Of a stretch of DNA of 64,000 nt, positions 1 to 64,000 are shown piece after piece. The first letter of the stretch is position 1; every line of letters begins with the position of its first letter. Below the pieces are notes generated by a model. The model saw only the letters and a program-made list of their open reading frames with translations. It searched no databases and was not told the origin of the DNA. A program made the position numbers and the translations under genes. The stretch is from the NCBI GenBank assembly GCA_049317725.1, contig JBMOHS010000001.1, positions 352-64,351 on the forward strand, given 5' to 3'. This DNA comes from Blastocatellia bacterium (GTDB lineage: Bacteria > Acidobacteriota > Blastocatellia > RBC074).

Positions 1-144
1 ACCGATCACCGCATCGGCCTGACTCTTCACCAGCTCGACCTGATCATGGAGGGGGGGATCGACGAGCTGATCGAGGCGGTCGTCACCCACTACCAGACGG
101 AGAAGCTGAAACAGGAGACGGAACGCCAAGTGGCCATCGCCTAG
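1..144 (+). CDS. prfA: peptide chain release factor 1, C-terminal fragment (gene continues upstream of window)
   Basis: Frame-1 translation [36 protein letters not shown] matches the conserved RF1 C-terminus. Stop TAG at 142-144. Directly upstream of prmC, as in the canonical prfA-prmC operon. Confidence 0.8.
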
Positions 145-172
145 GAAGAGGCGGTCAGGAGAGGCAGGCCCC

Positions 173-1069
173 ATGCCGACCTATGCGGAGACCTTGCGGG
201 AGGCCGCGCAGCGGCTGCGGATGGCATCGGTGCCCAACGACCTGCTCGATGCCCAGTCCCTCCTCGCGCACACCCTTGGCCAAGACCGGACCTACCTGAT
301 TGTGCACTACCACGAAGAGGTGCCCACCGCGGTCCTCCCCGCATTCTGGCGCTTCGTCGAACGGCGTTGTGCAGGGGAACCCCTGCAGTACATCACCGGG
401 CGACAGGCCTTCTTCGGGCTCGACTTTGAAGTGACCTCAGCCGTTCTGATCCCCCGTCCGGAGACCGAACTGATCGTCGAGGAGATCCTGCGCTTGGCCA
501 GCGCCGAGCAGTCGGGAGGGGAGGCGCAGAACCTGTCGCCACTGGTGATCGACGTGGGAACAGGCTCGGGATGCCTTGCCATCGCGATTGCCCGCGAGCT
601 GCCGCAGGCACGAGTCTTGGCCGTGGACCGCTCCTTCGCGGCGCTCGAGGTTGCCGTTCGCAATGGACGTCGCCATCAAGTGACCGACCGCGTGCAGTGG
701 ATCGTCGGCGACCTGTTGGAGCCGGTCGAGGAGCGCCCGTTGGCTTGGGCGATCGTGTCGAATCCTCCCTATCTTGCCGTCGGAGAGATCGCCGGGTTGG
801 CGCGCGAGGTGCGGGAGTGGGAGCCGCGGATGGCGCTGACGGATGGAGGAGATGGACTGGACTTTCACCGTCGATTGCTTCGAGAGGCGCCCAGCCGATT
901 GGCCGAGGGTGGGTATCTCCTGATCGAACTGGGCTACCAACAGAGTGCCGCAGTTCTCGAAATGGTCGATCCCGAGACCTGGGAAGCGCCCCGGGTGCTC
1001 CCAGACCTGCAGGGAATTGCGCGAACCCTCGTGCTGCACCGCCACCGTAGCCCAAAGGACACCCCCTGA
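173..1069 (+). CDS. prmC: release factor glutamine N5-methyltransferase PrmC/HemK
   Basis: 298 aa. SAM motif [15 protein letters not shown] and catalytic NPPY motif. Position directly after prfA. Confidence 0.9.
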
Positions 1070-1070
1070 G

Positions 1071-1898
1071 ATGGCACGTCGACCCAGGACTCCCAGCTCA
1101 CCGATCAATGACCTCGACCTGCGCCAGTGGCGGGAATATCCGGAGATTCTGACCGATTCGCTCTGGACCTTTCCGGAGAGGGATCGTTCCGGCGCCCACT
1201 TGGCGAACTACCACGGCAACTTCATTCCCCAGATCCCGCATCAGGCACTGCGCCGCTACTCCAAGAGTGGCGACGTCGTGCTCGACCCGTTTCTCGGATC
1301 GGGCACGACACTCATTGAGTGCCGCCGTCTGGGAAGGCACGGGATCGGGATCGAACTCAATCGGGAGGTCGCGCAGGCCGCCCGCCACCGTATTGCCGAA
1401 GAGCCCGCGCCGGACTCGGTCTCGACCAGCGTTCTCGTCGGCGACAGCAGCGACCTCGAACGAACAAGTCGAAAGATCCAACGGCAACTTCGCCGGATCG
1501 GGCGCTCAGACGTGCAGCTCGCGCTGCTCCATCCCCCCTACCACTCGATCATCCGCTTTTCCGACCATCCGGCAGATCTTTCGACGTGTACCGATCCTCA
1601 GGCATTTCTCGAACGATTTGCCCGGGTCGTCGACCTGACCAGCCGTTTCCTGGCCCCTAATCGCTACCTGGTCCTCGTCATCGGGGACTACTATGAGAAG
1701 GGGACTTGGACCCCGCTCGGTTTTCAATGCATGCAGACGGTCATGGAGCGGGGATATCGTCTCAAGAGCATCGTCATCAAGGATATGCAGGGAAACCGCG
1801 CCAAGCGCAACCTGACCAACATTTGGCGCTACCGCGCGCTCGCTGGCGGGTTCTACATCTTCAAGCACGAATACGTCTTCTTCTTCCAACGGGGATGA
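1071..1898 (+). CDS. class I SAM-dependent N-methyltransferase (DPFLGSGTT motif I then HPPY motif IV; N6/N4 DNA-MTase-like or UPF0020 RNA-MTase-like)
   Basis: ATG at 1071 in frame with ORF 945..1898, 2 nt after prmC stop. The stretch GDVVLDPFLGSGTTLIECRRLGRHGIGIELN resembles the SAM-binding half of N6_N4 MTases. A downstream LLHPPYHSI motif gives gamma-like motif order. Confidence 0.65.
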   Translation: MARRPRTPSSPINDLDLRQWREYPEILTDSLWTFPERDRSGAHLANYHGNFIPQIPHQALRRYSKSGDVVLDPFLGSGTTLIECRRLGRHGIGIELNREVAQAARHRIAEEPAPDSVSTSVLVGDSSDLERTSRKIQRQLRRIGRSDVQLALLHPPYHSIIRFSDHPADLSTCTDPQAFLERFARVVDLTSRFLAPNRYLVLVIGDYYEKGTWTPLGFQCMQTVMERGYRLKSIVIKDMQGNRAKRNLTNIWRYRALAGGFYIFKHEYVFFFQRG

Positions 1899-1916
1899 CG
1901 CGTGCCGAAGACGCCT

Positions 1917-3026
1917 CTAGCGTTGTGGGGGCGGACTGTCGGGCGGATCGTCGACAATCCGGATATCGGTCTCGAATTTCCGATAGAACTTGAAATAGAG
2001 CAGGTTGCGAAAGTACCTTCGCTGGCGCCGATCGGCAATGATGAATTCCGCGCGGATGGGGAGGAGGAAGTCGACTTCGAGGCCGCGCAGTTTGATCGTG
2101 TCGTAATCGACTGAGCTCTCGGAGTTGGTGACGGGATATCCCGCGGGGAGCTGATCGACGGCTTGATCAATGCGCAAGACTTGACGGGTCTCTTCATCGA
2201 TCCAGATGGTCCCACTGTACCCGACAATGATGGTGCGGGCACCCTCGGCGGTGACGCTCAGTTTGGAAAACTCCTGATCGACAGTAAAGTCATAGAGCGC
2301 CGTGGCGCGGTTCCCGAGCCGATCCTTCCCGGCCAGCTTGAAGCGGGTGCGCGTCTCCGGATCGAAGAGCGAGGCGAGGCCCGAGGCGAAATCCCCGGTG
2401 GAGTAGGCGCCGCCGGTCTGTTCGAGGGGTCGCGTGACGGGACGTCCGACGGCATTGATCGGTTTGTAGCTCTCGCGGCGGCGGTTGTAGGTCAGTTCAT
2501 AGGTGAGGACGTCGGCCTTGTCCCAGGCGCCACGGGCCTCGAAGTCGTAGTAGCGCTCGACCACTTGCTGGCAGATGAAGTCAGGCAGTTCATCGAGATA
2601 GTCGCGGACGGCAGTCCGGGTCTCCTCCAGAAACCGATCGACGGGAGGTGGTCCAATCGGGACGATCTTTCCACCGGCGTTGACGAGCGCTTCACCCTGG
2701 CGACGCAGGGTGTTGAGGAGGTGTTGGTGGGCGCCATTGGCCCGCAATCGCTTGATCGCCTCTGGGTTGGGATCGAAGGCAATTCCAATCCGGCTGAGAT
2801 GAGCGGCGAGATCCGCCTCGGTCAGATTGCGACCGACGGAGCGACGCAGGAGGGTAATCAGCTCGGGGAGCGTCACCGGATGGTCGGGCAGCGAGGGCAG
2901 TTGGAGTCCTTGCCCGGAAGCTCCCCCGATTGTTCCGAGAGGCAGAAGCTGACCGAGAACCAACATCGCGAGCAACAAGGTTCGGATCAAGGGGCGGCTT
3001 GGCTTCCTGTTGATCATTGGGGTCAT
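1917..3026 (-). CDS. secreted hypothetical protein (N-terminal signal peptide, no recognised domain)
   Basis: 369-aa ORF. N-terminus [24 protein letters not shown] is signal-peptide-like. Convergent with the upstream methyltransferase gene. Confidence 0.5.
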
Positions 3027-3277
3027 GATTGGGCTCCTTCATCGATTCCCGGACGTGCCCGAGCGGTTGTCTCGTCCGCTGTCGGCGCGTTTGTCCGGCT
3101 TCCCAGACGAGAGGTATCATTGTTTCCTATCGTTGCGGTCTTTTCAACCGCGTGCCCCGCGAAGTTCGCGTGGCAATTGGTCCGCCTTGGGAGAGATCAA
3201 CGGATGATGCGTCGTGAGGTGCTACTGACGACGCGGGGGAGGGTGCTGTCTTGGGCGAGTGGAGATGGATCAAGCTG

Positions 3278-5629
3278 ATGACGGGCACGTGGACGTGGCT
3301 CATGCTCCTCTGCCTGCTTCTCCTGGAAGAGGGCAATGGAAAGCGGGCAGTGGTTCACGCCGTCGCGCAGGACCGTGCCACTCAGGAGCCGGCTCGCCGG
3401 ACAGACGGAGAGGCGGCCAACACGGCTCCCCCCAAAGAGTCCTTGGTCAACCGCGCCACGCTCCCGGCCGGGATCGACACGGTCTCGAACCATGCTGGGT
3501 GGACTTGGCTTGTCACCGGCCCTTTCGGGGGAGACGTCACGACTTTGGCGATCGACCCTCGGAATCCAGAACGGATGTTGGCTGGAACGGCCGATGGAGT
3601 CCTCTTCCAATCGATCGACGGTGGCGAGACTTGGCGCAGTCTCCAACCAGGGATCGAGTCTCCCGGTGCAACCATCACCGTCATCCACTTCGATCGAACA
3701 CAACAAGGAAGGATCTACGTCGGCGTCAACCCGGTCGTCTCGACACGAGACCGGATGACTGGCGCTCCCATCGGAGGCGTCTTCATCAGCGAGGATGAGG
3801 GGCAAAGCTGGCGTGCAGTGGAGGCGCTGCGGGGCTTCGCGATCCGAGATTTGGCTCAATCGGCCAGCCACCCATCGACGCTCGTTGCCGCCGCTTTCCA
3901 CGGGCTTTTCCGCTCGCGAAATCGTGGGGACGACTGGGAGCGTGTCACGCCAGAGGCACACCGTGACCTTCGCGCAGGGATCCACTCCACGGCCATCGAT
4001 CCGCGAGATCCCAACACCCTCTACGTTGGCACCCATCATCTTCCCTGGAAGACGATGGATGGAGGTTCGACCTGGTCCCTGGCTGGTTCTGCTGAGAGAG
4101 GGATGATCGATGACTCCGACATCTTCTCGATCCATCTTGACGAGACGGCACCGGAGACCGTTCTCATGAGCGCCTGCAGCGGCATCTATCGCTCCCTGGA
4201 TGGCAGTCGGCGTTGGACGAAGTTTCAGGGGATCCCTTTTTCGAGCCGGCGTACCCATCACATCTTCGCCCACCCCACCCGACCCGAGCAACTCTTCGCC
4301 GCGACGACCGAGGGACTGTGGGTTTCGCTGGCAGGCGGCGCGACGGAGAGCTGGCGGCGCGTCACCCCGGAACGATTGATCGTCAACCGGGTCGCGATCC
4401 ATCCCGCACGGCCCGATCGGGTCTTCCTGGCAACAGAAGACCAGGGAGTTCTGCGGAGTATGGACGGGGGGCAGACCTTCACTCCCAGCCGTGATGGCTT
4501 CATTCATCGCCAGGTCAGCGCACTTGTCGCCGACAGAGAGGTCCCGGGCCGTGTCTACGCGGGAGTCCTCTTCGATCAGGGGGAGAGTGGTCTCTTCCTC
4601 AGCATCGATGGTGGGCTTCGCTGGGAACGATCGATGGCCGGACTGGAAGCTGAGGACGTCTACTCGATTCACCAATCCTCAGAGGTCGGCCAACGACTCT
4701 ACGTGGGAACGAATCGGGGCCTTTTCCGCTCGGACGATCGCGGGCGCCATTGGCGGCGTGTCGCGCTCACTCCCCTCGCGTCGATTCCGCAAACTCCCAC
4801 GGCGCGCCCCGTTCGCGCCACGCCCCAACGCCCGGGGAGCAGAGCGGGCTTGGCCAAGCGAACTGCGGCCCCACCCTCTCGTCCGCTCAAGATTGATCTG
4901 CGAGACCAGGTCTACTCGATCATCCCGCTGACGCCAACGGCCGATCCACACGCGGAGCGAGCCGAGGCTCCCCCCCGCAGATCTATCGCGCGGACGTGGC
5001 TGCTCGCCGCCACTTGGGAGGGGCTTTTCCTCACGGAAGAAGAGACCCAGGGTTGGCGCCGGCTTCGACTGACCGAGCCCAGTCGTCTCTCCCGCGAGCC
5101 CCATATCCACACCGTCATCACTCACCCCAAACTCCCAGGGTGGATTCTCATCGGCACCGACGCAGGAATCTTCCTCTCCACCAACAATGGCCACAGCTTC
5201 ATCCGAAGACCAAATCCGGACCCTCACGCCCGGATCCGCCGCCTGGCCATACACCCGGGCACTCCTCCAGCTCTCTATGCCGGTACCTCGGCAGGTTTCT
5301 TCCGTTCTTTTGACGGGGGGGAGACGTGGGAGGGTCGTGGAGGGGGAATGCCACTCCAGACAGATATTGGCGCCTTGCTCTGGGAGGAGCGCGCCCCAGA
5401 TCAACTCTATGTCGCCGATGACTTGCGCGGGACCATCTACTACTCCGCCGACGCGGGCACCAATTGGGAACCCTTTGCGCTCGATCGCCTGCCCAGCCGA
5501 CTGGTCCGCTCTCTGATCGTCGATCCGTTCAATCCTGGGAGGCTCTACCTTGGAACCTTCTCCGGTGGAGTCTATGTCCTGCAACGACCGCCCTTGGCGA
5601 CAGAGGGCCCGGCTGGTTCAGTTCGATGA
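3278..5629 (+). CDS. secreted BNR/Asp-box (sortilin/Ycf48-like) repeat protein
   Basis: ATG at 3278 gives signal peptide MTGTWTWLMLLCLLLL. Many repeated SxDGGxTW motifs (SIDGGETWRSL, TMDGGSTWSL, SLDGSRRWTKF, SMDGGQTFT, SIDGGLRWE, SFDGGETWE, SADAGTNWE). Confidence 0.65.
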   Translation: MTGTWTWLMLLCLLLLEEGNGKRAVVHAVAQDRATQEPARRTDGEAANTAPPKESLVNRATLPAGIDTVSNHAGWTWLVTGPFGGDVTTLAIDPRNPERMLAGTADGVLFQSIDGGETWRSLQPGIESPGATITVIHFDRTQQGRIYVGVNPVVSTRDRMTGAPIGGVFISEDEGQSWRAVEALRGFAIRDLAQSASHPSTLVAAAFHGLFRSRNRGDDWERVTPEAHRDLRAGIHSTAIDPRDPNTLYVGTHHLPWKTMDGGSTWSLAGSAERGMIDDSDIFSIHLDETAPETVLMSACSGIYRSLDGSRRWTKFQGIPFSSRRTHHIFAHPTRPEQLFAATTEGLWVSLAGGATESWRRVTPERLIVNRVAIHPARPDRVFLATEDQGVLRSMDGGQTFTPSRDGFIHRQVSALVADREVPGRVYAGVLFDQGESGLFLSIDGGLRWERSMAGLEAEDVYSIHQSSEVGQRLYVGTNRGLFRSDDRGRHWRRVALTPLASIPQTPTARPVRATPQRPGSRAGLAKRTAAPPSRPLKIDLRDQVYSIIPLTPTADPHAERAEAPPRRSIARTWLLAATWEGLFLTEEETQGWRRLRLTEPSRLSREPHIHTVITHPKLPGWILIGTDAGIFLSTNNGHSFIRRPNPDPHARIRRLAIHPGTPPALYAGTSAGFFRSFDGGETWEGRGGGMPLQTDIGALLWEERAPDQLYVADDLRGTIYYSADAGTNWEPFALDRLPSRLVRSLIVDPFNPGRLYLGTFSGGVYVLQRPPLATEGPAGSVR

Positions 5630-6721
5630 CCGGGACCCGGTTCGCTCTCGAATCCGCTTGAGCACTTGCCGGACCTGTTCGGCGTCGGGCTCCCCACCCG
5701 CTACCTGCAGGTAGGCCTCGAGCTGCTCTCCCGCACGGACCAACTGATCCTGGCGCAGGTACCAGTTGAAGAGAATTTTGCGTCCATACGCAAAAGCACT
5801 TCCGCCTAGCGCAATCGCGCGCGCCACCTCTTTCTCGGCGCGCTCCAAATCGGGCGTCTGCCGAGAGAGATAGGCAATGCCCAACTGAAGATGGGCCATC
5901 GGGTAACTATCCTCAAGGCGGCATCCCGCCTCCAATTCCCGGATGGCCTCCTCGTACTGGCGTTGTCCAACGTAGAGAATTCCGAGATTGATGTGTGGCA
6001 GGACAAATTTCGGATTGATCTGCAATGCGCGCTCGAAGTGGGCGCGTGCCTCTTCCGGTCGGTCGAGCAGGAGATATTGCTCTCCGAGCTTGTTGATCGC
6101 CAACAGATAGTCTGGGTGGAGCTGAAGGGCTTTCTGAAAGAGGGCCAAGGCCTCGGTCGGCTTCTTCTCCTGGGCTCGTTTGAGCCCCTTCTCATAGTTC
6201 TTCCGGGCCTCACGAGAGACGTCCTGCAGATCAGCAACCGAAAGCAGCCTTCCCTTTGGCGCAGCGACGATCTCGGCATCTGGGCTGCGCAAGGTGACTT
6301 GGGCGAGAACGGCGCGTGAGAAGTTCCCGAAGAGCTCGACCGTCTCCTGGGTCGTCTCAAAACGGCGGGTTTGATCGGCGGGCACGAGAATGCGGTAGGT
6401 TCCACTCGGCAACTGACCGAACTCGAAGTTGCCCCCTGTATCGGTAAAGGTCTCCCCGGCCATGCCGCCAGTGCTCACTTCGAGGATGACCCGCACGCGC
6501 TGATCCGGGAGGGTCCCCGAGGGCATGTAGAGCCGACCTCGAATGGAATGGGTAACCCCAGTGGCTCGCCCCGTCGCAGGGGGACTTGCCCCTTGTCCGC
6601 CTCCAGCGGTCTGCGCTACCCCGGTCAAGCTCGCCGAAACAATCCACAAGAATGGCACAACCAGACCAGCCCACTGACGATGGCCACCCGGCCTTCCCCC
6701 TGTCCAACGGATCGTTCTCAT
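5618..6721 (-). CDS. carboxypeptidase-regulatory-like domain plus TPR repeat protein, secreted
   Basis: N-terminal hydrophobic signal. Beta-sandwich region (GRLYMPSG...GGNFEFGQLPSGTYRILV) typical of CarboxypepD_reg. C-terminal TPR-like repeats (EALALFQKALQLHPDY, ARAHFERALQINPKF). Start codon uncertain (6721 or 6766). Confidence 0.55.
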   Translation of the reverse strand: MRTIRWTGGRPGGHRQWAGLVVPFLWIVSASLTGVAQTAGGGQGASPPATGRATGVTHSIRGRLYMPSGTLPDQRVRVILEVSTGGMAGETFTDTGGNFEFGQLPSGTYRILVPADQTRRFETTQETVELFGNFSRAVLAQVTLRSPDAEIVAAPKGRLLSVADLQDVSREARKNYEKGLKRAQEKKPTEALALFQKALQLHPDYLLAINKLGEQYLLLDRPEEARAHFERALQINPKFVLPHINLGILYVGQRQYEEAIRELEAGCRLEDSYPMAHLQLGIAYLSRQTPDLERAEKEVARAIALGGSAFAYGRKILFNWYLRQDQLVRAGEQLEAYLQVAGGEPDAEQVRQVLKRIRERTGSRSSN

Positions 6722-6867
6722 CCTTGTGGCTGGCATCCGATCGTCGCCTCCTTGGGTGCTGACCACTGCTCTTAAAAAAGGGGATTCGTCACCGATGACT
6801 GCCGGATCTCTTCCGCTGCCGGGCAGTTCGGTCAGCGACCGAATCGACAGCCACGCCTTGCCTTCGC

Positions 6868-7179
6868 TCAGTCGAGACCTTCTGGCTCTTCGCCCCCGGC
6901 AGAGGGCAGGTTGATCAACTCTTTCAACTCTTTCCCAGGCTTGAAATAGGGAATTCTCTTGGCGGGGATATCGACCGACTCGCCAGTCTTGGGATTGCGC
7001 CCGCGTCGGGACGACCGCTGTCGAACCCGGAACGACCCAAATCCGCGCAACTCAACCTTCTCCCCGCGATTGAGGGCCTCGACGAGGCTGCGCAGAACCT
7101 CCTCGACGATCACTTCCGAATCTTTTTTGGTCAGGTCAACGACACGCGCGACCTCATTCACCAAATCAGCCTTCGTCAT
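6868..7179 (-). CDS. integration host factor beta / HU-family DNA-binding protein
   Basis: MTKADLVNEVA...GEKVELRGFGSFRVRQRSSRRGRNPKTGESVDIPAKRIPYFKPGKELKE is the HU/IHF fold signature. Lies downstream of rpsA (E. coli has rpsA-ihfB). Confidence 0.8.
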   Translation of the reverse strand: MTKADLVNEVARVVDLTKKDSEVIVEEVLRSLVEALNRGEKVELRGFGSFRVRQRSSRRGRNPKTGESVDIPAKRIPYFKPGKELKELINLPSAGGEEPEGLD

Positions 7180-7213
7180 CGTTCCTCCCTTCGGGTCAGC
7201 GCGTGCCATCGCT

Positions 7214-8164
<951 letters not shown>

Positions 8165-8297
8165 GGAGATCACCTATCGAGGAGAGACCAGCGAAGAGAA
8201 AGAGGAGTCAACGGGAGACTGCCCGGAGAGCGTCCATTCTCCCCGGGCAGTCCGATCGTATTCTCCCTTGATTGCCAAACCGACCCCAATCCTCGGA

Positions 8298-10226
<1,929 letters not shown>

Positions 10227-10429
10227 GGAAAGTGGACTTCCTCCTGAAGAAACTACCCGAGTCGCACACGCAACCCGGTTGGCAGCGGTCAATCTGACCA
10301 TTCTGGTCATCGACGACGTTCATCGACAAAACCTGACCGATGAAATCTGATCGAAAGGAACGACCCACTGCATGGCAAACTGAACTTTCATCATACTCCT
10401 CCCCCGGTTCTTTGCCAATGATCAGCGAA

Positions 10430-10462
10430 CAAAAGAGGGGCAAAAGAGGGGCAAAAGAGGGG
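10430..10462. repeat. tandem repeat, 3 x 11 bp (caaaagagggg) in rpsA upstream region
   Basis: Directly read: caaaagagggg caaaagagggg caaaagagggg, between ispH stop and rpsA start. Confidence 0.9.
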
Positions 10463-10490
10463 CTGGAGTGCGCCCGTCGAAAAGATTGGG

Positions 10491-11360
10491 TCAGGACGCC
10501 AGCGCCGGCTCAGGCGCCTCGACCGCCAGCCGACGAAGACGTTCGACCACCTGCTGGATCATCCAGTCAGGTGTCGAGGCACCCGCACTGACTCCGACCC
10601 GACGGACTCCCCGCAAGGTTGCGGGATCGATCTCACTGGACGTCTCGATGAGAAACGAGGCGGGACAATGCTCCCGCGCTGCCTCGACCAATTTGTTGCT
10701 GTTGGCGCTGTGACGCCCGCCGATGACGAGGAGCAGGTCAACTTCGCGTGAGAGACTCCGGACGGCCTTCTGGTTCTCTTCGGTGGCGTCGCAGATGGTC
10801 TCACAGACCTTGACCTCAGGGGCTCTTTCGCGCAGGGCGTCAATGACCAGCTGATATTTTCGCGGGCTGATCGTCGTCTGGGCAATGACACCGATTTTCT
10901 GAAGGGGAGGCAACGCGCGCACCTCGTCGACCGTCTTGACGGCATAGCCCTGATCGTGGATATACCCAAGGATGCCACGAATCTCCGGGTGGTCCTTGTC
11001 GCCAACGATGACGACCGTATAGCCATCGCGGTGGAGTTCTATCGCCTTGCGCTGGGAGTAGTGGACGTAGGGACAGGTGCCGTCCATGATGCGGAGTCCG
11101 CGCGACTTGAGTTCGTCGTAGGCTTGCGGGGCAACACCGTGCGCCCGGATGATGACAGTGCCAGAGGTGGGAAGGTCGGACTGATCAGCGACGCGGATGC
11201 CATCACGCTGGAGGCGTTCGATCTCCTGCGTGTTGTGAATGAGAGGGCCGAGGGTGACGACAGGTTCTCCAGGATTCTTCTCGATGGCGCGGTAAGCCAT
11301 GTCGACCGCGCGTTTGACCCCCATACAGAACCCAAGACTCTCTGCCAAGACGATTTCCAT
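10491..11360 (-). CDS. ispH: 4-hydroxy-3-methylbut-2-enyl diphosphate reductase IspH/LytB
   Basis: MEIVLAESLGFCMGVKRAV start. Conserved Cys ligands (CMGV, TCPYV, CETICDAT). HNTQE and SANSNKL motifs. Confidence 0.9.
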   Translation of the reverse strand: MEIVLAESLGFCMGVKRAVDMAYRAIEKNPGEPVVTLGPLIHNTQEIERLQRDGIRVADQSDLPTSGTVIIRAHGVAPQAYDELKSRGLRIMDGTCPYVHYSQRKAIELHRDGYTVVIVGDKDHPEIRGILGYIHDQGYAVKTVDEVRALPPLQKIGVIAQTTISPRKYQLVIDALRERAPEVKVCETICDATEENQKAVRSLSREVDLLLVIGGRHSANSNKLVEAAREHCPASFLIETSSEIDPATLRGVRRVGVSAGASTPDWMIQQVVERLRRLAVEAPEPALAS

Positions 11361-11379
11361 AGCTGAATCCTCTCTCACC

Positions 11380-11412
11380 TTCCAATCTAACTTTCCAATC
11401 TAACTTTCCAAC
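11380..11412. repeat. tandem repeat, ~2.5 x 13 bp (ttccaatctaac+t) immediately upstream of ispH
   Basis: Directly read: ttccaatctaac t ttccaatctaac t ttccaac. Lies within the 380-bp rluB-ispH intergenic region. Confidence 0.85.
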
Positions 11413-11757
11413 TACTGCACGGTTCTGACCTGCCAGACATCTCCTCATGAAGGTCCGAACTGGTTTCGCTGTTGTCGAACGACCCGAATCGTGGCATGTC
11501 CAAGAGCGGACGACGTACCGTTCGGAGAGTTCCCCCAAAAGCATCAGCCAAGGACGTGGCGTGAATCTTACTCACGGGTCAGCACCGGTCGGAAGCAGCG
11601 TGCACCGGCTATGCGGGCGAGGCAGTTGGACACTGGCTTCAGACGGGCCTCGGACTGGTCGAAGGTCGCGTTGGCGCGCGAGTCGGAGGTCTCACCGGTT
11701 CGGATACACGTCACCCGACATAGAGACAATAGACTCTACTGGCAGGAGAAAAGGATG

Positions 11758-12535
11758 TCAAGCAGGGCTTTCGGGCCGTTTACGGGAACGGGTGCGTTGG
11801 GGAGGGGGGACGGGGGCCTTGTACTGAAAGAACCGCTTGACTTCAGCCGGGAGAAGGTGGCGAAACTGGCCGGGGGCGAGCGATTCGTGGTCGAGAAACC
11901 CGATGGCGATGCGGCGCAGTTTGAGGACGGAGTGGCCGATCGAATCGAACATGCGCCGGATCTGCTGGTTGCGGCCTTCAAAGAGCGTGACCCGATACCA
12001 AGCGTTGGTGGTGCTCTCTTCGATCAGTTCGATGCGGGCCGGGGCGGTGCGCGTGCCCTCGAGGATCACGCCGCGTTGGAGTTGGAGGATCTGCTGGTGG
12101 CCGGGTTTGCCTTTGACCTTGACCTCATAGACCTTGGGGACCTGTTTCGAGGCGTGGGCGATGAGTTGGGTGAAGGCACCATCGTTGGTGAGGAGCAGGA
12201 GTCCTTCGCTCTGGAAGTCGAGGCGTCCGACGGGATGGACCTTGTCACGGTAGGGGCCGAGGAGATCGATGACCAGCGGCCGTTGAAGCGGGTCGGAACG
12301 GCTGGTGAGAATGCCGGCCGGCTTGTTGAGCAGCAGGTAGAGCTTCTCCTGACGATCGAGTTTGGGGTTGATCAGCTTGCCGTGGACCTTAATGTGATCC
12401 CGTTGAGGATCGGCCTGGGTCCCCAGTTGGGTAATGACTTGGCCGTTGACGGTGACGGCGCCGGTGACAATCAGCTCCTCGGCCTTGCGGCGGGAAGCGA
12501 GACCGGCGGCGGCGATGATCTTCTGGAGTCGTTCC
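11758..12535 (-). CDS. rluB: 23S rRNA pseudouridine synthase, RsuA/RluB family
   Basis: S4 domain (MERLQKIIAAAGLASRRKAEELI), catalytic VGRLDFQSEGLLLLTNDG motif, basic C-terminal tail. Confidence 0.85.
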
Positions 12536-12589
12536 ATCCGGAAGGAGCCTCTCGGTTTCAGGGGAGTGTGCGCCTCCCCTGGGGGGGGG

Positions 12590-13186
12590 TTAGTGGCGTG
12601 GGGCGGCAAGAAGCGCCATGGCTTCGTGTCGGGTGCGCTCGTCCTTGCGGAAGACACCGCGCACTGCCGAGGTGATGGTCGAGGCTCCGTGTTTCTTGAC
12701 TCCGCGCATGGCCATGCAGAGGTGGACGGCCTCGATGACCACCATGACGCCGCGGGGGCGCAGCTCCCCCTGGTAGAGAATCTCGGCGATCTGGGTGGTC
12801 AACCGCTCCTGGACTTGTGGGCGGCGTGCGTAGAGATCGCTGATCCGGGCCAGCTTCGAGAGGCCGATGATGCGACCTTCATTCGGGATATAGGCGATGT
12901 GGGCCACACCGGTGAAGGGAAGGAGATGATGCTCGCAGATGGAATAGATCGGGATGTCGCGGACCATGACGATCTCGTCGTGGGTCTCCGCGGGGATTAC
13001 TTTGATCTCTTGCTCGACGGGTTCGTGGAGTCCTCCACAGATCTCCTGGTACATCTCGGCGACGCGGTGTGGGGTCTCAGCGATGCCTGGACGAGTCAAG
13101 TCCTCACCAATCCCCTCCAGGATCAGTCGCACACCGGCAGCGATCTTCTCTAAATCGAACATTCCTTGGCGCCTCTCTGCGGTCAT
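12590..13186 (-). CDS. folE: GTP cyclohydrolase I FolE
   Basis: Conserved [20 protein letters not shown] and [16 protein letters not shown] motifs. Start codon uncertain (13186/13162/13210). Confidence 0.85.
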
Positions 13187-13434
13187 CTTCTTCTCGGGTC
13201 CAGAGCCCACTCGTCAGGGGGAGGAGCAGGAGTCTTCCCCGATGGAGCAGGCTCCCCATTATGGAGAAGAGAGCGGGGGAGGCGCAAGGAGCCGATCTGG
13301 GCCAAAATTGACGGAGAGGAAAAACTTTAAATAGAATGAAGGGGTTGTAGCGTACGATCGGGAGGTACCGGGCAAGCGGGCGATAGGGGTGGCAATAGGG
13401 GTGTAACAGACGGTAAGCAGAAGCGGGAGGGGAG

Positions 13435-15600
13435 ATGGAACCGACAGTAGAAGGGCGATCAAGCACGCGGCCAGCGGGGAGTGTCTCTGCCTCGCTGGGA
13501 ATCTTGGTGGGAGGAGACCGGCGTAGCAGCGGAGCCCCGCCAGAGGGCGCTTACTTCAATCGGGAACTGAGCTGGATTGAGTTCAACAGCCGAGTCCTCG
13601 AGGAGGCGCTCGATCCCACACAGCCGCTCTTGGAGCGCTTGAAATTTCTGGCGATCTTCTCGGACAACCTCGACGAGTTCTTCATGGTGCGGGTGTCGGG
13701 GCTGCAAGAGCAGTTGGAGGCCGATCCGACACTCCTCTCACCGGACGGTCTGACACCGGCGACACAGTTGCGGATGATCGGGGAGCGGCTCCGAACTCTC
13801 GTCGAGATCCAGATGCGGTGCCTCCGCGAGCAGGTTCTGCCAGGGCTGCGCACCTTTGGGATCGAGATCGTGACGTATGATCAATTGGACGCGGCAGAGC
13901 AGGCAGACTTTCAGACGCTCTTCTCGGAATGGATCTTTCCGATCTTGACGCCCTTGCTGGTCGATCCGAGCCACCCATTTCCGATCATCTCAAATATCAG
14001 CCTCAACCTGGGGATCCTGGTGATCCCGGAGAACCCGCGGAATGGGGATGGACCGCGGTTTGCGAGGCTCAAGCTGCCGCCAAATGTTCCGCGGCTGCTG
14101 CCGGTCGTGGAAGGGGGAACCCGTTTTGTCTTGCTGGAAGAGGTGGTGACAGCCAACATCAAGGCCCTCTTTCCGGGGATGCGCATCCTCGAATGTCAGC
14201 CCTTCCGGATTACCCGGGACGCCGATATCGAGATCGAGGAGGACGAGGCGGGCGATCTGCTCAAGAAGATTGAGGAGCGGCTTCAACAGCGCCGTTTCGG
14301 GTTTGGCGTGCGGCTGGAAGTGGCTTCGGGGATGAGCCCGCAGATGGTCGAGCTGCTCCGCCACTCGTTGGAATTGGAGGCACAGGACGTCTACACGATC
14401 GATGGTCCCCTCAACATCCCAGGGCTGATGGCGCTGACGCGGCTCGATTTTCCGGGGCTCAAAGACGCTCCATTCACGCCAGCGACGCCACCGATCCTCC
14501 GGCAACACGAATCGATTCTGGACGCGATCCGGCAACAGGACATTCTGCTGCACCACCCTTACGACTCGTTCGTTCCCGTCGTCGAGTTCATCCGGGCGGC
14601 GGCGCGGGATCCGCAGGTCTTGGCGATCAAACAGACGCTCTACCGGGTTGGCCGGGATTCACCGATCGTCGAGGCGCTGATCGAGGCGGCGAGAAATGGG
14701 AAGCAGGTGGCGGTCCTCGTCGAACTGAAGGCACGCTTTGACGAAGAGAACAATATTCTGTGGGCGCGTCGAATGGAGGAGGCCGGGGTCCACGTCGTCT
14801 ACGGCGTGGTCGGGTTAAAGACGCACGCGAAGATCGCGCTGGTGGTGCGGCAGGAGCAGGGGGCGATCCGGCGGTACATCCACCTCGGGACCGGCAACTA
14901 CAATGCGACCACATCGCGGATCTACACGGACTTTGGGCTCTTGACGGCCGATCGGGAGTTGGGGGCGGATGCGTCGGAGTTGTTCAACTATCTGACAGGG
15001 TATTCGCGTCAGAACCGGTATCGCAAGCTGTTGGTGGCCCCGGTCAGCCTGCGGCGGGGCATCGTGGAGATGATCCGTCGCGAAGTGGCGCACCACCGCG
15101 CGGGACGGCCTGCCGGAATCATCGCCATGTTCAACAGTTTGACAGACACGGGGCTGGTCGACGAGTTGTATACCGCCTCCCGCGAGGGGGTGCCGATCGA
15201 TCTGATCGTCCGGGGGGTCTGTTGTTTACGACCGGGGCTGCCCGGGGTGAGTGAAACGATCCGGGTCGGGTCGATCGTCGGGCGGTTCCTCGAGCACACG
15301 CGGGTCTATCGGTTCCTCAATGGCGGGGAGGAGGCGATCTATCTCGGAAGTGCAGACCTGATGAACCGTAACCTGGATCGGCGGATCGAGATTCTCTTTC
15401 CGCTGGAGGATGTACGACTGCGGGAGCGATTGGTCGAGGAGGTCCTGGTGCCCGCCCTGCGGGACACGGCCAAGATGCGCTGGCTGGAATCGAATGGCCA
15501 GTACCACCGCCCGCATCCATCCGAGGAGAGCCCTTTCAATCTGCAGAAGTATCTGCTTCCACCCGCGAGACAAGAGCCGGCGAGGCAAGAGGTGGAGTAG
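13435..15600 (+). CDS. ppk: polyphosphate kinase 1
   Basis: [20 protein letters not shown]-terminus and the two PLD-like HKD regions (HAKIALVVR...; [12 protein letters not shown]). 721 aa. True start may be the internal GTG at ~13507. Confidence 0.9.
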
Positions 15601-15652
15601 CCCTCGTGATTGGGGAGAACGAATTGAGAGGGGGAGGTGTGCCTTGGACTGG

Positions 15653-18016
15653 ATGAGGATGGGAGAGAAGAACCGGCGAAGACGGTCAGGGAGAGTTCTG
15701 CTGGGGATGGTTCTGCTCGGAGTCGGGAGCTGGGCAGTGCCCACGACTGGGCTGACGCACTGGGCGGAAGGGCGGAGTGAACAAGCAGGGACAGTGGGGC
15801 TGGATGGGCGATTCGTCATTGGACGTCCGGCGCTGACAGATCTCTGGGTGGATCCGCTCAACGGAGATGACAGCCGGTCCGGTAACAGCCGGTCGATGGC
15901 CTTGCGAACCCTGCGCGCCGCCTGGAACCGGATTCCGCAGGGGGCTCCTCTGACCGGCAATGGGTGGCGAATCCTCCTGGTCGAGGGAAGCTACCCGGAG
16001 GCGAGCATCCCCAACTATCTGGAAAAGCGCTATGGGACGGCCCGCTTTCCGATCCTCCTGCAAGGGGCGGATGGGCCGGGGAAGGCCGTGCTGCAAGGGG
16101 ATCTCAACATCTTCGACTGTCGGTATCTCTACCTGGTCGACCTGACGATTCGGCCGCTACCGGCGGGAGACACGCTCCACTTCGAGAAGTGTGATCACGT
16201 GCTGATGCGGGGGCTGGAGCTGGACGGGGGACGCTGGATCAGCGAGGGGCAGAGCACGCCAGTCGCGCGGGAGACCCTCAAGATCAACCAGTCGCAGTAC
16301 ATCTACCTTGAGGATTGCAACATTCACGGCGCCGGTGACAATGCGGTTGATTACGTCGCGGTCCAGTACGGGCACGCGATCGGCAACCGGATTTACAACA
16401 GCAACGACTGGGCGATGTATGTCAAGGGAGGGTCCGCCTACCTGCGGGTCGAGGGAAACGAGTTCTACGATGCGGGGACGGGCGGGTTCACGTGTGGCCA
16501 GGGGACAGGGTTCGAGTGGATGACCTCGCCGTGGCTGCACTACGAGGCCTACGACATCAAGGTGATCAACAACGTCGTGCACGACACGGAGGGGGCGGGG
16601 CTGGGCGTCAATGGGGGCTATAACATCCTCATGGCGTGGAACACGCTCTACCGGGTGGGGCGGCGAAGCCACGTCATCGAAGTAGTCCCCGGCAGTCGGA
16701 GTTGCGATGGGAACACTGCCCGGTGTCAGACGAATCAGACGGCGGGCGGGTGGGGTGGAGCGATCCCCGAGGGGCAGTATATTCCAGCCCGGAACGTCTA
16801 TTTGTATAACAACCTCGTCTACAACCCGGCCGGGTATCAGAGTCGCTGGCAGCACTTCGAGATTCGTGGGCCGGTGGTGCCGCCATCGGGAAGCAATGTG
16901 ACCTCACCGGCGAGGGTCGATATCAACCTGCAGATTCGCGGCAACATCATCTGGAACGGGCCGCCGGGCCACTCACTCGGGTTGGGAGGGAGCACCGGCT
17001 GCCAGCCCTCGAACATGACCTGCAACGAGGCGCAGATTCGGGCGGAGAATGCGATCAACAGCCTCGAGCCGCAACTGGTCAATCCGGCAGCCGGGGACTA
17101 TCGGCCGCAGCCGGGGAGCAATGTCACGAGAGCGAGCACGTACCTGCCCGGGGCGTTCAATTGGAGTGATGCCCCTGGGACACCGACGGTTCCTGCGGGG
17201 GAGCTGGCCAATGTCGTCTCCTTCGATCTGGTGGGCAGACCGCGGCGGGGAGGTGGACCGCCGGGAGCCTTGCTGCCAGGGCGAGCGGTGACGACGGTCT
17301 CGGCGGCCAGTTTCCTGCGGGGAGGAGTGGCGGGAGGATCGATCGTCTCGGCCTTCGGCATCGAGTTGGCGCCGGGAGTGGGGACGGCGAATGCGGTGCC
17401 CTTGCCGGACACACTGCAGGGAGTCTCGGCGGTGATCGAGGATGGAACGGGAGGCAGCCGGCGGGCGCCGCTCTTCTTCGTCTCGCCCGGTCAGATCAAT
17501 TTCCTGATTCCGGCGCAGACGCCGCTGGGACAGGCGACGCTGCTCGTCCGTGCGGATGGGGCGACCGGAGAACCCTTGCTGACGGGAGCGCTCCGGATCG
17601 AACCAGTAGCCCCGGGGCTCTTCACGGCTGACGCGAGTGGGCGTGGAGCTCCTGCGGCGCTGCTCTTGCGCGTCCGCAGCGGGAGTGGCGGGCAGGCCAC
17701 CTGGGGGTATGAGCCGGTGACCGAGATCGATGCGGCGACGGGGCGGCCCGTCGCCCTGGCGATCGACCTTGGACCCGTTGGGGACGAGGTCTACCTGATC
17801 CTCTTCGGGACAGGCTGGCGGCGAGCATCGGAGGTCGTCGCCAGCGTGGGAGGGGTGGCTGTCCCAGTGGTCTTCTCAGGAGGCCATCCGGACTGGGTCG
17901 GACTCGATCAGCTGAACGTACGGATCCCGCGCGAGATGGCAGGACGGGGCTTGGTCGAGCTTCTGGTGACGGCGGACGGTGTGCTCTCGAACTCGCTCTC
18001 GGTTCGCTTCAAGTGA
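15653..18016 (+). CDS. secreted right-handed parallel beta-helix (pectate-lyase-fold) protein with Solibacter-type C-terminal domain (TIGR03437-like)
   Basis: ATG at 15653 after the ppk stop. Signal peptide LLGMVLLGVGSWA. Repeated NxxxN/G-rich beta-helix turns. C-terminal GQINFLIP...PGLFT...GVAVPVVFSGGHPDWVGLDQLNVRIP resembles the Acidobacteria Soli_cterm domain. Confidence 0.6.
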   Translation: MRMGEKNRRRRSGRVLLGMVLLGVGSWAVPTTGLTHWAEGRSEQAGTVGLDGRFVIGRPALTDLWVDPLNGDDSRSGNSRSMALRTLRAAWNRIPQGAPLTGNGWRILLVEGSYPEASIPNYLEKRYGTARFPILLQGADGPGKAVLQGDLNIFDCRYLYLVDLTIRPLPAGDTLHFEKCDHVLMRGLELDGGRWISEGQSTPVARETLKINQSQYIYLEDCNIHGAGDNAVDYVAVQYGHAIGNRIYNSNDWAMYVKGGSAYLRVEGNEFYDAGTGGFTCGQGTGFEWMTSPWLHYEAYDIKVINNVVHDTEGAGLGVNGGYNILMAWNTLYRVGRRSHVIEVVPGSRSCDGNTARCQTNQTAGGWGGAIPEGQYIPARNVYLYNNLVYNPAGYQSRWQHFEIRGPVVPPSGSNVTSPARVDINLQIRGNIIWNGPPGHSLGLGGSTGCQPSNMTCNEAQIRAENAINSLEPQLVNPAAGDYRPQPGSNVTRASTYLPGAFNWSDAPGTPTVPAGELANVVSFDLVGRPRRGGGPPGALLPGRAVTTVSAASFLRGGVAGGSIVSAFGIELAPGVGTANAVPLPDTLQGVSAVIEDGTGGSRRAPLFFVSPGQINFLIPAQTPLGQATLLVRADGATGEPLLTGALRIEPVAPGLFTADASGRGAPAALLLRVRSGSGGQATWGYEPVTEIDAATGRPVALAIDLGPVGDEVYLILFGTGWRRASEVVASVGGVAVPVVFSGGHPDWVGLDQLNVRIPREMAGRGLVELLVTADGVLSNSLSVRFK

Positions 18017-18038
18017 CCGTACTTGAGAGGACCGGCGG

Positions 18039-19085
18039 TCAGACAGGAGAGAGCCGGACGATCCGGGAGTCGCGAGCGGAGTGGTAGATCGCCTCGACCA
18101 GTTCGAGTGAGTGGCGTCCCTCGCGGCCATCGATGCGGGGAGAGCGCTGCTCGACGATCGCCTCGATCATCTCGGCGATCTGGCGCCGATGGCCTTCCGC
18201 GGAGATCGCCGAGGGGTTCGCGGCACCATTGGTCAGGTCTTCCGTGAGGAGCTGGGGCGGATCTTCGCCGTCGATTCGCCAGTGTCCGATCGAGTCCCCT
18301 TCGAGGAGGATCGTGCCGCGCTCCCCGCTCAGTTCCAATCGACGTTGGAACCCAGGCTTGGCGGAAGTTGCGGCCTCGATGACCCCAAGGGCGCCGCTCT
18401 CGAACTGGAGGCTGGCGACGAGAGTGTCCTCGCCTTCGAGATGGGGGTAGCGCAGCGCACCGCGGAAAGCGGCGACCTGCCGAACGGGGCCCGCGATCCA
18501 GCGAAGCAGGTCGACGGTATGGATGGCCTGATTGATGAGCGCGCCGCCTCCATCGAGGGCGAGCGTGCCGTGCCAAGATTCGGGCGCGTAGTAGCTGGGC
18601 TCGCGGTACCACTTGACGATGGCATCGGCGAGGAAGATCTGCCCGAGACGCCCTTGTCGCACCGCCTGTTCGATCTGCTGGACGGCGGGAAGAAAGCGGG
18701 ACTGGAAGATGACGCCGAGTCTGACCTGATGGCGGCCGCAGGCGTCGATGAGCGCGTCGGCACGGGAGAGGTTGATCTCGATCGGCTTCTCGACGAGGAC
18801 GTGACGCCCGGCCTCGGCCGCACGAATCCCATAGGTGGCATGCGTCCCGCTCGGCGTACAGATACTGACGAGGTCCAGCCCGGGGTGCGCCAGAAATCGG
18901 TCGTACTCCTGGTAGGCGGTTCCACCGTAGCGTTGGACAAACGACTCGCCGCGCGCCCTGTCGCGCGTGCAGACGGCGACGAGGTGTGCTGCGGGAGTGT
19001 GCTCCGCCAGCCTGGCGATCGCCTCGGCCTGGACTGCGGCAATCATTCCACACCCCACCAATCCAACTCCGATCGTCTCTGCCAT
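18039..19085 (-). CDS. Gfo/Idh/MocA family NAD(P)-dependent oxidoreductase
   Basis: [12 protein letters not shown] Rossmann motif and EKP motif ([11 protein letters not shown]). GAGGAG SD upstream of ATG at 19085. Confidence 0.85.
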
Positions 19086-19099
19086 CGCGCGCGCTCCTC

Positions 19100-19126
19100 A
19101 ATTTGGGGATTTGGGGATTTGGGGAT
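19100..19126. repeat. tandem repeat, ~3.3 x 8 bp (atttgggg) upstream of the oxidoreductase gene
   Basis: Directly read: tttggggatttggggatttggggattctgg, within 20 nt of the oxidoreductase RBS. Confidence 0.85.
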
Positions 19127-19344
19127 TCTGGGCGGCTGGTCGGTCGAACTGGTCTTGCCCAGCAGACGCAAGCAGGCTACCCTCTCGGGGTCTTCCGGCA
19201 GGGAAGATCCTATCCGTTCGTCAGTACGACAGTCTGGATTATACGGGAAAGAGGACGGGTTGGGGAGCGGGGCGGCCGTGCCGTGAATCATGAAAATCAC
19301 GAATCGAAAAGAGCTTGGAGCGGGTGTCCACGAGGAAGAAGCGT

Positions 19345-19770
19345 ATGGCCATCACGATTGAAGGCATTCATCACGCCGGGATCCTGGTCACCGATCTGGA
19401 ACGAGCGATCGCTTTTTACGAAGGGGTGCTCGGGCTCGTGCCGTTGGCGCGACCGGATCTGGGATTTGCCGGCCGGTGGTACGATCTGTGCAACGGACAG
19501 CAGTTGCACCTGATGTGCGTCGAGCAGGTGCCGGGACATCACGATCCGCCCCGGCACGACCGGCATCTCGCCTTGTCGGTGGCCTCGCTCGATGCCACGG
19601 AGGCCGAGCTGCGACGTCAAGGGGTGGAGATTGGCTATGGCAGCGGGCGATCGGGCCGACCGCAGCTCTTCATTCGGGATCCGGATGGGAACACCATCGA
19701 GCTCCGGTCAGGAGAGCGGACGGGCGGGGTGGCCGGGAAGCCTCCCCTGCCCTCCCCCGAAGCGCAGTGA
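19345..19770 (+). CDS. VOC/glyoxalase-family protein
   Basis: [31 protein letters not shown] and C-terminal [14 protein letters not shown] are classic glyoxalase/bleomycin-resistance fold motifs. SD GAGGAAG upstream. Confidence 0.75.
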
Positions 19771-19807
19771 AACCGATCGGTCGAACGAACCAGAGGAGAG
19801 AAGAACG

Positions 19808-21265
<1,458 letters not shown>

Positions 21266-21388
21266 CCAGGATCAGGCTTTGATCTCGACGTGGTTGTCGC
21301 TGTGGAGAGGGCTGGGTCACCTGCCGCTATCCCGGGACCAGATCGATCCCGTTCGCCAAGCAAATGTGCCACACAGAGGAGGCAATCG

Positions 21389-22690
21389 GTGAGGAGAGAA
21401 GCATCCAGTCAGCAGCCCTTCTACGGATGGTGGATTGTCGGAGCCGCCTTCGTCTTCATGATGATGATCGTCGGCTTCGTCCTCTACGGGTTGCCGCAGT
21501 TCTTTCCGAACTACATCGCGGAGTTTGGCTGGCGTCGGGATCAGATCCAGCTCGGGAACACGCTCAGCAAGATCATCGTCGGCCCGCTCTTCGGATTTGC
21601 CGCTGGGTGGGCGATGGAGCGGTACGGCCCGCGCCGGGTCATGCTGGTCGGAGCGCTCTTCGCGGGAACCGCGCTGGTCGGGTTCAGCGGGATGAGTTCG
21701 CTCTCGCAGCTCTATCTCTTCTACTTTTTCAATGCGCTCGGGTATCTCTGTGCGGGCCCATTGCCGGCCCAGGTCTTGATCAGCAATTGGTTTGCGCGAT
21801 GGCGCGGACGGATGATGGGCATCGCCTATGTCGGAATCGGCGCGGGAGGGGCGATCGTCCCGTGGTTGATTCTCTGGTCGCGGGAGCGCTTCGGGTGGCG
21901 GGGATCGCTGCAGTTGATGGCGGGAATCATCGTCGTCTCGCTCGGGGCGCTGGCGCTCTTCGTCGTCCGGCGACATCCCGCAGAGATGGGCCAGTTTCCG
22001 GATGGAGCCGATCCCGCCGAGGCAGGTCAGGAGGCGGCCCCCAACGGGCCCGCGCCGCGGATGTCCCGGGTCCTTCGCACCCAAACCTTCTGGTTGCTGG
22101 CCCTCGGCAGTGTGCTCAGCATCAGCGCCGTCGGCGGAGTGACCCAGAACCTGCCCCTCTTCCTCGCCGACATCACTCAATCGAACGAGGAGGCCCGACG
22201 AGCCGCCGCGATCTACCCGAGCATCGTCCTGCTGACCAGCATCGCCGGGCGACTCTCGATGGGCTATCTGGCCGACCGATTCCGCAAGAAGCACGTCATG
22301 CTGGCGACCTTTCTGCTGATCGGCGTCTCGATCCCGCTGCTCCCGTTGTCGCGCGAGCACCCAGAACTGCTCTACGTCTTCGCGGTGCTCTTCGGCTTTG
22401 GGCTAGGAGCAGACTATATGCTGATTCCGTTGATGACTGCGGAGTGCTTTGGATTGGTGGGGTTGAGTCGGATCCTCGGCATCATCATCACCAGCGACTC
22501 CGTCGGAGAGTCGTTGATGCCGTGGGCCGTCGCCAGGATCCGCGAAGGGACAGGGAGCTACGACATCGGATTTCTCCTGCTGACCGGGGTCGCCCTGCTC
22601 GGAGCGGTGGCGATCCTTGGGATCCGGTATCGGGATGGAGAGCCGATCAGCCGACAACAACTCCGTGACGTGCCGAGCGCACAGAAGTGA
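21389..22690 (+). CDS. MFS transporter
   Basis: About 12 predicted TM helices, N-terminal FYGWWIVGAAF, MFS signature-like GRLSMGYLADRFRKK. GTG start with GAGGAGG SD. Confidence 0.8.
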   Translation: MRREASSQQPFYGWWIVGAAFVFMMMIVGFVLYGLPQFFPNYIAEFGWRRDQIQLGNTLSKIIVGPLFGFAAGWAMERYGPRRVMLVGALFAGTALVGFSGMSSLSQLYLFYFFNALGYLCAGPLPAQVLISNWFARWRGRMMGIAYVGIGAGGAIVPWLILWSRERFGWRGSLQLMAGIIVVSLGALALFVVRRHPAEMGQFPDGADPAEAGQEAAPNGPAPRMSRVLRTQTFWLLALGSVLSISAVGGVTQNLPLFLADITQSNEEARRAAAIYPSIVLLTSIAGRLSMGYLADRFRKKHVMLATFLLIGVSIPLLPLSREHPELLYVFAVLFGFGLGADYMLIPLMTAECFGLVGLSRILGIIITSDSVGESLMPWAVARIREGTGSYDIGFLLLTGVALLGAVAILGIRYRDGEPISRQQLRDVPSAQK

Positions 22691-22692
22691 CG

Positions 22693-24105
22693 TCAGCTCT
22701 CGACCGAAGATCCTGGAGGGAGTTGGTGTCGCGCCCGGACGCCGGGGGAGGCTTTCCGGGAAGGTGGAAGGGAGAGCCGCCCGGCGGGCCGGCGTCTCTC
22801 CTCGCGATTCGCCACCAGCGGGTCGCGCATCGTCGCCAGCGCGGCCAAGATCAACGCGAGCTGGGCGTTGACGGTCACCTGCAGATTGAAATCGACGATG
22901 CTATGGACGGCCATCGCGAAGCATCCGGCGAGGGCCCCGAGAACGATCGATCGATGGCGCTGATCCGTCGTCTGAGCCAACGCCATCCCCCTCACGAAGA
23001 GGAGCGCGACGAAGAGGATCGCGATCCCCCCACCGACGATTCCGGTGTCGGCGAGAACTTGCAGATAGTCGTTGTGGGTCTGTTCGACCCGTTGGGTGCC
23101 TGCGCTCGGATCGTAGCGGGGATAGACGTACGGGAAGGCACCGAGACCGACCCCGAACCACGGGTAGTCACGGACCAGCCGACCGGTCGCCTGCCAGATC
23201 TCGCGTCGACTGAACCGCTCTTCCGCCGACTGGACGGCTTCGAGTTCACTGCCTGTCTGGGCGAGGTTCTGGACGAGCCCTTCCGAACCGACGACCAGCA
23301 GGGCGGTGACGATGGCGGTGGCGCCAAGACCGAGGACACCAGCCGATCGGAGGATCCGGCCCCCGCGGCCCCCTCTTCGTTGAAAGAGGAGCGGAACCGC
23401 GACGAAGGCCAGAAAGAGCAATGTGGATCCGAGGGCAATCAGCCCGCCCCGCGAAGCCGAGAGGACGACGCCGGCGGAGAGGAGCAGCAGCCCGCTGCCA
23501 TAGAGGGCCAGCCACTCCCGGCGCGTGCTGCGCCCCAGCAGAAGCCCCCCGAAGAGCCCCGCCCCCATCACCAGAAATCCCGCAAAATGGTTGCGGTTGA
23601 CAAAGGGCCCGAAAGCCCCTCGCTGCCAGACGACCTTTCCAATAAAGTTCTGGCCAATGCCGACGAGGGCAATGCCCACGCAGACCAGCAAGAGGGCCCG
23701 CACCAGCAGGTCGCGCCGTCTCGGCGTCGTCACCACCTCCGAGACGAGCAGCAGAAAAGCGGTGGAGGCAAACAGCTTGAGCAGGGCTTGAAAGGTGGCC
23801 GATGGTTGATGGCTGATCGTGTCAGTGGGAATCTCACCCTGCCAGAAGGTGGCGAGAGGGCCGAGAGAATCGAGCGGCAGCACCTGGAAGAGTCCGACCA
23901 GGAGCAAGGCGATCAGCGGGAGAAGCAACGGTTGCCGCGGCACCCACGAGTGTCCTTCGAGGGCCTGCCGCCAGCACCAGAGGACCAGTCCAAGCAGGAT
24001 CAACAGCTCCCACAACGCGGTCGACCAAGGCTCCACTGAGCCATACGGCAGCGGGGTCAGAACGACCAGCAAGAGAATCAGCAAATAGATCAGCCTCCCC
24101 AGCAC
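22693..24105 (-). CDS. O-antigen ligase / Wzy_C-family polymerase-like integral membrane protein
   Basis: Polytopic. Wzy_C-type region ...VEQTHNDYLQVLADTGIVGGGIA... Confidence 0.75.
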   Translation of the reverse strand: MLGRLIYLLILLLVVLTPLPYGSVEPWSTALWELLILLGLVLWCWRQALEGHSWVPRQPLLLPLIALLLVGLFQVLPLDSLGPLATFWQGEIPTDTISHQPSATFQALLKLFASTAFLLLVSEVVTTPRRRDLLVRALLLVCVGIALVGIGQNFIGKVVWQRGAFGPFVNRNHFAGFLVMGAGLFGGLLLGRSTRREWLALYGSGLLLLSAGVVLSASRGGLIALGSTLLFLAFVAVPLLFQRRGGRGGRILRSAGVLGLGATAIVTALLVVGSEGLVQNLAQTGSELEAVQSAEERFSRREIWQATGRLVRDYPWFGVGLGAFPYVYPRYDPSAGTQRVEQTHNDYLQVLADTGIVGGGIAILFVALLFVRGMALAQTTDQRHRSIVLGALAGCFAMAVHSIVDFNLQVTVNAQLALILAALATMRDPLVANREERRRPAGRLSLPPSRKASPGVRARHQLPPGSSVES

Positions 24106-24178
24106 CGTTGACTCCTCTCCACTTTCCCCTCCCTGCCGCTCCTCCGTCTATTCCCGAGGACGAGGCAAGGAAGGCCAT

Positions 24179-24544
24179 TCAGGTCCTTTTCTGTGTCCCG
24201 CGAATGCGCGCCCAGTGGCGGAATGGCGCGATTCTCCGCCGCGCACGGTAGGTCTCGAAGCTGGAATAGACGCGCAGCCCGAGGAGATAGAGCCCCACCA
24301 GCAACAGGCCAATGCCGGCGGCAGGTGCCCGACCGCGGATCAAGAGCCCTCCCAGCACGACCGCGTAGAGTGGGAGGAGGTAGGTCAGATCGTGCAGCAA
24401 GGCACGCCAGGCTCCCCGGACCAATGCTTTCCATGATCTCCTGCGAGGACCGGAAGCGGCCGTCACCGCCTCGCCGGGCAGAACGAGCACGGTCGGGGCC
24501 GCGTCGGGATGCGCTTGGGTGGTGGTTCGTGGAGGGCGTGGCAT
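24179..24544 (-). CDS. small hypothetical membrane protein (2 predicted TM helices)
   Basis: ORF between the Wzy_C-like gene and the TPR gene on the same strand. Hydrophobic segments LTYLLPLYAVVLGGLLI and GIGLLLVGLYLLGL. No homology recognised. Confidence 0.3.
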   Translation of the reverse strand: MPRPPRTTTQAHPDAAPTVLVLPGEAVTAASGPRRRSWKALVRGAWRALLHDLTYLLPLYAVVLGGLLIRGRAPAAGIGLLLVGLYLLGLRVYSSFETYRARRRIAPFRHWARIRGTQKRT

Positions 24545-24629
24545 CTTGGTCTTCTCCCAGAATTCCGCGCGCATTGTACTGGGTTTGCTGCCAAAGGAAA
24601 ATCAGCGAGTGCTCCTTCTGAGCCAAATC

Positions 24630-26021
24630 TCACCGACCCGGGGCGGCACCTGGGCAGAGGGTGAGCGAGAGGCTGTCAAGCCAGATCCGCCCCTCGATGG
24701 CACAGAATGGATCGGCACACGGCGGGCGCTGCAGCCGAACCGTCAGTGCGGTCGTGGCCGGACCGGTGCGAACTCGCAGGCTCTGCTCCCCCCACTCGGC
24801 CAATTCCGCGGGAAAAGGAGGAGTGGCAGCATAGGCCCCACCCGAACGGCCAAGGTCTCTCTCCGCGGCCGGGTCGAGCAGTTCGAGCCGAGGCAGGCTC
24901 AAGCTCATCAATCCTTTTGTCCGCAGAAAGAAGCGGAGGCAGTAGCTCCGATTGGGGAGAGCGGGAATGGTCTGCGAGGCGATCGTCGCGGCTTGGTTGC
25001 TCTCCAGCTTGAAGCTGACCCGCAGGCTCTGACTGCCAGCATAGGGATCCTGGCGATCGAGCGTGACGCGAACCCCTGTTCCTGGTTGGATCCGCCATTC
25101 GTGGAAGGGTGCTGTCGAATGGAGCGCAACGCGCTCCTCAAAGTCGCCATTGGCCAGAAGGGAGTCGTCATCCGGGCTGGGTCGGTCGGGAAGCTCGATC
25201 GACTGCCAGATCCGATAGGCCTCGGCGTAGCGCCCCAGTGCGATCAAGCTGTTGGCAAATTCGCGCCCTTCCTGGGGCCCTGGAGCAGCGAGGCGTGCCC
25301 AGAGATCGAGGCCTGCCTGCGGCTGGTTCCGGCGGACGAGGAGAATCGCCATGCGGGCGAGGACCTCCGGAGAAGGTGCCAGCGCGTCGGCAATCGCCGC
25401 GGCATCGCCACGGTAGGAGGACCAGGCGTAGTCAAAAATGAGGGGGAAGGCTCCGGGGCGAACCGCCAGCGCCGCGCGCATCTGCCGAAACGCTGCATCG
25501 CGATCCCCACCGGATCGAAGGAGATGATTGCCGAGCGCCCAGTGGGTCTCGAAGTAGTTCGGGGCCAAGGCGAGAGCGCGGGTGAAGGCAGCGCGGGCCG
25601 CCGTTTCATCGAGGGGGAGATCCCCGCGCAGATCTGCGGGCAGGTCACGACCGCGGGCACCTGTCCGGTCGAGAGCGCGCCCCAGGGCCAGCCAGTTGCG
25701 ATAATCGGCCGGTGCCAACCGAACCGCCCAGGCGACGTCGGTCAACGCCCGTCCGGCGTCGGCAGACTCGCCCGCCTCCGCGGCCAAGGCCATCTCCAAG
25801 CTCGCCCGCCGCAAACGCGCTGTCACATCGTTCGGTTGATAAGCGATGGCCCGGTCGAGCGCCTCGCGCTGCCCCTCCAACGCCAACCCGGGTAGCCGCT
25901 CGACCGACGAGGTCAGGCTCTCGCTGACCGCCGAGCGGATGATCGCCCAGGCGAGCCAAGCCCCGCCGATCGTCGCCAGCAGCGCGAGCAGGACCCTCGA
26001 ACCACGAGAAAGCCAAGCCAT
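24630..26021 (-). CDS. membrane-anchored TPR-repeat protein with C-terminal beta-rich (carbohydrate-binding-like) domain
   Basis: Start at MAWLSRGSRVLLALLATIGGAWLAWAI (signal/anchor). Several TPR-like repeats (RAAFTRALALAPNYFETHWALGNHLL). C-terminal ~180 aa region not recognised. Confidence 0.55.
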   Translation of the reverse strand: MAWLSRGSRVLLALLATIGGAWLAWAIIRSAVSESLTSSVERLPGLALEGQREALDRAIAYQPNDVTARLRRASLEMALAAEAGESADAGRALTDVAWAVRLAPADYRNWLALGRALDRTGARGRDLPADLRGDLPLDETAARAAFTRALALAPNYFETHWALGNHLLRSGGDRDAAFRQMRAALAVRPGAFPLIFDYAWSSYRGDAAAIADALAPSPEVLARMAILLVRRNQPQAGLDLWARLAAPGPQEGREFANSLIALGRYAEAYRIWQSIELPDRPSPDDDSLLANGDFEERVALHSTAPFHEWRIQPGTGVRVTLDRQDPYAGSQSLRVSFKLESNQAATIASQTIPALPNRSYCLRFFLRTKGLMSLSLPRLELLDPAAERDLGRSGGAYAATPPFPAELAEWGEQSLRVRTGPATTALTVRLQRPPCADPFCAIEGRIWLDSLSLTLCPGAAPGR

Positions 26022-26380
26022 CGTTGCCCCTCGCATTCGTCCCCTCCTTGCCCTCTCCACTCTCCTCGTCGTGGTGCGATTCCTCTCTCTCCGCAGAAAA
26101 GAGAGCGACTGCTTCTTTGAGTGCTCGCCCCCCACCCCCACCAGATCCTCGCCTGGGAACCGACAGGGTAGCCAATTGACACTCAATCGACAAGCCGCCA
26201 TACTTGAGAAGTCGTTTGGACCTCGCAGATGTTGCATCAATTGGAGATATCTGGAAAATCGCCGGGAGGAAACCGCCGGAAAAGCGAGATGGTCGCGGGT
26301 TCGGGATTAACGCCTCCCCGCCTTGTCCAGAAGGATTTGATCGTTCCGAAGAGAAGAAGACTTCGCGAGAAGGAGGGCAC

Positions 26381-27590
26381 AATGAGCCGAGCCTACAGAG
26401 TCGATAGAGCCGACGCACGGATGGATCGGGAAGAAACACGGTTCTGGCGGAATTTCTGCTCGTGGCGATGGGGAGCAAACTTCTTCCTCGGCCTCGCGAT
26501 CCTTGCCGGTCAGGCCCTCGGGCAATCTGCAGCACCTCCCCTTGGGACGCCGGGAAGCACTGCCCCCACTTCTGGTGCCGCAGTGGCAGCCAAGGGTGGG
26601 ATCGAACGGATTCCGGATGCCTCCCCCCGCGAGGACGACAGCTATCGGATTGGCCCCGGGGATCTGCTCGACGTGCGGGTCTACGGGCGAGCCGAATTGA
26701 CACGGGAGGTGCGTGTCACCAATGAGGGACGAATCCGCCTGCCCTTCCTCGAGGAGGTCCAGGTCGCCTGCCAGACAGAGGCTCAACTCTCCGAAAAGAT
26801 TGCCACCCAGTACCGCAAGTATCTGCGTGATCCTCAGGTCGACGTCTTTGTCCGGGAGTACAAGAGCCAGCCCGTCTCGGTCATCGGATCGGTCATGCAG
26901 CCCGGCCGCTTTCAGTTGCAGCGTCGGGTTCGTCTTCTCGAACTGTTGACCTTCGCGGGAGGACCCGGGGGGAGCGCTGGCGGAGTCGTCCACGTCATCC
27001 GAGGGAGCGCGCCAGACTTCTGCGAGGCCCAAGTGGAGAAGGTCCAGGCGGTGCCCGCCGTCGCTCCAGTCGAGCCAACTCCTCGTTCGAGCGAGGTGGA
27101 CCAATCCCTTGCCGGCAGCCAAGCAACCATTCCCATTTCGATCGACCACGGAGATGCGCAGTTGGTCGCCTACCGACTGCGAGATGTGCTGGTCGGAAAC
27201 CCGGACTCGAACCCATTTGTCCGACCTGGTGACATCATCAGCGTTCCGGAGACTGACCAAGTCTTCATCACTGGCGCAGTCATCAAGCCCGGAGCGATTC
27301 CGATGCGCAGTCGATTGACGCTCCTCCAGGCCCTGGGGATCGCTGGAGGGTTTCAGCCCGATGCCGCCCGCTCGCGGGTCCGGGTAATCCGGCTCGATCC
27401 ACAGACCCGAACCAACCAGGAGATCGTCTACAACATCGACGAGATTCAGCGACGCAAGGCAGAGGATGTCGTGCTTCTCCCCAATGATGTGGTTCACGCC
27501 CCCTCCTCGATGCCGAAGAGTATGGGACGAGGAATCCTGGGGGTGAGTCTCAACATGCTGAGCACGATCCCCTTCCTGATCATGCGGTAA
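26381..27590 (+). CDS. wza: polysaccharide export outer-membrane protein Wza (Poly_export + SLBB domains)
   Basis: YRIGPGDLLDVRVYG...NEGRIRLPFL is the Poly_export motif. Two SLBB-like repeats (PGDIISVPE). First gene of the locus, after a 360-bp intergenic region. Confidence 0.85.
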
Positions 27591-27616
27591 CCGCGGAGCG
27601 AGAGAAAGAGATCGGC

Positions 27617-30004
<2,388 letters not shown>

Positions 30005-30219
30005 GGTCCTTCGGATTAGCCTCTCAGCGATTCTTCCCTTGCTCCGACTCCTCCGCGGGGGTAGGTCCATCTCCGGCTGGAGGGGCGAATGGAATCAGGG
30101 TGCTGCCTCGGCACGAGGTTTCCTTCAAGGTCTGACTTGTGAGGGAGAGCTGTGCCCAGTCGATTCAGGCCGCAGATCCAACGTGTGAAGAAGAGACCGT
30201 ACGTCGGGAGCAGAAACAG

Positions 30220-32142
30220 ATGTGTGGGATTGTCGGGGTCGCGACGAGGAGAGGACGGGAGGAGGCGATCGTCGCCGTCCAGCGGGGACTGCAGTCGCTG
30301 GGCCACCGGGGGCCTGACGACGAGGGCTGGGCCTTGATCAAAGACGGGAGTGAGGGCCAAGGAGGAGCGGGCTGGACGGTCTGCTTCGGCCATCGGCGTC
30401 TCTCGATCCTCGACCCGACGCCAGCGGGCCATCAACCGATGCAGGATGCCGCGAAAGGGGACTGGATCACTTACAACGGGGAGGTCTTCAACCATCAGCA
30501 CCTGCGGGAGACCCTCGTCACGCAAGGTGTGCGGTTTGACTCGCGAACCGACACGGAAGTGGTGCTGAAGTCCTTCGGGCGGGAGGGTGGGAGGGCGCTG
30601 CGGACTTGGCACGGGATGTTTGCCTTCGGGTTTTGGGAGGCAGCGGCCGAGCGGCTGAGCTTGGTACGGGATCGCCTGGGGATCAAGCCGCTCTACTACT
30701 ACCAGAGCGAGGAGCGCTTCGTCTTTGGGTCCGAGGTGCGGGCCTTGCTGGCGACTGGGCTTGTACCGCGTCGGCTCTCGGGCCGGGCGGTGGAGCAGTT
30801 CCTCGCCTACGGCTCGGTCGAGGCGCCGCTGACGATCGTCGAAGGGATCCAGGCAGTCCTGCCAGGTCAACAGGTCGAGTTTGTCCGGGGGGTGGTCCGG
30901 GCGGAGAGCTACTGGAAACCAATGCCGCACAGAGGGGAGCAGGCGGCCCCGGCAGACGCTTCCCTGGTTGAAGAGGTGCAGGACTTGGCCCTCGAAGCGG
31001 TGCGGCTCTGGCGAGTCTCCGACGTCCCGATCAGCCTCTTCCTCAGCGGTGGGATCGATTCGGGAGCGCTCCTGTCGCTGTTGCGGCAATCCTCCGACGA
31101 GCCGATTCACTCCTTCTGCTTGCGGTTTGAGGGAGAGGGGACAGACGAAGGAGCGGTTGCGGAGACGGTCGCCCGGCACTACGGCGCCGTCCATCGCACA
31201 GTCACACGGACGGAGGAGGAGGCGCGCACCCGGCTGAAGAGGGCGGTCGCGGCGCTCGACCAGCCCTCGATCGATGGGATCAACACGTGGTTTCTCTCGG
31301 AAGCGGTCAGCGAGGCTGGCTTCAAGGTGGCCCTGTCAGGCTTGGGGGGGGATGAGGGCTTTCTGGGATATGGGTTCTTCCAGACGCTGCGGCGCGACGA
31401 GCGGTGGCGCAGGCTTGGGGAGATGGTCCCAGGCGTGATCCGGGAGGTCCTTGCCGCGCTGCTGGTCCGGCTGCCTCTCGGACGCACCGCCAAGCTGGAG
31501 GCCCTGCTGCGGGGGGAGACCGCCGGGGTCCCAACGGTCCGCCTCCATCGCCAACTCTTCACGCCGACGCAGCGGCGGCACCTGCGCGGACAGGAAGGGA
31601 GTAGACCAGAAGCGATCAACTGGATCGACGATCTGGCGACGGGATGGGGTGAGACCGACCCGATCAATTTGGCGTCGGCCATCGAGATGAGCGGGTACCT
31701 GCCCAACACCCTGCTGCGCGACACCGACACGATGAGCATGGCCCACGGGCTGGAAGTCCGGGTTCCCTTCCTCGATCACCGGCTGATCGAACGGCTTCTC
31801 GAACTGCCGGGAAGGGTCAAATTGCGAACGGGATCGGCGAAGTGGCTGCTGGTCGCGGCGGCGGGAGACCTGCCAGAGATCGTCACGCAACGACGGAAGC
31901 AGGGGTTTGAACTCCCCTTCGATCGTTGGCTCCGAGGGGCGCTCCGGGAAGAGATGGTCGAGGCGCTCGCGTCGAAGACGTGGGAAGGGTGGCTCGATCG
32001 TCGGGCGGTGAACCAAGTCTGGGAAGGCTTTCTCGCGCAACGGCTGAGCTGGTCGCGTGTCTGGGCGCTCTATGTCCTCCGGGAATGGATCGAGCGCCAC
32101 CTCTCCCCTGGGCAGTCAGCAATCGAGGGACCCGTGAGATGA
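30220..32142 (+). CDS. asnB: asparagine synthetase B-family (glutamine-hydrolysing) amidotransferase, paralog 1
   Basis: N-terminal MCGIVG nucleophile Cys2. HRGPDD. PP-loop SLFLSGGIDS. Confidence 0.85.
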   Translation: MCGIVGVATRRGREEAIVAVQRGLQSLGHRGPDDEGWALIKDGSEGQGGAGWTVCFGHRRLSILDPTPAGHQPMQDAAKGDWITYNGEVFNHQHLRETLVTQGVRFDSRTDTEVVLKSFGREGGRALRTWHGMFAFGFWEAAAERLSLVRDRLGIKPLYYYQSEERFVFGSEVRALLATGLVPRRLSGRAVEQFLAYGSVEAPLTIVEGIQAVLPGQQVEFVRGVVRAESYWKPMPHRGEQAAPADASLVEEVQDLALEAVRLWRVSDVPISLFLSGGIDSGALLSLLRQSSDEPIHSFCLRFEGEGTDEGAVAETVARHYGAVHRTVTRTEEEARTRLKRAVAALDQPSIDGINTWFLSEAVSEAGFKVALSGLGGDEGFLGYGFFQTLRRDERWRRLGEMVPGVIREVLAALLVRLPLGRTAKLEALLRGETAGVPTVRLHRQLFTPTQRRHLRGQEGSRPEAINWIDDLATGWGETDPINLASAIEMSGYLPNTLLRDTDTMSMAHGLEVRVPFLDHRLIERLLELPGRVKLRTGSAKWLLVAAAGDLPEIVTQRRKQGFELPFDRWLRGALREEMVEALASKTWEGWLDRRAVNQVWEGFLAQRLSWSRVWALYVLREWIERHLSPGQSAIEGPVR

Positions 32143-32993
32143 GGATCCAACGTGTCGAGGAGAGCGCGAGCGGCCCACCGGACTTGGTGATTGAACCAAC
32201 CAGCGGCTGGCGGCAGCCATTGGCGCTGAGCGATCTGTGGCAGTACCGCGAACTCTTCTACTTTCTGACTTGGCGCGACATCAAGGTGCGGTACAAGCAG
32301 ACAGTGTTGGGCGCGGTCTGGGCACTGCTGCAGCCACTGGGGACGATGGCGCTCTTCGCGTGGATCTTCGGTCGGGTCGCACGACTGCCGTCGGACGGGC
32401 TGCCCTACCCGCTCTTCGCCTTTGCCGGGTTGATTCCATGGATCTTCTTCTCGAACGCGCTCGGGAGTGCGGGCAACAGCCTCGTCGGGAGTTCCCACCT
32501 CATCACCAAAGTCTATTTTCCACGGATTCTGATCCCAGCCTCGGCAGTCTTGGCCGGACTGGTCGACCTGGGAATCTCGATGGGAGCGCTGGGTGGGATG
32601 ATGGCCTGGTATGGCATCGCGCCAAGCTGGCGGCTGTTGATCTTGCCCCTGCTGATTGGACTGACGGTGCTGCTGGCGCTGGGCGTCGGCCTCTGGCTCT
32701 CGGCGCTCCACGTACGCTTCCGGGATATTCGGTACATCATCCCGTTCTTGCTGCAGATCTGGCTCTTCGCGACGCCGATCCTCTATCCGAGGAGCGTCGT
32801 GCCTGAACAGTACCAGTGGCTCAGCCAGATCAACCCGTTGAGCGGGTTGATCGAGGCCTACCGGGGGGTTCTGCTGGGGCTGCCCTTCAACTGGCGTGGG
32901 CTGGGGCTCGCAGCGGGAGGAACAATGGTGCTGCTGATTACCGCCGTCTACGGGTTTCGACGAATGGAGCGCACCTTCGCCGATCTGGTCTGA
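32139..32993 (+). CDS. wzm: ABC-2 type polysaccharide/O-antigen export permease Wzm
   Basis: ATGA start-stop overlap with asnB. About 6 TM helices. ABC-2 membrane signature (LTWRDIKVRYKQTVLGAVWALLQPL). Confidence 0.8.
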   Translation: MRIQRVEESASGPPDLVIEPTSGWRQPLALSDLWQYRELFYFLTWRDIKVRYKQTVLGAVWALLQPLGTMALFAWIFGRVARLPSDGLPYPLFAFAGLIPWIFFSNALGSAGNSLVGSSHLITKVYFPRILIPASAVLAGLVDLGISMGALGGMMAWYGIAPSWRLLILPLLIGLTVLLALGVGLWLSALHVRFRDIRYIIPFLLQIWLFATPILYPRSVVPEQYQWLSQINPLSGLIEAYRGVLLGLPFNWRGLGLAAGGTMVLLITAVYGFRRMERTFADLV

Positions 32994-33017
32994 AAGGCAC
33001 GTCCAAGGAGAAGAGAA

Positions 33018-34276
<1,259 letters not shown>

Positions 34277-34292
<16 letters not shown>

Positions 34293-35185
34293 CCCGCCAG
34301 ACATCGACCACGCCACTCCCTTCCCCTCCCCCTGGAAAGCGAGGCTGGCCCTGGTCGGAAACCCCTTCACTGGAGGTCTCGACGCAGGAAGAGCCGGGGA
34401 GATGGCCACGCATCAGCGTCATCACTCCGTCGTACAACCAGGCCCCTTTTCTGGAGATGACGCTCCGGTCGGTGCTGCTCCAAGGCTATCCAAATCTGGA
34501 GTACATCGTCATCGATGGAGGCAGCACGGACGGGAGCGTCGCCCTGCTCGAAAAGTATGCCCCCTGGTTGACAGCCTGGGTCAGCGAGCCTGACGAGGGG
34601 CAGAGCCAAGCGATCAACAAGGGGTTGCGCCGCGCGACCGGCGAGACTCTCTGTTGGATCAACAGCGACGACTACTACTTGCCGGGCACGCTGGCAACGG
34701 TCGGCCGTCTTCTCGCGAGGCGGAAGAGGGGCGGGCCGGAGAGTCCGCGGGCACTGGTCGGGCACATCCGTAAGGTCTACGTCGATGGTCGCCCTCCCAT
34801 CAAGCTGGAAGGATGCTACGAAGGGCGGAAGCGGTTGCTGCAGTTCTGGCGGGGCTACCAGATGCACCAGCCGGCGATCTTCTGGGATCGAGAGGTCTCG
34901 GAAGAGATCGGCTGGCTCGATGAGGATCTGCACCTGACGATGGACTTCGACTACTGGGTGCGGATGTCGCGGGTGACGACCTTTCTCAATGTTGACCAGG
35001 TCTTGGCCGTCTGCCATTACCATGCGGCAGCAAAGACCGGGGATGACTACGCGGCCTATCATCGTGCGCTGGAACGGACGGCGTGGCGCTACTGGGGCCC
35101 TCCACATCGGCGCCTCTTCTGGGAGCTGGCCGTGAGCATGGCTCGCGAGGTCTGGTGGAAGAGATGGCGAAGAGGGGGCCGATGA
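34277..35185 (+). CDS. glycosyltransferase family 2
   Basis: ISVITPSYNQAPFLEMTLRSVLLQGYPNLEYIVIDGGSTDGS... and a DDY motif. Overlaps the wzt stop. Confidence 0.8.
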
Positions 35186-36114
35186 GCGCAGGATTGCCAA
35201 GAAGCCAGATGGCCCTAGGGACCGTTTCGGTGATCGTTCCTGTCTACAACGGAGAAGTGACGATCGGCCGTACGGTCGAGCAGATTCTTGCCCAGACCGT
35301 CTTTCCGGATGAGGTGATCATCGTCGACGATGGATCGACGGATGGAACCGCCGCGGTGCTCGCCTCTTTCGGGTCGCGGATTCGCGTCTTGCGACAGCGC
35401 AACCAGGGCCCGGCGGCGGCACGCAACACGGGCATTCGGGCGAGTCGTGGCCATTACCTCGCGATGACTGACAGCGATTGCTACCCGCATCCGGACTGGC
35501 TGGCCCAGTTGCTGAGCGGCTTCGAGGACGAGTCCGTCGGGGGAACTGGGGGAATCGTCCGCGGGGCACGGCCCACCCTCATCGGAGACTACCTCGACCG
35601 GATTGGGCTCCTCGACGCCGCACCGGACGCCTCGGGAGAGATCCCCTACGTCATCACCGCCAACGCTTGCTATCGCCGGTCGGCGCTGCTGGCAGCAGGC
35701 CTCTTCAACGAGACCTTCCGTCGTCCGGGAGGAGAAGAGGCCGAACTGGGCCGACGCATTCGGGCGTGTGGCTATCAGTTTCGACGAATGGAGGGTGCGG
35801 TCGTCCACCACGAACATCGCCAAGACCTCGCCAGCCTCCTGCGAACCCTGGCGAATTATGGTGAAGGGGCAGCTCGACTGGCCGCGCTCTGGCCCGAGAC
35901 GGCCATCCCACAACCGGGAAGACGGCTGCTTCGCCAACTCGCCGCGGCGCGAACCTGGCGTGCGAACTACCAGCGACATCGCGCAGAGGTCGGCCGCCGA
36001 CGCGCCGCCTGCTTCGCGATGCTCGACTATCTGCGCGAGCCCAGCTTTCTGTGGGGCTATCGACGAGGGAAACGCCTTGAAGAGTCGCGTCAGCGTCATC
36101 ATTCCCTGCCATAA
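35164..36114 (+). CDS. glycosyltransferase family 2
   Basis: VSVIVPVYNGEVTIGRTVEQIL...VIIVDDGSTDGT...DSDCYP. GT-A fold DxD. Confidence 0.8.
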   Translation: MAKRGPMSAGLPRSQMALGTVSVIVPVYNGEVTIGRTVEQILAQTVFPDEVIIVDDGSTDGTAAVLASFGSRIRVLRQRNQGPAAARNTGIRASRGHYLAMTDSDCYPHPDWLAQLLSGFEDESVGGTGGIVRGARPTLIGDYLDRIGLLDAAPDASGEIPYVITANACYRRSALLAAGLFNETFRRPGGEEAELGRRIRACGYQFRRMEGAVVHHEHRQDLASLLRTLANYGEGAARLAALWPETAIPQPGRRLLRQLAAARTWRANYQRHRAEVGRRRAACFAMLDYLREPSFLWGYRRGKRLEESRQRHHSLP

Positions 36115-36976
36115 CACGGAAGCGTTTCTGGCGGAGACGATCGAGAGTGTCCTCGCCCAGACTCGACCGGCGGCGGAGATCTTGGTGATCGACGATGGGT
36201 CGACCGATCGGACGCGGGAAGTGGCCGCATCGTTTGGCGCACGGGTCACCCTCCGGTCAAAACCCAATGGAGGGCCCGCCTCGGCACGCAATCTCGGGAT
36301 GCACTTGGCGACCGGGGAGTACCTCGCCTTTCTGGACAGCGACGATCTATGGTATCCCGAGAAGCTGGCCCGGCAATTGGCAGCGATGGAGACCAACCCG
36401 CAAATCGACCTCCTCTTCAGTGAAGCTTGGATGTTTCGGGAGGAGAGAGGCGCGCGCCAGCTGCTCCGCAAGATCGGGTATACGGGGGATCCGACCTTCC
36501 GGCAACTTCTCTTCGGCGACTTCATCCCGAACTCGACGGTCCTGCTGCGGCGAAGCGTCGTTGACCGGGTGGGCTGGCTCAACGAAGATCGGGAATTGAT
36601 TGGGGTCGAGGACTACGAGTACTGGATGCGGGTCGCCTATCACGGGACCCTCGCGGGACTCGCCGAGCCACTCGCCTTCTACCGTCTGCGGGAAGGGAGC
36701 TTGATGGGGGACGGGCGGGAGATCGAGAAGGGGCTGACCCTGGCACTGGCGGCCCTTTCAACCGTCGAGTCGCAGTTCCCCGCGATGTGGGAAGAGGCGC
36801 AAGTCCAGCGCGAGGCGCTGCTCGCCCGACTGCACGTCCGCGCCGGATTTGCCTGGAAGCAACGACGGGCTTGGGTCTCGTGCCTCTCCCATTACGGACA
36901 AGCGCTGCGACACTGGCCCCACCCGCGCGTGCTGCGATGGCTCGTCGCCGCCTCGATCCTGCCCAAATGGTCGTAG
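36077..36976 (+). CDS. glycosyltransferase family 2 (TTG start inferred)
   Basis: VSVIIPCHNTEAFLAETIESVLAQT...ILVIDDGSTDRT...DSDDLW. No ATG available, so the in-frame TTG at 36077 overlapping the previous gene is proposed. Confidence 0.7.
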   Translation: MKSRVSVIIPCHNTEAFLAETIESVLAQTRPAAEILVIDDGSTDRTREVAASFGARVTLRSKPNGGPASARNLGMHLATGEYLAFLDSDDLWYPEKLARQLAAMETNPQIDLLFSEAWMFREERGARQLLRKIGYTGDPTFRQLLFGDFIPNSTVLLRRSVVDRVGWLNEDRELIGVEDYEYWMRVAYHGTLAGLAEPLAFYRLREGSLMGDGREIEKGLTLALAALSTVESQFPAMWEEAQVQREALLARLHVRAGFAWKQRRAWVSCLSHYGQALRHWPHPRVLRWLVAASILPKWS

Positions 36977-37265
36977 ACATCGATCGACCAAAGTGGCCAA
37001 GCGAGTGCGATTGACCTCACTTGACCTCACCTTGTGAAAACGCCCGGATTGCCTGCTCCGGTGCGCCACATTGATGGCTGTGTTTTGGGCACGGAGCTGC
37101 AGAGAGGGGGCGAGGGACTCTTCATTGCCAGTCACTCTTTGCTGTCAACGCTTGATGGACTGCTCGATCGAAAATACCGCCTTGACCTCTCTCGTTTGAA
37201 TCTCTGCGGCTCCGAGGGTCGGTGAGAGAATCTGTCGGGGAGTAATCTGAAGAGGAGATATCTGC

Positions 37266-38366
37266 GTGAATAAGACAAACACTACCCCGTTACGCATCAC
37301 CTTTGTCCTGCCGATGTTTCTGACCGCTCCGTCGGGTGGATTCAAGGTCGTCTACGAATACGCCAATCGGCTGCATCGACGGGGGCACACCGTCACAGTC
37401 GTCCATCCGCGAACCCTCGCTCTGGATGGGGGTTCCAACGACTGGCGTGACTTCGTGAAGAGTTACCTCTGGGAGTGGAAGCTGCGCTGGCAGCACCGTC
37501 CGCTGATTGGGTGGTTCCGGCTTGACCCGGGGGTGCGGATCCGGCTGGTCCGTGATCTGCGGGAGAGTTTGCTGCCGGACGGCGACGTAATTGTCGCCAC
37601 GGCCTTTCAGACAGCCTTTCCGGTGGCGGGCTATGCGGGGCGAAAAGGTCGTGCCTGGTACCTGATCCAATCCTACGAGGATTGGATGGGAGAAGAGGCG
37701 CGGGTCCGGGAGAGCTGGCAGCTCCCCTTGCGAAAGATCGTCGTCTCGCGGTGGCTCGAGCGGCGAGCGCATGAGCTGGGAGAGGGCGCGCGCACGGTGC
37801 GCATCCCGCCGGGCCTCGACGGAGACCAGTTCCGCGTGTTGGGCCCGGCGGAAACGAGGCAGCGCCCACGGGTGGGCATGCTCGCCCATCCACTGGCGAT
37901 CAAGGGAACAGCCGATGGTGTGGCGGCGTTAACGCGGGTCCGGCAGCGGATCCCCACGCTCGAGGCGGTCCTCTTCGGAACCACACCGCGGCCATCCGAA
38001 CTGCCGGATTGGATCGAGTACGAGCAGTCCCCTTCCCCGTCGGCGCTCGTCGACCTCTACAACAGTTGCCAAGTCTTCCTTCATCCGAGCCACCTCGAGG
38101 GATGGGGGCTGCCCGCGGTCGAGGCGATGGCCTGCGGCTGCGCCCTGGTAGCCGCCCACAACGAGGGGGTCGACGACTTTGCCGAGGATGGGGTGACGGC
38201 GCTGGTCGTGCCAATCCGCGCCCCCGAACGGCTCGCCGAGGCGGTGGAACGACTCCTGACGGAGGAGGCGCTCCGGCATCGGCTGGCGGCAGCCGGCCGC
38301 GAGAGAGTCGCGCAGTTCGAATGGTCCACGGCGGTCGACCTGTTGGAAGAGACGCTGCGCGATTGA
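37266..38366 (+). CDS. glycosyltransferase family 4 (GT-B fold)
   Basis: LRITFVLP...GGFKVVYEYANRLHRRGHTV N-terminal GT4 domain. C-terminal FLHPSHLEGWGLPAVEAMACGCALVA (EX7E region). GTG start with GAGGAG SD, after a 290-bp gap. Confidence 0.8.
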   Translation: MNKTNTTPLRITFVLPMFLTAPSGGFKVVYEYANRLHRRGHTVTVVHPRTLALDGGSNDWRDFVKSYLWEWKLRWQHRPLIGWFRLDPGVRIRLVRDLRESLLPDGDVIVATAFQTAFPVAGYAGRKGRAWYLIQSYEDWMGEEARVRESWQLPLRKIVVSRWLERRAHELGEGARTVRIPPGLDGDQFRVLGPAETRQRPRVGMLAHPLAIKGTADGVAALTRVRQRIPTLEAVLFGTTPRPSELPDWIEYEQSPSPSALVDLYNSCQVFLHPSHLEGWGLPAVEAMACGCALVAAHNEGVDDFAEDGVTALVVPIRAPERLAEAVERLLTEEALRHRLAAAGRERVAQFEWSTAVDLLEETLRD

Positions 38367-38382
38367 CCGCCTTCCCCACACC

Positions 38383-39333
38383 ATGCCCTCTCCCCGCGTC
38401 GCCATTCTGATTCTCTGCTACAACGCCGAAGGCTGGGTCGAGCGCTGTCTGGAGTCTGTCTCCGCGACGCGCTATGACAACTTCCGGGTCTACCTGCTCG
38501 ACAATGGCTCGACCGATGGAAGCATCGCCCGGGTCAGGGACCGCTTTCCCTGGGTCGAGGTGATCGAACATGGCACCAATCTGGGCTTCTGCGAAGGGAA
38601 CAATCGGGGCATCGCCATTGCCTTGGCGGATGGTGCGAGCAGCATCGTCCTGCTCAACCCGGACACTTGGGTGGAGCCAGACTGGTTGACGCCGCTGGTC
38701 AGCCTGTCAGAAGCGGAGGGAATCGGGATTGCCGGGGCGGTGCAGCTCGACTACCACTCAGCGGAGTTCAATAACTGGACTCGCACGGCAGTCCCTCACC
38801 TGCTGGCCGAACTGCGCAGTCCGGAGAAGGCCCGACCGTGGATCCCCGTCGAGTGGGTCGAAGGGTCGTGCCTCCTCGTCAAGCGGGAAGTACTCGACCG
38901 GATCGGCTGGCTCGATCCGATCTACTTTGCCTTTTACGAAGAGATCGACCTCTGCCGGCGTGCTCGGGCGCACGGATTCACCGTCGGACTGATCCCGGCA
39001 AGCCGGGTTCACCACTACCGTGGGGGGAGTTGGGAAGCGGACGCAGCCGTCTCCGAGGAGCGGCGCTACCGCTGTGATCGCAATCAGTTTGTCTATGAGT
39101 TGACGGATGTGAGGCGCGGCTGGGCCGGCAACCTCGTCGCGTGGGGACGGACGCTGCTGACCAAGGCCAAGGTGGAGGTTCGGAACGGATCGGTGCGTGG
39201 TGGCTGGAACTTGGCTCGCATCCAGTTGGACCTGCTCTGGCACGCCCGTCCGATCTGGCGAAAATGGAGAGCAGACCGGGCCTCTTGGCGACAGTCGCGA
39301 GTGGCCAGCCAAGCAGGAGGGGCGTCGAGTTGA
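38383..39333 (+). CDS. glycosyltransferase family 2
   Basis: VAILILCYNAEGWVERCLESV...YLLDNGSTDGS. Confidence 0.8.
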   Translation: MPSPRVAILILCYNAEGWVERCLESVSATRYDNFRVYLLDNGSTDGSIARVRDRFPWVEVIEHGTNLGFCEGNNRGIAIALADGASSIVLLNPDTWVEPDWLTPLVSLSEAEGIGIAGAVQLDYHSAEFNNWTRTAVPHLLAELRSPEKARPWIPVEWVEGSCLLVKREVLDRIGWLDPIYFAFYEEIDLCRRARAHGFTVGLIPASRVHHYRGGSWEADAAVSEERRYRCDRNQFVYELTDVRRGWAGNLVAWGRTLLTKAKVEVRNGSVRGGWNLARIQLDLLWHARPIWRKWRADRASWRQSRVASQAGGASS

Positions 39334-39353
39334 GCGGGAACGGGAGAGCAGGG

Positions 39354-40307
39354 ATGGAAGCAATCGAGCAGAGCAGCCCGGGGGATGAGACCATCGAGGT
39401 GACGATCATCATTCCGACACGGGACCGGCAACGCGATCTGGAGCGCTGCCTGGCGGCGCTGGCGGAGCAGACCTACCCGCTCGACCGGGTCGAGATCCTC
39501 GTCTGCGACGACGGCTCGCGTGAGCCTCTCGCGGGGATGATCGGCGACTTCCGGGCGCGGGGAGTTCCGGTCGAGCACCTGCGACAAGCGCCAGCGGGAC
39601 CAGCCGCGGCACGGAATCTCGGCATTCGGCACGCGCGTGGGTCGATCGTCGCCATGACCGACAGCGACACGCTGCCGCAACGTGACTGGTTGGCCAAACT
39701 GGTCGAGTCGTTGGCGGCACATCCAACAGCGGTCGGTGTCGAGGGGCAGGTCTACGCCAACAACGAAGGGGCCTACGACCCGCTCGGGGAGGGGCCGACC
39801 AATCGAAGCGGGGGCGTCTATCTGACGTGCAATTGCGCCTACCGCCGGTCGGTCCTGCTGGCGATCGGCGGGTTCGATCAGTCCTTCCCCTACCCGGCTT
39901 ACGAGGATGTCGACCTCGCGGCGAGTGCCCAGGCGTGGGGACCAATCGTCTGGCAGCCGGAAGCAGTCGTCCTCCACCCGCAACGTCCGCTGACGTGGCG
40001 CAATGTGCTCCAGAAACTTCACCACTGGGAATATGTGCTGCTGATGGGATTCCGGTATGGCTATCTCGGCTGGCCACGCTACCCGGTCCGCCACCCGCGC
40101 GGGCGGGTCGCCCTGCTCGCCGTCGTCGCCCTGCCGCTGGCCAAGTGGAAGACGGCCCTGGGGTGGCTCAGACGACGTCCAGGAGCGGCGCTGACGCTCT
40201 GTGGTCTGGGCGTCCTCGAATGCCTCGGGGCACTCCTGATCGTCGTCCCACGCGCCCTCTTCGGGCGCTTTGCTGACCGGATTCCCCGAAAGCGGTACCT
40301 CTCGTGA
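39354..40307 (+). CDS. glycosyltransferase family 2
   Basis: VTIIIPTRDRQRDLERCLAALAEQTY...ILVCDDGS...DSDTLP. Confidence 0.8.
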   Translation: MEAIEQSSPGDETIEVTIIIPTRDRQRDLERCLAALAEQTYPLDRVEILVCDDGSREPLAGMIGDFRARGVPVEHLRQAPAGPAAARNLGIRHARGSIVAMTDSDTLPQRDWLAKLVESLAAHPTAVGVEGQVYANNEGAYDPLGEGPTNRSGGVYLTCNCAYRRSVLLAIGGFDQSFPYPAYEDVDLAASAQAWGPIVWQPEAVVLHPQRPLTWRNVLQKLHHWEYVLLMGFRYGYLGWPRYPVRHPRGRVALLAVVALPLAKWKTALGWLRRRPGAALTLCGLGVLECLGALLIVVPRALFGRFADRIPRKRYLS

Positions 40308-41287
40308 CTCCCGTTCCGGATCCAACTGCCCCAGGCTCTCCCCTGGTCCACGTCGTCGTGCTCAACTACCAGATGCGGGAGCCGACCCTCGACTGCCTGC
40401 GCTCTCTGCAAGACCTGACCTACCCGAACTGGCGCCTCGTCGTCGTCGACAATGGATCGGATGATGGGCTGGAAGAGGTGGTGCAGCGCGACTATCCTGC
40501 CGCGGTCTTCCTCCAAACGGGGGAGAATCTGGGATACACCGGGGGGAACAACCGCGGTCTGGCTTATGCCCTCGCCGAGGGAGCCGACTACACGCTGATC
40601 CTCAATCCCGACACGGTTCTGGCCAATCCAGAGCTGCTGAGTGACTTGGTCACCTACCTCGAAGCCCACCCCGAGGTAGGGATTGCAGGACCACGCGTCT
40701 TCCTGCGCGACCGACAGACAGTGCAGAACACGGTGCTCTTCGCACCGAGCCTCTGGCGAAGCCTGGGCCACTGGGGACGGTACCGTCTGGCCCCCGACTC
40801 GCTCGTCCTGTCAGGCTCGTCGGTGGTCGAGGCCGAGGTCCTCAATGGCGTCTGCGTCCTGTTGCGCAGCAGGTGTCTGTACGAAATTGGCCTCTTCGAT
40901 GAGGTGTTCTTCATGTACATCGAGGACGCAGACCTTGACGAGAGAGCGAGACGGGCCGGATGGTCGATCCGCTACCTCCCGATCAATGGGGTCATCCACC
41001 GGCAGAAGCGCGAGGGGTATCACCCGACAAGTCCCGTCGCATTTCTGCTCAAGCGCAATTCGATCTACTATCTGGTCAAGACAGGCCAGCGTAGCCAAGC
41101 GTTGGGATATGCGCTCTGCTCGCTGCTCCTGATGGGGGGAACCGGGCTCTGGCGGGCGCTCTGGCATCGGGATCGGTCTGGGGCCAGAGAGGCGTGGCGA
41201 TTCTGCCAAGAGCTGTCGAGGACCACACGGGTGATTCTGAAAACTGGGTATCCTCCGGCATGGGTGCGGAACGCAGGCAACCGCTGA
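40304..41287 (+). CDS. glycosyltransferase family 2
   Basis: HVVVLNYQMREPTLDCLRSL...VVVDNGSDDG. GTG start overlapping the previous stop (GTGA). Confidence 0.8.
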   Translation: MTPVPDPTAPGSPLVHVVVLNYQMREPTLDCLRSLQDLTYPNWRLVVVDNGSDDGLEEVVQRDYPAAVFLQTGENLGYTGGNNRGLAYALAEGADYTLILNPDTVLANPELLSDLVTYLEAHPEVGIAGPRVFLRDRQTVQNTVLFAPSLWRSLGHWGRYRLAPDSLVLSGSSVVEAEVLNGVCVLLRSRCLYEIGLFDEVFFMYIEDADLDERARRAGWSIRYLPINGVIHRQKREGYHPTSPVAFLLKRNSIYYLVKTGQRSQALGYALCSLLLMGGTGLWRALWHRDRSGAREAWRFCQELSRTTRVILKTGYPPAWVRNAGNR

Positions 41288-41302
41288 CTTGACCGGGGCA
41301 AC

Positions 41303-43006
41303 GTGGGAAGGAAGAGAGTGATCGGATTGCAGCAGGAGAGAAAAAGAGAGTGGTCGTGGTGGCGAGGGGTCTGCCTCCTGATCGGCTGGGGGATGCTTTG
41401 GGAAGGGTCCGGAAGGGCGCAGCTCGCCACTCCCGGAACCTCTGCCAAGAAAAAAGAGGACGTCCCGGCGGTCGTCCCGGCCATCCGTGAGAGTGCACGG
41501 ATGCCCATTCCACTTCGTGGCATCCGGCCATTGCCGTTGGCCGGCCACTGGAATCTCGGTGAGGGGAAGGGAGGCTATGATCCCTCGTATCAAGTGGAGC
41601 TGATCCGCCAGGGGCACCACCTGCTGCCCTGGTTCCTCATGCCCAACGCCTATGCCCAGCCGCAGGATCCGCGCTGGATTGGCTATTACCAGGAAGCCAT
41701 GCGGCAGATGGCGGCCTGGCAGTTGCCGATCTCGCTCGTCAGCACGCAGTGGGAGTCGATCCTGAGTTGGGAGGAGAGGTACTGGAACCTGCCGTGGGAA
41801 GAGAATCCCAATGTCATCACCGTCAGTGGGGAGCGTCGCCGGGAAGTCTCGCCCTTTGGACCCGTCGATCCCTGGCGATCGGCAGGGGAGTGGTGGGGCA
41901 GCGGTGCGATGATCAAGCAGCTCCAGGCTTGGTATCCCAACCCACCACTGGTTCTCTTCGTCTCGAATCACGAGCATGCCCGCCTGGACTGGACAAAGGT
42001 CAGGGAGGACCGCCACTACCTCAAAAACTACGCGAGTCTCCAAGATCCGGACTCGATCCGGAGATTGGTCGGGAATCAATGGATCGAGCGCTACCGCGCG
42101 CTCCAGCAAGGGATTACCGACGGGTTGATCAGCTCCACTTGGAGGGAGCGGGCACGCTATGTGGGCTATGACGCCTTTGGGCCAGCCCATTTCGCACGAT
42201 GGCCTGGCTGGGTGGAGTACTCTCTCTACGCGGCTCATCGATTCTCACCGTGGACCTTCGCCTGGGACGGAGCCTCGCCCTCGTACTACCTCTTCAATTG
42301 GAGCGGAATCACCGACTTCACCGTCTACAGCCCCCAGATTGAGGCGATGAATTGGGTCTTCATGCTGGAGGAGACCTATCGCCAAAACCCTTCGTTCTGG
42401 TTTGAACTCTCGACGTGGGATGGGTACGAACCTGAGATGGCCAATGACAAGCGGAAGTTCTACGAACGGATTGGCCAGCGCTTCACACCGGCGCGATATG
42501 AGGGGATGATCCAGTTTGGGATGTGGCTCTTGCGTCCGCGGGTCGTCCGGGAGTTCCGCGGCTATCTGCAGACCGTGGCGGAGACGGGGGACTACTTTGC
42601 GGCGGTGCTCTCGGCGGTCGACCGGGTGCACCACCATCCCGAGCTGCGCAATTTTTGGGAGCAGAGTGACCTCGTCATCAACCGCACGGGAACCCATCCC
42701 TACCAAGTCAACGTCCCAATCGAGTATCTCGCACGCCCGCGCTGGTTTCTGCTCTCGACGACGGTCCATCCTCCGCCCCCCTGGCAGCTCGACACGGTCC
42801 TCCCCGTCTATGCACTTGCCCGGGTGAGAGGGTGGCTGGGAAATCGCGAATGGCTCATCTACGCCCATGCCCCCATGGGACAGCGAAATGGCATCGGGAT
42901 CGAGCTGCCCGGATTTGGAACCGTCCGGGTCGACGTTCCCGTCGAAGGTACCTTTGTCCTGGTCAAGGAACAGACCCGAATGCAACAGGTAGTGGGTGCC
43001 AAATGA
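41303..43006 (+). CDS. secreted Trp-rich hypothetical protein, no recognised domain (candidate polymer-processing enzyme)
   Basis: 567 aa. N-terminal signal-like CLLIGWGMLWEGSGRAQLA. High W/Y content. Embedded between GT genes and translationally coupled to the downstream GT4 (ATGA). Confidence 0.55.
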   Translation: MGRKRVIGLQQERKREWSWWRGVCLLIGWGMLWEGSGRAQLATPGTSAKKKEDVPAVVPAIRESARMPIPLRGIRPLPLAGHWNLGEGKGGYDPSYQVELIRQGHHLLPWFLMPNAYAQPQDPRWIGYYQEAMRQMAAWQLPISLVSTQWESILSWEERYWNLPWEENPNVITVSGERRREVSPFGPVDPWRSAGEWWGSGAMIKQLQAWYPNPPLVLFVSNHEHARLDWTKVREDRHYLKNYASLQDPDSIRRLVGNQWIERYRALQQGITDGLISSTWRERARYVGYDAFGPAHFARWPGWVEYSLYAAHRFSPWTFAWDGASPSYYLFNWSGITDFTVYSPQIEAMNWVFMLEETYRQNPSFWFELSTWDGYEPEMANDKRKFYERIGQRFTPARYEGMIQFGMWLLRPRVVREFRGYLQTVAETGDYFAAVLSAVDRVHHHPELRNFWEQSDLVINRTGTHPYQVNVPIEYLARPRWFLLSTTVHPPPPWQLDTVLPVYALARVRGWLGNREWLIYAHAPMGQRNGIGIELPGFGTVRVDVPVEGTFVLVKEQTRMQQVVGAK

Positions 43007-44190
43007 GGCGGGTTCTGCTCTTCAACAATACGCCGGCTCCCTATTTGGTACCCCTCTTCGAGGAGCTGCGACGAAAGAGTGGCTGGCATCTGACACTCTG
43101 CTTTGCGAGCCGCTGGAATGCGGACACGGGATGGCGCAAGGGAGAGGTGGAGGCGGGGCTGTCCGAAGGACAGACCGTCCATCTCGACGAGCTGCCTGTT
43201 CCAGGAAGGCGCTGGCTGGGAGAGACCGTGTCAATCATCCTCGGGGTGCTCGGGGTGCTTGGGCGGGAACGACCGGACTATCTGGTGATCTACGGGTATA
43301 CACTCATCCCTCAAGTGACGCTGCTGATCTGGGCCATGCTGCGGAGAAGACCGTTCGCGGTGTTGGGAGATGCCAACATCCACGCCGACCGGGCAGGAGG
43401 AGTGCGACGTTGGCTGAAACGCCTCTGGCTGGGCTGGATCGTGCGACGCGCGGCGGTGATTCCAACGATTGGCAAGGCCAACCGGCAGTTCTGGTTGTCG
43501 TACGGAGCGCGAGCGGACGACTTGGCGGCGGTGCCCTTTTCGGTCGACAATGCGTCCTTGGCAAAGGGAGCAGCGCGGGCGAAGGAGGAGGCCGCACGGG
43601 AACGGGCCCGATTGGGGCTCTCGCGGGCCGTGATCTTTCTCTCAGTGGGTCGGCTGATCGCGCGGAAGAACTTGGCAACCTTGATCCGGGCCTTTCGGTC
43701 CGTCGAAGGGGTAGAGATGGGGCTCATCATCGTCGGAACGGGGGAAGAGAGGCCGGAACTGGAACGGCTGGCGACGGGAGATCCACGGATCCACTTCACC
43801 GGGGGAGTCGCCCCGGTCGACCTGCCCCGCTGGTATGCCCTGAGCGACGTGCTGGTTCTCATCTCCCGCGACGAGCCGTGGGGATTGGTCGTCAACGAGG
43901 CGATGGCCTGCGGGCTGGCAATTCTCGCCCACCAGCATTGTGGGGCAACACCCGACTTGGTCGATGACGAAAACGGGATCGTGCTCGAAGGGTTCGGAGA
44001 GCAAGAGGTTGCCGAGGCGTTGCGGAGACTGGCGACCGTGACGCCGGCGCACCTCCGCCAGATGCAGGAGCGGTCTCAAGAGAAGATCGCCGACTGGGGG
44101 ATCGAGGCGACCGCCAAGGGGCTGATCGAGGCGGTTGAGCGAACCCCCTTCGAGGAATCGAACACTCCAAATGGGAGAAAAGAGGCATGA
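43003..44190 (+). CDS. glycosyltransferase family 4
   Basis: C-terminal LVLISRDEPWGLVVNEAMACGLAIL (EX7E). GT-B N-terminal domain. Confidence 0.8.
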   Translation: MRRVLLFNNTPAPYLVPLFEELRRKSGWHLTLCFASRWNADTGWRKGEVEAGLSEGQTVHLDELPVPGRRWLGETVSIILGVLGVLGRERPDYLVIYGYTLIPQVTLLIWAMLRRRPFAVLGDANIHADRAGGVRRWLKRLWLGWIVRRAAVIPTIGKANRQFWLSYGARADDLAAVPFSVDNASLAKGAARAKEEAARERARLGLSRAVIFLSVGRLIARKNLATLIRAFRSVEGVEMGLIIVGTGEERPELERLATGDPRIHFTGGVAPVDLPRWYALSDVLVLISRDEPWGLVVNEAMACGLAILAHQHCGATPDLVDDENGIVLEGFGEQEVAEALRRLATVTPAHLRQMQERSQEKIADWGIEATAKGLIEAVERTPFEESNTPNGRKEA

Positions 44191-45539
44191 GCGCCGCCCC
44201 CCTGATGTTGGCCATCATCGTCGCCTTCCTCTGGCTGCTGCTGCGGCGCTGGCGCGATCCCTTCCTCCGGGCCTACGGGCTCTTCTTCCTCGTCCTGCTT
44301 ATCTTTGCCTCGAACAAAGAGGGCTACGGGATCAGCAGTGCCTGGACGGAGGCGACCTTCAGTCCATTGAGCCTGCTGCGATGGATCCTGCTGGGGTGGC
44401 TGGTCTGGCAAGCGTGGCGATTGCCCCGACCAGAGGGCTTCCAAGTCAACCTTCCCATCGCCAGTGTCGTCGTGCTCCTCCTGGTCTTCATCCTCCTTTC
44501 CGGATTCTACGCGACGGACCGCGGGTATTCCTTGATGCGGGGCCTCAGTTTTGCCTTGCTCGCCTTCGCACTGATCAAAGGGCTTGGGCCATATCTGTAC
44601 CAGTGCACGCACTGTCTGCTCTTCTTCCGCTTTCATTACGCGGCGGCCTGGATTGTGCTTGCCCCTTTTCTGCTGCTGCACGCGACAGGAACAGGGTATG
44701 GCGTGACGATCATCATGGGTCAATATGCGGGATTCTTTGGCAATCAGAACGCGATTGGAGCCATCTCGGCGCTCTTGACCCCCTTTGTCCTCTTTCATTG
44801 GCAAGTGTTGGCGAAGCGGCGCTGGCAGCGACTGGCAGATTTGGCACTGATCGGGATGATGCTCGTCGGCGTCTGGCTCTCTGGATCGCGCAATGGGACC
44901 GCCTCGACCCTGGTGGCGATGACGGCCTATTTTTTCATCGTCAATCTGCAGAGTCGGTTGAAGATCGTCGCCGCCGGGGTGCTGCTGCTCCTCCTCTTCG
45001 GCTTCTTTCCGACCCTGCAGCAGGATGTCACCCGCTTCATCCGTAAAGGGACGGACCGGACAGTCGAGATTCGCGACTTTCGTTCGCAATTGACCGAAGA
45101 GCGTCGCTACGAGATGTGGAGCGGAGTCTGGCCAAAGTTCTGGGCGCAGAGCCTGACGGGGTACGGATTTGCGCAATCCCACCTCCTCGTCTACGAGTTT
45201 ACGGAAGATCGAGAATCGGGACGTTCGCTCCACAACAGCTACCTGGAAGTCTTCGGCGATCTGGGGCTTCCTGGAATTACCCTGCTCTTGCTGTTGTTGG
45301 CGTTCGTCGGGGGAGAGTGCCTGGGGGTGATCACAGGGGGCAGAGGACTCTTCGAACGACAGATTGCCGCGGTCTTCATCTCGACCTTCGTCGCGGGCAG
45401 CTTCAACGCCTTCTTCGAGAGCTGGATGTTTTCGGTTGGCAATCTGCTCTCGCTGCTCTACTGGGCCTCAGTCGCCGGAGTGATCGCGCAGACGACTTGG
45501 CAGCCGGTCAGTCGCTGGCAGTTGAATCCGGCACGATAG
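44187..45539 (+). CDS. Wzy_C-family O-antigen polymerase/ligase-like membrane protein
   Basis: About 10-12 TM helices. Wzy_C-like SLHNSYLEVFGDLGLPG. ATGA overlap with the upstream GT4. Confidence 0.7.
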   Translation: MSAAPLMLAIIVAFLWLLLRRWRDPFLRAYGLFFLVLLIFASNKEGYGISSAWTEATFSPLSLLRWILLGWLVWQAWRLPRPEGFQVNLPIASVVVLLLVFILLSGFYATDRGYSLMRGLSFALLAFALIKGLGPYLYQCTHCLLFFRFHYAAAWIVLAPFLLLHATGTGYGVTIIMGQYAGFFGNQNAIGAISALLTPFVLFHWQVLAKRRWQRLADLALIGMMLVGVWLSGSRNGTASTLVAMTAYFFIVNLQSRLKIVAAGVLLLLLFGFFPTLQQDVTRFIRKGTDRTVEIRDFRSQLTEERRYEMWSGVWPKFWAQSLTGYGFAQSHLLVYEFTEDRESGRSLHNSYLEVFGDLGLPGITLLLLLLAFVGGECLGVITGGRGLFERQIAAVFISTFVAGSFNAFFESWMFSVGNLLSLLYWASVAGVIAQTTWQPVSRWQLNPAR

Positions 45540-45565
45540 CCAAGATAGCCAAGATAGCCAAGATA
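45534..45565. repeat. tandem repeat, 3 x 9 bp (gatagccaa) spanning the stop of the Wzy_C gene
   Basis: Directly read: gatagccaagatagccaagatagccaagatag. The TAG stop of the preceding gene lies in the first unit. Confidence 0.9.
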
Positions 45566-45603
45566 GTTGGGGTAACTGGGGCAAGTTGCAAGGAGAGGGA
45601 GCG

Positions 45604-46854
45604 GTGGAGGAGCGCCGGGTTCTAGTCAATGCGATCGCCTCGACCGCGGGAGGAGGTCGCACCTACCTGCGCCAAGTCCTGCCCCGCTTGGCAGAACAGG
45701 CGGAGAGGGGGGAGCGATTCACGGTCCTGGTGCCGGCGTCGATGGTCGAAGCGTACCGGGCCTCGCTTGGCGAGAGAGGGGGCACGGTCTCGATCGAACC
45801 GGGTCCGACCGGTGGTGTCGCGAGGCGCTGGTGGTGGGAGCAGACAGGGCTGCGAAACCGGATCGTGGAGGGGCGCTACGACCTGCTCCTCTCGCTCGGA
45901 AATCTGGGCTTGCTGCGCTCTCCCATACCGCAGATTCTCTTCAATCGAAGTGATCTCCTCTTTTCGCGACGCTTCCGGCAAGATCTGTGCGAGCGCGGGG
46001 AGTGGCGAATGTGGCTCGAAAACCAGCTCCGGTTTGGGTTGGCGAGCCTGTCGATCCGTCGGTCCACGCTCAACCTGACGCCGACACGGGCCTTTGCCGA
46101 CCGGATCCGGGAGGTGCGCTGGCTCCGCAAGGAGCGGTTCGAGACTCTGCCCTTCGGGGTGGATCGGGACCGGTTTCGGGAGTTGTGCGGAGAGGCGTTG
46201 AGCCCACCACCGGCGTGGTGGAGTCAGGTCGCGCCGCAGCCGGGCATTCGACGGCTGCTCTACGTCAGCCACTACAACTACTTCCGGAATTTCGAGGCGC
46301 TGCTGCGAGCGCTCCCGGCGATTCGGAACGAATTGGCGCGGGCGACGGGCGAGCAGGTGGAGCTGGTCCTGACGACGAAGCTGGAGCGGGGAGCGGTCTA
46401 CGGCGGCTACGACGCGACCCGTGCTGCCGAACTGGTCGAACGTTTGGGGATTCGGTGCGCGGTGCGGATGCTTGGGGAGGTGGCGTGGGAAGAGCTGCAG
46501 GGGCTCTACCGGTCGGCGGACCTCTTCATCTGCCCGTCCTATGCGGAGAGTTTTGGGCATCCGCTGGTCGAGGCGATGGCGAGCGGGCTGCCAGTCCTCT
46601 CGGCGGATCTGCCGGTGCACCGGGAGGTCTGCGGAGACGCCGCGCGCTACTTCTCTCTTGACGAGGAGGGCGCGCTCGCGAAGCGGACGATCGCGCTGCT
46701 CCTCGACGAAGGGGAGCGGGTGCGGATGGCGGCGAGCGGCCGTGAGCGTGTCGCCAGCCTCTTCTCGTGGGACGAGCACGTCGAGCGGCTGCTGCGGTTG
46801 ATCCGGGAGATCCTGTCGGTTCCGCCTGGAAAGAGGGGAGGGGAGAAGTCGTGA
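45604..46854 (+). CDS. glycosyltransferase family 4
   Basis: ICPSYAESFGHPLVEAMASGLPVLSADLPVHREV (EX7E). GTG at 45604 has AGGAGAGGGAG SD. The ORF track starts at TTG 45586. Confidence 0.8.
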   Translation: MEERRVLVNAIASTAGGGRTYLRQVLPRLAEQAERGERFTVLVPASMVEAYRASLGERGGTVSIEPGPTGGVARRWWWEQTGLRNRIVEGRYDLLLSLGNLGLLRSPIPQILFNRSDLLFSRRFRQDLCERGEWRMWLENQLRFGLASLSIRRSTLNLTPTRAFADRIREVRWLRKERFETLPFGVDRDRFRELCGEALSPPPAWWSQVAPQPGIRRLLYVSHYNYFRNFEALLRALPAIRNELARATGEQVELVLTTKLERGAVYGGYDATRAAELVERLGIRCAVRMLGEVAWEELQGLYRSADLFICPSYAESFGHPLVEAMASGLPVLSADLPVHREVCGDAARYFSLDEEGALAKRTIALLLDEGERVRMAASGRERVASLFSWDEHVERLLRLIREILSVPPGKRGGEKS

Positions 46855-47762
46855 GCATTCCAGTCTCGGTCGTCATTCCCGTCAAGAACGAGGCGAAGAA
46901 CCTTCCGGCCTGCTTGGCGAGCGTTGCCTTTGCCGACGAGATCTGGGTGGTCGATTCCAGCAGCACCGATGGGACCACGGCGATCGCCGAGGCCCACGGG
47001 GCCCAGATCGTCCAGTTTGTCTATGACGGTGGATTTCCGAAGAAGAAGAATTGGGCCTTGACCCACCTGCCCCTGCGGCACGAGTGGGTGCTGCTGCTCG
47101 ACGCCGATGAGCGGGTTCCTCCTGCGTTAGCGGAGGAGATCGCAGCGGTCCTCGCTGCGCCAGGGGAGATCGATGGATACTACCTCAATCGGCGCCTGAT
47201 CTTTCTGGGTCGCTGGATTCGCCACGCCGGGTGGTACCCGAGCTGGAACCTGCGCCTCTTCCGTCACGCCCTCGGACGGTTCGAGAAGATCGAGACCCGG
47301 GCGGTGGAGCAGGCAGGGGACGTCGAGGTCCACGAGCACGTCGTCCTGCGCGGCCGCACCGGCTACCTCCAGCAAGACCTTCTCCACGAAGACTTCAAGA
47401 GCATCTACCACTTCGTCGAGCGCCACAATCGGTACTCCAACTGGGAGGCGCAGGTCTACCTCGACTTCGCGGAGGGCCGCAGGGGCGGAGATCGCCAGAT
47501 CGAGGCGTCGCTCTTCGGAGGTCCCCTTGCGCGCAAGCGGTGGCTCAAGCAGCTCTGGCCCCGCCTGCCCTTCCGGCCTTGGCTGCGGTTCATCTGGATG
47601 TATCTGCTGCGGGGCGGAATCCTCGACGGGCGGGCCGGGTTGATCTTCTGCACGCTGATGAGCCTGCACGAGGCCGTGATTGGGGCGAAGCTCTACGAGC
47701 TGCAATGGCGGCGGTCCCAGTCCGTGGATCGTTCGGAAGATGAGAGGAACGAGGAACGCTAG
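46851..47762 (+). CDS. glycosyltransferase family 2 (LPS-core GT2-like)
   Basis: VSVVIPVKNEAKNLPACLASVAFADEIWVVDSSSTDGT...LLLDADE. GTGA overlap with the upstream GT4. Confidence 0.8.
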   Translation: MSIPVSVVIPVKNEAKNLPACLASVAFADEIWVVDSSSTDGTTAIAEAHGAQIVQFVYDGGFPKKKNWALTHLPLRHEWVLLLDADERVPPALAEEIAAVLAAPGEIDGYYLNRRLIFLGRWIRHAGWYPSWNLRLFRHALGRFEKIETRAVEQAGDVEVHEHVVLRGRTGYLQQDLLHEDFKSIYHFVERHNRYSNWEAQVYLDFAEGRRGGDRQIEASLFGGPLARKRWLKQLWPRLPFRPWLRFIWMYLLRGGILDGRAGLIFCTLMSLHEAVIGAKLYELQWRRSQSVDRSEDERNEER

Positions 47763-47765
47763 CGG

Positions 47766-49715
47766 ATGTGCGGCATTTGCGGGCTGGTCGGTCACGACAA
47801 TCTGGACGTCATCACGGGGATGACGGCGCGGCTCACCCACCGGGGACCGGACGATGGGGGGGAGTTCCGTGACCGGGAGGCGAGGGTGGCGCTCGGCCAT
47901 CGCCGGTTGAGCATTCTCGATCGTTCGCCGCTGGGGCGGCAACCGATGAGCAGCGAGGATGGCCAACTACACCTGACCTTCAACGGAGAGATCTACAATT
48001 ACCTTACGCTGCGCGACGGACTCGATCCGGCCCGCCATCGCTTCCACTCTGGAACCGATACGGAGGTGATCCTCCGGCTCTACGAAGAGCGAGGGAGGGC
48101 GGCCTTCCCGGCCCTCGACGGGATGTTCGCCTTCGCGCTCTACGATGCACGAGAGGGCCGGCTGCACCTGGTCCGGGATCCCCTCGGGATCAAGCCGCTC
48201 TACTATGCGGCGATGCCAGGAAAGCTCCTCTTCGGATCAGAGATCAAATGCCTGCTCGCTTCGGGGGCCTATCAGGCAGAGATTGAGTGGCAATCGGTCC
48301 ACGACTTCTTCTCCTACCTCTACGTGCCTTCGCCGCGGACGATGTTCGCGGGGATCGAGCAGTTACTCCCCGGACATTCGCTGGAGTACGACGTGCGTCG
48401 ACGCGAGGTGGTACGGATCGAACGCTTCTGGGATCCGTGGCGGGGACGAGAAAAGACGGTCGATTACGAGCGGAGCCCGGCCGAGTGGCAGCGCGAGATT
48501 CGTGCGACGCTCAGCGCGGCGGTCGATCGACAGCGGATGGGGGACGTGCCGGTCGGGGCCTTTCTCTCAGGGGGAGTCGACTCGAACGTCCTGGTTGGGC
48601 TGATGGCGGAGCAGTCGACGACGCCGGTGCGCACCTTCACGATGCGCTTCGACGAGCCGGGCCTCGACTACTACGATGAGCGGGACGAGGCACGGCGAAT
48701 CGCGACCCGTTTCGGAACGGACCACCACGAAATCTCCGTCGACCTCTCCCACCCGGAGGAGATGCTCGACCTCGTTGAGTATTTCGATCAGCCCTTCGGG
48801 AACACGACCTTCTACTTGACGTGGCTGCTCTCACGCGAAACACGGCGGGAAGTCACCGTTGCCCTCTCCGGGGTCGGCGGAGACGAGCTCTTTGGCGGCT
48901 ATCCGCGCTACCGGGCGGTGCAGGCGATGCGTTGGCTGCGGTGGATTCCTCCATCGCTCGGCCAGGCAGGGGTCGGGCTGCTGCGCCCCTTCCGGGACCA
49001 CTTTGGCAATCGACGGCTGCATCGGATCCGCGCGCTGCTGGGCGGGCTCGATCCCGATCCAGCCGAGCAATACCTGCGTTGGGTCTACTACCTCGACGAG
49101 GGGCGCAAGGCGGAGCTGCTCCTGCCCCGCAGCGGGGGGAAGAGCCCGCTCCGGTCCTCACGGGTCTTGGCGGAACGGCTCGCCGAGATGCCGGCCGGGT
49201 GGCAGAAGCGGGAGGCCGGTAATCGATTCTCCTGGCTCGATGTCGAGACCTTTCTGCCGGACAACCTCTTGGCCTACACCGATCGCATGAGTATGGCGTG
49301 GGGGCTGGAGGTGCGCGTCCCCTTTCTCGATCAATCCTTGGTCGAGCTGGCCTTTGCCATTCCCTTCTCCCTCAAGCAGAACCGGCGGGGGAGCAAATGG
49401 ATTCTGCGGGAGGCCTTCGACGACCTGATTCCCGAAGCCAATCGACACGTCCCGAAGAAGGGATTCAATCTGCCCCTCGGCCACTGGATGCGCACGCGGT
49501 TCGATCGGTTCTTCGAGTCACGGCTGCCGCGGGCCTACGTCGAGCGGGAGGGGATCTTCCGGTATGACGCAATCCAGCGGATGCGGGAGGAGCATCGACG
49601 CGGGCTCCGCGACAACGGCTACGAACTCTTCGCGCTGTTGATCTTCGACACGTGGTATCGGAAGTACCTCACCGGAACCGAGCCGATGGTGGGAGGGGAG
49701 CACGGCAGCAGATGA
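47766..49715 (+). CDS. asparagine synthetase B-family amidotransferase, paralog 2 (WbpS-like)
   Basis: MCGICGL Cys2 nucleophile. HRGPDD. PP-loop AFLSGGVDSN. Confidence 0.85.
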   Translation: MCGICGLVGHDNLDVITGMTARLTHRGPDDGGEFRDREARVALGHRRLSILDRSPLGRQPMSSEDGQLHLTFNGEIYNYLTLRDGLDPARHRFHSGTDTEVILRLYEERGRAAFPALDGMFAFALYDAREGRLHLVRDPLGIKPLYYAAMPGKLLFGSEIKCLLASGAYQAEIEWQSVHDFFSYLYVPSPRTMFAGIEQLLPGHSLEYDVRRREVVRIERFWDPWRGREKTVDYERSPAEWQREIRATLSAAVDRQRMGDVPVGAFLSGGVDSNVLVGLMAEQSTTPVRTFTMRFDEPGLDYYDERDEARRIATRFGTDHHEISVDLSHPEEMLDLVEYFDQPFGNTTFYLTWLLSRETRREVTVALSGVGGDELFGGYPRYRAVQAMRWLRWIPPSLGQAGVGLLRPFRDHFGNRRLHRIRALLGGLDPDPAEQYLRWVYYLDEGRKAELLLPRSGGKSPLRSSRVLAERLAEMPAGWQKREAGNRFSWLDVETFLPDNLLAYTDRMSMAWGLEVRVPFLDQSLVELAFAIPFSLKQNRRGSKWILREAFDDLIPEANRHVPKKGFNLPLGHWMRTRFDRFFESRLPRAYVEREGIFRYDAIQRMREEHRRGLRDNGYELFALLIFDTWYRKYLTGTEPMVGGEHGSR

Positions 49716-51892
49716 AACAGGTCATCCAGCATTTTCGGACAGGGGAGTTGCGGGTCGAAGAGGTCCCAGAGGCGAGCTCACGGCGCGGCGGAGTTCTCGT
49801 CAGCAATGTTGCCTCACTGATCAGCCCTGGGACAGAGAAGATGGCGGTCGAGCTGGCCCGGAAATCCCTGCTCGGCAAGGCGCGGGAGCGCCCGGACCTG
49901 GTCCGGCAAGTCCTCCGCAAATGGCGACGGGACGGGTTGGCCAGTACCTTCCGGACGGTCCGCACGAAACTCGAGACGAGCTTGGCCCCAGGGTACAGTT
50001 GCGCCGGGATCGTGCGCGGCGTCGGGGCAGGAGCCGAGGAGTTTCAGGTCGGCGATCGGGTCGCCTGTGCCGGCTACAACTACGCCTCGCACGCCGAGCG
50101 GGTCTTCGTGCCAAAGAATCTGGCGGTGCGGATCCCGGACGGAGTCAGCTTCGAGGAGGCCGCCTTCGTCACGCTCGGAGCGATCGCCGTTCAGGGCGTG
50201 CGGACAGCCGGGGTCGGATTGGGAGAGACGGTCGCGGTCATCGGGTTGGGTTTGATTGGACAACTGACCGTGCAGATCCTGCGGGCCGCCGGCTGCCGGG
50301 TGCTGGCGATCGATCTCGATCGGGAGCGGGTTGAGCTTGCTCTCCGGTTGGGAGCGGAGACTGGGTGCACTCGCCACGACCCACAGCTGACCGAGGTCTG
50401 CGACCGCCTCACCCAAGGGCGCGGCGTCGACGCGGTCATCATCACGGCGGCGGGCCCGACGAACGACCCGATCGAACTGGCCGCCGCCTTGGCCCGGGAC
50501 CGGGCCGTCCTCTCTCTCGTCGGGGCAGTTGGAATGAACCTGCCCCGCCGCCCCTTCTTCGAGAAGGAGCTGCAGGTGAGGCTCTCGCGATCCTATGGCC
50601 CGGGCCGCTACGATCCTCGCTACGAGGAGCAAGGAATCGACTACCCGATCGGGTACGTCCGCTGGACGGAGCGCCGCAACATGGAGGCGTTTCTGCGGCT
50701 GGTCGCGGAGAAGCGGATCGAACTGGTACCGCTGATCACCCACCGCTTCGCGATTGACGAGGCCGTCGCGGCCTACCAGATCGTCACTGGCCAACCGGCG
50801 ACGCCCCACTTGGCCATTCTGCTGCAGTACCCGGAGCGCGACACAGATTCCCCCCCTTCGGTTCGCCGTCCAGCAACGGGGGTTGGCACTGAAGGGACGA
50901 TCGGGATCGGGCTGATCGGGGCTGGCAACTTTGCGCGAAGTGTCCTTCTCCCCCGGCTGGTCCGCCAACTGGACACCAGCAACGCGCAGATTCTCGGGGT
51001 GGCCACGGCGAATGGGCGCACCGCCAAGTCGGTTGCCGCCGAGTATCGTGTGCCCTTCGGCACCACCGATTACCGGGCCCTCCTCGCCGATGAAGCGATT
51101 CGGGCGGTGATCATCACGACTCGCCACGACACGCACGCCACGATCGCTGCGGAGGCCCTTCGCGCCGGCAAAGCGGTCTTTGTCGAGAAGCCGCTGGCAA
51201 TTCGGGAAGCGGAGCTGAGAGACCTTGAGGCGGCGATGGAGGAGACGGGGGGGCGCGTGATGGTCGGATTCAATCGACGCTTCTCGCCCTTCTCGATCGA
51301 GCTGCGCCAGTTCTTCGACGGGAGAGGACCACTGGTGATCACCTATCGGGTCAATGCCGGCCCGCTGCCCCCGGAGAGCTGGATTCACGGAGAGGAGGGG
51401 GGCGGTCGGATTCTCGGCGAGGTCTGCCACTTTCTCGACTTTCTGCAGTTCCTCACCGCGGCCGAGCCGATCGAAATCTACGCGATCCCCACGACTGCCC
51501 CAACGGGAGCAGGGAGTGGGTCGAGCCCGGAGACAGTCGTCGTGCAGACCCGCTGGAGCGATGGTTCGATCGGGACGATCGAGTACCTTGCTACCGGCGA
51601 CCGCGGGCTCGCCAAGGAACGGATCGAAGTCCACGGAGGGGGACGGAGCGCCATCCTCGACGACTTTCGTGGGCTGGAATGCTGGGCCGATGGGAGGCGA
51701 CGACGCCATCGCGCCTTCCAGCAGCGGAAGGGGTTCGACGAAGAGATCACCGCCTTCCTGACGGCACTCCGCAGTGGGGAAGAATTTCCAGTTTCCTGGA
51801 CGAGTCTGGTCCAGACGACCCGGGCGACCCTGGCGATTGAGGAGTCGATCCGAGTGGGCCACCCGATTCAACCTCCCCGGGGGCGAGTGTGA
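49712..51892 (+). CDS. bi-domain oxidoreductase (N-terminal MDR/zinc-type alcohol dehydrogenase fold fused to C-terminal Gfo/Idh/MocA fold)
   Basis: N-terminal half has the MDR Rossmann motif VAVIGLGLIGQL. C-terminal half has IGIGLIGAGNFA and EKP (VFVEKPLA) motifs of Gfo/Idh/MocA. ATGA overlap with asnB2. Confidence 0.8.
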   Translation: MKQVIQHFRTGELRVEEVPEASSRRGGVLVSNVASLISPGTEKMAVELARKSLLGKARERPDLVRQVLRKWRRDGLASTFRTVRTKLETSLAPGYSCAGIVRGVGAGAEEFQVGDRVACAGYNYASHAERVFVPKNLAVRIPDGVSFEEAAFVTLGAIAVQGVRTAGVGLGETVAVIGLGLIGQLTVQILRAAGCRVLAIDLDRERVELALRLGAETGCTRHDPQLTEVCDRLTQGRGVDAVIITAAGPTNDPIELAAALARDRAVLSLVGAVGMNLPRRPFFEKELQVRLSRSYGPGRYDPRYEEQGIDYPIGYVRWTERRNMEAFLRLVAEKRIELVPLITHRFAIDEAVAAYQIVTGQPATPHLAILLQYPERDTDSPPSVRRPATGVGTEGTIGIGLIGAGNFARSVLLPRLVRQLDTSNAQILGVATANGRTAKSVAAEYRVPFGTTDYRALLADEAIRAVIITTRHDTHATIAAEALRAGKAVFVEKPLAIREAELRDLEAAMEETGGRVMVGFNRRFSPFSIELRQFFDGRGPLVITYRVNAGPLPPESWIHGEEGGGRILGEVCHFLDFLQFLTAAEPIEIYAIPTTAPTGAGSGSSPETVVVQTRWSDGSIGTIEYLATGDRGLAKERIEVHGGGRSAILDDFRGLECWADGRRRRHRAFQQRKGFDEEITAFLTALRSGEEFPVSWTSLVQTTRATLAIEESIRVGHPIQPPRGRV

Positions 51893-53781
51893 AGAGCCAT
51901 CCTACCTCTGCCACCCCTGTCGGTCCACTGAGAATGCCGCTGCTGATCTGGCGAACGCTAGCGCCCTTGCGGTGGGAGCAGCTCGTCTATCGGCCGTGGC
52001 GAGTGGCGGAGAAGCGGCTCTACCGGCACGTGCCTGTTCTTGCCGAGCGCTGGCGACGGGTCACCAAACCGGGCCCACCCGTGGATCGCGCCGGACTGGA
52101 AGCGATCCAGGGGTTGTTGCGAGAGGAAGGGGCAGCCCACCTTCTCCCCGCTCCAGATGCCGCACTCGTCGAGGAGTGGGAAGACTTCCGGGCAGGGCGC
52201 TTCACCTTTCTGGGGCGGTCACGGACACTGCCATCCCCGGACTGGAACGCGCGCTATGAGAGCCACCTCTGGAACTACCAACTGCACTACTTTGGCTGGA
52301 CGCTCGACTGCGTGCGCCAACGGGTCGAGACGGGTACCAAAGAGCCCCTTGAGCGATGCCAGAGGCTGATCGAGCAATGGATTGACGAGGCGTGCCCCGG
52401 CCGGAGTGATGGGTGGGACGCCTATCCGCTCTCGCTGCGGGTCGTCCATTGGATCTACGGGTATTGCCTGCTGGCGGGCATCGAGTCGACGGCGAATCCA
52501 CCGTTGCCCGCCTCCTTCCTGGAGCGGTGGCGTGGATCGATGCATCGGCAACTGGCCTTCCTCTCGGGCCACCTCGAGTACCACTTGCTGGCCAACCACC
52601 TCTTCAAGAATGCCAAGGCACTGGTCATCGGAGGGGTCTTCTTTGGCAAGCGGCGCTGGCTGGCGCAGGGGCTCCGGCTGCTCTGGCGCGAAGTGGAGGA
52701 GCAGGTCCTGCCCGATGGCGGCCACTTCGAGCGGGCGCCGATGTACCACGCGCAGACCCTCGGGGATCTGCTCGAATGTGTCGCGGTGTTGCGGCGGATC
52801 GGTGAGCCGATCCCCCCCGAGATCGCGACGCGACTCTCCACCATGGTCGCCTTTCTCGATGCAGTGCGCGACCAGACGGGAGACCGGCTCGCCGCCTTCA
52901 ATGACACGGCAGCGACACGGGAGACTCGCCCGGGTCCCCTCCTTGAGACTGCACGAAGAATGGGTCTCCCGGTCCCCGCTCCCTGCCCGCCCAGCCAAGG
53001 GATGGCGCGGCAGTTTCCCGAAACAGGATACCACCTCTGGATCCGTTCTGACGCAAGTGGGCAGATGACGGAAAAGATCATCGTCGACACGGGTCCTCCC
53101 TCCGTCTCCTACAACACGGCCCACGCGCACTGCGACCTGCTCAGCTTCGAGCTGCACCTCGACGGCCATCTTTGGATCGCCGACACGGGCGTACACGGTT
53201 ACGGCGGTGACCCGTTTCGCGCCTATTGCCGCTCGACGCGGGCCCACAATACCCTCACCATCGATGGACAGGAGCAGTCGGAGATCTGGGGGATCTTCCG
53301 GATGGGACGGCAGGCCGAGCCACTCGACGCCACTTCACAAGGGGCAGCGGACGAGTGGACGTGTCTGGCCACCTATCGTCCCGGGCTCCCTCCCCACCTC
53401 TGCCACCAACGCCGGTTTCGACGCGCCCCGGATGGGAGCTGGACGATCGAAGACCGGATTCTGGCTCCTTTCACGAAACGGCAAGGCTCACCGTCGAGCT
53501 GGCAGGTTGAGAGCTTTCTCCACCTGACACCCGAAATTTCTGTGGAACGGGAGGGAGCGGGGCCCGGCCTGCGCCTCTCGCAAGGCACCGTCCACTACCG
53601 ACTGCTCCCCTTCGGAGAGAGTCTGCCCGAAATAGTGATTCACCGGGCAGTCGAGGGGGCCCCAGAGGGATGGCTCTTTCCGGCGTTTGGGGTGGCCGTT
53701 CCCGGGACGATGCTGACATATTGCTGGTCCATCAGCGCAGACCAGCCCTTCGGATTCCGGCTGGTTCCTGAAGCACCTTGA
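51889..53781 (+). CDS. heparinase II/III-like family protein
   Basis: 630 aa. Alpha/alpha-toroid then beta-sandwich architecture. Conserved GGHFERAPMYH and HAHCDLLSFEL motifs typical of Hepar_II_III. GTG start overlapping the previous stop. Confidence 0.75.
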   Translation: MKSHPTSATPVGPLRMPLLIWRTLAPLRWEQLVYRPWRVAEKRLYRHVPVLAERWRRVTKPGPPVDRAGLEAIQGLLREEGAAHLLPAPDAALVEEWEDFRAGRFTFLGRSRTLPSPDWNARYESHLWNYQLHYFGWTLDCVRQRVETGTKEPLERCQRLIEQWIDEACPGRSDGWDAYPLSLRVVHWIYGYCLLAGIESTANPPLPASFLERWRGSMHRQLAFLSGHLEYHLLANHLFKNAKALVIGGVFFGKRRWLAQGLRLLWREVEEQVLPDGGHFERAPMYHAQTLGDLLECVAVLRRIGEPIPPEIATRLSTMVAFLDAVRDQTGDRLAAFNDTAATRETRPGPLLETARRMGLPVPAPCPPSQGMARQFPETGYHLWIRSDASGQMTEKIIVDTGPPSVSYNTAHAHCDLLSFELHLDGHLWIADTGVHGYGGDPFRAYCRSTRAHNTLTIDGQEQSEIWGIFRMGRQAEPLDATSQGAADEWTCLATYRPGLPPHLCHQRRFRRAPDGSWTIEDRILAPFTKRQGSPSSWQVESFLHLTPEISVEREGAGPGLRLSQGTVHYRLLPFGESLPEIVIHRAVEGAPEGWLFPAFGVAVPGTMLTYCWSISADQPFGFRLVPEAP

Positions 53782-53813
53782 CGAATCCGGGCTCTTCGCT
53801 GGATCCTTGCGGC

Positions 53814-55061
53814 ATGCGGATCACATTTCTCTGTCAGTATTTTCCGCCGGAGATGGGAGCGCCGGCGGCGCGGACGTGGGAGCACACCCGGGAGTGGGTC
53901 GCCCAGGGGCACGCCGTGACGGTCGTCACCGGCTTTCCCAACCATCCGACGGGGATCCTGCGCCCCGAGTATCGCGGACAGATCCTCGCGCGTGAATCCC
54001 CTGCGGGCGTCGATCTGCTGCGCACCTGGGTCTACTGCGCACCGAACAAGGGATTCTTTCGGCGGAGTCTCAATTTTCTCTCCTTCTTCGGATCGTCGCT
54101 GCTCTTCGGGGGGCTGTTGACGAAGCGACCTGACGTGGTCATCGGGACGTCGCCACAGTTCTTCTGTGCTGTCGCCGCCTACCTGTTGAGCTGTTGGAAG
54201 CGGGTGCCTTTCGTCTTCGAGGTTCGCGACATCTGGCCGCAATCGGCGATCGAGCTAGGAGCGATCCGGAATCCTCTGCTGATCCGGACCCTCGAAGCGA
54301 TGGAGGCACAGCTCTACCGTCGTGCTGCCCTGATCGTCATCGTCGCCGAATCGACACGCGCCTACCTGCGGGCAAAGGGGATCCCTCCCGAGAAGATAGC
54401 CCTGATTCCCAACGGGATCGATCAGCGATTTTTAACGGCAGCGACGCGACGGCCAGAGCAGATCCGGACCGAGCACGGATGGGAGGAGAAGTTCCTGGTG
54501 GGCTACATTGGCACGCACGGAATGTCGCACGCCCTCGGGAGCGTGCTCGACGCCGCCGAGCGGCTGCAAGACGATCCCACCTTCCATTTCCTCTTTATCG
54601 GGGAGGGAGCGGAGAAGGAGCGGTTGATGAGCCTCGCGGAAGAGCGCCAATTGACCAACGTCACCTTTCTCCCCGAGCAGCCTCGTGAAGAGCTGGCCGC
54701 CTTCTACAGAGCCTGCGACATCGGCTTGGTTCCGCTGCGGCGCCTTCCCATCTTCCAAAAAGTGCTTCCTTCAAAGCTCTTCGAATGGATGGGCGTCGGC
54801 CGTCCAATCGTTTGCAGTGTCGAAGGAGAAGCGGCACAATTGGTGGTGACTTCGGGTGGAGGGCAATGCATCGAGCCGGAATCGGCAGATGCCCTGGTCG
54901 ATGCCCTTCAGCGGCTACAACAAGATCCAACCCAACGAGCGGAGATGGGGAGAGCTGGGGAGGCCTTCGTCACCACCCGTTACACACGGGCTCACCTCGC
55001 CAGGGACTACCTCCGAGTGGTATGCGAACGTATCTCATCCTCTTCACCTGCTCGATCCTGA
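53814..55061 (+). CDS. glycosyltransferase family 4 (WcaI-like)
   Basis: MRITFLCQYFPPEMGAPAARTWEHTREW N-terminus. GT-B C-terminal domain (GYIGTHGMSHAL...). Confidence 0.8.
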   Translation: MRITFLCQYFPPEMGAPAARTWEHTREWVAQGHAVTVVTGFPNHPTGILRPEYRGQILARESPAGVDLLRTWVYCAPNKGFFRRSLNFLSFFGSSLLFGGLLTKRPDVVIGTSPQFFCAVAAYLLSCWKRVPFVFEVRDIWPQSAIELGAIRNPLLIRTLEAMEAQLYRRAALIVIVAESTRAYLRAKGIPPEKIALIPNGIDQRFLTAATRRPEQIRTEHGWEEKFLVGYIGTHGMSHALGSVLDAAERLQDDPTFHFLFIGEGAEKERLMSLAEERQLTNVTFLPEQPREELAAFYRACDIGLVPLRRLPIFQKVLPSKLFEWMGVGRPIVCSVEGEAAQLVVTSGGGQCIEPESADALVDALQRLQQDPTQRAEMGRAGEAFVTTRYTRAHLARDYLRVVCERISSSSPARS

Positions 55062-56584
55062 CGGCCTTACTGTTGACGCCGCTGGTGCGGCGGCGAGCGA
55101 TCGCCTGGGGGGCCATCGCCATCCCGGACCAGGGGCGCCACATCCACGCGCGACCGACACCACGGCTCGGCGGCATCGCCATCTACCTCGCCTTCCTGAC
55201 TGGGCTCGCCTTGGTTCCGCTCTCGGGCAATCTGGTCGCGGAGATCTTCAGTGCCAACCTGTCGCGCATCCTGGCGCTGCTGATCCCGGCGACGGGAATG
55301 ATGCTCTTCGGCGTCTATGACGACTTTCGGAGCGCGTCCGCCCCGCTCAAACTGGCCGTTCAGACGGTCGCGGCGACTGCACTCTTCGTCAGCGGCTTGC
55401 GGATCGAGGCGGTCTCCTCCCCGTTCGGGGGGCATTGGGATCTGCCGATCTGGTTGAGCTTTCTGGCGACCGCCTTCTGGGTGGCCCTCGTCACCAATGC
55501 CTTCAACCTGATCGATGGGATCGACGGACTGGCGTCGGGTGCCTCGATCTTTGCCTTCCTCTCGATTCTGATCTTCTCGATCGCCCAGGGCCACCCGGAG
55601 ATCAGCCTGCTGTCGGTCATTCTCATCGGCGCGATCATGGGATTCCTGCGCTACAACTTCAATCCCGCAACGATCTTCCTTGGCGATTCCGGGAGCCTCT
55701 TCCTCGGATTCATGGCGGCGGGACTCTCCCTGGCCGGGTCGCAGAAGGGCTCAACGATCGTGGCGATCGCCATTCCGCTCGTCTCCTTCGGACTGCCGCT
55801 GACGGAGGCGGGGCTCTCGCTCGTACGGCGCTTTTTGAGCGGGGCACCCCTCCTGGCGGGCGATCGGGGACACATTCACCACCGGCTGCTCGACCGGGGG
55901 CTGACCCAGCGACAAGTGGCGATCCTGCTCTACGGGGTCTGCGGGCTCTTCGCCCTCTTCGGGCTGATGCTCCTCAATCCGCAACGCAATCTGGGAGCGT
56001 TGATCTTCTTCGTGGTGGGAGTGGGCGTCATCTTCGGCGTGCAACATCTGCGCTATCCGGAGTTCAGTGAGCTGGGCCATCAGTTCCGACATCGAGTTCA
56101 TCGACGGCGGCGAGCCATCGCCGCCAATGTCCGGCTGCGAAGGGTCAGTGCCGATCTGGCGCGGGCTCGGGACCTCGATGAAGTCTTCGCGGCCCTCGCT
56201 CACCTGCAGGAGTCTGGAGAGTTCGACTGCGCGTGGATCGAGATTGATGACAGCCGCCGTCCAGCCTCGGGAATTTGGGGGGAGACAGCCGCCTGCCAGC
56301 CCTCCCTGTCGCCCGGCCGCACGATCCTCTGGTCCTGGGAAGATCGTCCGGGACGGGCCGGGGAGATGCGGGAATCCGCCTTCACGTGGTCACTGCGCCT
56401 GCCGCTCCGCCAGGGAGCAGATGGCCTTCTTGGAGAGGTGGTCTTCTGCCGGGATCTGCGGCGGGGGGCTGCCCATCTCGACCTCTCCGCCCTTTGCGAC
56501 CAACTCCCGGACGACCTGAGCCTCGCCCTCGAACGGCTCCTCCCCAGGAAGACCGATCCCGCCCCCTCCTCGCCTCACTCCTGA
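55022..56584 (+). CDS. polyprenyl-phosphate N-acetylhexosamine-1-phosphate transferase (WecA/MraY GT4-family initiating enzyme) with ~170-aa C-terminal extension
   Basis: MraY/WecA motifs: DD (GVYDDF), [32 protein letters not shown]-terminal region from ~56090 has no recognised domain. 40-bp overlap with the upstream GT4. Confidence 0.8.
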
Positions 56585-57024
56585 TGACGGAAGGGGATAA
56601 AGGTCGGGTCGTCCTGATGGACGCGCTCCCACCGCAGAAACTCGTAAAACCCACACCGATTCTCTTCAGGATAGCTGCGACAGGTCGTCGGACGATGCTC
56701 GTAGACCGTGCAGCGCCGCTCAACCGGATGCAGGAACTGGCAGGCACTCTTGTAGATCGAATCGCGCCGATGGCGGAGCACCCGGTGGCCGTAGGCTTTG
56801 ACCAGCTTGGTAAACCGTTTCTCCGCGACCTCGTAGCTGAGTTCGAAGCGGCGGGCGAGCCGCTGAATGTCCTGCTTCGTCACCAGAATCCACTCGTAGG
56901 TGCAGCAGTATGCCGGACAGACCGAGCAGTCGTACCGCAACCGGGGAGAGGCCTTGCGGACAGGGGTGGCAGGGGTGGCTGGCAGGACGGGCAGCTCTTT
57001 CTTCTTCTTCGTGGGCATAGGCAT
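56575..57024 (-). CDS. ykgJ: YkgJ-family (UPF0153) putative Fe-S/zinc-cluster protein
   Basis: Cys motifs CSVCPAYCC...C(x)...[15 protein letters not shown] typical of YkgJ/flagellin N-methylase-like family. Confidence 0.7.
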
Positions 57025-57821
57025 TACGAGGATGGGGAATTCGACCGGCCGGACGACTGCAAAAAATCCCGCACCTTCTTGAGATCCTCCCAGGCCTCCG
57101 GCTTCTTGTCGGGACTGCGCAGGAGGTAGGCAGGGTGGTACGTCGGCAGAACGAGGATCTCACTCAAGGCGGGATAGGGCTGAAAGGTACCGCGCAAGCG
57201 GGTGATCCCCACTTTGGAATCGAGGAGCGCCTGGGTAGCGGGGTTGCCGAGCGTGACGATCAACTTCGGCCGGATCGCGGCGATCTGGCGGCGCAGAAAC
57301 GGGAGGCACGCCTCGACCTCGTCCCGCTCGGGGGCGCGGTTTCCCGGCGGACGGGACTTGACGACATTGGCAATGTAGACCTCGTCGCGCTGGAACCCAA
57401 TCGCCTCGATCATCCGGGTGAGAAGCTGGCCCGCCCGCCCGACAAACGGGCGTCCCGAAGCATCCTCATCCGCACCGGGGCCCTCTCCGACAAACATCAG
57501 CCGCGCCTGCGGGTTGCCCTCGCCAAAGACGAGCTGGGTGCGCGTCGACCAGAGCTTGCAACGCTGACACTCGCCGAGGTCGCGTCGAATCTCCTCGAGC
57601 GTCTCGGCGCGCTCTGCAGAGCCTCCCCCCTCGACGAGGGGCAGTGAAGGCCTCGCCTCCATTCTCTTCACCGGTGTCTCCTCTCCCTGTGGAGCCATTG
57701 CCCGTGGCGCCGGCGGATCGAGCGTCACCACGCCGAGTTCCCGAAAGAAACGGAGATGCTCGGCGGTATCGGCCAGCAGCTCCTCAAACTCCTCCCGCCA
57801 CCCTTCGCCCGGACCACTCAT
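57024..57821 (-). CDS. uracil-DNA glycosylase, family 4
   Basis: GECQRCKL and GEGPGADED motifs, plus HPAYLLR. Confidence 0.85.
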
Positions 57822-59092
57822 CGGGACTCCTCCCCGGGTTGCCCCGCGCGGGGCGTCTCGATGGAACGCATCCCGGCAATCTCATCGAGGATGCGATCGG
57901 CCATGGCGCGCTTCGATTGGAGCGGAAGGTCCCGCCGCTGGCCATCCTGCCGCAGGAGGGTCGCAACATTGGTCTCCCCATCGAAGCCGGCCCCAGGGAT
58001 CGTCACATCGTTGGCGATGATCAGGTCGAGCCCCTTGGCCCGCAACTTGGACTCGGCATAGGCGAGGAGGTTCTCCGACTCGGCGGCAAAGCCGGCGACG
58101 AGGCGTCCGGCGCGTCCCGGCGCCCCGGCGACCGCGGCGAGGATATCCTCCGTCGGCTCCAATTCGAGGGTGAGGCGACCGTCTCCCTGCTTCTTGATCT
58201 TGGTCTGCGCCTGGGCCGCCAGTCGAAAATCGGCAACCGCCGCAGCACCGAGATAGATCGTTGTCGCCTCGAGGGCCCCCATCACCGCGCGGTACATCTC
58301 CCGTGTCGAGCGGGACTCGATGACATCCATCCCAAGCGGGCGTGGCAACTGGACGGGTCCGGTGACGAGCGTCACCCGTGCTCCCCGATCCCGGGCCGCT
58401 TCGGCCAACGCATAGCCCATCCGTCCCGAAGATCGATTGGTCAGAAACCGGACCGGGTCGAGATCCTCGACCGTCGGGCCCGCCGTCACCAGCACGTGGG
58501 CACCAGCGAAGTCCTGAGCGCGCCCCATCTTGCCCGCGGCCAGCAAGGCCAGCGACCGGGAGACAATCTCAGACGGCTCGGCAAGGCGTCCGACCCCCAC
58601 TTCGCCGCAAGCCTGATACCCCGATCCCGGCTCGACAATCGAGACCCCGCGCCCACGCAACCGCGCGAGGTTCTCCTGGGTCGCCGGGTGGTGCCACATC
58701 TCGACGTTCATTGCTGGTGCCACCAGGACCGGATTGGTGTTCGAGAGGTAGAGAGTCGAGAGAAAGTCGTCGGCCAACCCGTAGGCAAACTTCGCGAGGA
58801 CGTTGGCCGTCGCCGGGGCGACGAGAAGAAGCTGGGCCTCCCGCGCCAAGGCGATGTGCTCGATCACCGCATAGTCGGGGCGCTCGTACATCCCGACGAT
58901 GACCGGACGCCCCGAGAGCGCCTCAAAGGTCAACGGGCGCACGAACTCGGTCGCGTGTCGGGTCATGACCACCTGAACGGTCGCGCCCGCCTGCTGCAGC
59001 CCCCGCAGGATCTCGACCGCCTTGTAGACGCCAATGCACCCGGTCACGCCCAGCAGGACGTGGCGGGCCTCCTTGCGCAGTTCGACCGGCAT
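57818..59092 (-). CDS. coaBC: bifunctional phosphopantothenoylcysteine decarboxylase / phosphopantothenate-cysteine ligase CoaBC
   Basis: N-terminal flavoprotein domain (LLGVTGCIGVYKA, PAMNVEMW). C-terminal CoaB domain (LVTAGPTVEDLDPVRFLTNRSSGRMG). Confidence 0.9.
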   Translation of the reverse strand: MPVELRKEARHVLLGVTGCIGVYKAVEILRGLQQAGATVQVVMTRHATEFVRPLTFEALSGRPVIVGMYERPDYAVIEHIALAREAQLLLVAPATANVLAKFAYGLADDFLSTLYLSNTNPVLVAPAMNVEMWHHPATQENLARLRGRGVSIVEPGSGYQACGEVGVGRLAEPSEIVSRSLALLAAGKMGRAQDFAGAHVLVTAGPTVEDLDPVRFLTNRSSGRMGYALAEAARDRGARVTLVTGPVQLPRPLGMDVIESRSTREMYRAVMGALEATTIYLGAAAVADFRLAAQAQTKIKKQGDGRLTLELEPTEDILAAVAGAPGRAGRLVAGFAAESENLLAYAESKLRAKGLDLIIANDVTIPGAGFDGETNVATLLRQDGQRRDLPLQSKRAMADRILDEIAGMRSIETPRAGQPGEESR

Positions 59093-59101
59093 CTCCCCCC
59101 T

Positions 59102-59341
59102 CTACTCTTCCTCCGCATCGAAGATCTCGAACTCGATCTTGCCCTGCTCCACCTCTTCGAGGGCGATGCGGGTCACCTTGGCATTGGGCATGACGACTCG
59201 CGGACGGGCGCCGCGGGCGAGCTGTTTGCTCCGCTTGGCCGCGATCAGGATCTTGCGGTACTTGCTATCGATCTTTCCCGTAGTCCAGGTATGTTGCGGC
59301 GTCTCCTCGGCACTGGTCTCTTTCTTGGCTACCATTCCCAT
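59102..59341 (-). CDS. rpoZ: DNA-directed RNA polymerase subunit omega
   Basis: DSKYRKILIAAKRSKQLARGARP is the RpoZ signature. Located between gmk and coaBC, as is widely conserved. Confidence 0.8.
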   Translation of the reverse strand: MGMVAKKETSAEETPQHTWTTGKIDSKYRKILIAAKRSKQLARGARPRVVMPNAKVTRIALEEVEQGKIEFEIFDAEEE

Positions 59342-59363
59342 TCACCTCCATCATTCTCGGCTA

Positions 59364-59980
59364 TCATTCTGACTGTTGAAACGTTTGTAAAATCTCTTCG
59401 GCATTTGGCGCGCGGCATTCACGGCGCGCCCGGCCTGCGCGGATGATCGCCGCGACTTCGGCCACCGCCTCCGACAACTGGTCATTGACGACCAAGTAGT
59501 CGAAATGGCGATACTGGGCGACTTCGTCAACGGCATTGCGCAACCGCAAGCGGAGATCCGGACCCGCCGCTCCATCCCGTCCTCCCAGGCGATCGACGAG
59601 GATCGCGTAGGACGGCGGCAAAATAAAGATGCTCAGGGCATCGGGATAGGCTTGCCGAATCTGCCGCTCTCCCTGCACGTCGATTGTCAGGATGACATCG
59701 TAGCCCGCTCCCCGCAATTGTGCGATGGCCCGACGCCCTGTCCCGTAATAATTGCCATGGACCAAGGCCCATTCGAGGAGGTCGCCCTCCTCGATCAACG
59801 CGGCAAATCGCTCCCGGGTGACGAAATGGTAGTGCTGCCCATCGAGCTCCCCCGGTCTGGCCGAACGGGAGGTGTAGGAGATCGACGGGCGCACCCGCTC
59901 ATCCCGCCGCAGCACCTCTGCGACCAGGGTCGTCTTCCCTGCCCCTGATGGTGCCGACACAATGATGAGGTTTCCGCTCA
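59364..59980 (-). CDS. gmk: guanylate kinase
   Basis: Start MSGNLIIVSAPSGAGKTTLV (P-loop) identified on the reverse strand at 59978-59980. YxxSRSARPGELDGQHYHFV motif. Confidence 0.9.
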
Positions 59981-60003
59981 TATCCAGCCTGGCTCCCGCG
60001 GCC

Positions 60004-60882
60004 TCACTCGACGTTGAGGGCCTGCTCCCGCAGCTTCTCGACCTCGGTCTTGATGGCAATCGCGGCGTCACAGATCGCCAACTCCGCCGATTTGGAGAGC
60101 ACGGTGTTGGCCTCCCGATTGGTCTCCTGGAGGAGAAAATCGAGCTTCTTCCCGATCTCGGTCCCAGTCTCGTTCAAGAGCAGATCGCGCAACTGCGTGA
60201 GGTGGCTCCGCAACCGCGCCATCTCCTCGGTGATGTCGCTCCGCTCGGCCAGGTAGGCGACCTCCTGGGTCAGGCGCGTCTCGTCCAGCACCGTCCGGTC
60301 GAGCAGCTCTCCGACCCGCTTGCGAAGCTTTTCGCGATAGGCGTCGACGACCCCTGCTTCATTGGCTTCGATGACGGCAAGGTGGGTCTCGATTCGCGAA
60401 ACCCGGAGAAGCAGTTCACGCTGCAACTCCTCTCCCTCGACCTCCCGCATCGCCACGAGACGGTTCAACGCCACGGAGAGCGCCTCTTCGATGCCCAAGA
60501 CGACCTCCTCGGCCAGCCCTTGGGCCGCCTTCGGCTGCAGGACATTGGGCAGTCGGGCAACGGTCGACAGGTCGGGCTCGCCGACCAGTCCAAACTCGTC
60601 CCGCATCGTTCGCAAGGCATCGAGGTAGCCCCGAATCAGCGCCCGATTGAGTTCGTACTCGACCGTTCCTGTCTGGGAGAAGCTGATGTTGATATCGACC
60701 CGCCCCCGCGAGAGGCGTGCCTGGATCCGCTTCTTGAGGACGATCTCCAGCGAGGCCAGCTCCGCTGGGGCGCGCCAATGAATATCGAGGTTGCGGTTAT
60801 TGACGGAGCGCAGGTCGACCGTCACGCTGAAGGTCTGCCCATTGACGGCGCCCTGCCCAAATCCTGTCATGCTCCTGATCAT
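60004..60882 (-). CDS. yicC: YicC-family stress-induced protein (UPF0701)
   Basis: MIRSMTGFGQG N-terminus and C-terminal ...DITEEMARLRSHL... Canonical yicC-gmk-rpoZ neighbourhood. Confidence 0.85.
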   Translation of the reverse strand: MIRSMTGFGQGAVNGQTFSVTVDLRSVNNRNLDIHWRAPAELASLEIVLKKRIQARLSRGRVDINISFSQTGTVEYELNRALIRGYLDALRTMRDEFGLVGEPDLSTVARLPNVLQPKAAQGLAEEVVLGIEEALSVALNRLVAMREVEGEELQRELLLRVSRIETHLAVIEANEAGVVDAYREKLRKRVGELLDRTVLDETRLTQEVAYLAERSDITEEMARLRSHLTQLRDLLLNETGTEIGKKLDFLLQETNREANTVLSKSAELAICDAAIAIKTEVEKLREQALNVE

Positions 60883-60900
60883 CGTCGATCTTCCCCTTTT

Positions 60901-62748
60901 TCAACTCGCGTGTCCGGACGAGGCGGGTGAGTGGGCTCGTTCGGATGCGGCGGGCCGATCCTCCTCGGCAAACTGCAGCTCGTAGAGCCGCCGATAGATC
61001 CCGCCACGATCGAGCAGTTCCTGATGCGTTCCCATCTCGGCGAGCCGGCCCGCTTCGAGAACAAGGATGCGATCGGCCCGCCGCACCGTCGAGAGGCGGT
61101 GCGCGATGACGATCGTCGTCCGGCCCGCCATCAGATTGTTGAGCGCCGATTGGACCAGTCGCTCACTCTCGGTGTCGAGGGCGCTCGTCGCCTCGTCCAG
61201 AATCAGGATCGGAGCGTCCTTGAGGAGGGCCCGCGCGATCGCGACTCGCTGGCGCTGCCCTCCGGAAAGGATCAGCCCGCGCTCCCCGACCACCGTCTCA
61301 TAGCCCTCCGGCAATCGCTGGATGAACTCCCCGGCAAGCGCGGCCCGGGCGGCTGCCGCAATCCGCTCCCCGCCTGGATCGCTTCCCCCGGCACCGTAGG
61401 CGATGTTGGCCCGCACCGTCTCGTTGAAGAGGCTCACCTCCTGGGTGACCATCGCGATCTGCTCCCGCAACGACGCCAGCTCAAGGTCCCGCACATCGAC
61501 ACCATCTATCCGGATCTCCCCCTCCGTCACATCATAGAGCCGCGGAATCAGATTGGTCAGGGTGCTCTTCCCCGCCCCGCTCTGCCCAACGATCGCGACC
61601 ATCTCCCCCGCCCGGACCGTGAAGGTGATCCCCTCCAGAACCTGCTGCTCGAAGCCTCCCCCGTAGGCAAAGGAGACCCCGCGAAACTCAATCTCCCGCG
61701 CGAAGGGTGCCATCGGCCGAGCCCCTGGACGGTTCTGCGTCTCGCACGCCTCGTCGAGCAGCCGGAAGATGCGAGTCGCCGAGGTCAATCCCTGCTGCAG
61801 ATCATGCTGCAACCGGCTCAGCCGACGCACTGGATCGTAGGCCTTGAACATGGCCACCAGAAAGGTCGCAAACCCACCCAAGCTCATCTGACCGAGCAGG
61901 ATGCTTCGCTGGGCGTAGAGCAACAACGAGGCCACCGCGACAATCCCGACCGTCTCCAAGACGATCGGGGACAGAAAGTAGATCCGCATTGCCCGCAACT
62001 GATCGCGCATCTGCTGCCGGGCCGACCGTCCAAAGCGTGCGCTCTCGTACTCTTCCATGCCAAAGACCTTGACGACGCGTTGCGAGGAGAGGGCCTCTTG
62101 GGCCACATCCAACATCTCCGCACCACTCTCCTGCCGCGAATGGAGGTGCCGCCGCAGCCGCTGATTGAAGGTCGTCGTCAACCAGGCCACCGGCGGACCA
62201 AGCAGCAGGATCGCCAGCGCCAACCGCCAGTTGAGCCGAAAAAGCAGTACCAAGTAGACCGTCAGGGAGACAGATTCCCGCAAAAGGTCCCGCAACGTGT
62301 CCGAGACCGCCCGCTCGACCAAGGCCGCGTCACTCACCAGATGTGCCGTCAACTCGTTGGTCGAATGGCGCGCAAAGAAGGGGGCCGCTTGGCGAATGAT
62401 GTGGTCGTAGAGCGACGAGCGCAGGTCAGCGATGACGTGCTGCCCAATGTAGCTCATCGAGTAGGAGGAGAAGTACTCCGTCGCCCCCTTGAGCAGCGTG
62501 AAAGCAACCAGCAGGTAGGCGATGACGTCCAGCCCCGCCGATCCTCCTGGCAACCACCGCGTCCAGAAGAGCGACTTCCCCACTGCCGCCTGCCCGAACT
62601 GACTGCTCGCCAGCGTGTCGAAGATCGGCTGCAGCAGCAGAATCGTCGCCCCTTCGAGCAGGCCTGTTGCAATCATCAGCAAGAGCGACCCAATAAAGAT
62701 CGTCCGGTACGGGCGCAGATAACGCAACAGTCGGGAAAGTTCTCGCAT
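60901..62748 (-). CDS. ABC transporter, fused permease/ATP-binding (MsbA-like lipid exporter family)
   Basis: Six TM helices, then NBD with Walker A GQSGAGKSTL, signature LSGGQRQRVAIARAL, Walker B ILILDEATSALD. Confidence 0.8.
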   Translation of the reverse strand: MRELSRLLRYLRPYRTIFIGSLLLMIATGLLEGATILLLQPIFDTLASSQFGQAAVGKSLFWTRWLPGGSAGLDVIAYLLVAFTLLKGATEYFSSYSMSYIGQHVIADLRSSLYDHIIRQAAPFFARHSTNELTAHLVSDAALVERAVSDTLRDLLRESVSLTVYLVLLFRLNWRLALAILLLGPPVAWLTTTFNQRLRRHLHSRQESGAEMLDVAQEALSSQRVVKVFGMEEYESARFGRSARQQMRDQLRAMRIYFLSPIVLETVGIVAVASLLLYAQRSILLGQMSLGGFATFLVAMFKAYDPVRRLSRLQHDLQQGLTSATRIFRLLDEACETQNRPGARPMAPFAREIEFRGVSFAYGGGFEQQVLEGITFTVRAGEMVAIVGQSGAGKSTLTNLIPRLYDVTEGEIRIDGVDVRDLELASLREQIAMVTQEVSLFNETVRANIAYGAGGSDPGGERIAAAARAALAGEFIQRLPEGYETVVGERGLILSGGQRQRVAIARALLKDAPILILDEATSALDTESERLVQSALNNLMAGRTTIVIAHRLSTVRRADRILVLEAGRLAEMGTHQELLDRGGIYRRLYELQFAEEDRPAASERAHSPASSGHAS

Positions 62749-62814
62749 GACGAACGATGTGGTGGCTGTGCCCCCTCCCCCTTTGACGGAAGGGTAAAAA
62801 AAGAGCCATCATAA

Positions 62815-63153
<339 letters not shown>

Positions 63154-63181
63154 TCCATCACAAATTCTCGCCTTGACTGCC

Positions 63182-63684
63182 CTACGGAGCGGCGACACGC
63201 ATCGATTCGGCGACCGCCTCATCGACCCGTGGCCCCACGTTGGTCTCCGGCTTCTTCGAGACGACGGCCAGCTCGCTGACGATCAGATACCGCGCCTTCT
63301 CCATCATCTGTCTTTCACGAAATGAGAGCGGCTTGAGCTGGTTGAGATAGGTGAGCGTCTTGAGAACCTGGGCAATGGCGAAGACATCGCCCCGGCGCAT
63401 GACATCAGAGAACTCGCGAAAGCGATCCTTCCAATCGCGGGCGCTCGGAAACGGAAATCTCGCGCAGAGCTCCGCCAAGAGATCTTGACACTGCCGCTGC
63501 AGGATCAAACGACGAATCCCGATGGCCAGGACATTCTGGACCGGCACCATCACCGTCGAGTTGTTGATCTGCAGACGAAGAAGATAGAACTCCTGCTGGG
63601 TTCCCGAAATCTGGCGGGACTCGATCTGTTCGATCGTCGCGACACCGTGGTTGGGATAGACAACCTTCTGCCCGACCTTGAATT
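63182..63684 (-). CDS. carD: CarD/CdnL-family RNA polymerase-binding transcription regulator
   Basis: GTG start with AAGGAG SD. N-terminal FKVGQKVVYPNHGVATIEQIE is the CarD_TRCF RNAP-interaction domain signature. Confidence 0.8.
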
Positions 63685-63870
63685 CCACAGGGGGCTCCTT
63701 TCCTTGCAAATCGCGGAAGCAGACCGCGGGCGGCAAGCGTAATCATTGTAATGGAGAGAGTGTACCACCCCTCCCGGCAGAGGTGAACCCCCCTTCTTCT
63801 CAACGATAGATCCTGGGAGGAAGGCATCCAGGTGGAGAAGAGGCCGGGTTCCCGGCCGCTGGACTTTGGA

Positions 63871-63895
63871 CAAAAAATGAGACCGTCGCGGTCTC
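63871..63895 (-). terminator. putative rho-independent terminator (minus strand) for a gene upstream of the window end
   Basis: Perfect 7-bp stem hairpin gagaccg-tcg-cggtctc at 63879-63895, followed on the minus strand by a 6-U run (plus-strand aaaaaa at 63872-63877). A second GC hairpin ggccggg-tt-cccggcc sits at 63842-63857. Confidence 0.4.
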
Positions 63896-64000
63896 GATCA
63901 TCGATTTTTTCAATGATTCTTGTATTACTTGGCAGCCACTCTGCGTGAGCTACCACTTCGTCTCGTCAAATACGAATCAAACCCAGGCACGAAGAACACG

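Follow-up and report, generated by a model that had tools for sequence, protein, structure and literature searches.

Gene organization of the locus

Pfam and NCBIfam scans of the 64-kb window, that is, the whole stretch of DNA analysed here, revealed an array of 22 co-oriented genes on the plus strand at 26382-56584, which starts at the ATG of wza (26382), spans about 30 kb, and has a coding density of 98%. It encodes Wza, Wzc, two AsnB proteins, Wzm, Wzt, seven GT2 and four GT4 glycosyltransferases (GTs), one Wzy_C-family protein, and a WecA-like primer, together with an ADH_zinc_N and GFO_IDH_MocA fusion, a heparinase-II/III-like protein, and Hyp567. All families named in the original prediction were recovered, including the GTs and the WecA-like transferase (Glycos_transf_2/Glyco_tranf_2_3, Glycos_transf_1, and Glycos_transf_4), and Pfam confirmed that both export sets, Wza/Wzc and Wzm/Wzt, lie in one array. 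The prediction had counted 23 genes; a credible ORF was looked for in the 289-bp gap at 36977-37265 and none was found there. The many 4-bp start-stop overlaps that it described are possible, as ATGA, GTGA, or TTGA, at up to 11 of the 21 junctions, the number varying with start choice. Two minus-strand genes directly 5' of the array, a divergent Wzy_C gene and a TPR gene, had been absent from it. The features are as follows.

22693..24105, minus: second Wzy_C membrane protein, ~12 TM; divergent from the main array (Pfam Wzy_C 2.6e-21)
24630..26240, minus: TPR-repeat protein with weak TPR matches, paired with the divergent Wzy_C gene; uncertain start codon
26176..26204, plus: sigma-70-like promoter match 5' of wza (10/12 matches; consensus only; regional count no higher than chance)
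26382..27590, plus: Wza (OPX) (Poly_export 2.9e-22 and two SLBB; PDB sequence matches Wza 2J58 and PslD)
27617..30004, plus: Wzc, PCP-2a co-polymerase with BY-kinase domain and Tyr-rich tail (Wzz, GNVR, AAA_31)
30103..30125, plus: 23-nt element in the wzc-asnB gap; small hairpin, then a T-rich run
30220..32142, plus: AsnB1, glutamine-dependent amidotransferase (Asn_synthase 8e-74 and GATase_7; TIGR01536 above cutoff)
32139..32993, plus: Wzm, ABC-2 permease (ABC2_membrane 9.4e-22)
33018..34292, plus: Wzt, ABC ATPase with C-terminal carbohydrate-binding domain (ABC_tran and Wzt_C 3e-14)
34289..35185, plus: GT2a (Glycos_transf_2 5e-24)
35182..36114, plus: GT2b (Glycos_transf_2 3e-35)
36077..36976, plus: GT2c (Glycos_transf_2 2.5e-35)
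37266..38366, plus: GT4a (Glycos_transf_1 1.6e-22)
38383..39333, plus: GT2d (Glycos_transf_2 1.6e-21)
39330..40307, plus: GT2e; start 39330 or 39354 (Glycos_transf_2 1e-24)
40304..41287, plus: GT2f (Glyco_tranf_2_3 9e-19)
41303..43006, plus: Hyp567, membrane-anchored glycoside-hydrolase-like protein; predicted TIM barrel and beta-sandwich; N-terminal TM helix
43003..44190, plus: GT4b (Glycos_transf_1 6e-26)
44187..45539, plus: in-array Wzy_C-family protein, WaaL-like predicted fold
45586..46854, plus: GT4c (Glycos_transf_1 6e-23)
46851..47762, plus: GT2g (Glycos_transf_2 1.5e-16); hydrophobic C-terminal region, read directly from the sequence
47766..49715, plus: AsnB2 amidotransferase (Asn_synthase 1e-91); 33% identical to AsnB1
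49712..51892, plus: two-domain oxidoreductase, zinc-ADH-like and Gfo/Idh/MocA (ADH_zinc_N 3.7e-16, GFO_IDH_MocA 3.2e-25)
51889..53781, plus: heparinase II/III-like protein (Hepar_II_III_C 5e-37, Hepar_II_III_N 1e-12); no obvious signal peptide
53778..55061, plus: GT4d, WcaI-like; start 53778 or 53814 (Glyco_trans_4_4 and Glycos_transf_1)
55022..56584, plus: WecA-like polyprenol-phosphate HexNAc-1-P transferase (Glycos_transf_4 5.7e-41); unassigned C-terminal extension, ~180 aa

Two export sets and no Wzx flippase

The PslD chain aligned with the C-terminal half of Wza in the PDB sequence search. Wzc scored 182.6 bits against TIGR01007 (cutoff 108) and carries Walker A' (VLVVDADLR) and Walker B (VIIDSPP) motifs and a C-terminal tail, YYYYSTYYSRYYY, with nine tyrosines. 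The PCP-2a tyrosine autokinase and OPX protein of the Wzx/Wzy pathway are thus both present, and the sole PCP in the locus is a full PCP-2a rather than the kinase-free PCP-3 (KpsE). No LMWPc or PHP phosphatase match that could represent a cognate Wzb was found among ~55 scanned window ORFs; its gene may lie in another part of the genome. To call Wza and Wzc hallmarks of the Wzy route, as had been done, is to over-read them: ABC exporters, those of ABC-dependent capsules included, are known to work with OPX and PCP proteins as well (PMC9603273), although the kinase-bearing PCP-2a normally belongs to Wzy systems, as PCP-3 does to ABC systems (PMC12220298).

The Wzm and Wzt pair of the ABC-dependent O-polysaccharide pathway is likewise present, as is its WecA-type initiating enzyme in the form of the WecA-like protein (best NCBIfam match ECA_wecA, 111.9 bits, under cutoff). 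The closest solved relatives of Wzt were Aquifex aeolicus WzmWzt 8DKU/7K2T (E 4e-69, residues 50-378; PDB search), whereas the score with the KpsM model, 38.9 bits, fell far short of its cutoff of 300. No Capsule_synth match (KpsS/KpsC linker enzymes) was found in any scanned protein, and Exosortase_EpsH was absent from the window. A methyltransferase or kinase that could act as chain terminator for the Wzt binding domain was not recognised in the window; among the related loci, methyltransferases occur in L088 and L089 only.

As predicted, Wzx is missing: no MOP/Polysacc_synt match was found among the proteins of the window, whose polytopic membrane proteins are, in full, an MFS transporter, two Wzy_C proteins, Wzm, WecA, and an MsbA-like ABC exporter. 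Nor was a MOP flippase found among the precomputed Pfam matches of nine orthologous locus segments. We know of no textbook description of an ABC exporter combined with Wza/Wzc in the absence of Wzx.

A conserved element follows wzc

The 215-bp gap between wzc and asnB contains a conserved 23-nt element, CTGCCTCGGCACGAGGTTTCCTT, which occurs once in the window and in one copy 3' of wzc in seven related loci. It had no Rfam match, and at least 120 soil metagenome contigs carry it 5' of polysaccharide genes. Elsewhere it precedes wza/PCP genes, and also PEP-CTERM-like small proteins, whereas here it precedes asnB-wzm-wzt; the same leader element before both groups of genes suggests one regulon. 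Because this gap and conserved element follow wzc, wza-wzc may be transcribed separately from asnB onward.

Conservation of the array

The gene orders Wza-Wzc-AsnB-(Wzm)-Wzt-GT... and ...Wzy_C...WecA were kept in nine locus segments of Blastocatellia relatives (Wzc identity 61-86%). Wzc orthologues at 60-84% identity belonged almost without exception to Blastocatellia or Acidobacteriota MAGs, in agreement with the proposed Acidobacteria system. AsnB1, whose stop overlaps the wzm start (ATGA), kept its position between wzc and wzm/wzt in all relatives examined around wzc. The linkage of Wza/Wzc with Wzm/Wzt survives a differing upstream flank (L083) and a differing proximal GT block (L084, L086), and Wzm is absent beside Wzt in L085, L001, and L112. 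In evolutionary terms the array has two parts, a fixed distal block and a variable part made up of the proximal GT block and Wzt (46% vs 67-84% identity for Wzt).

Tight Wza-Wzc-Wzm-Wzt cassettes were found in four Bacteroidota loci, and similar cassettes in other phyla. A Wzc-like gene lay within 10 kb in 14 of 80 Wzt-homologue loci; only three of these 14 had a large polytopic ORF nearby, namely Wzy_C in L005, WecA and Wzy_C in L059, and an exosortase in L066, with no Wzx. L005 (Wzc-Wzy_C-TPR-Wzm...Wzt) and L059 (WecA-Wza-Wzc-Wzy_C-Wzm-Wzt) are each contiguous on one strand; in the cyanobacterial locus L018, wzc is divergent from wzm-wzt. Judging from gene order, the two export sets are more than just adjacent, because the order is kept in relatives and cassettes occur in other phyla. 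Their pairing, which had been called unusual, is so against textbook schemes, but it recurs in environmental genomes.

Could the array consist of two independent loci side by side, one the remnant of a Wza/Wzc capsule locus and the other an O-antigen cluster of the ABC type? The 215-bp gap with its possible separate promoter or leader would fit, as would the 66 of 80 Wzt-homologue loci with no Wzc nearby, and Vibrio cholerae has adjacent yet independent capsule and O-antigen genes (PMC1847822). However, the wzc/wzm-wzt junction was kept in every relative examined (six of six around Wzc) despite flank change and GT-block replacement, so that the refutation by merely adjacent, separately conserved loci, foreseen in the original prediction, fails. 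The junction also re-forms in other gene orders and other phyla, and the shared leader element points to one regulon. Synteny thus largely refutes this explanation, which we regard as very improbable.

Wzy_C proteins, TPR protein, and Hyp567

The in-array Wzy_C protein has a ligase-type loop motif, and the closest fold to its model was WaaL, followed by SEDS polymerases. Across the class it keeps 52-79% identity; Wzy polymerases are usually hypervariable. Its reading as a hallmark of the Wzy route went too far, since Wzy_C domain proteins include WaaL ligases as well as polymerases (PMC7484181).

Direct reading of the second Wzy_C protein found the loop motif H-N-x9-G-x-x-G, and this catalytic loop is all that the two paralogues have in common. 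In L081, L085, and L086 the orthologous gene lies 5' of wza, and in L005 it is found in the wzc-wzm interval. The TPR gene has orthologues beside wza in L081, L082, L084, L085, and L086; in L005 its orthologue separates Wzy_C from Wzm. By their position, the upstream Wzy_C and TPR genes are members of the conserved module.

Hyp567 had no Pfam or NCBIfam family match, and its more than 1000 homologues are all named hypothetical. The best Foldseek matches of its AF2 model (pLDDT 86.6) were Cwp19, PslG, the PgaB C-terminal domain, and Xyn30 (probability ~1.0, TM 0.36/0.51). The predicted PslG-like fold, together with the N-terminal TM helix, fits a polymer transiting the periplasm.

These proteins could also operate in a Wzy-type pathway with an ABC flippase, in which Wzm/Wzt would replace Wzx and export a unit that is large, already completed, and linked to Und-PP, the in-array Wzy_C would polymerise blocks in the periplasm under Wzc control, Wza would secrete the product, and the upstream Wzy_C would be the ligase. 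Such a pathway would account for PCP-2a, OPX, Wzy_C, and ~11 single-domain GTs without Wzx in all loci seen, and for the position of Wzy_C in two loci: with Wzc and Wzm as direct neighbours in L059, and after Wzc, with the TPR gene before Wzm, in L005. The family includes polymerases, and the Wzt binding domain could serve as a completeness check. The class-wide conservation of the in-array Wzy_C, unlike the usual hypervariability of Wzy, and its best fold match to a ligase argue against it, and the literature searched yielded no earlier case of a Wzy polymerase supplied by Wzm/Wzt. We consider this pathway rather unlikely.

Glycosyltransferases and the number of glycans

GT4d scored 192.8 bits against the WcaI family, under the cutoff of 276. 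The array has only one recognisable initiating phosphotransferase, which bears on whether one locus makes two glycans: an ABC-exported chain from the proximal block (AsnB1-Wzm-Wzt and nearby GTs) and a second one from the distal block (Hyp567...Wzy_C...WecA), either joined outside the cytoplasm or sent apart (LPS vs capsule). Dual-chain cell-wall polysaccharides are known in Gram-positive bacteria and offer a model for such joining. The variable proximal and fixed distal sections, the Wzy_C paralogues sharing only the catalytic loop, the two AsnB paralogues, and the internal element and gap 3' of wzc are consistent with two glycans, as is the hydrophobic C-terminal region of GT2g, which resembles that of polyprenol-phosphate sugar synthases such as GtrB-like enzymes. 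Besides the single initiating enzyme, the absence of a second exporter or flippase speaks against them, and the array is wholly co-oriented, with stop/start overlaps spanning the supposed boundary. Two glycans seem rather unlikely.

Discussion

The locus is a real, class-conserved, and uncharacterised polysaccharide system of soil Acidobacteria, and its pairing of export sets recurs in other phyla. Our preferred reading, which we hold tentatively and somewhat short of probable, is one integrated WecA-primed pathway for a secreted or capsular heteropolysaccharide, conserved across Blastocatellia, with Wzm/Wzt as inner-membrane exporter and Wzc/Wza leading outward. We infer its steps and their order as follows. 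The WecA-like enzyme would prime undecaprenyl phosphate, and eleven single-domain GTs would build the glycan at the cytoplasmic face. The AsnB enzymes, the oxidoreductase fusion, and the heparinase-II/III-like protein, which would be cytoplasmic and probably work as an epimerase, may supply or modify uronic-acid or amidated sugars. Wzm/Wzt would be the sole inner-membrane exporter, the chain end being checked by the Wzt carbohydrate-binding domain. In the periplasm, the WaaL-fold Wzy_C protein(s) would move the Und-PP-linked glycan off its lipid carrier, and membrane-anchored, PslG-like Hyp567 might trim or release it. Controlled by tyrosine phosphorylation, the Wzc (PCP-2a)/Wza (OPX) complex would then carry it through the periplasm and outer membrane.

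The contiguous Wza-Wzc-AsnB-(Wzm)-Wzt order, the AsnB1/Wzm overlap, and the shuffled yet contiguous parts elsewhere favour this integrated pathway, as do the Bacteroidota cassettes, the lack of a MOP flippase in the window and the nine related segments, the WaaL-like predicted fold of Wzy_C, and the known use of OPX and PCP proteins by ABC exporters (PMC9603273). Eleven single-domain GTs count against it, being commoner with a large Wzy-type repeat unit than with a processive ABC-type polymer. So do the absent terminator, the loci that lack Wzm, the post-wzc gap, and a PCP-2a kinase otherwise tied to Wzy (PMC12220298). A broader and doubtful possibility is a fourth, widespread assembly scheme, in which Wzm/Wzt with its carbohydrate-binding domain would replace Wzx and supply a Wzy_C enzyme and a PCP-2a/OPX machine with finished blocks linked to Und-PP. 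In Acidobacteria this scheme would be co-regulated via a leader element that is analogous to JUMPstart/ops and has not been described before.

Comparison with known systems

The ABC-dependent O-antigen pathway (E. coli O9a, Aquifex aeolicus WzmWzt) shares with the locus a WecA-type primer, an ABC-2 permease, Wzt with Wzt_C, and a WaaL-fold Wzy_C. The locus adds a PCP-2a kinase and OPX, which O-antigen export does not need, 11 GTs, and a periplasmic hydrolase-like protein; no terminator enzyme was recognised in it, and, instead of varying by serotype, it is conserved throughout the class. Group 1 capsule and colanic acid systems (Wza-Wzb-Wzc, Wzx, Wzy) share Wza, a full Wzc with Walker motifs and Tyr cluster, Wzy_C, and many single-domain GTs, whereas the locus has an ABC exporter in place of Wzx, which is missing in the window and related loci, and no Wzb among scanned ORFs. 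XrtA/PEP-CTERM exosortase EPS loci share Wza-like, chain-length/kinase, AsnB-type, O-antigen-ligase-like, and TPR proteins, and the XrtA-system models TIGR03027, TIGR03018, TIGR03007, TIGR03108, and TIGR03097 all match the locus, all below curated cutoffs; the locus has an ABC exporter and no exosortase in the window.

Group 2/3 capsules (KpsMT, KpsE PCP-3, KpsD OPX) share the envelope-spanning route of ABC-2 exporter, PCP, and OPX (PMC9603273, PMC12220298), but the PCP of the locus has a kinase domain (PCP-2a, not PCP-3), its exporter is of the Wzm/Wzt (Und-PP-glycan) type, and WecA priming takes the place of the KpsS/KpsC Kdo-lipid linker. Pseudomonas aeruginosa Psl (PslD, PslE, PslG, PslJ), described as Wzx/Wzy-dependent (PMC13434223), shares an OPX, a PCP, a PslG-like hydrolase fold, and a Wzy_C protein; it lacks Wzm/Wzt, and no similarity between the sequences of Hyp567 and PslG was detectable. 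Synechocystis EPS production (sll0923 wzc, sll1581 wza, slr0977/slr0982 kpsM/kpsT) shares Wzc/Wza and Wzm/Wzt-like components, both of which affect EPS there (PMC6562117, PMC4594306), and wzc lies near kpsM/kpsT with possible pathway crosstalk (PMC6562117). The cyanobacterial genes are scattered and multi-copy, with Wzx/Wzy homologues, whereas the locus described here is compact, conserved, and Wzx-less.

Gene content of the array

Codon-position GC filtering of the window, which has a high GC content (about 0.63), revealed a single uninterrupted run of plus-strand genes from 26382 to 56584. Gene families were assigned by Pfam and NCBIfam scans.

Genes of the locus and the two genes just upstream, in order
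22693-24105, divergent from the main array, second Wzy_C (ligase/polymerase family) gene
24630-26240, TPR gene
Gene 1, +, Wza, an OPX protein (Poly_export + SLBB)
Gene 2, +, Wzc, a PCP-2a BY-kinase (Wzz + GNVR + P-loop kinase)
Gene 3, +, AsnB1
Gene 4, +, Wzm of the ABC exporter (ABC2_membrane)
Gene 5, +, Wzt of the ABC exporter (ABC_tran + Wzt_C)
3' of Wzt, +, GT2a, GT2b, GT2c, GT4a, GT2d, GT2e, GT2f
41303-43006, +, 3' of GT2f, Hyp567, a 567-aa protein without family
3' of Hyp567, +, GT4b, Wzy_C protein, GT4c, GT2g
3' of GT2g, +, AsnB2
3' of AsnB2, +, ADH_zinc_N + GFO_IDH_MocA fusion (oxidoreductase)
3' of the fusion, +, heparinase II/III-like protein
3' of the heparinase-like gene, +, GT4d, WcaI-like
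55022-56584, +, WecA-like enzyme (Glycos_transf_4), last gene

The locus comprises 22 genes rather than the 23 of the original prediction; the 289-bp gap at 36977-37265 contains no ORF, and a 23rd gene there was rejected. Its seven GT2 and four GT4 enzymes were recovered by Pfam/NCBIfam as predicted, and NCBIfam gave no above-cutoff name for the glycosyltransferases, Wzy_C, TPR or WecA. Coding density is 98%, and as many as 11 of the 21 junctions have 4-bp stop/start overlaps. The upstream Wzy_C and TPR genes had been overlooked. Promoter and terminator scans of the window scored at or below chance, with no terminator-like site in the intergenic gaps.

Wzc has the Walker A' and B motifs and ends in the tail YYYYSTYYSRYYY. 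Among solved structures, Wzt comes closest to the Aquifex aeolicus WzmWzt O-antigen transporters (E 4e-69, the match covering part of the binding domain), and we therefore assign the exporter to the Und-PP-glycan rather than the KpsMT type. The last ~180 residues of the WecA-like enzyme form a C-terminal cytoplasmic extension without family match; WecA-like proteins of similar size (512-528 aa) were called in L087 and L088, two of the locus segments from other genomes or contigs (L-handles) that we compared.

The predicted lack of a Wzx flippase was borne out: no window protein matched the MOP/Wzx family, and the polytopic membrane proteins, listed completely, are an MFS transporter, the two Wzy_C proteins, Wzm, WecA and an MsbA-like protein. 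Conceivably, Wzm/Wzt substitutes for Wzx and supplies a Wzy_C polymerase, which would account for the 11 single-domain glycosyltransferases together with a PCP-2a protein; we regard this as unlikely. Otherwise the window encodes housekeeping functions (S1, IspH, Ppk, GTP cyclohydrolase, CoaBC, UDG, Gmk, YicC, the MsbA-like exporter, CarD). Upstream of the locus, large BNR/Sortilin-repeat and right-handed beta-helix proteins are encoded at 3251-5629 (+) and 15410-18016 (+); these may be secreted glycan-active proteins.

Conservation in Acidobacteriota and beyond

Hundreds of Wzc homologues at 60-84% identity were nearly all labelled Blastocatellia or Acidobacteriota, in line with the taxon first proposed. 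Nine related contexts were inspected and mapped onto the window by tblastn. L081 and L087, which belong to one 90-kb contig, match the entire array and also the MFS, Wzy_C and TPR genes that lie upstream of it. The order Wza-Wzc-AsnB-(Wzm)-Wzt is retained in L082-L086: in L083 the upstream flank is unrelated, yet the order persists, and in L084 and L086 the proximal glycosyltransferase set differs (GT4, GT9, carbamoyltransferase) and Wzt is far more divergent (46%). The export sets thus do not behave as separately conserved, merely adjacent loci, and their integration, as originally proposed, stands. Chance adjacency is very improbable, as the gene junction survives changes in the upstream flank and in the glycosyltransferase set. 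Precomputed Pfam lists contained no Polysacc_synt/MOP match in any of the nine segments.

The distal block (Hyp567-GT4-Wzy_C-GT4-GT2-AsnB-oxidoreductase-heparinase-like-GT4-WecA) is retained in L088 and L089. Within it, AsnB2, the ADH/Gfo oxidoreductase fusion, the signal-less heparinase II/III-like protein and the WcaI-like GT4 (47766-55061, +) form a fixed cassette in all distal-block relatives (L087-L089), perhaps for making an amidated or epimerised uronic-acid residue. The in-array Wzy_C (52-79% identity) and Hyp567 (50-85%) are about as conserved as Wzc. A variable proximal block (AsnB1-Wzm-Wzt and nearby glycosyltransferases) against a fixed distal one would fit two glycans in a dual-chain arrangement, as would the duplication of both Wzy_C and AsnB; we consider this arrangement rather unlikely.

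Several relatives differ in detail. Wzt lies directly 3' of AsnB or of the leader element described below, with no Wzm gene between, in L085 (12566-15761), L001 (2764-5942) and L112. The orthologous locus L089 contains toxin-antitoxin genes (ParE; DUF433/DUF5615). The block of MsbA-like ABC, YicC, Gmk, CoaBC and UDG genes follows WecA in the window (57024-62748, -) but precedes the Wzy_C/TPR pair in L085 (1-5800), and this differing position points to rearrangement around the locus.

A GTDB-wide Wzt scan yielded 80 loci, with a highest Wzt identity of 67% (GTDB species). A Wzc-like gene lies within 10 kb in 14 of them, mostly directly upstream on the same strand, so the original prediction overstated the rarity of the association. 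Pfam checks verified full PCP-2a proteins in Flavobacterium (L021), a Rhizobium-labelled MAG (L031) and Anaerolineae (L047), and Wza-Wzc-Wzm-Wzt cassettes in four Bacteroidota loci (L021, L023, L025, L043). They also gave the order WecA-Wza-Wzc-Wzy_C-Wzm-Wzt in L059 and Wzc-Wzy_C-TPR-Wzm...Wzt in the acidobacterial L005, and an exosortase close to the cassette in L066. No Wzx candidate was found among the Wzc-bearing Wzt loci; the only large polytopic ORFs in them encode Wzy_C, WecA or the exosortase. Recurrence of PCP-2a/OPX, Wzy_C and Wzm/Wzt despite gene-order shuffling argues for functional linkage. In L059, from an unclassified MAG, the OPX ORF (Poly_export + SLBB; 2880-5495; 872 aa stop-to-stop) carries FG-GAP repeats in its N-terminal ~550 aa.

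A conserved element between wzc and asnB

An invariant core, CTGCCTCG-nnA-n-GAGGTTTCCTT, emerged from alignment of the wzc-asnB spacers, which otherwise do not align.

Leader element
30103-30125, extended ~30093-30165, +, CTGCCTCGnCACGAGGTTTCCTT(TAnGGT...GGGAGnnGTGTGTC), also in L001, L081-L086 and L090-L209

The element is single-copy in the window (0 expected by chance) and follows wzc, one copy each, in seven related loci; at least 120 contigs from soil metagenomes carry it, in 107 distinct contexts. Its flanks (TAnGGT, about 10 nt, GGGAGnnGTGTGTC) are conserved though the search pattern imposed none of this, and the longer element is therefore real. It is invariably on the coding strand, typically 20-400 nt 5' of polysaccharide-related genes, with unknown secreted proteins (24), GumC-like PCPs (18), Wza (17), small PEP-CTERM-like proteins (10), AsnB (9), Wzm, Wzt and others encoded 3' of it. 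Rfam had no match anywhere in the window, and thus no family for the element or the wzc-asnB gap. RNAalifold on 55 copies predicted only a 6-bp hairpin, without covariation and with part of the stem imposed by the search pattern, a result compatible with action as RNA or as DNA. A sigma-54 site was rejected on direct reading, the -24 GG not being conserved. In L001, an acidobacterial MAG, a 409-aa ORF (longest reading; ~1700-2729), transposase/Rpn-like by eye, is inserted between the element and asnB.

The element cuts both ways for integration: through it, asnB-wzm-wzt and the wza/PCP genes are likely one regulon, but it probably marks a transcript start or reloading site inside the locus, between wzc and asnB. 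In concept, we presume, it may resemble JUMPstart/ops or the Bacillus EAR leader.

Hyp567 and the proposed pathway

PDB sequence searches with both Wzy_C proteins and Hyp567 gave nothing useful, and only fold comparison was informative. The high-confidence AF2 model of Hyp567 (pLDDT 86.6) combines a TIM barrel and a beta-sandwich with a TM helix at the N terminus, a predicted membrane anchor; its best fold matches are Cwp19, PslG, the PgaB C-terminal hydrolase and GH30 xylanases. Its family numbers more than 1000 proteins named 'hypothetical', without Pfam or NCBIfam model; a single homologue (protein P0292) is fused to a GT2 domain and a further one (P0358) to PKD/LamG domains. From the modelled fold, Hyp567 is most simply read as a putative periplasm-facing glycoside hydrolase of the kind accompanying secreted-EPS machines, which would favour a periplasm-crossing polymer over a pure O-antigen.

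We tentatively prefer, at somewhat less than even confidence, a single pathway. The WecA-like enzyme would prime it, Wzm/Wzt alone would export across the inner membrane, the Wzy_C proteins would act as periplasmic Und-PP-glycan transferases, Hyp567 would trim or release the chain, and Wzc/Wza would serve outer-membrane export. The AsnB enzymes, oxidoreductase fusion and heparinase-like protein, the last possibly an epimerase, may, we assume, provide amidated or epimerised uronic acids.

Discussion

The observation behind the original prediction is confirmed, and its interpretation is partly supported. Acidobacteria are key soil-aggregate formers, and the class is abundant in soil; to our knowledge the phylum has almost no genetics. 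The locus offers a defined genetic system for studying the role of a BY-kinase co-polymerase with an ABC-exported polymer, the role of Wzy_C in the absence of a flippase, and matrix making by Acidobacteria. The leader element is a possible handle on EPS regulation in this phylum. All this would gain weight if Wzm/Wzt did feed a Wzy-type polymerase, or if the element were functional. Annotation tools that call pathway type by single markers should be used with caution.

Current teaching divides bacterial polysaccharide export into three separate routes (Wzx/Wzy, ABC and synthase) and allocates PCP-2a kinases to Wzx/Wzy and Wzm/Wzt to O-antigens. Literature searches found no described hybrid pathway, such cassette or Blastocatellia EPS locus. 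PCP-2a proteins have been allotted to Wzy systems and PCP-3 to ABC systems (PMC12220298), and in Synechocystis wzc lies near kpsM/kpsT, with a crosstalk hypothesis (PMC6562117, PMC4594306). Both routes make use of OPX and PCP proteins (PMC9603273), so that calling Wza and Wzc hallmarks of one was an over-reading. The locus is a biochemically uncharacterised variant of known polysaccharide machinery, and similar module pairings recur in Bacteroidota, Chloroflexota, Planctomycetota and elsewhere. A compact, class-wide array that lacks Wzx and in which Wzm/Wzt is combined with Wzy_C, a PCP-2a kinase and an OPX protein suggests that export modules combine more freely than these schemes imply.

Follow-up and report, generated by a model that had tools for sequence, protein, structure and literature searches.

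A bi-domain oxidoreductase and heparinase-fold protein conserved in bacterial polysaccharide loci: a tentative cytoplasmic route to an amidated L-hexosaminuronic acid in Acidobacteriota

The exopolysaccharide EPS I of Ralstonia solanacearum contains unamidated N-acetylgalactosaminuronic acid (GalNAcA), which we take to have the L configuration. In Acinetobacter baumannii, gnlA and gnlB (WeeE and WeeF of A. venetianus RAG-1) have been postulated, by prediction only, to make UDP-L-GalNAcA; we assume that WeeE/WeeF are the same protein pair as the fused oxidoreductase and heparinase-fold protein considered here, and that the wee genes follow an order like that of the Ralstonia operon, and we know of no AsnB reported with gnlA/gnlB. 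L-GalNAcA is also joined to the initiating QuiNAc in the O-antigen of Pseudomonas aeruginosa PA14, whose locus presumably contains the cassette genes. AsnB-like amidotransferases that form uronamides occur in other O-antigen loci, namely WbpS (P. aeruginosa O6), WbqG (E. coli O121) and WbtH (Francisella). These loci make N-acetylhexosaminuronic acids (HexNAcA), the sugars being D-GalNAcAN, and to our knowledge they include neither a fused oxidoreductase nor a heparinase-fold partner. Gfo/Idh/MocA enzymes of the WbpB/WlbA type oxidise C3 of UDP-GlcNAcA. The cassette is already known as a postulate (A. baumannii gnlAB/weeEF), and homologous loci occur in well-studied bacteria; an earlier statement that its central enzymes are essentially undescribed has to be narrowed to this extent, although we found no description of the function of the two central enzymes in the literature and all database source names are generic.

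Here we analyse a 64-kb window, that is, the whole stretch of DNA under study, from a Blastocatellia-type acidobacterium. Genes g1–g5 close a large (~30-kb) surface-polysaccharide locus, of which they make up the operon-like 3' end. The features are as follows.

26229-47762, + strand: remaining polysaccharide locus, 5' of g1 (Pfam and NCBIfam scans)
47766-49715, + strand: g1, AsnB-type glutamine-dependent amidotransferase, 649 aa (Pfam, NCBIfam)
49712-51892, + strand: g2, fused MDR + Gfo/Idh/MocA bi-domain oxidoreductase, 726 aa (Pfam)
51934-53781, + strand: g3, heparinase II/III-fold protein, predicted to be cytoplasmic, 615 aa (Pfam)
53814-55061, + strand: g4, GT4 glycosyltransferase, WcaI-like, 415 aa (Pfam)
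55022-56584, + strand: g5, polyprenyl-phosphate HexNAc-1-phosphate transferase (WecA/WbpL/MraY superfamily), 520 aa (PF00953)

A preliminary description had recognized g1–g4 as a unit of four translationally coupled genes; all four ORFs, their strand and their Pfam domains were confirmed, g5 had been overlooked and the unit comprises five genes. The g2 ATG at 49712 overlaps the g1 stop (ATGA). For g3, homologue N-termini favour ATG 51934, 41 nt 3' of the g2 stop, as the most likely start, the alternative GTG 51889 giving a protein of 630 aa with a 4-nt overlap with g2. The most likely g4 start is ATG 53814, 32 nt past the g3 stop, rather than TTG 53778, because the NCBIfam WcaI-family profile aligns only from residue 13 of that longer ORF onward. 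Genes g4 and g5 share 40 nt. With the starts of g2–g4 corrected, strict overlap is certain only at g1/g2 and g4/g5, where translational coupling is plausible; of the coupling first proposed, the g1/g2 overlap stands, whereas g2/g3 and g3/g4 are separated by gaps.

The 5' portion of the locus encodes Wza, Wzc, a second AsnB, Wzm/Wzt and ~8 GT2/GT4 genes (Pfam/NCBIfam), together with a 567-aa protein without a known family, a Wzy_C protein and then a GT4 and a GT2; this gene order was found again in other Acidobacteria. When ORFs were screened for hydrophobic segments, multi-TM products among those screened were confined to the PF00953 and Wzy_C proteins; g1–g4 showed neither a signal peptide nor a TM segment. 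Family scans and comparison with the Ralstonia proteins detected neither wecB nor wecC nor another UDP-sugar 6-dehydrogenase gene in the window, so that the uronic precursor can only be presumed for the source organism.

The g1 product combines GATase_7 (3e-42) and Asn_synthase (PF00733, 1e-91) domains, scores above the TIGR01536 cut-off (435.8 against 267.1 bits) and retains both the Cys2 nucleophile directly after Met1 (N-terminus MCGICG) and the PP-loop SGGVDS, features that assign it to the class II glutamine amidotransferase/asparagine synthase B family. Because Cys2 and the PP-loop are intact, its product can reasonably be predicted to be an amidated uronic sugar. Its best NCBIfam match is TIGR03108, the XrtA/PEP-CTERM amidotransferase; assignment to that system was rejected, as the score falls below the cut-off (474 against 817 bits) and no exosortase family matched any scanned locus ORF of at least 250 aa.

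The g2 product carries ADH_zinc_N (3.7e-16, 59.7 bits), GFO_IDH_MocA (PF01408, 3.2e-25) and GFO_IDH_MocA_C3 (PF22725, 28.4 against a cut-off of 27) domains. More than 8000 clusters of homologues, named 'bi-domain-containing oxidoreductase' by PGAP, share a uniform length of ~710–726 aa, which indicates from sequence that the fusion is genuine. Only the cofactor-binding domain of the MDR half scores well, and this half is poor in the AF2 model. Alignment to 1RJW shows that it has lost all catalytic zinc ligands (GHE is replaced by GYS and Cys148 by Thr/Leu) and lacks the ~25-residue structural-zinc lobe. A zinc-dependent alcohol dehydrogenase was rejected on these grounds, and the zinc-less site makes a role as a reductase the likelier one. 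The C-terminal half is assigned by its domains to the Gfo/Idh/MocA oxidoreductases; the Rossmann motif GAGNFA and EKP are invariant among homologues, and alignment to inositol dehydrogenases shows that His573 is retained. The Asp position of the Asp-x3-His pair is occupied by Gly569, with Glu570 adjoining, which we count against the chemistry proposed below, and the match to the UDP-GlcNAc 3-dehydrogenase model NF040723 (1e-16) scores far under its cut-off. The earlier expectation of a uronic and amidated sugar finds partial support in the intact AsnB motifs; a uronic-forming role for g2 is doubtful, given the loss of all MDR zinc ligands and the separate UDP-HexNAc 6-dehydrogenases of other loci.

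The g3 product matches Hepar_II_III_N (1.3e-12) and Hepar_II_III_C (5.4e-37), and its α/α toroid plus β-sandwich fold matches PL12 heparinase III. In structural comparison the best matches are lyases, with dermatan-sulfate epimerase almost as close, and identity to heparinase III and DS-epi1 is 15–18%. Inspection of the catalytic residues, suggested in the preliminary description, showed that the uronate-acting Asn/Tyr/His set is kept: the equivalents of heparinase III Asn240, Tyr294 and His424 are all present and are invariant in window-type homologues. Homologues of the Ralstonia/Pseudomonas/Vibrio type lack the His424 equivalent, which defines two subtypes that may catalyse different reactions. 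Equivalence to HepC was rejected, since g3 scores 55 bits against the NF045573 cut-off of 700 and no export to the periplasm or medium is predicted. Having neither signal peptide nor TM segment, g3 is predicted to be cytoplasmic. Genes of its type lie invariably within polysaccharide loci, and this constant context together with the missing export signal supports a biosynthetic rather than a degradative function, in agreement with the role suspected in the preliminary description. Its predicted location, its tie to one GT4 and an initiating transferase and its position beside wecB/wecC elsewhere point to a nucleotide- or lipid-linked monomer as the probable substrate.

The two remaining genes link the cassette to chain initiation. 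GT4 domains are present in g4 (Glyco_trans_4_4, 1.2e-23; Glycos_transf_1, 1.4e-21), which scores 193 bits against the PRK10307 (WcaI family) cut-off of 276 and shares 31% identity with the Pseudomonas cassette GT4. The PF00953 match (5.7e-41) and ~9 hydrophobic segments identify g5 as a WecA/WbpL-type initiating transferase, at 112 bits against the TIGR02380 (wecA) cut-off of 326.

A survey of 36 loci carrying the oxidoreductase in the window's clade revealed strong conservation of gene order. The heparinase-fold gene adjoins the oxidoreductase in 28 of the 30 scored loci, the two misses including L001, in which the called genes abut, and L036 (+0); AsnB adjoins it in 26/30, the GT4 gene follows in 28/29 and, after GT4, the WecA-like gene in 23/25. 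The arrangement AsnB, oxidoreductase, heparinase-fold protein, GT4 and WecA-like transferase, kept in ~30 acidobacterial loci, lies far beyond chance. Outside the window's clade AsnB stands beside the oxidoreductase in only 6 of 36 loci, and the cassettes of Ralstonia, Pseudomonas and Vibrio lack it. The order oxidoreductase, heparinase-fold protein, GT4 recurs in Proteobacteria, Desulfuromonadota (Geoalkalibacter) and Sericytochromatia, in loci that otherwise differ, and in Nitrospirota the oxidoreductase and heparinase-fold genes are adjacent. These comparisons identify the trio as the evolutionary core and AsnB as accessory, and they bear out the proposal of a conserved module, with neighbours retained within Acidobacteria and a core retained across phyla.

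The core is repeatedly found near genes for HexNAcA precursors. Within the EPS I operon of R. solanacearum the trio comes directly downstream of epsC (UDP-GlcNAc 2-epimerase) and wecC (UDP-ManNAc dehydrogenase); Pseudomonas, Vibrio and Geoalkalibacter share the Ralstonia layout, the first two beside UDP-ManNAcA genes. Among closer relatives, WecB/WecC are encoded near the oxidoreductase/heparinase-fold pair in L037, L043, L062 and L012, the last of which belongs to the window's clade, and in the sericytochromatial locus L059 a UDP-sugar 6-dehydrogenase gene is found two genes downstream of the four-gene block. Wzy_C is encoded in the Vibrio locus, and a flippase-type Polysacc_synt protein in the Pseudomonas locus. 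Within the window, the Ralstonia oxidoreductase, heparinase-fold protein and GT4 match solely g2 (40% identity over the full length), g3 (~25%) and g4 (~30%; 7e-44, the only match among the window's GT4s), identities that we count against shared function. Not every fused oxidoreductase has a heparinase-fold partner: in some 20 loci no such gene lies within 10 kb of it, and in two of these (L077 and L082) it is paired with AsnB alone, so that the task of g2 need not depend on g3.

Together, these data lead us to a tentative reading, to which we give slightly less than an even chance, in which a cytoplasmic pathway makes an amidated L-GalNAcA(N)-type sugar that then takes the second position in a surface polysaccharide. 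Domain content, synteny, retained catalytic residues, the lack of export signals and the wecB/wecC link in other phyla are established; the chemical steps, their order and the identity of the sugar we infer. The pathway would act in the cytoplasm on an N-acetylhexosaminuronic acid carried by UDP (or by Und-PP). The Gfo/Idh/MocA half of g2 would oxidise a ring hydroxyl, most likely at C3, and the zinc-less MDR half would re-reduce the ketone from the opposite face, for a net epimerisation. The Asn/Tyr/His set of g3 would abstract the proton at C5, adjacent to the carboxylate, and put it back, acting as a C5 epimerase and not as a lyase. Epimerisation of D-Man at C3 gives D-Alt, and that of D-Alt at C5 gives L-Gal; the two inversions would accordingly convert UDP-ManNAcA to UDP-L-GalNAcA. 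AsnB (g1) would adenylate the carboxylate for conversion to the amide, g4 would move the completed sugar to an Und-PP-HexNAc primer provided by g5, and the upstream glycosyltransferases would lengthen the chain. With somewhat less confidence, we consider it possible that a C5 epimerase of the heparinase/alginate-lyase fold acting on an activated monomer, with a two-headed C3 epimerase, constitutes a general and so far uncharacterised bacterial route to L-hexosaminuronic acids, which in acidobacteria an AsnB step would extend to the L-uronamide. If so, g3 would be the first epimerase of the lyase fold with an activated monomer as its substrate, and a function could be assigned to the 'bi-domain-containing oxidoreductase' proteins, which make up more than 8000 clusters.

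Two other explanations would have g2 itself generate the uronic acid. A polymer or long lipid-linked chain could be built before g2 makes uronic residues, AsnB amidates them and g3 epimerises or trims them in the chain. The Wzm/Wzt ABC exporter at the locus means that a full chain could form in the cytoplasm, where g3 is placed; DS-epi1, the nearest epimerase of the g3 fold, acts on polymers, and the window holds no UDP-sugar 6-dehydrogenase. Yet the cassette is tied to one GT4 and an initiating transferase in every clade, wecB/wecC nucleotide-sugar genes stand beside it in other phyla, the MDR half is zinc-less and some loci appear to polymerise outside the cytoplasm (Vibrio with Wzy_C, Pseudomonas with Polysacc_synt), beyond a cytoplasmic g3. 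Epimerisation after polymerisation, as initially envisaged, is thus less likely than epimerisation of a monomer, and we regard modification in the chain as unlikely. It is more doubtful still that g2 makes the carboxylate by two successive C6 oxidations of a lipid-linked or nucleotide sugar, with AsnB as its direct partner and g3 as an optional later epimerase. Its two NAD(P)-binding folds, the oxidoreductase–AsnB pairs that lack a heparinase-fold gene and the missing wecC within 10 kb of window-type loci would accord with such an oxidase, but Ralstonia, Pseudomonas, Vibrio and L059 encode a dedicated UDP-HexNAc 6-dehydrogenase in addition to the fused oxidoreductase, the zinc site of alcohol-oxidising MDRs is missing and thiol-type aldehyde dehydrogenase chemistry is not evident.

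Were g3 a true lyase with the task of setting chain length or removing misdirected polymer, like AlgL in alginate synthesis, its complete lyase catalytic set and its closest structural matches would be accounted for; housekeeping lyases of that kind are periplasmic, however, whereas g3 has no signal peptide or TM segment, its HepC score is far below the cut-off, and the close pairing with the oxidoreductase and GT4 would be left unexplained. We judge this improbable. Least probable, and by our estimate very much so, is that the cassette has no shared chemistry and that four independent tailoring enzymes were co-inherited in one acidobacterial lineage: synteny of the whole 20-kb locus in the acidobacterial clade could reflect vertical inheritance, but the trio recurs in Proteobacteria, Desulfuromonadota and Sericytochromatia, and the pair in Nitrospirota, in otherwise different surroundings.

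Comparison with known systems places the monomer-level pathway in context. In PEP-CTERM/XrtA loci, Nitrospira moscoviensis carries the oxidoreductase–heparinase pair just upstream of an exosortase EpsH/EpsI gene, whereas none was found among the scanned ORFs of the locus studied here. WbpS, WbqG and WbtH resemble g1, by description, in joining a class II GATase to an asparagine-synthase domain within a polysaccharide locus. PL12 heparinase III and human DS-epi1 share the two-domain fold and the Asn/Tyr/His set with g3; heparinase III is secreted and degradative, whereas g3 is predicted to be cytoplasmic and lies in a biosynthetic operon, and DS-epi1 works on polymers in the Golgi, unlike the role proposed for g3. 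WbpB/WlbA share with g2 the fold of the Gfo/Idh/MocA family as well as the EKP lysine and the histidine of the active site; g2 differs in its fused zinc-less MDR and in having no aminotransferase downstream, which presumably leaves the ketone to be re-reduced rather than aminated. The gnlA/gnlB genes of A. baumannii K loci form an adjacent pair like g2/g3 and are assigned, by prediction, to an L-configured N-acetylhexosaminuronic acid. The Ralstonia EPS I trio, which from gene order would correspond to RSp1011/1010/1009, follows the LpxA-like acyltransferase RSp1012. Its operon differs in lacking AsnB, in having wecB/wecC upstream, in a PglC-type (Bac_transf) initiator where the window has a WecA-type one and in a heparinase-fold protein of the other subtype, without a His424 equivalent; the order oxidoreductase, heparinase II/III protein, GT4 and initiating sugar transferase is nevertheless shared with g2–g5.

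Gene calling in the window (G+C ~63%) recovered the four plus-strand ORFs of the preliminary description at the coordinates reported there, and scans with Pfam and NCBIfam profiles confirmed the domains assigned to them. A fifth gene, overlooked in that description, follows the four and completes the g1–g5 block:

47766-49715 (+): g1, AsnB-type amidotransferase of 649 aa with GATase_7 and Asn_synthase domains
49712-51892 (+): g2, fused MDR and Gfo/Idh/MocA oxidoreductase; start ATG 49712, sharing an ATGA with the stop codon of g1
51934-53781 (+): g3, heparinase II/III-fold protein; most likely start ATG 51934; both heparinase II/III domains present
53814-55061 (+): g4, GT4; most likely start ATG 53814; best curated match the WcaI family, below cut-off
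55022-56584 (+): g5, WecA/WbpL-type initiating transferase (PF00953) with about nine hydrophobic segments; 40-nt overlap with g4

The first four genes had been described as translationally coupled, which is plausible for the overlapping g1 and g2. The starts of g3 and g4, set from profile coordinates and the N-termini of homologues, instead leave gaps of 41 nt between g2 and g3 and 32 nt between g3 and g4. The original observation is thus borne out with corrected gene starts and one additional gene, while its interpretation is supported in part. Inspection of the g1–g5 block revealed no promoter-like and no convincing terminator-like site, and the genes on its 3' side, which encode UDG, CoaBC, YicC and an ABC transporter, are housekeeping genes in convergent orientation, so that the module closes the polysaccharide locus. 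The product of g1 scores above the cut-off of the curated asparagine-synthase model TIGR01536 and retains the Cys2 nucleophile (MCGICG) and the PP-loop SGGVDS. Its assignment to the XrtA amidotransferase equivalog was rejected, given a score under the cut-off and the absence of an exosortase.

The upstream part of the locus, from ~26.2 kb, encodes Wza, Wzc, a second AsnB paralogue, a Wzm/Wzt ABC exporter and many GT2 and GT4 proteins, continuing with a conserved 567-aa protein without a family match, a Wzy_C protein and more GT4 and GT2 genes. Features of this part and of its 5' flank are:

15410-18016 (+): 868-aa beta-helix protein with a Solibacter-type C-terminal domain (TIGR03437), a taxonomic marker
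18039-19085 (-): separate single-domain ORF resembling the Gfo/Idh/MocA half of the Ralstonia oxidoreductase
22687-24039 and 24519-25895 (+): two ~450-aa ORFs 5' of the Wza gene, with no match in Pfam or NCBIfam
26229-34292 and 44187-45539: Wza/Wzc, Wzm/Wzt ABC exporter (with Wzt_C domain) and Wzy_C-domain protein, all in one locus
30220-32142 (+): second AsnB-type amidotransferase, between the Wzc-like gene and the Wzm/Wzt pair; MCGIVG and SGGIDS intact; just 33% identity to g1
41303-43006 (+): 567-aa ORF, no Pfam or NCBIfam match, signal-peptide-like N-terminus; counterpart of ~533 aa at the same position in the syntenic comparison loci L001 and L003

The TIGR03437 domain, together with the best homologues, assigns the organism to the Blastocatellia-type Acidobacteria. 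Two AsnB paralogues in one locus may indicate that two different amides are made. Profile scans and a homology search found no wecB, wecC or other UDP-sugar 6-dehydrogenase gene in the 64-kb window.

The preliminary description was right to regard g2 as a true fusion of an MDR-type and a Gfo/Idh/MocA domain, as both the profile scan and the existence of > 8000 same-length homologous clusters attest. PGAP names these proteins solely 'bi-domain-containing oxidoreductase', a term for which no relevant publication was found. His573, the EKP lysine and the Rossmann motif are all present in the Gfo/Idh/MocA half, where Gly occupies the position that normally holds Asp. Neither the catalytic zinc ligands nor the structural-zinc lobe survive in the MDR half, which therefore resembles the reductase branch of its superfamily more closely; the AF2 model of this half is unreliable (pLDDT 64). 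Within it, residues 40-88 (49829-49975) are highly conserved in the family and have no counterpart in solved MDR structures, and AF2 places long helices there, at low confidence, in the GroES-like part. We set aside the idea that a zinc-less, enoyl-reductase-like MDR half reduces a 4,5-unsaturated uronate released by g3 acting as a lyase; the resulting 4-deoxy sugar is disfavoured because the polymers of related loci carry O4-substituted GalNAcA.

In g3, alignment places N221, Y271 and H397 (numbered from ATG 51934) at Asn240, Tyr294 and His424 of heparinase III, the neutraliser and base/acid of that lyase, and all three are invariant in 35 homologues. Neither a signal peptide nor a TM segment was found in g3, and a role as a secreted degradative heparinase was rejected because this export signal is absent. 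The N-H, Y(H) and AHNT motifs of the heparinase-fold proteins do not vary between clades. The His424 equivalent is kept in the subtype found in the window, Nitrospira, the Sericytochromatia locus L059 and Geoalkalibacter ('AHxHxD'), whereas the Ralstonia/Pseudomonas/Vibrio subtype carries 'RPSQAD' at this site, with no histidine (alignment of g3 with L084:16139-17974, L085:11142-12971 and L086:11418-12950). In Geoalkalibacter, a heparinase-fold protein of the window type is paired with an oxidoreductase of the Ralstonia type (72% identity).

Conservation of the neighbourhood was surveyed in eighty loci, with one genome per species, scored by tblastn and iterated profiles; the window's clade comprises the 36 loci whose fused oxidoreductase groups with g2.

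Genes neighbouring the fused oxidoreductase gene (window's clade; other clades)
Heparinase-fold gene adjacent: 28/30; 12/35
AsnB adjacent: 26/30; 6/36
GT4 follows: 28/29; 3/33
WecA-like gene follows: 23/25; 7/32

The two heparinase-adjacency misses in the window's clade are a coordinate artefact in L001, where the called genes abut, and L036, whose gene lies at +0 in the other scoring. The conserved module of the preliminary description is borne out within the window's clade; outside it, AsnB is adjacent in 6 of 36 loci. The order GT2, GT2, unknown, GT4, Wzy_C, GT4, GT2, AsnB, oxidoreductase, heparinase-fold, GT4 is kept in two complete acidobacterial genomes, with the PF00953 gene after the GT4 present in one (L001) and absent in the other (L003). 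In a neighbour-joining tree, heparinase-linked oxidoreductases are spread throughout, and unlinked ones are confined to three derived subclades, likewise located in polysaccharide loci.

Other arrangements accompany this pattern. Paralogous fused oxidoreductases whose surroundings (10 kb) lack both a heparinase-fold and an AsnB gene occur in L047-L058, L060, L064, L066 and L074-L076; the unlinked Blastocatellia genes have a Bac_transf initiator, two unknown proteins and a DsbD_N-domain protein as neighbours, and those of Nitrospira have AAA_22/TPR and AAA_31 genes. AsnB directly follows the fused oxidoreductase, with no heparinase-fold gene nearby, in an Eisenbacteria MAG (L077:3-4223) and a Spirochaetales MAG (L082:9875-14087), a pairing that bears on the product of the oxidoreductase. 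Nitrospira moscoviensis carries the oxidoreductase/heparinase pair immediately 5' of an exosortase gene in a PEP-CTERM locus. This gene is a fusion of exosortase EpsH and DUF3485 (EpsI; L072:14115-16448), and genes for a PF00953 transferase and a large TPR protein come after it. The Sericytochromatia genome has a block of AsnB, oxidoreductase, heparinase-fold protein and GT4, with a UDP-sugar 6-dehydrogenase two genes later. In L012, L037, L043 and L062, which are more closely related to the window, WecB/WecC are encoded next to the oxidoreductase/heparinase pair.

The trio of fused oxidoreductase, heparinase-fold protein and GT4, hereafter the cassette, also occurs in loci of well-studied bacteria. 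A protein search of plasmids located the oxidoreductase on 132 Ralstonia megaplasmids, within the operon for EPS I, a wilt virulence factor. This operon comprises epsP, epsB, a UDP-GlcNAc 2-epimerase, wecC, two transporters, a GT and an acyltransferase, followed by the oxidoreductase, the 'heparinase', the GT4, a sugar transferase, an acetyltransferase and an aminotransferase. Within the window, the three Ralstonia cassette proteins, whose database names are all generic, match only g2, g3 and g4, the oxidoreductase with 40% identity over its full length. EPS I consists of GalNAc, N-acetylgalactosaminuronic acid and an acylated 2,4-diamino-2,4,6-trideoxyhexose, and the cassette neighbours RSp1012 and RSp1007 have been assigned to its acylations. 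We take its GalNAcA to be the L form.

Proteobacterial fused oxidoreductases share ~70% identity from Ralstonia to Vibrio. The Vibrio cassette oxidoreductase gave no DNA match in E. coli genomes. A wecB gene, in some cases together with wecC, flanks the trio in Pseudomonas, Vibrio and Geoalkalibacter, and in the first two the trio precedes a PglC-type initiator, a PglD-like acetyltransferase and a DegT aminotransferase. L-GalNAcA is a constituent of the P. aeruginosa PA14/O10/O19 O-antigens, attached in PA14 to the initiating QuiNAc, and has been reported in an Acinetobacter capsule. Synthesis of UDP-L-GalNAcA has been postulated for the A. baumannii genes gnlA/gnlB, whose homologues in A. venetianus RAG-1 are WeeE/WeeF. 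WeeE/WeeF, and the corresponding genes of the PA14 O-antigen locus, are presumably the oxidoreductase/heparinase-fold pair. Our literature search yielded no demonstrated enzyme for the synthesis of L-configured N-acetylhexosaminuronic acids, and no published link of heparinase-type proteins to AsnB, C5-epimerases, PEP-CTERM/exosortase systems or exopolysaccharide or O-antigen biosynthesis.

The anatomy, conservation, residues and cellular location of the module are direct observations; the chemistry we infer throughout. The pathway would operate in the cytoplasm on UDP- or Und-PP-linked HexNAcA. The Gfo/Idh/MocA half of g2 would oxidise the C3-OH and the MDR half would re-reduce it from the opposite face, g3 would invert C5 via a carboxylate-stabilised carbanion, g1 would amidate C6, and g4 would transfer the sugar to Und-PP-HexNAc produced by g5. 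From UDP-D-ManNAcA, the two inversions would lead through D-AltNAcA to L-GalNAcA. We hold this pathway tentatively, as a plausible reading that falls a little short of probable.

The preliminary description had allowed for modification at the level of the polymer, a reading kept alive by the ABC exporter in the window's locus; it fits poorly with the linkage to a GT4 and an initiator and with the Wzy_C and flippase-type genes of some relatives, which hint at polymerisation outside the cytoplasm, and we consider it unlikely. Less probable still is a role of g2 as a C6 oxidase with AsnB as its partner: wecC is missing from the window and oxidoreductase-AsnB pairs exist without a heparinase-fold gene, yet wecC coexists with the oxidoreductase elsewhere and the zinc has been lost. 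That g3 is a true lyase appears very improbable, and gene linkage without shared chemistry is the least probable of these readings.

The module is a new acidobacterial variant, AsnB-coupled and WecA-primed, of a widespread cassette whose function has so far just been postulated. L-configured N-acetylhexosaminuronic acids are constituents of important surface polymers, and the cassette is the obvious candidate for making them, a role open to direct test with a substrate that is commercially accessible. From the acidobacterial version it emerges, in addition, that the cassette can recruit an amidotransferase and that its heparinase-fold partner exists as two catalytic subtypes; for soil Acidobacteria this version predicts a charge-neutralised acidic amino sugar adjoining the reducing-end primer of a major exopolysaccharide. 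Its main value lies in pointing to a very widespread, directly testable pair of uncharacterised enzymes. The net change proposed here, inversion at C3 and C5, is the same as that brought about by GDP-mannose 3,5-epimerase, by another route. A 4-keto route would risk decarboxylating a uronic acid, which may explain the different solution in the cassette.
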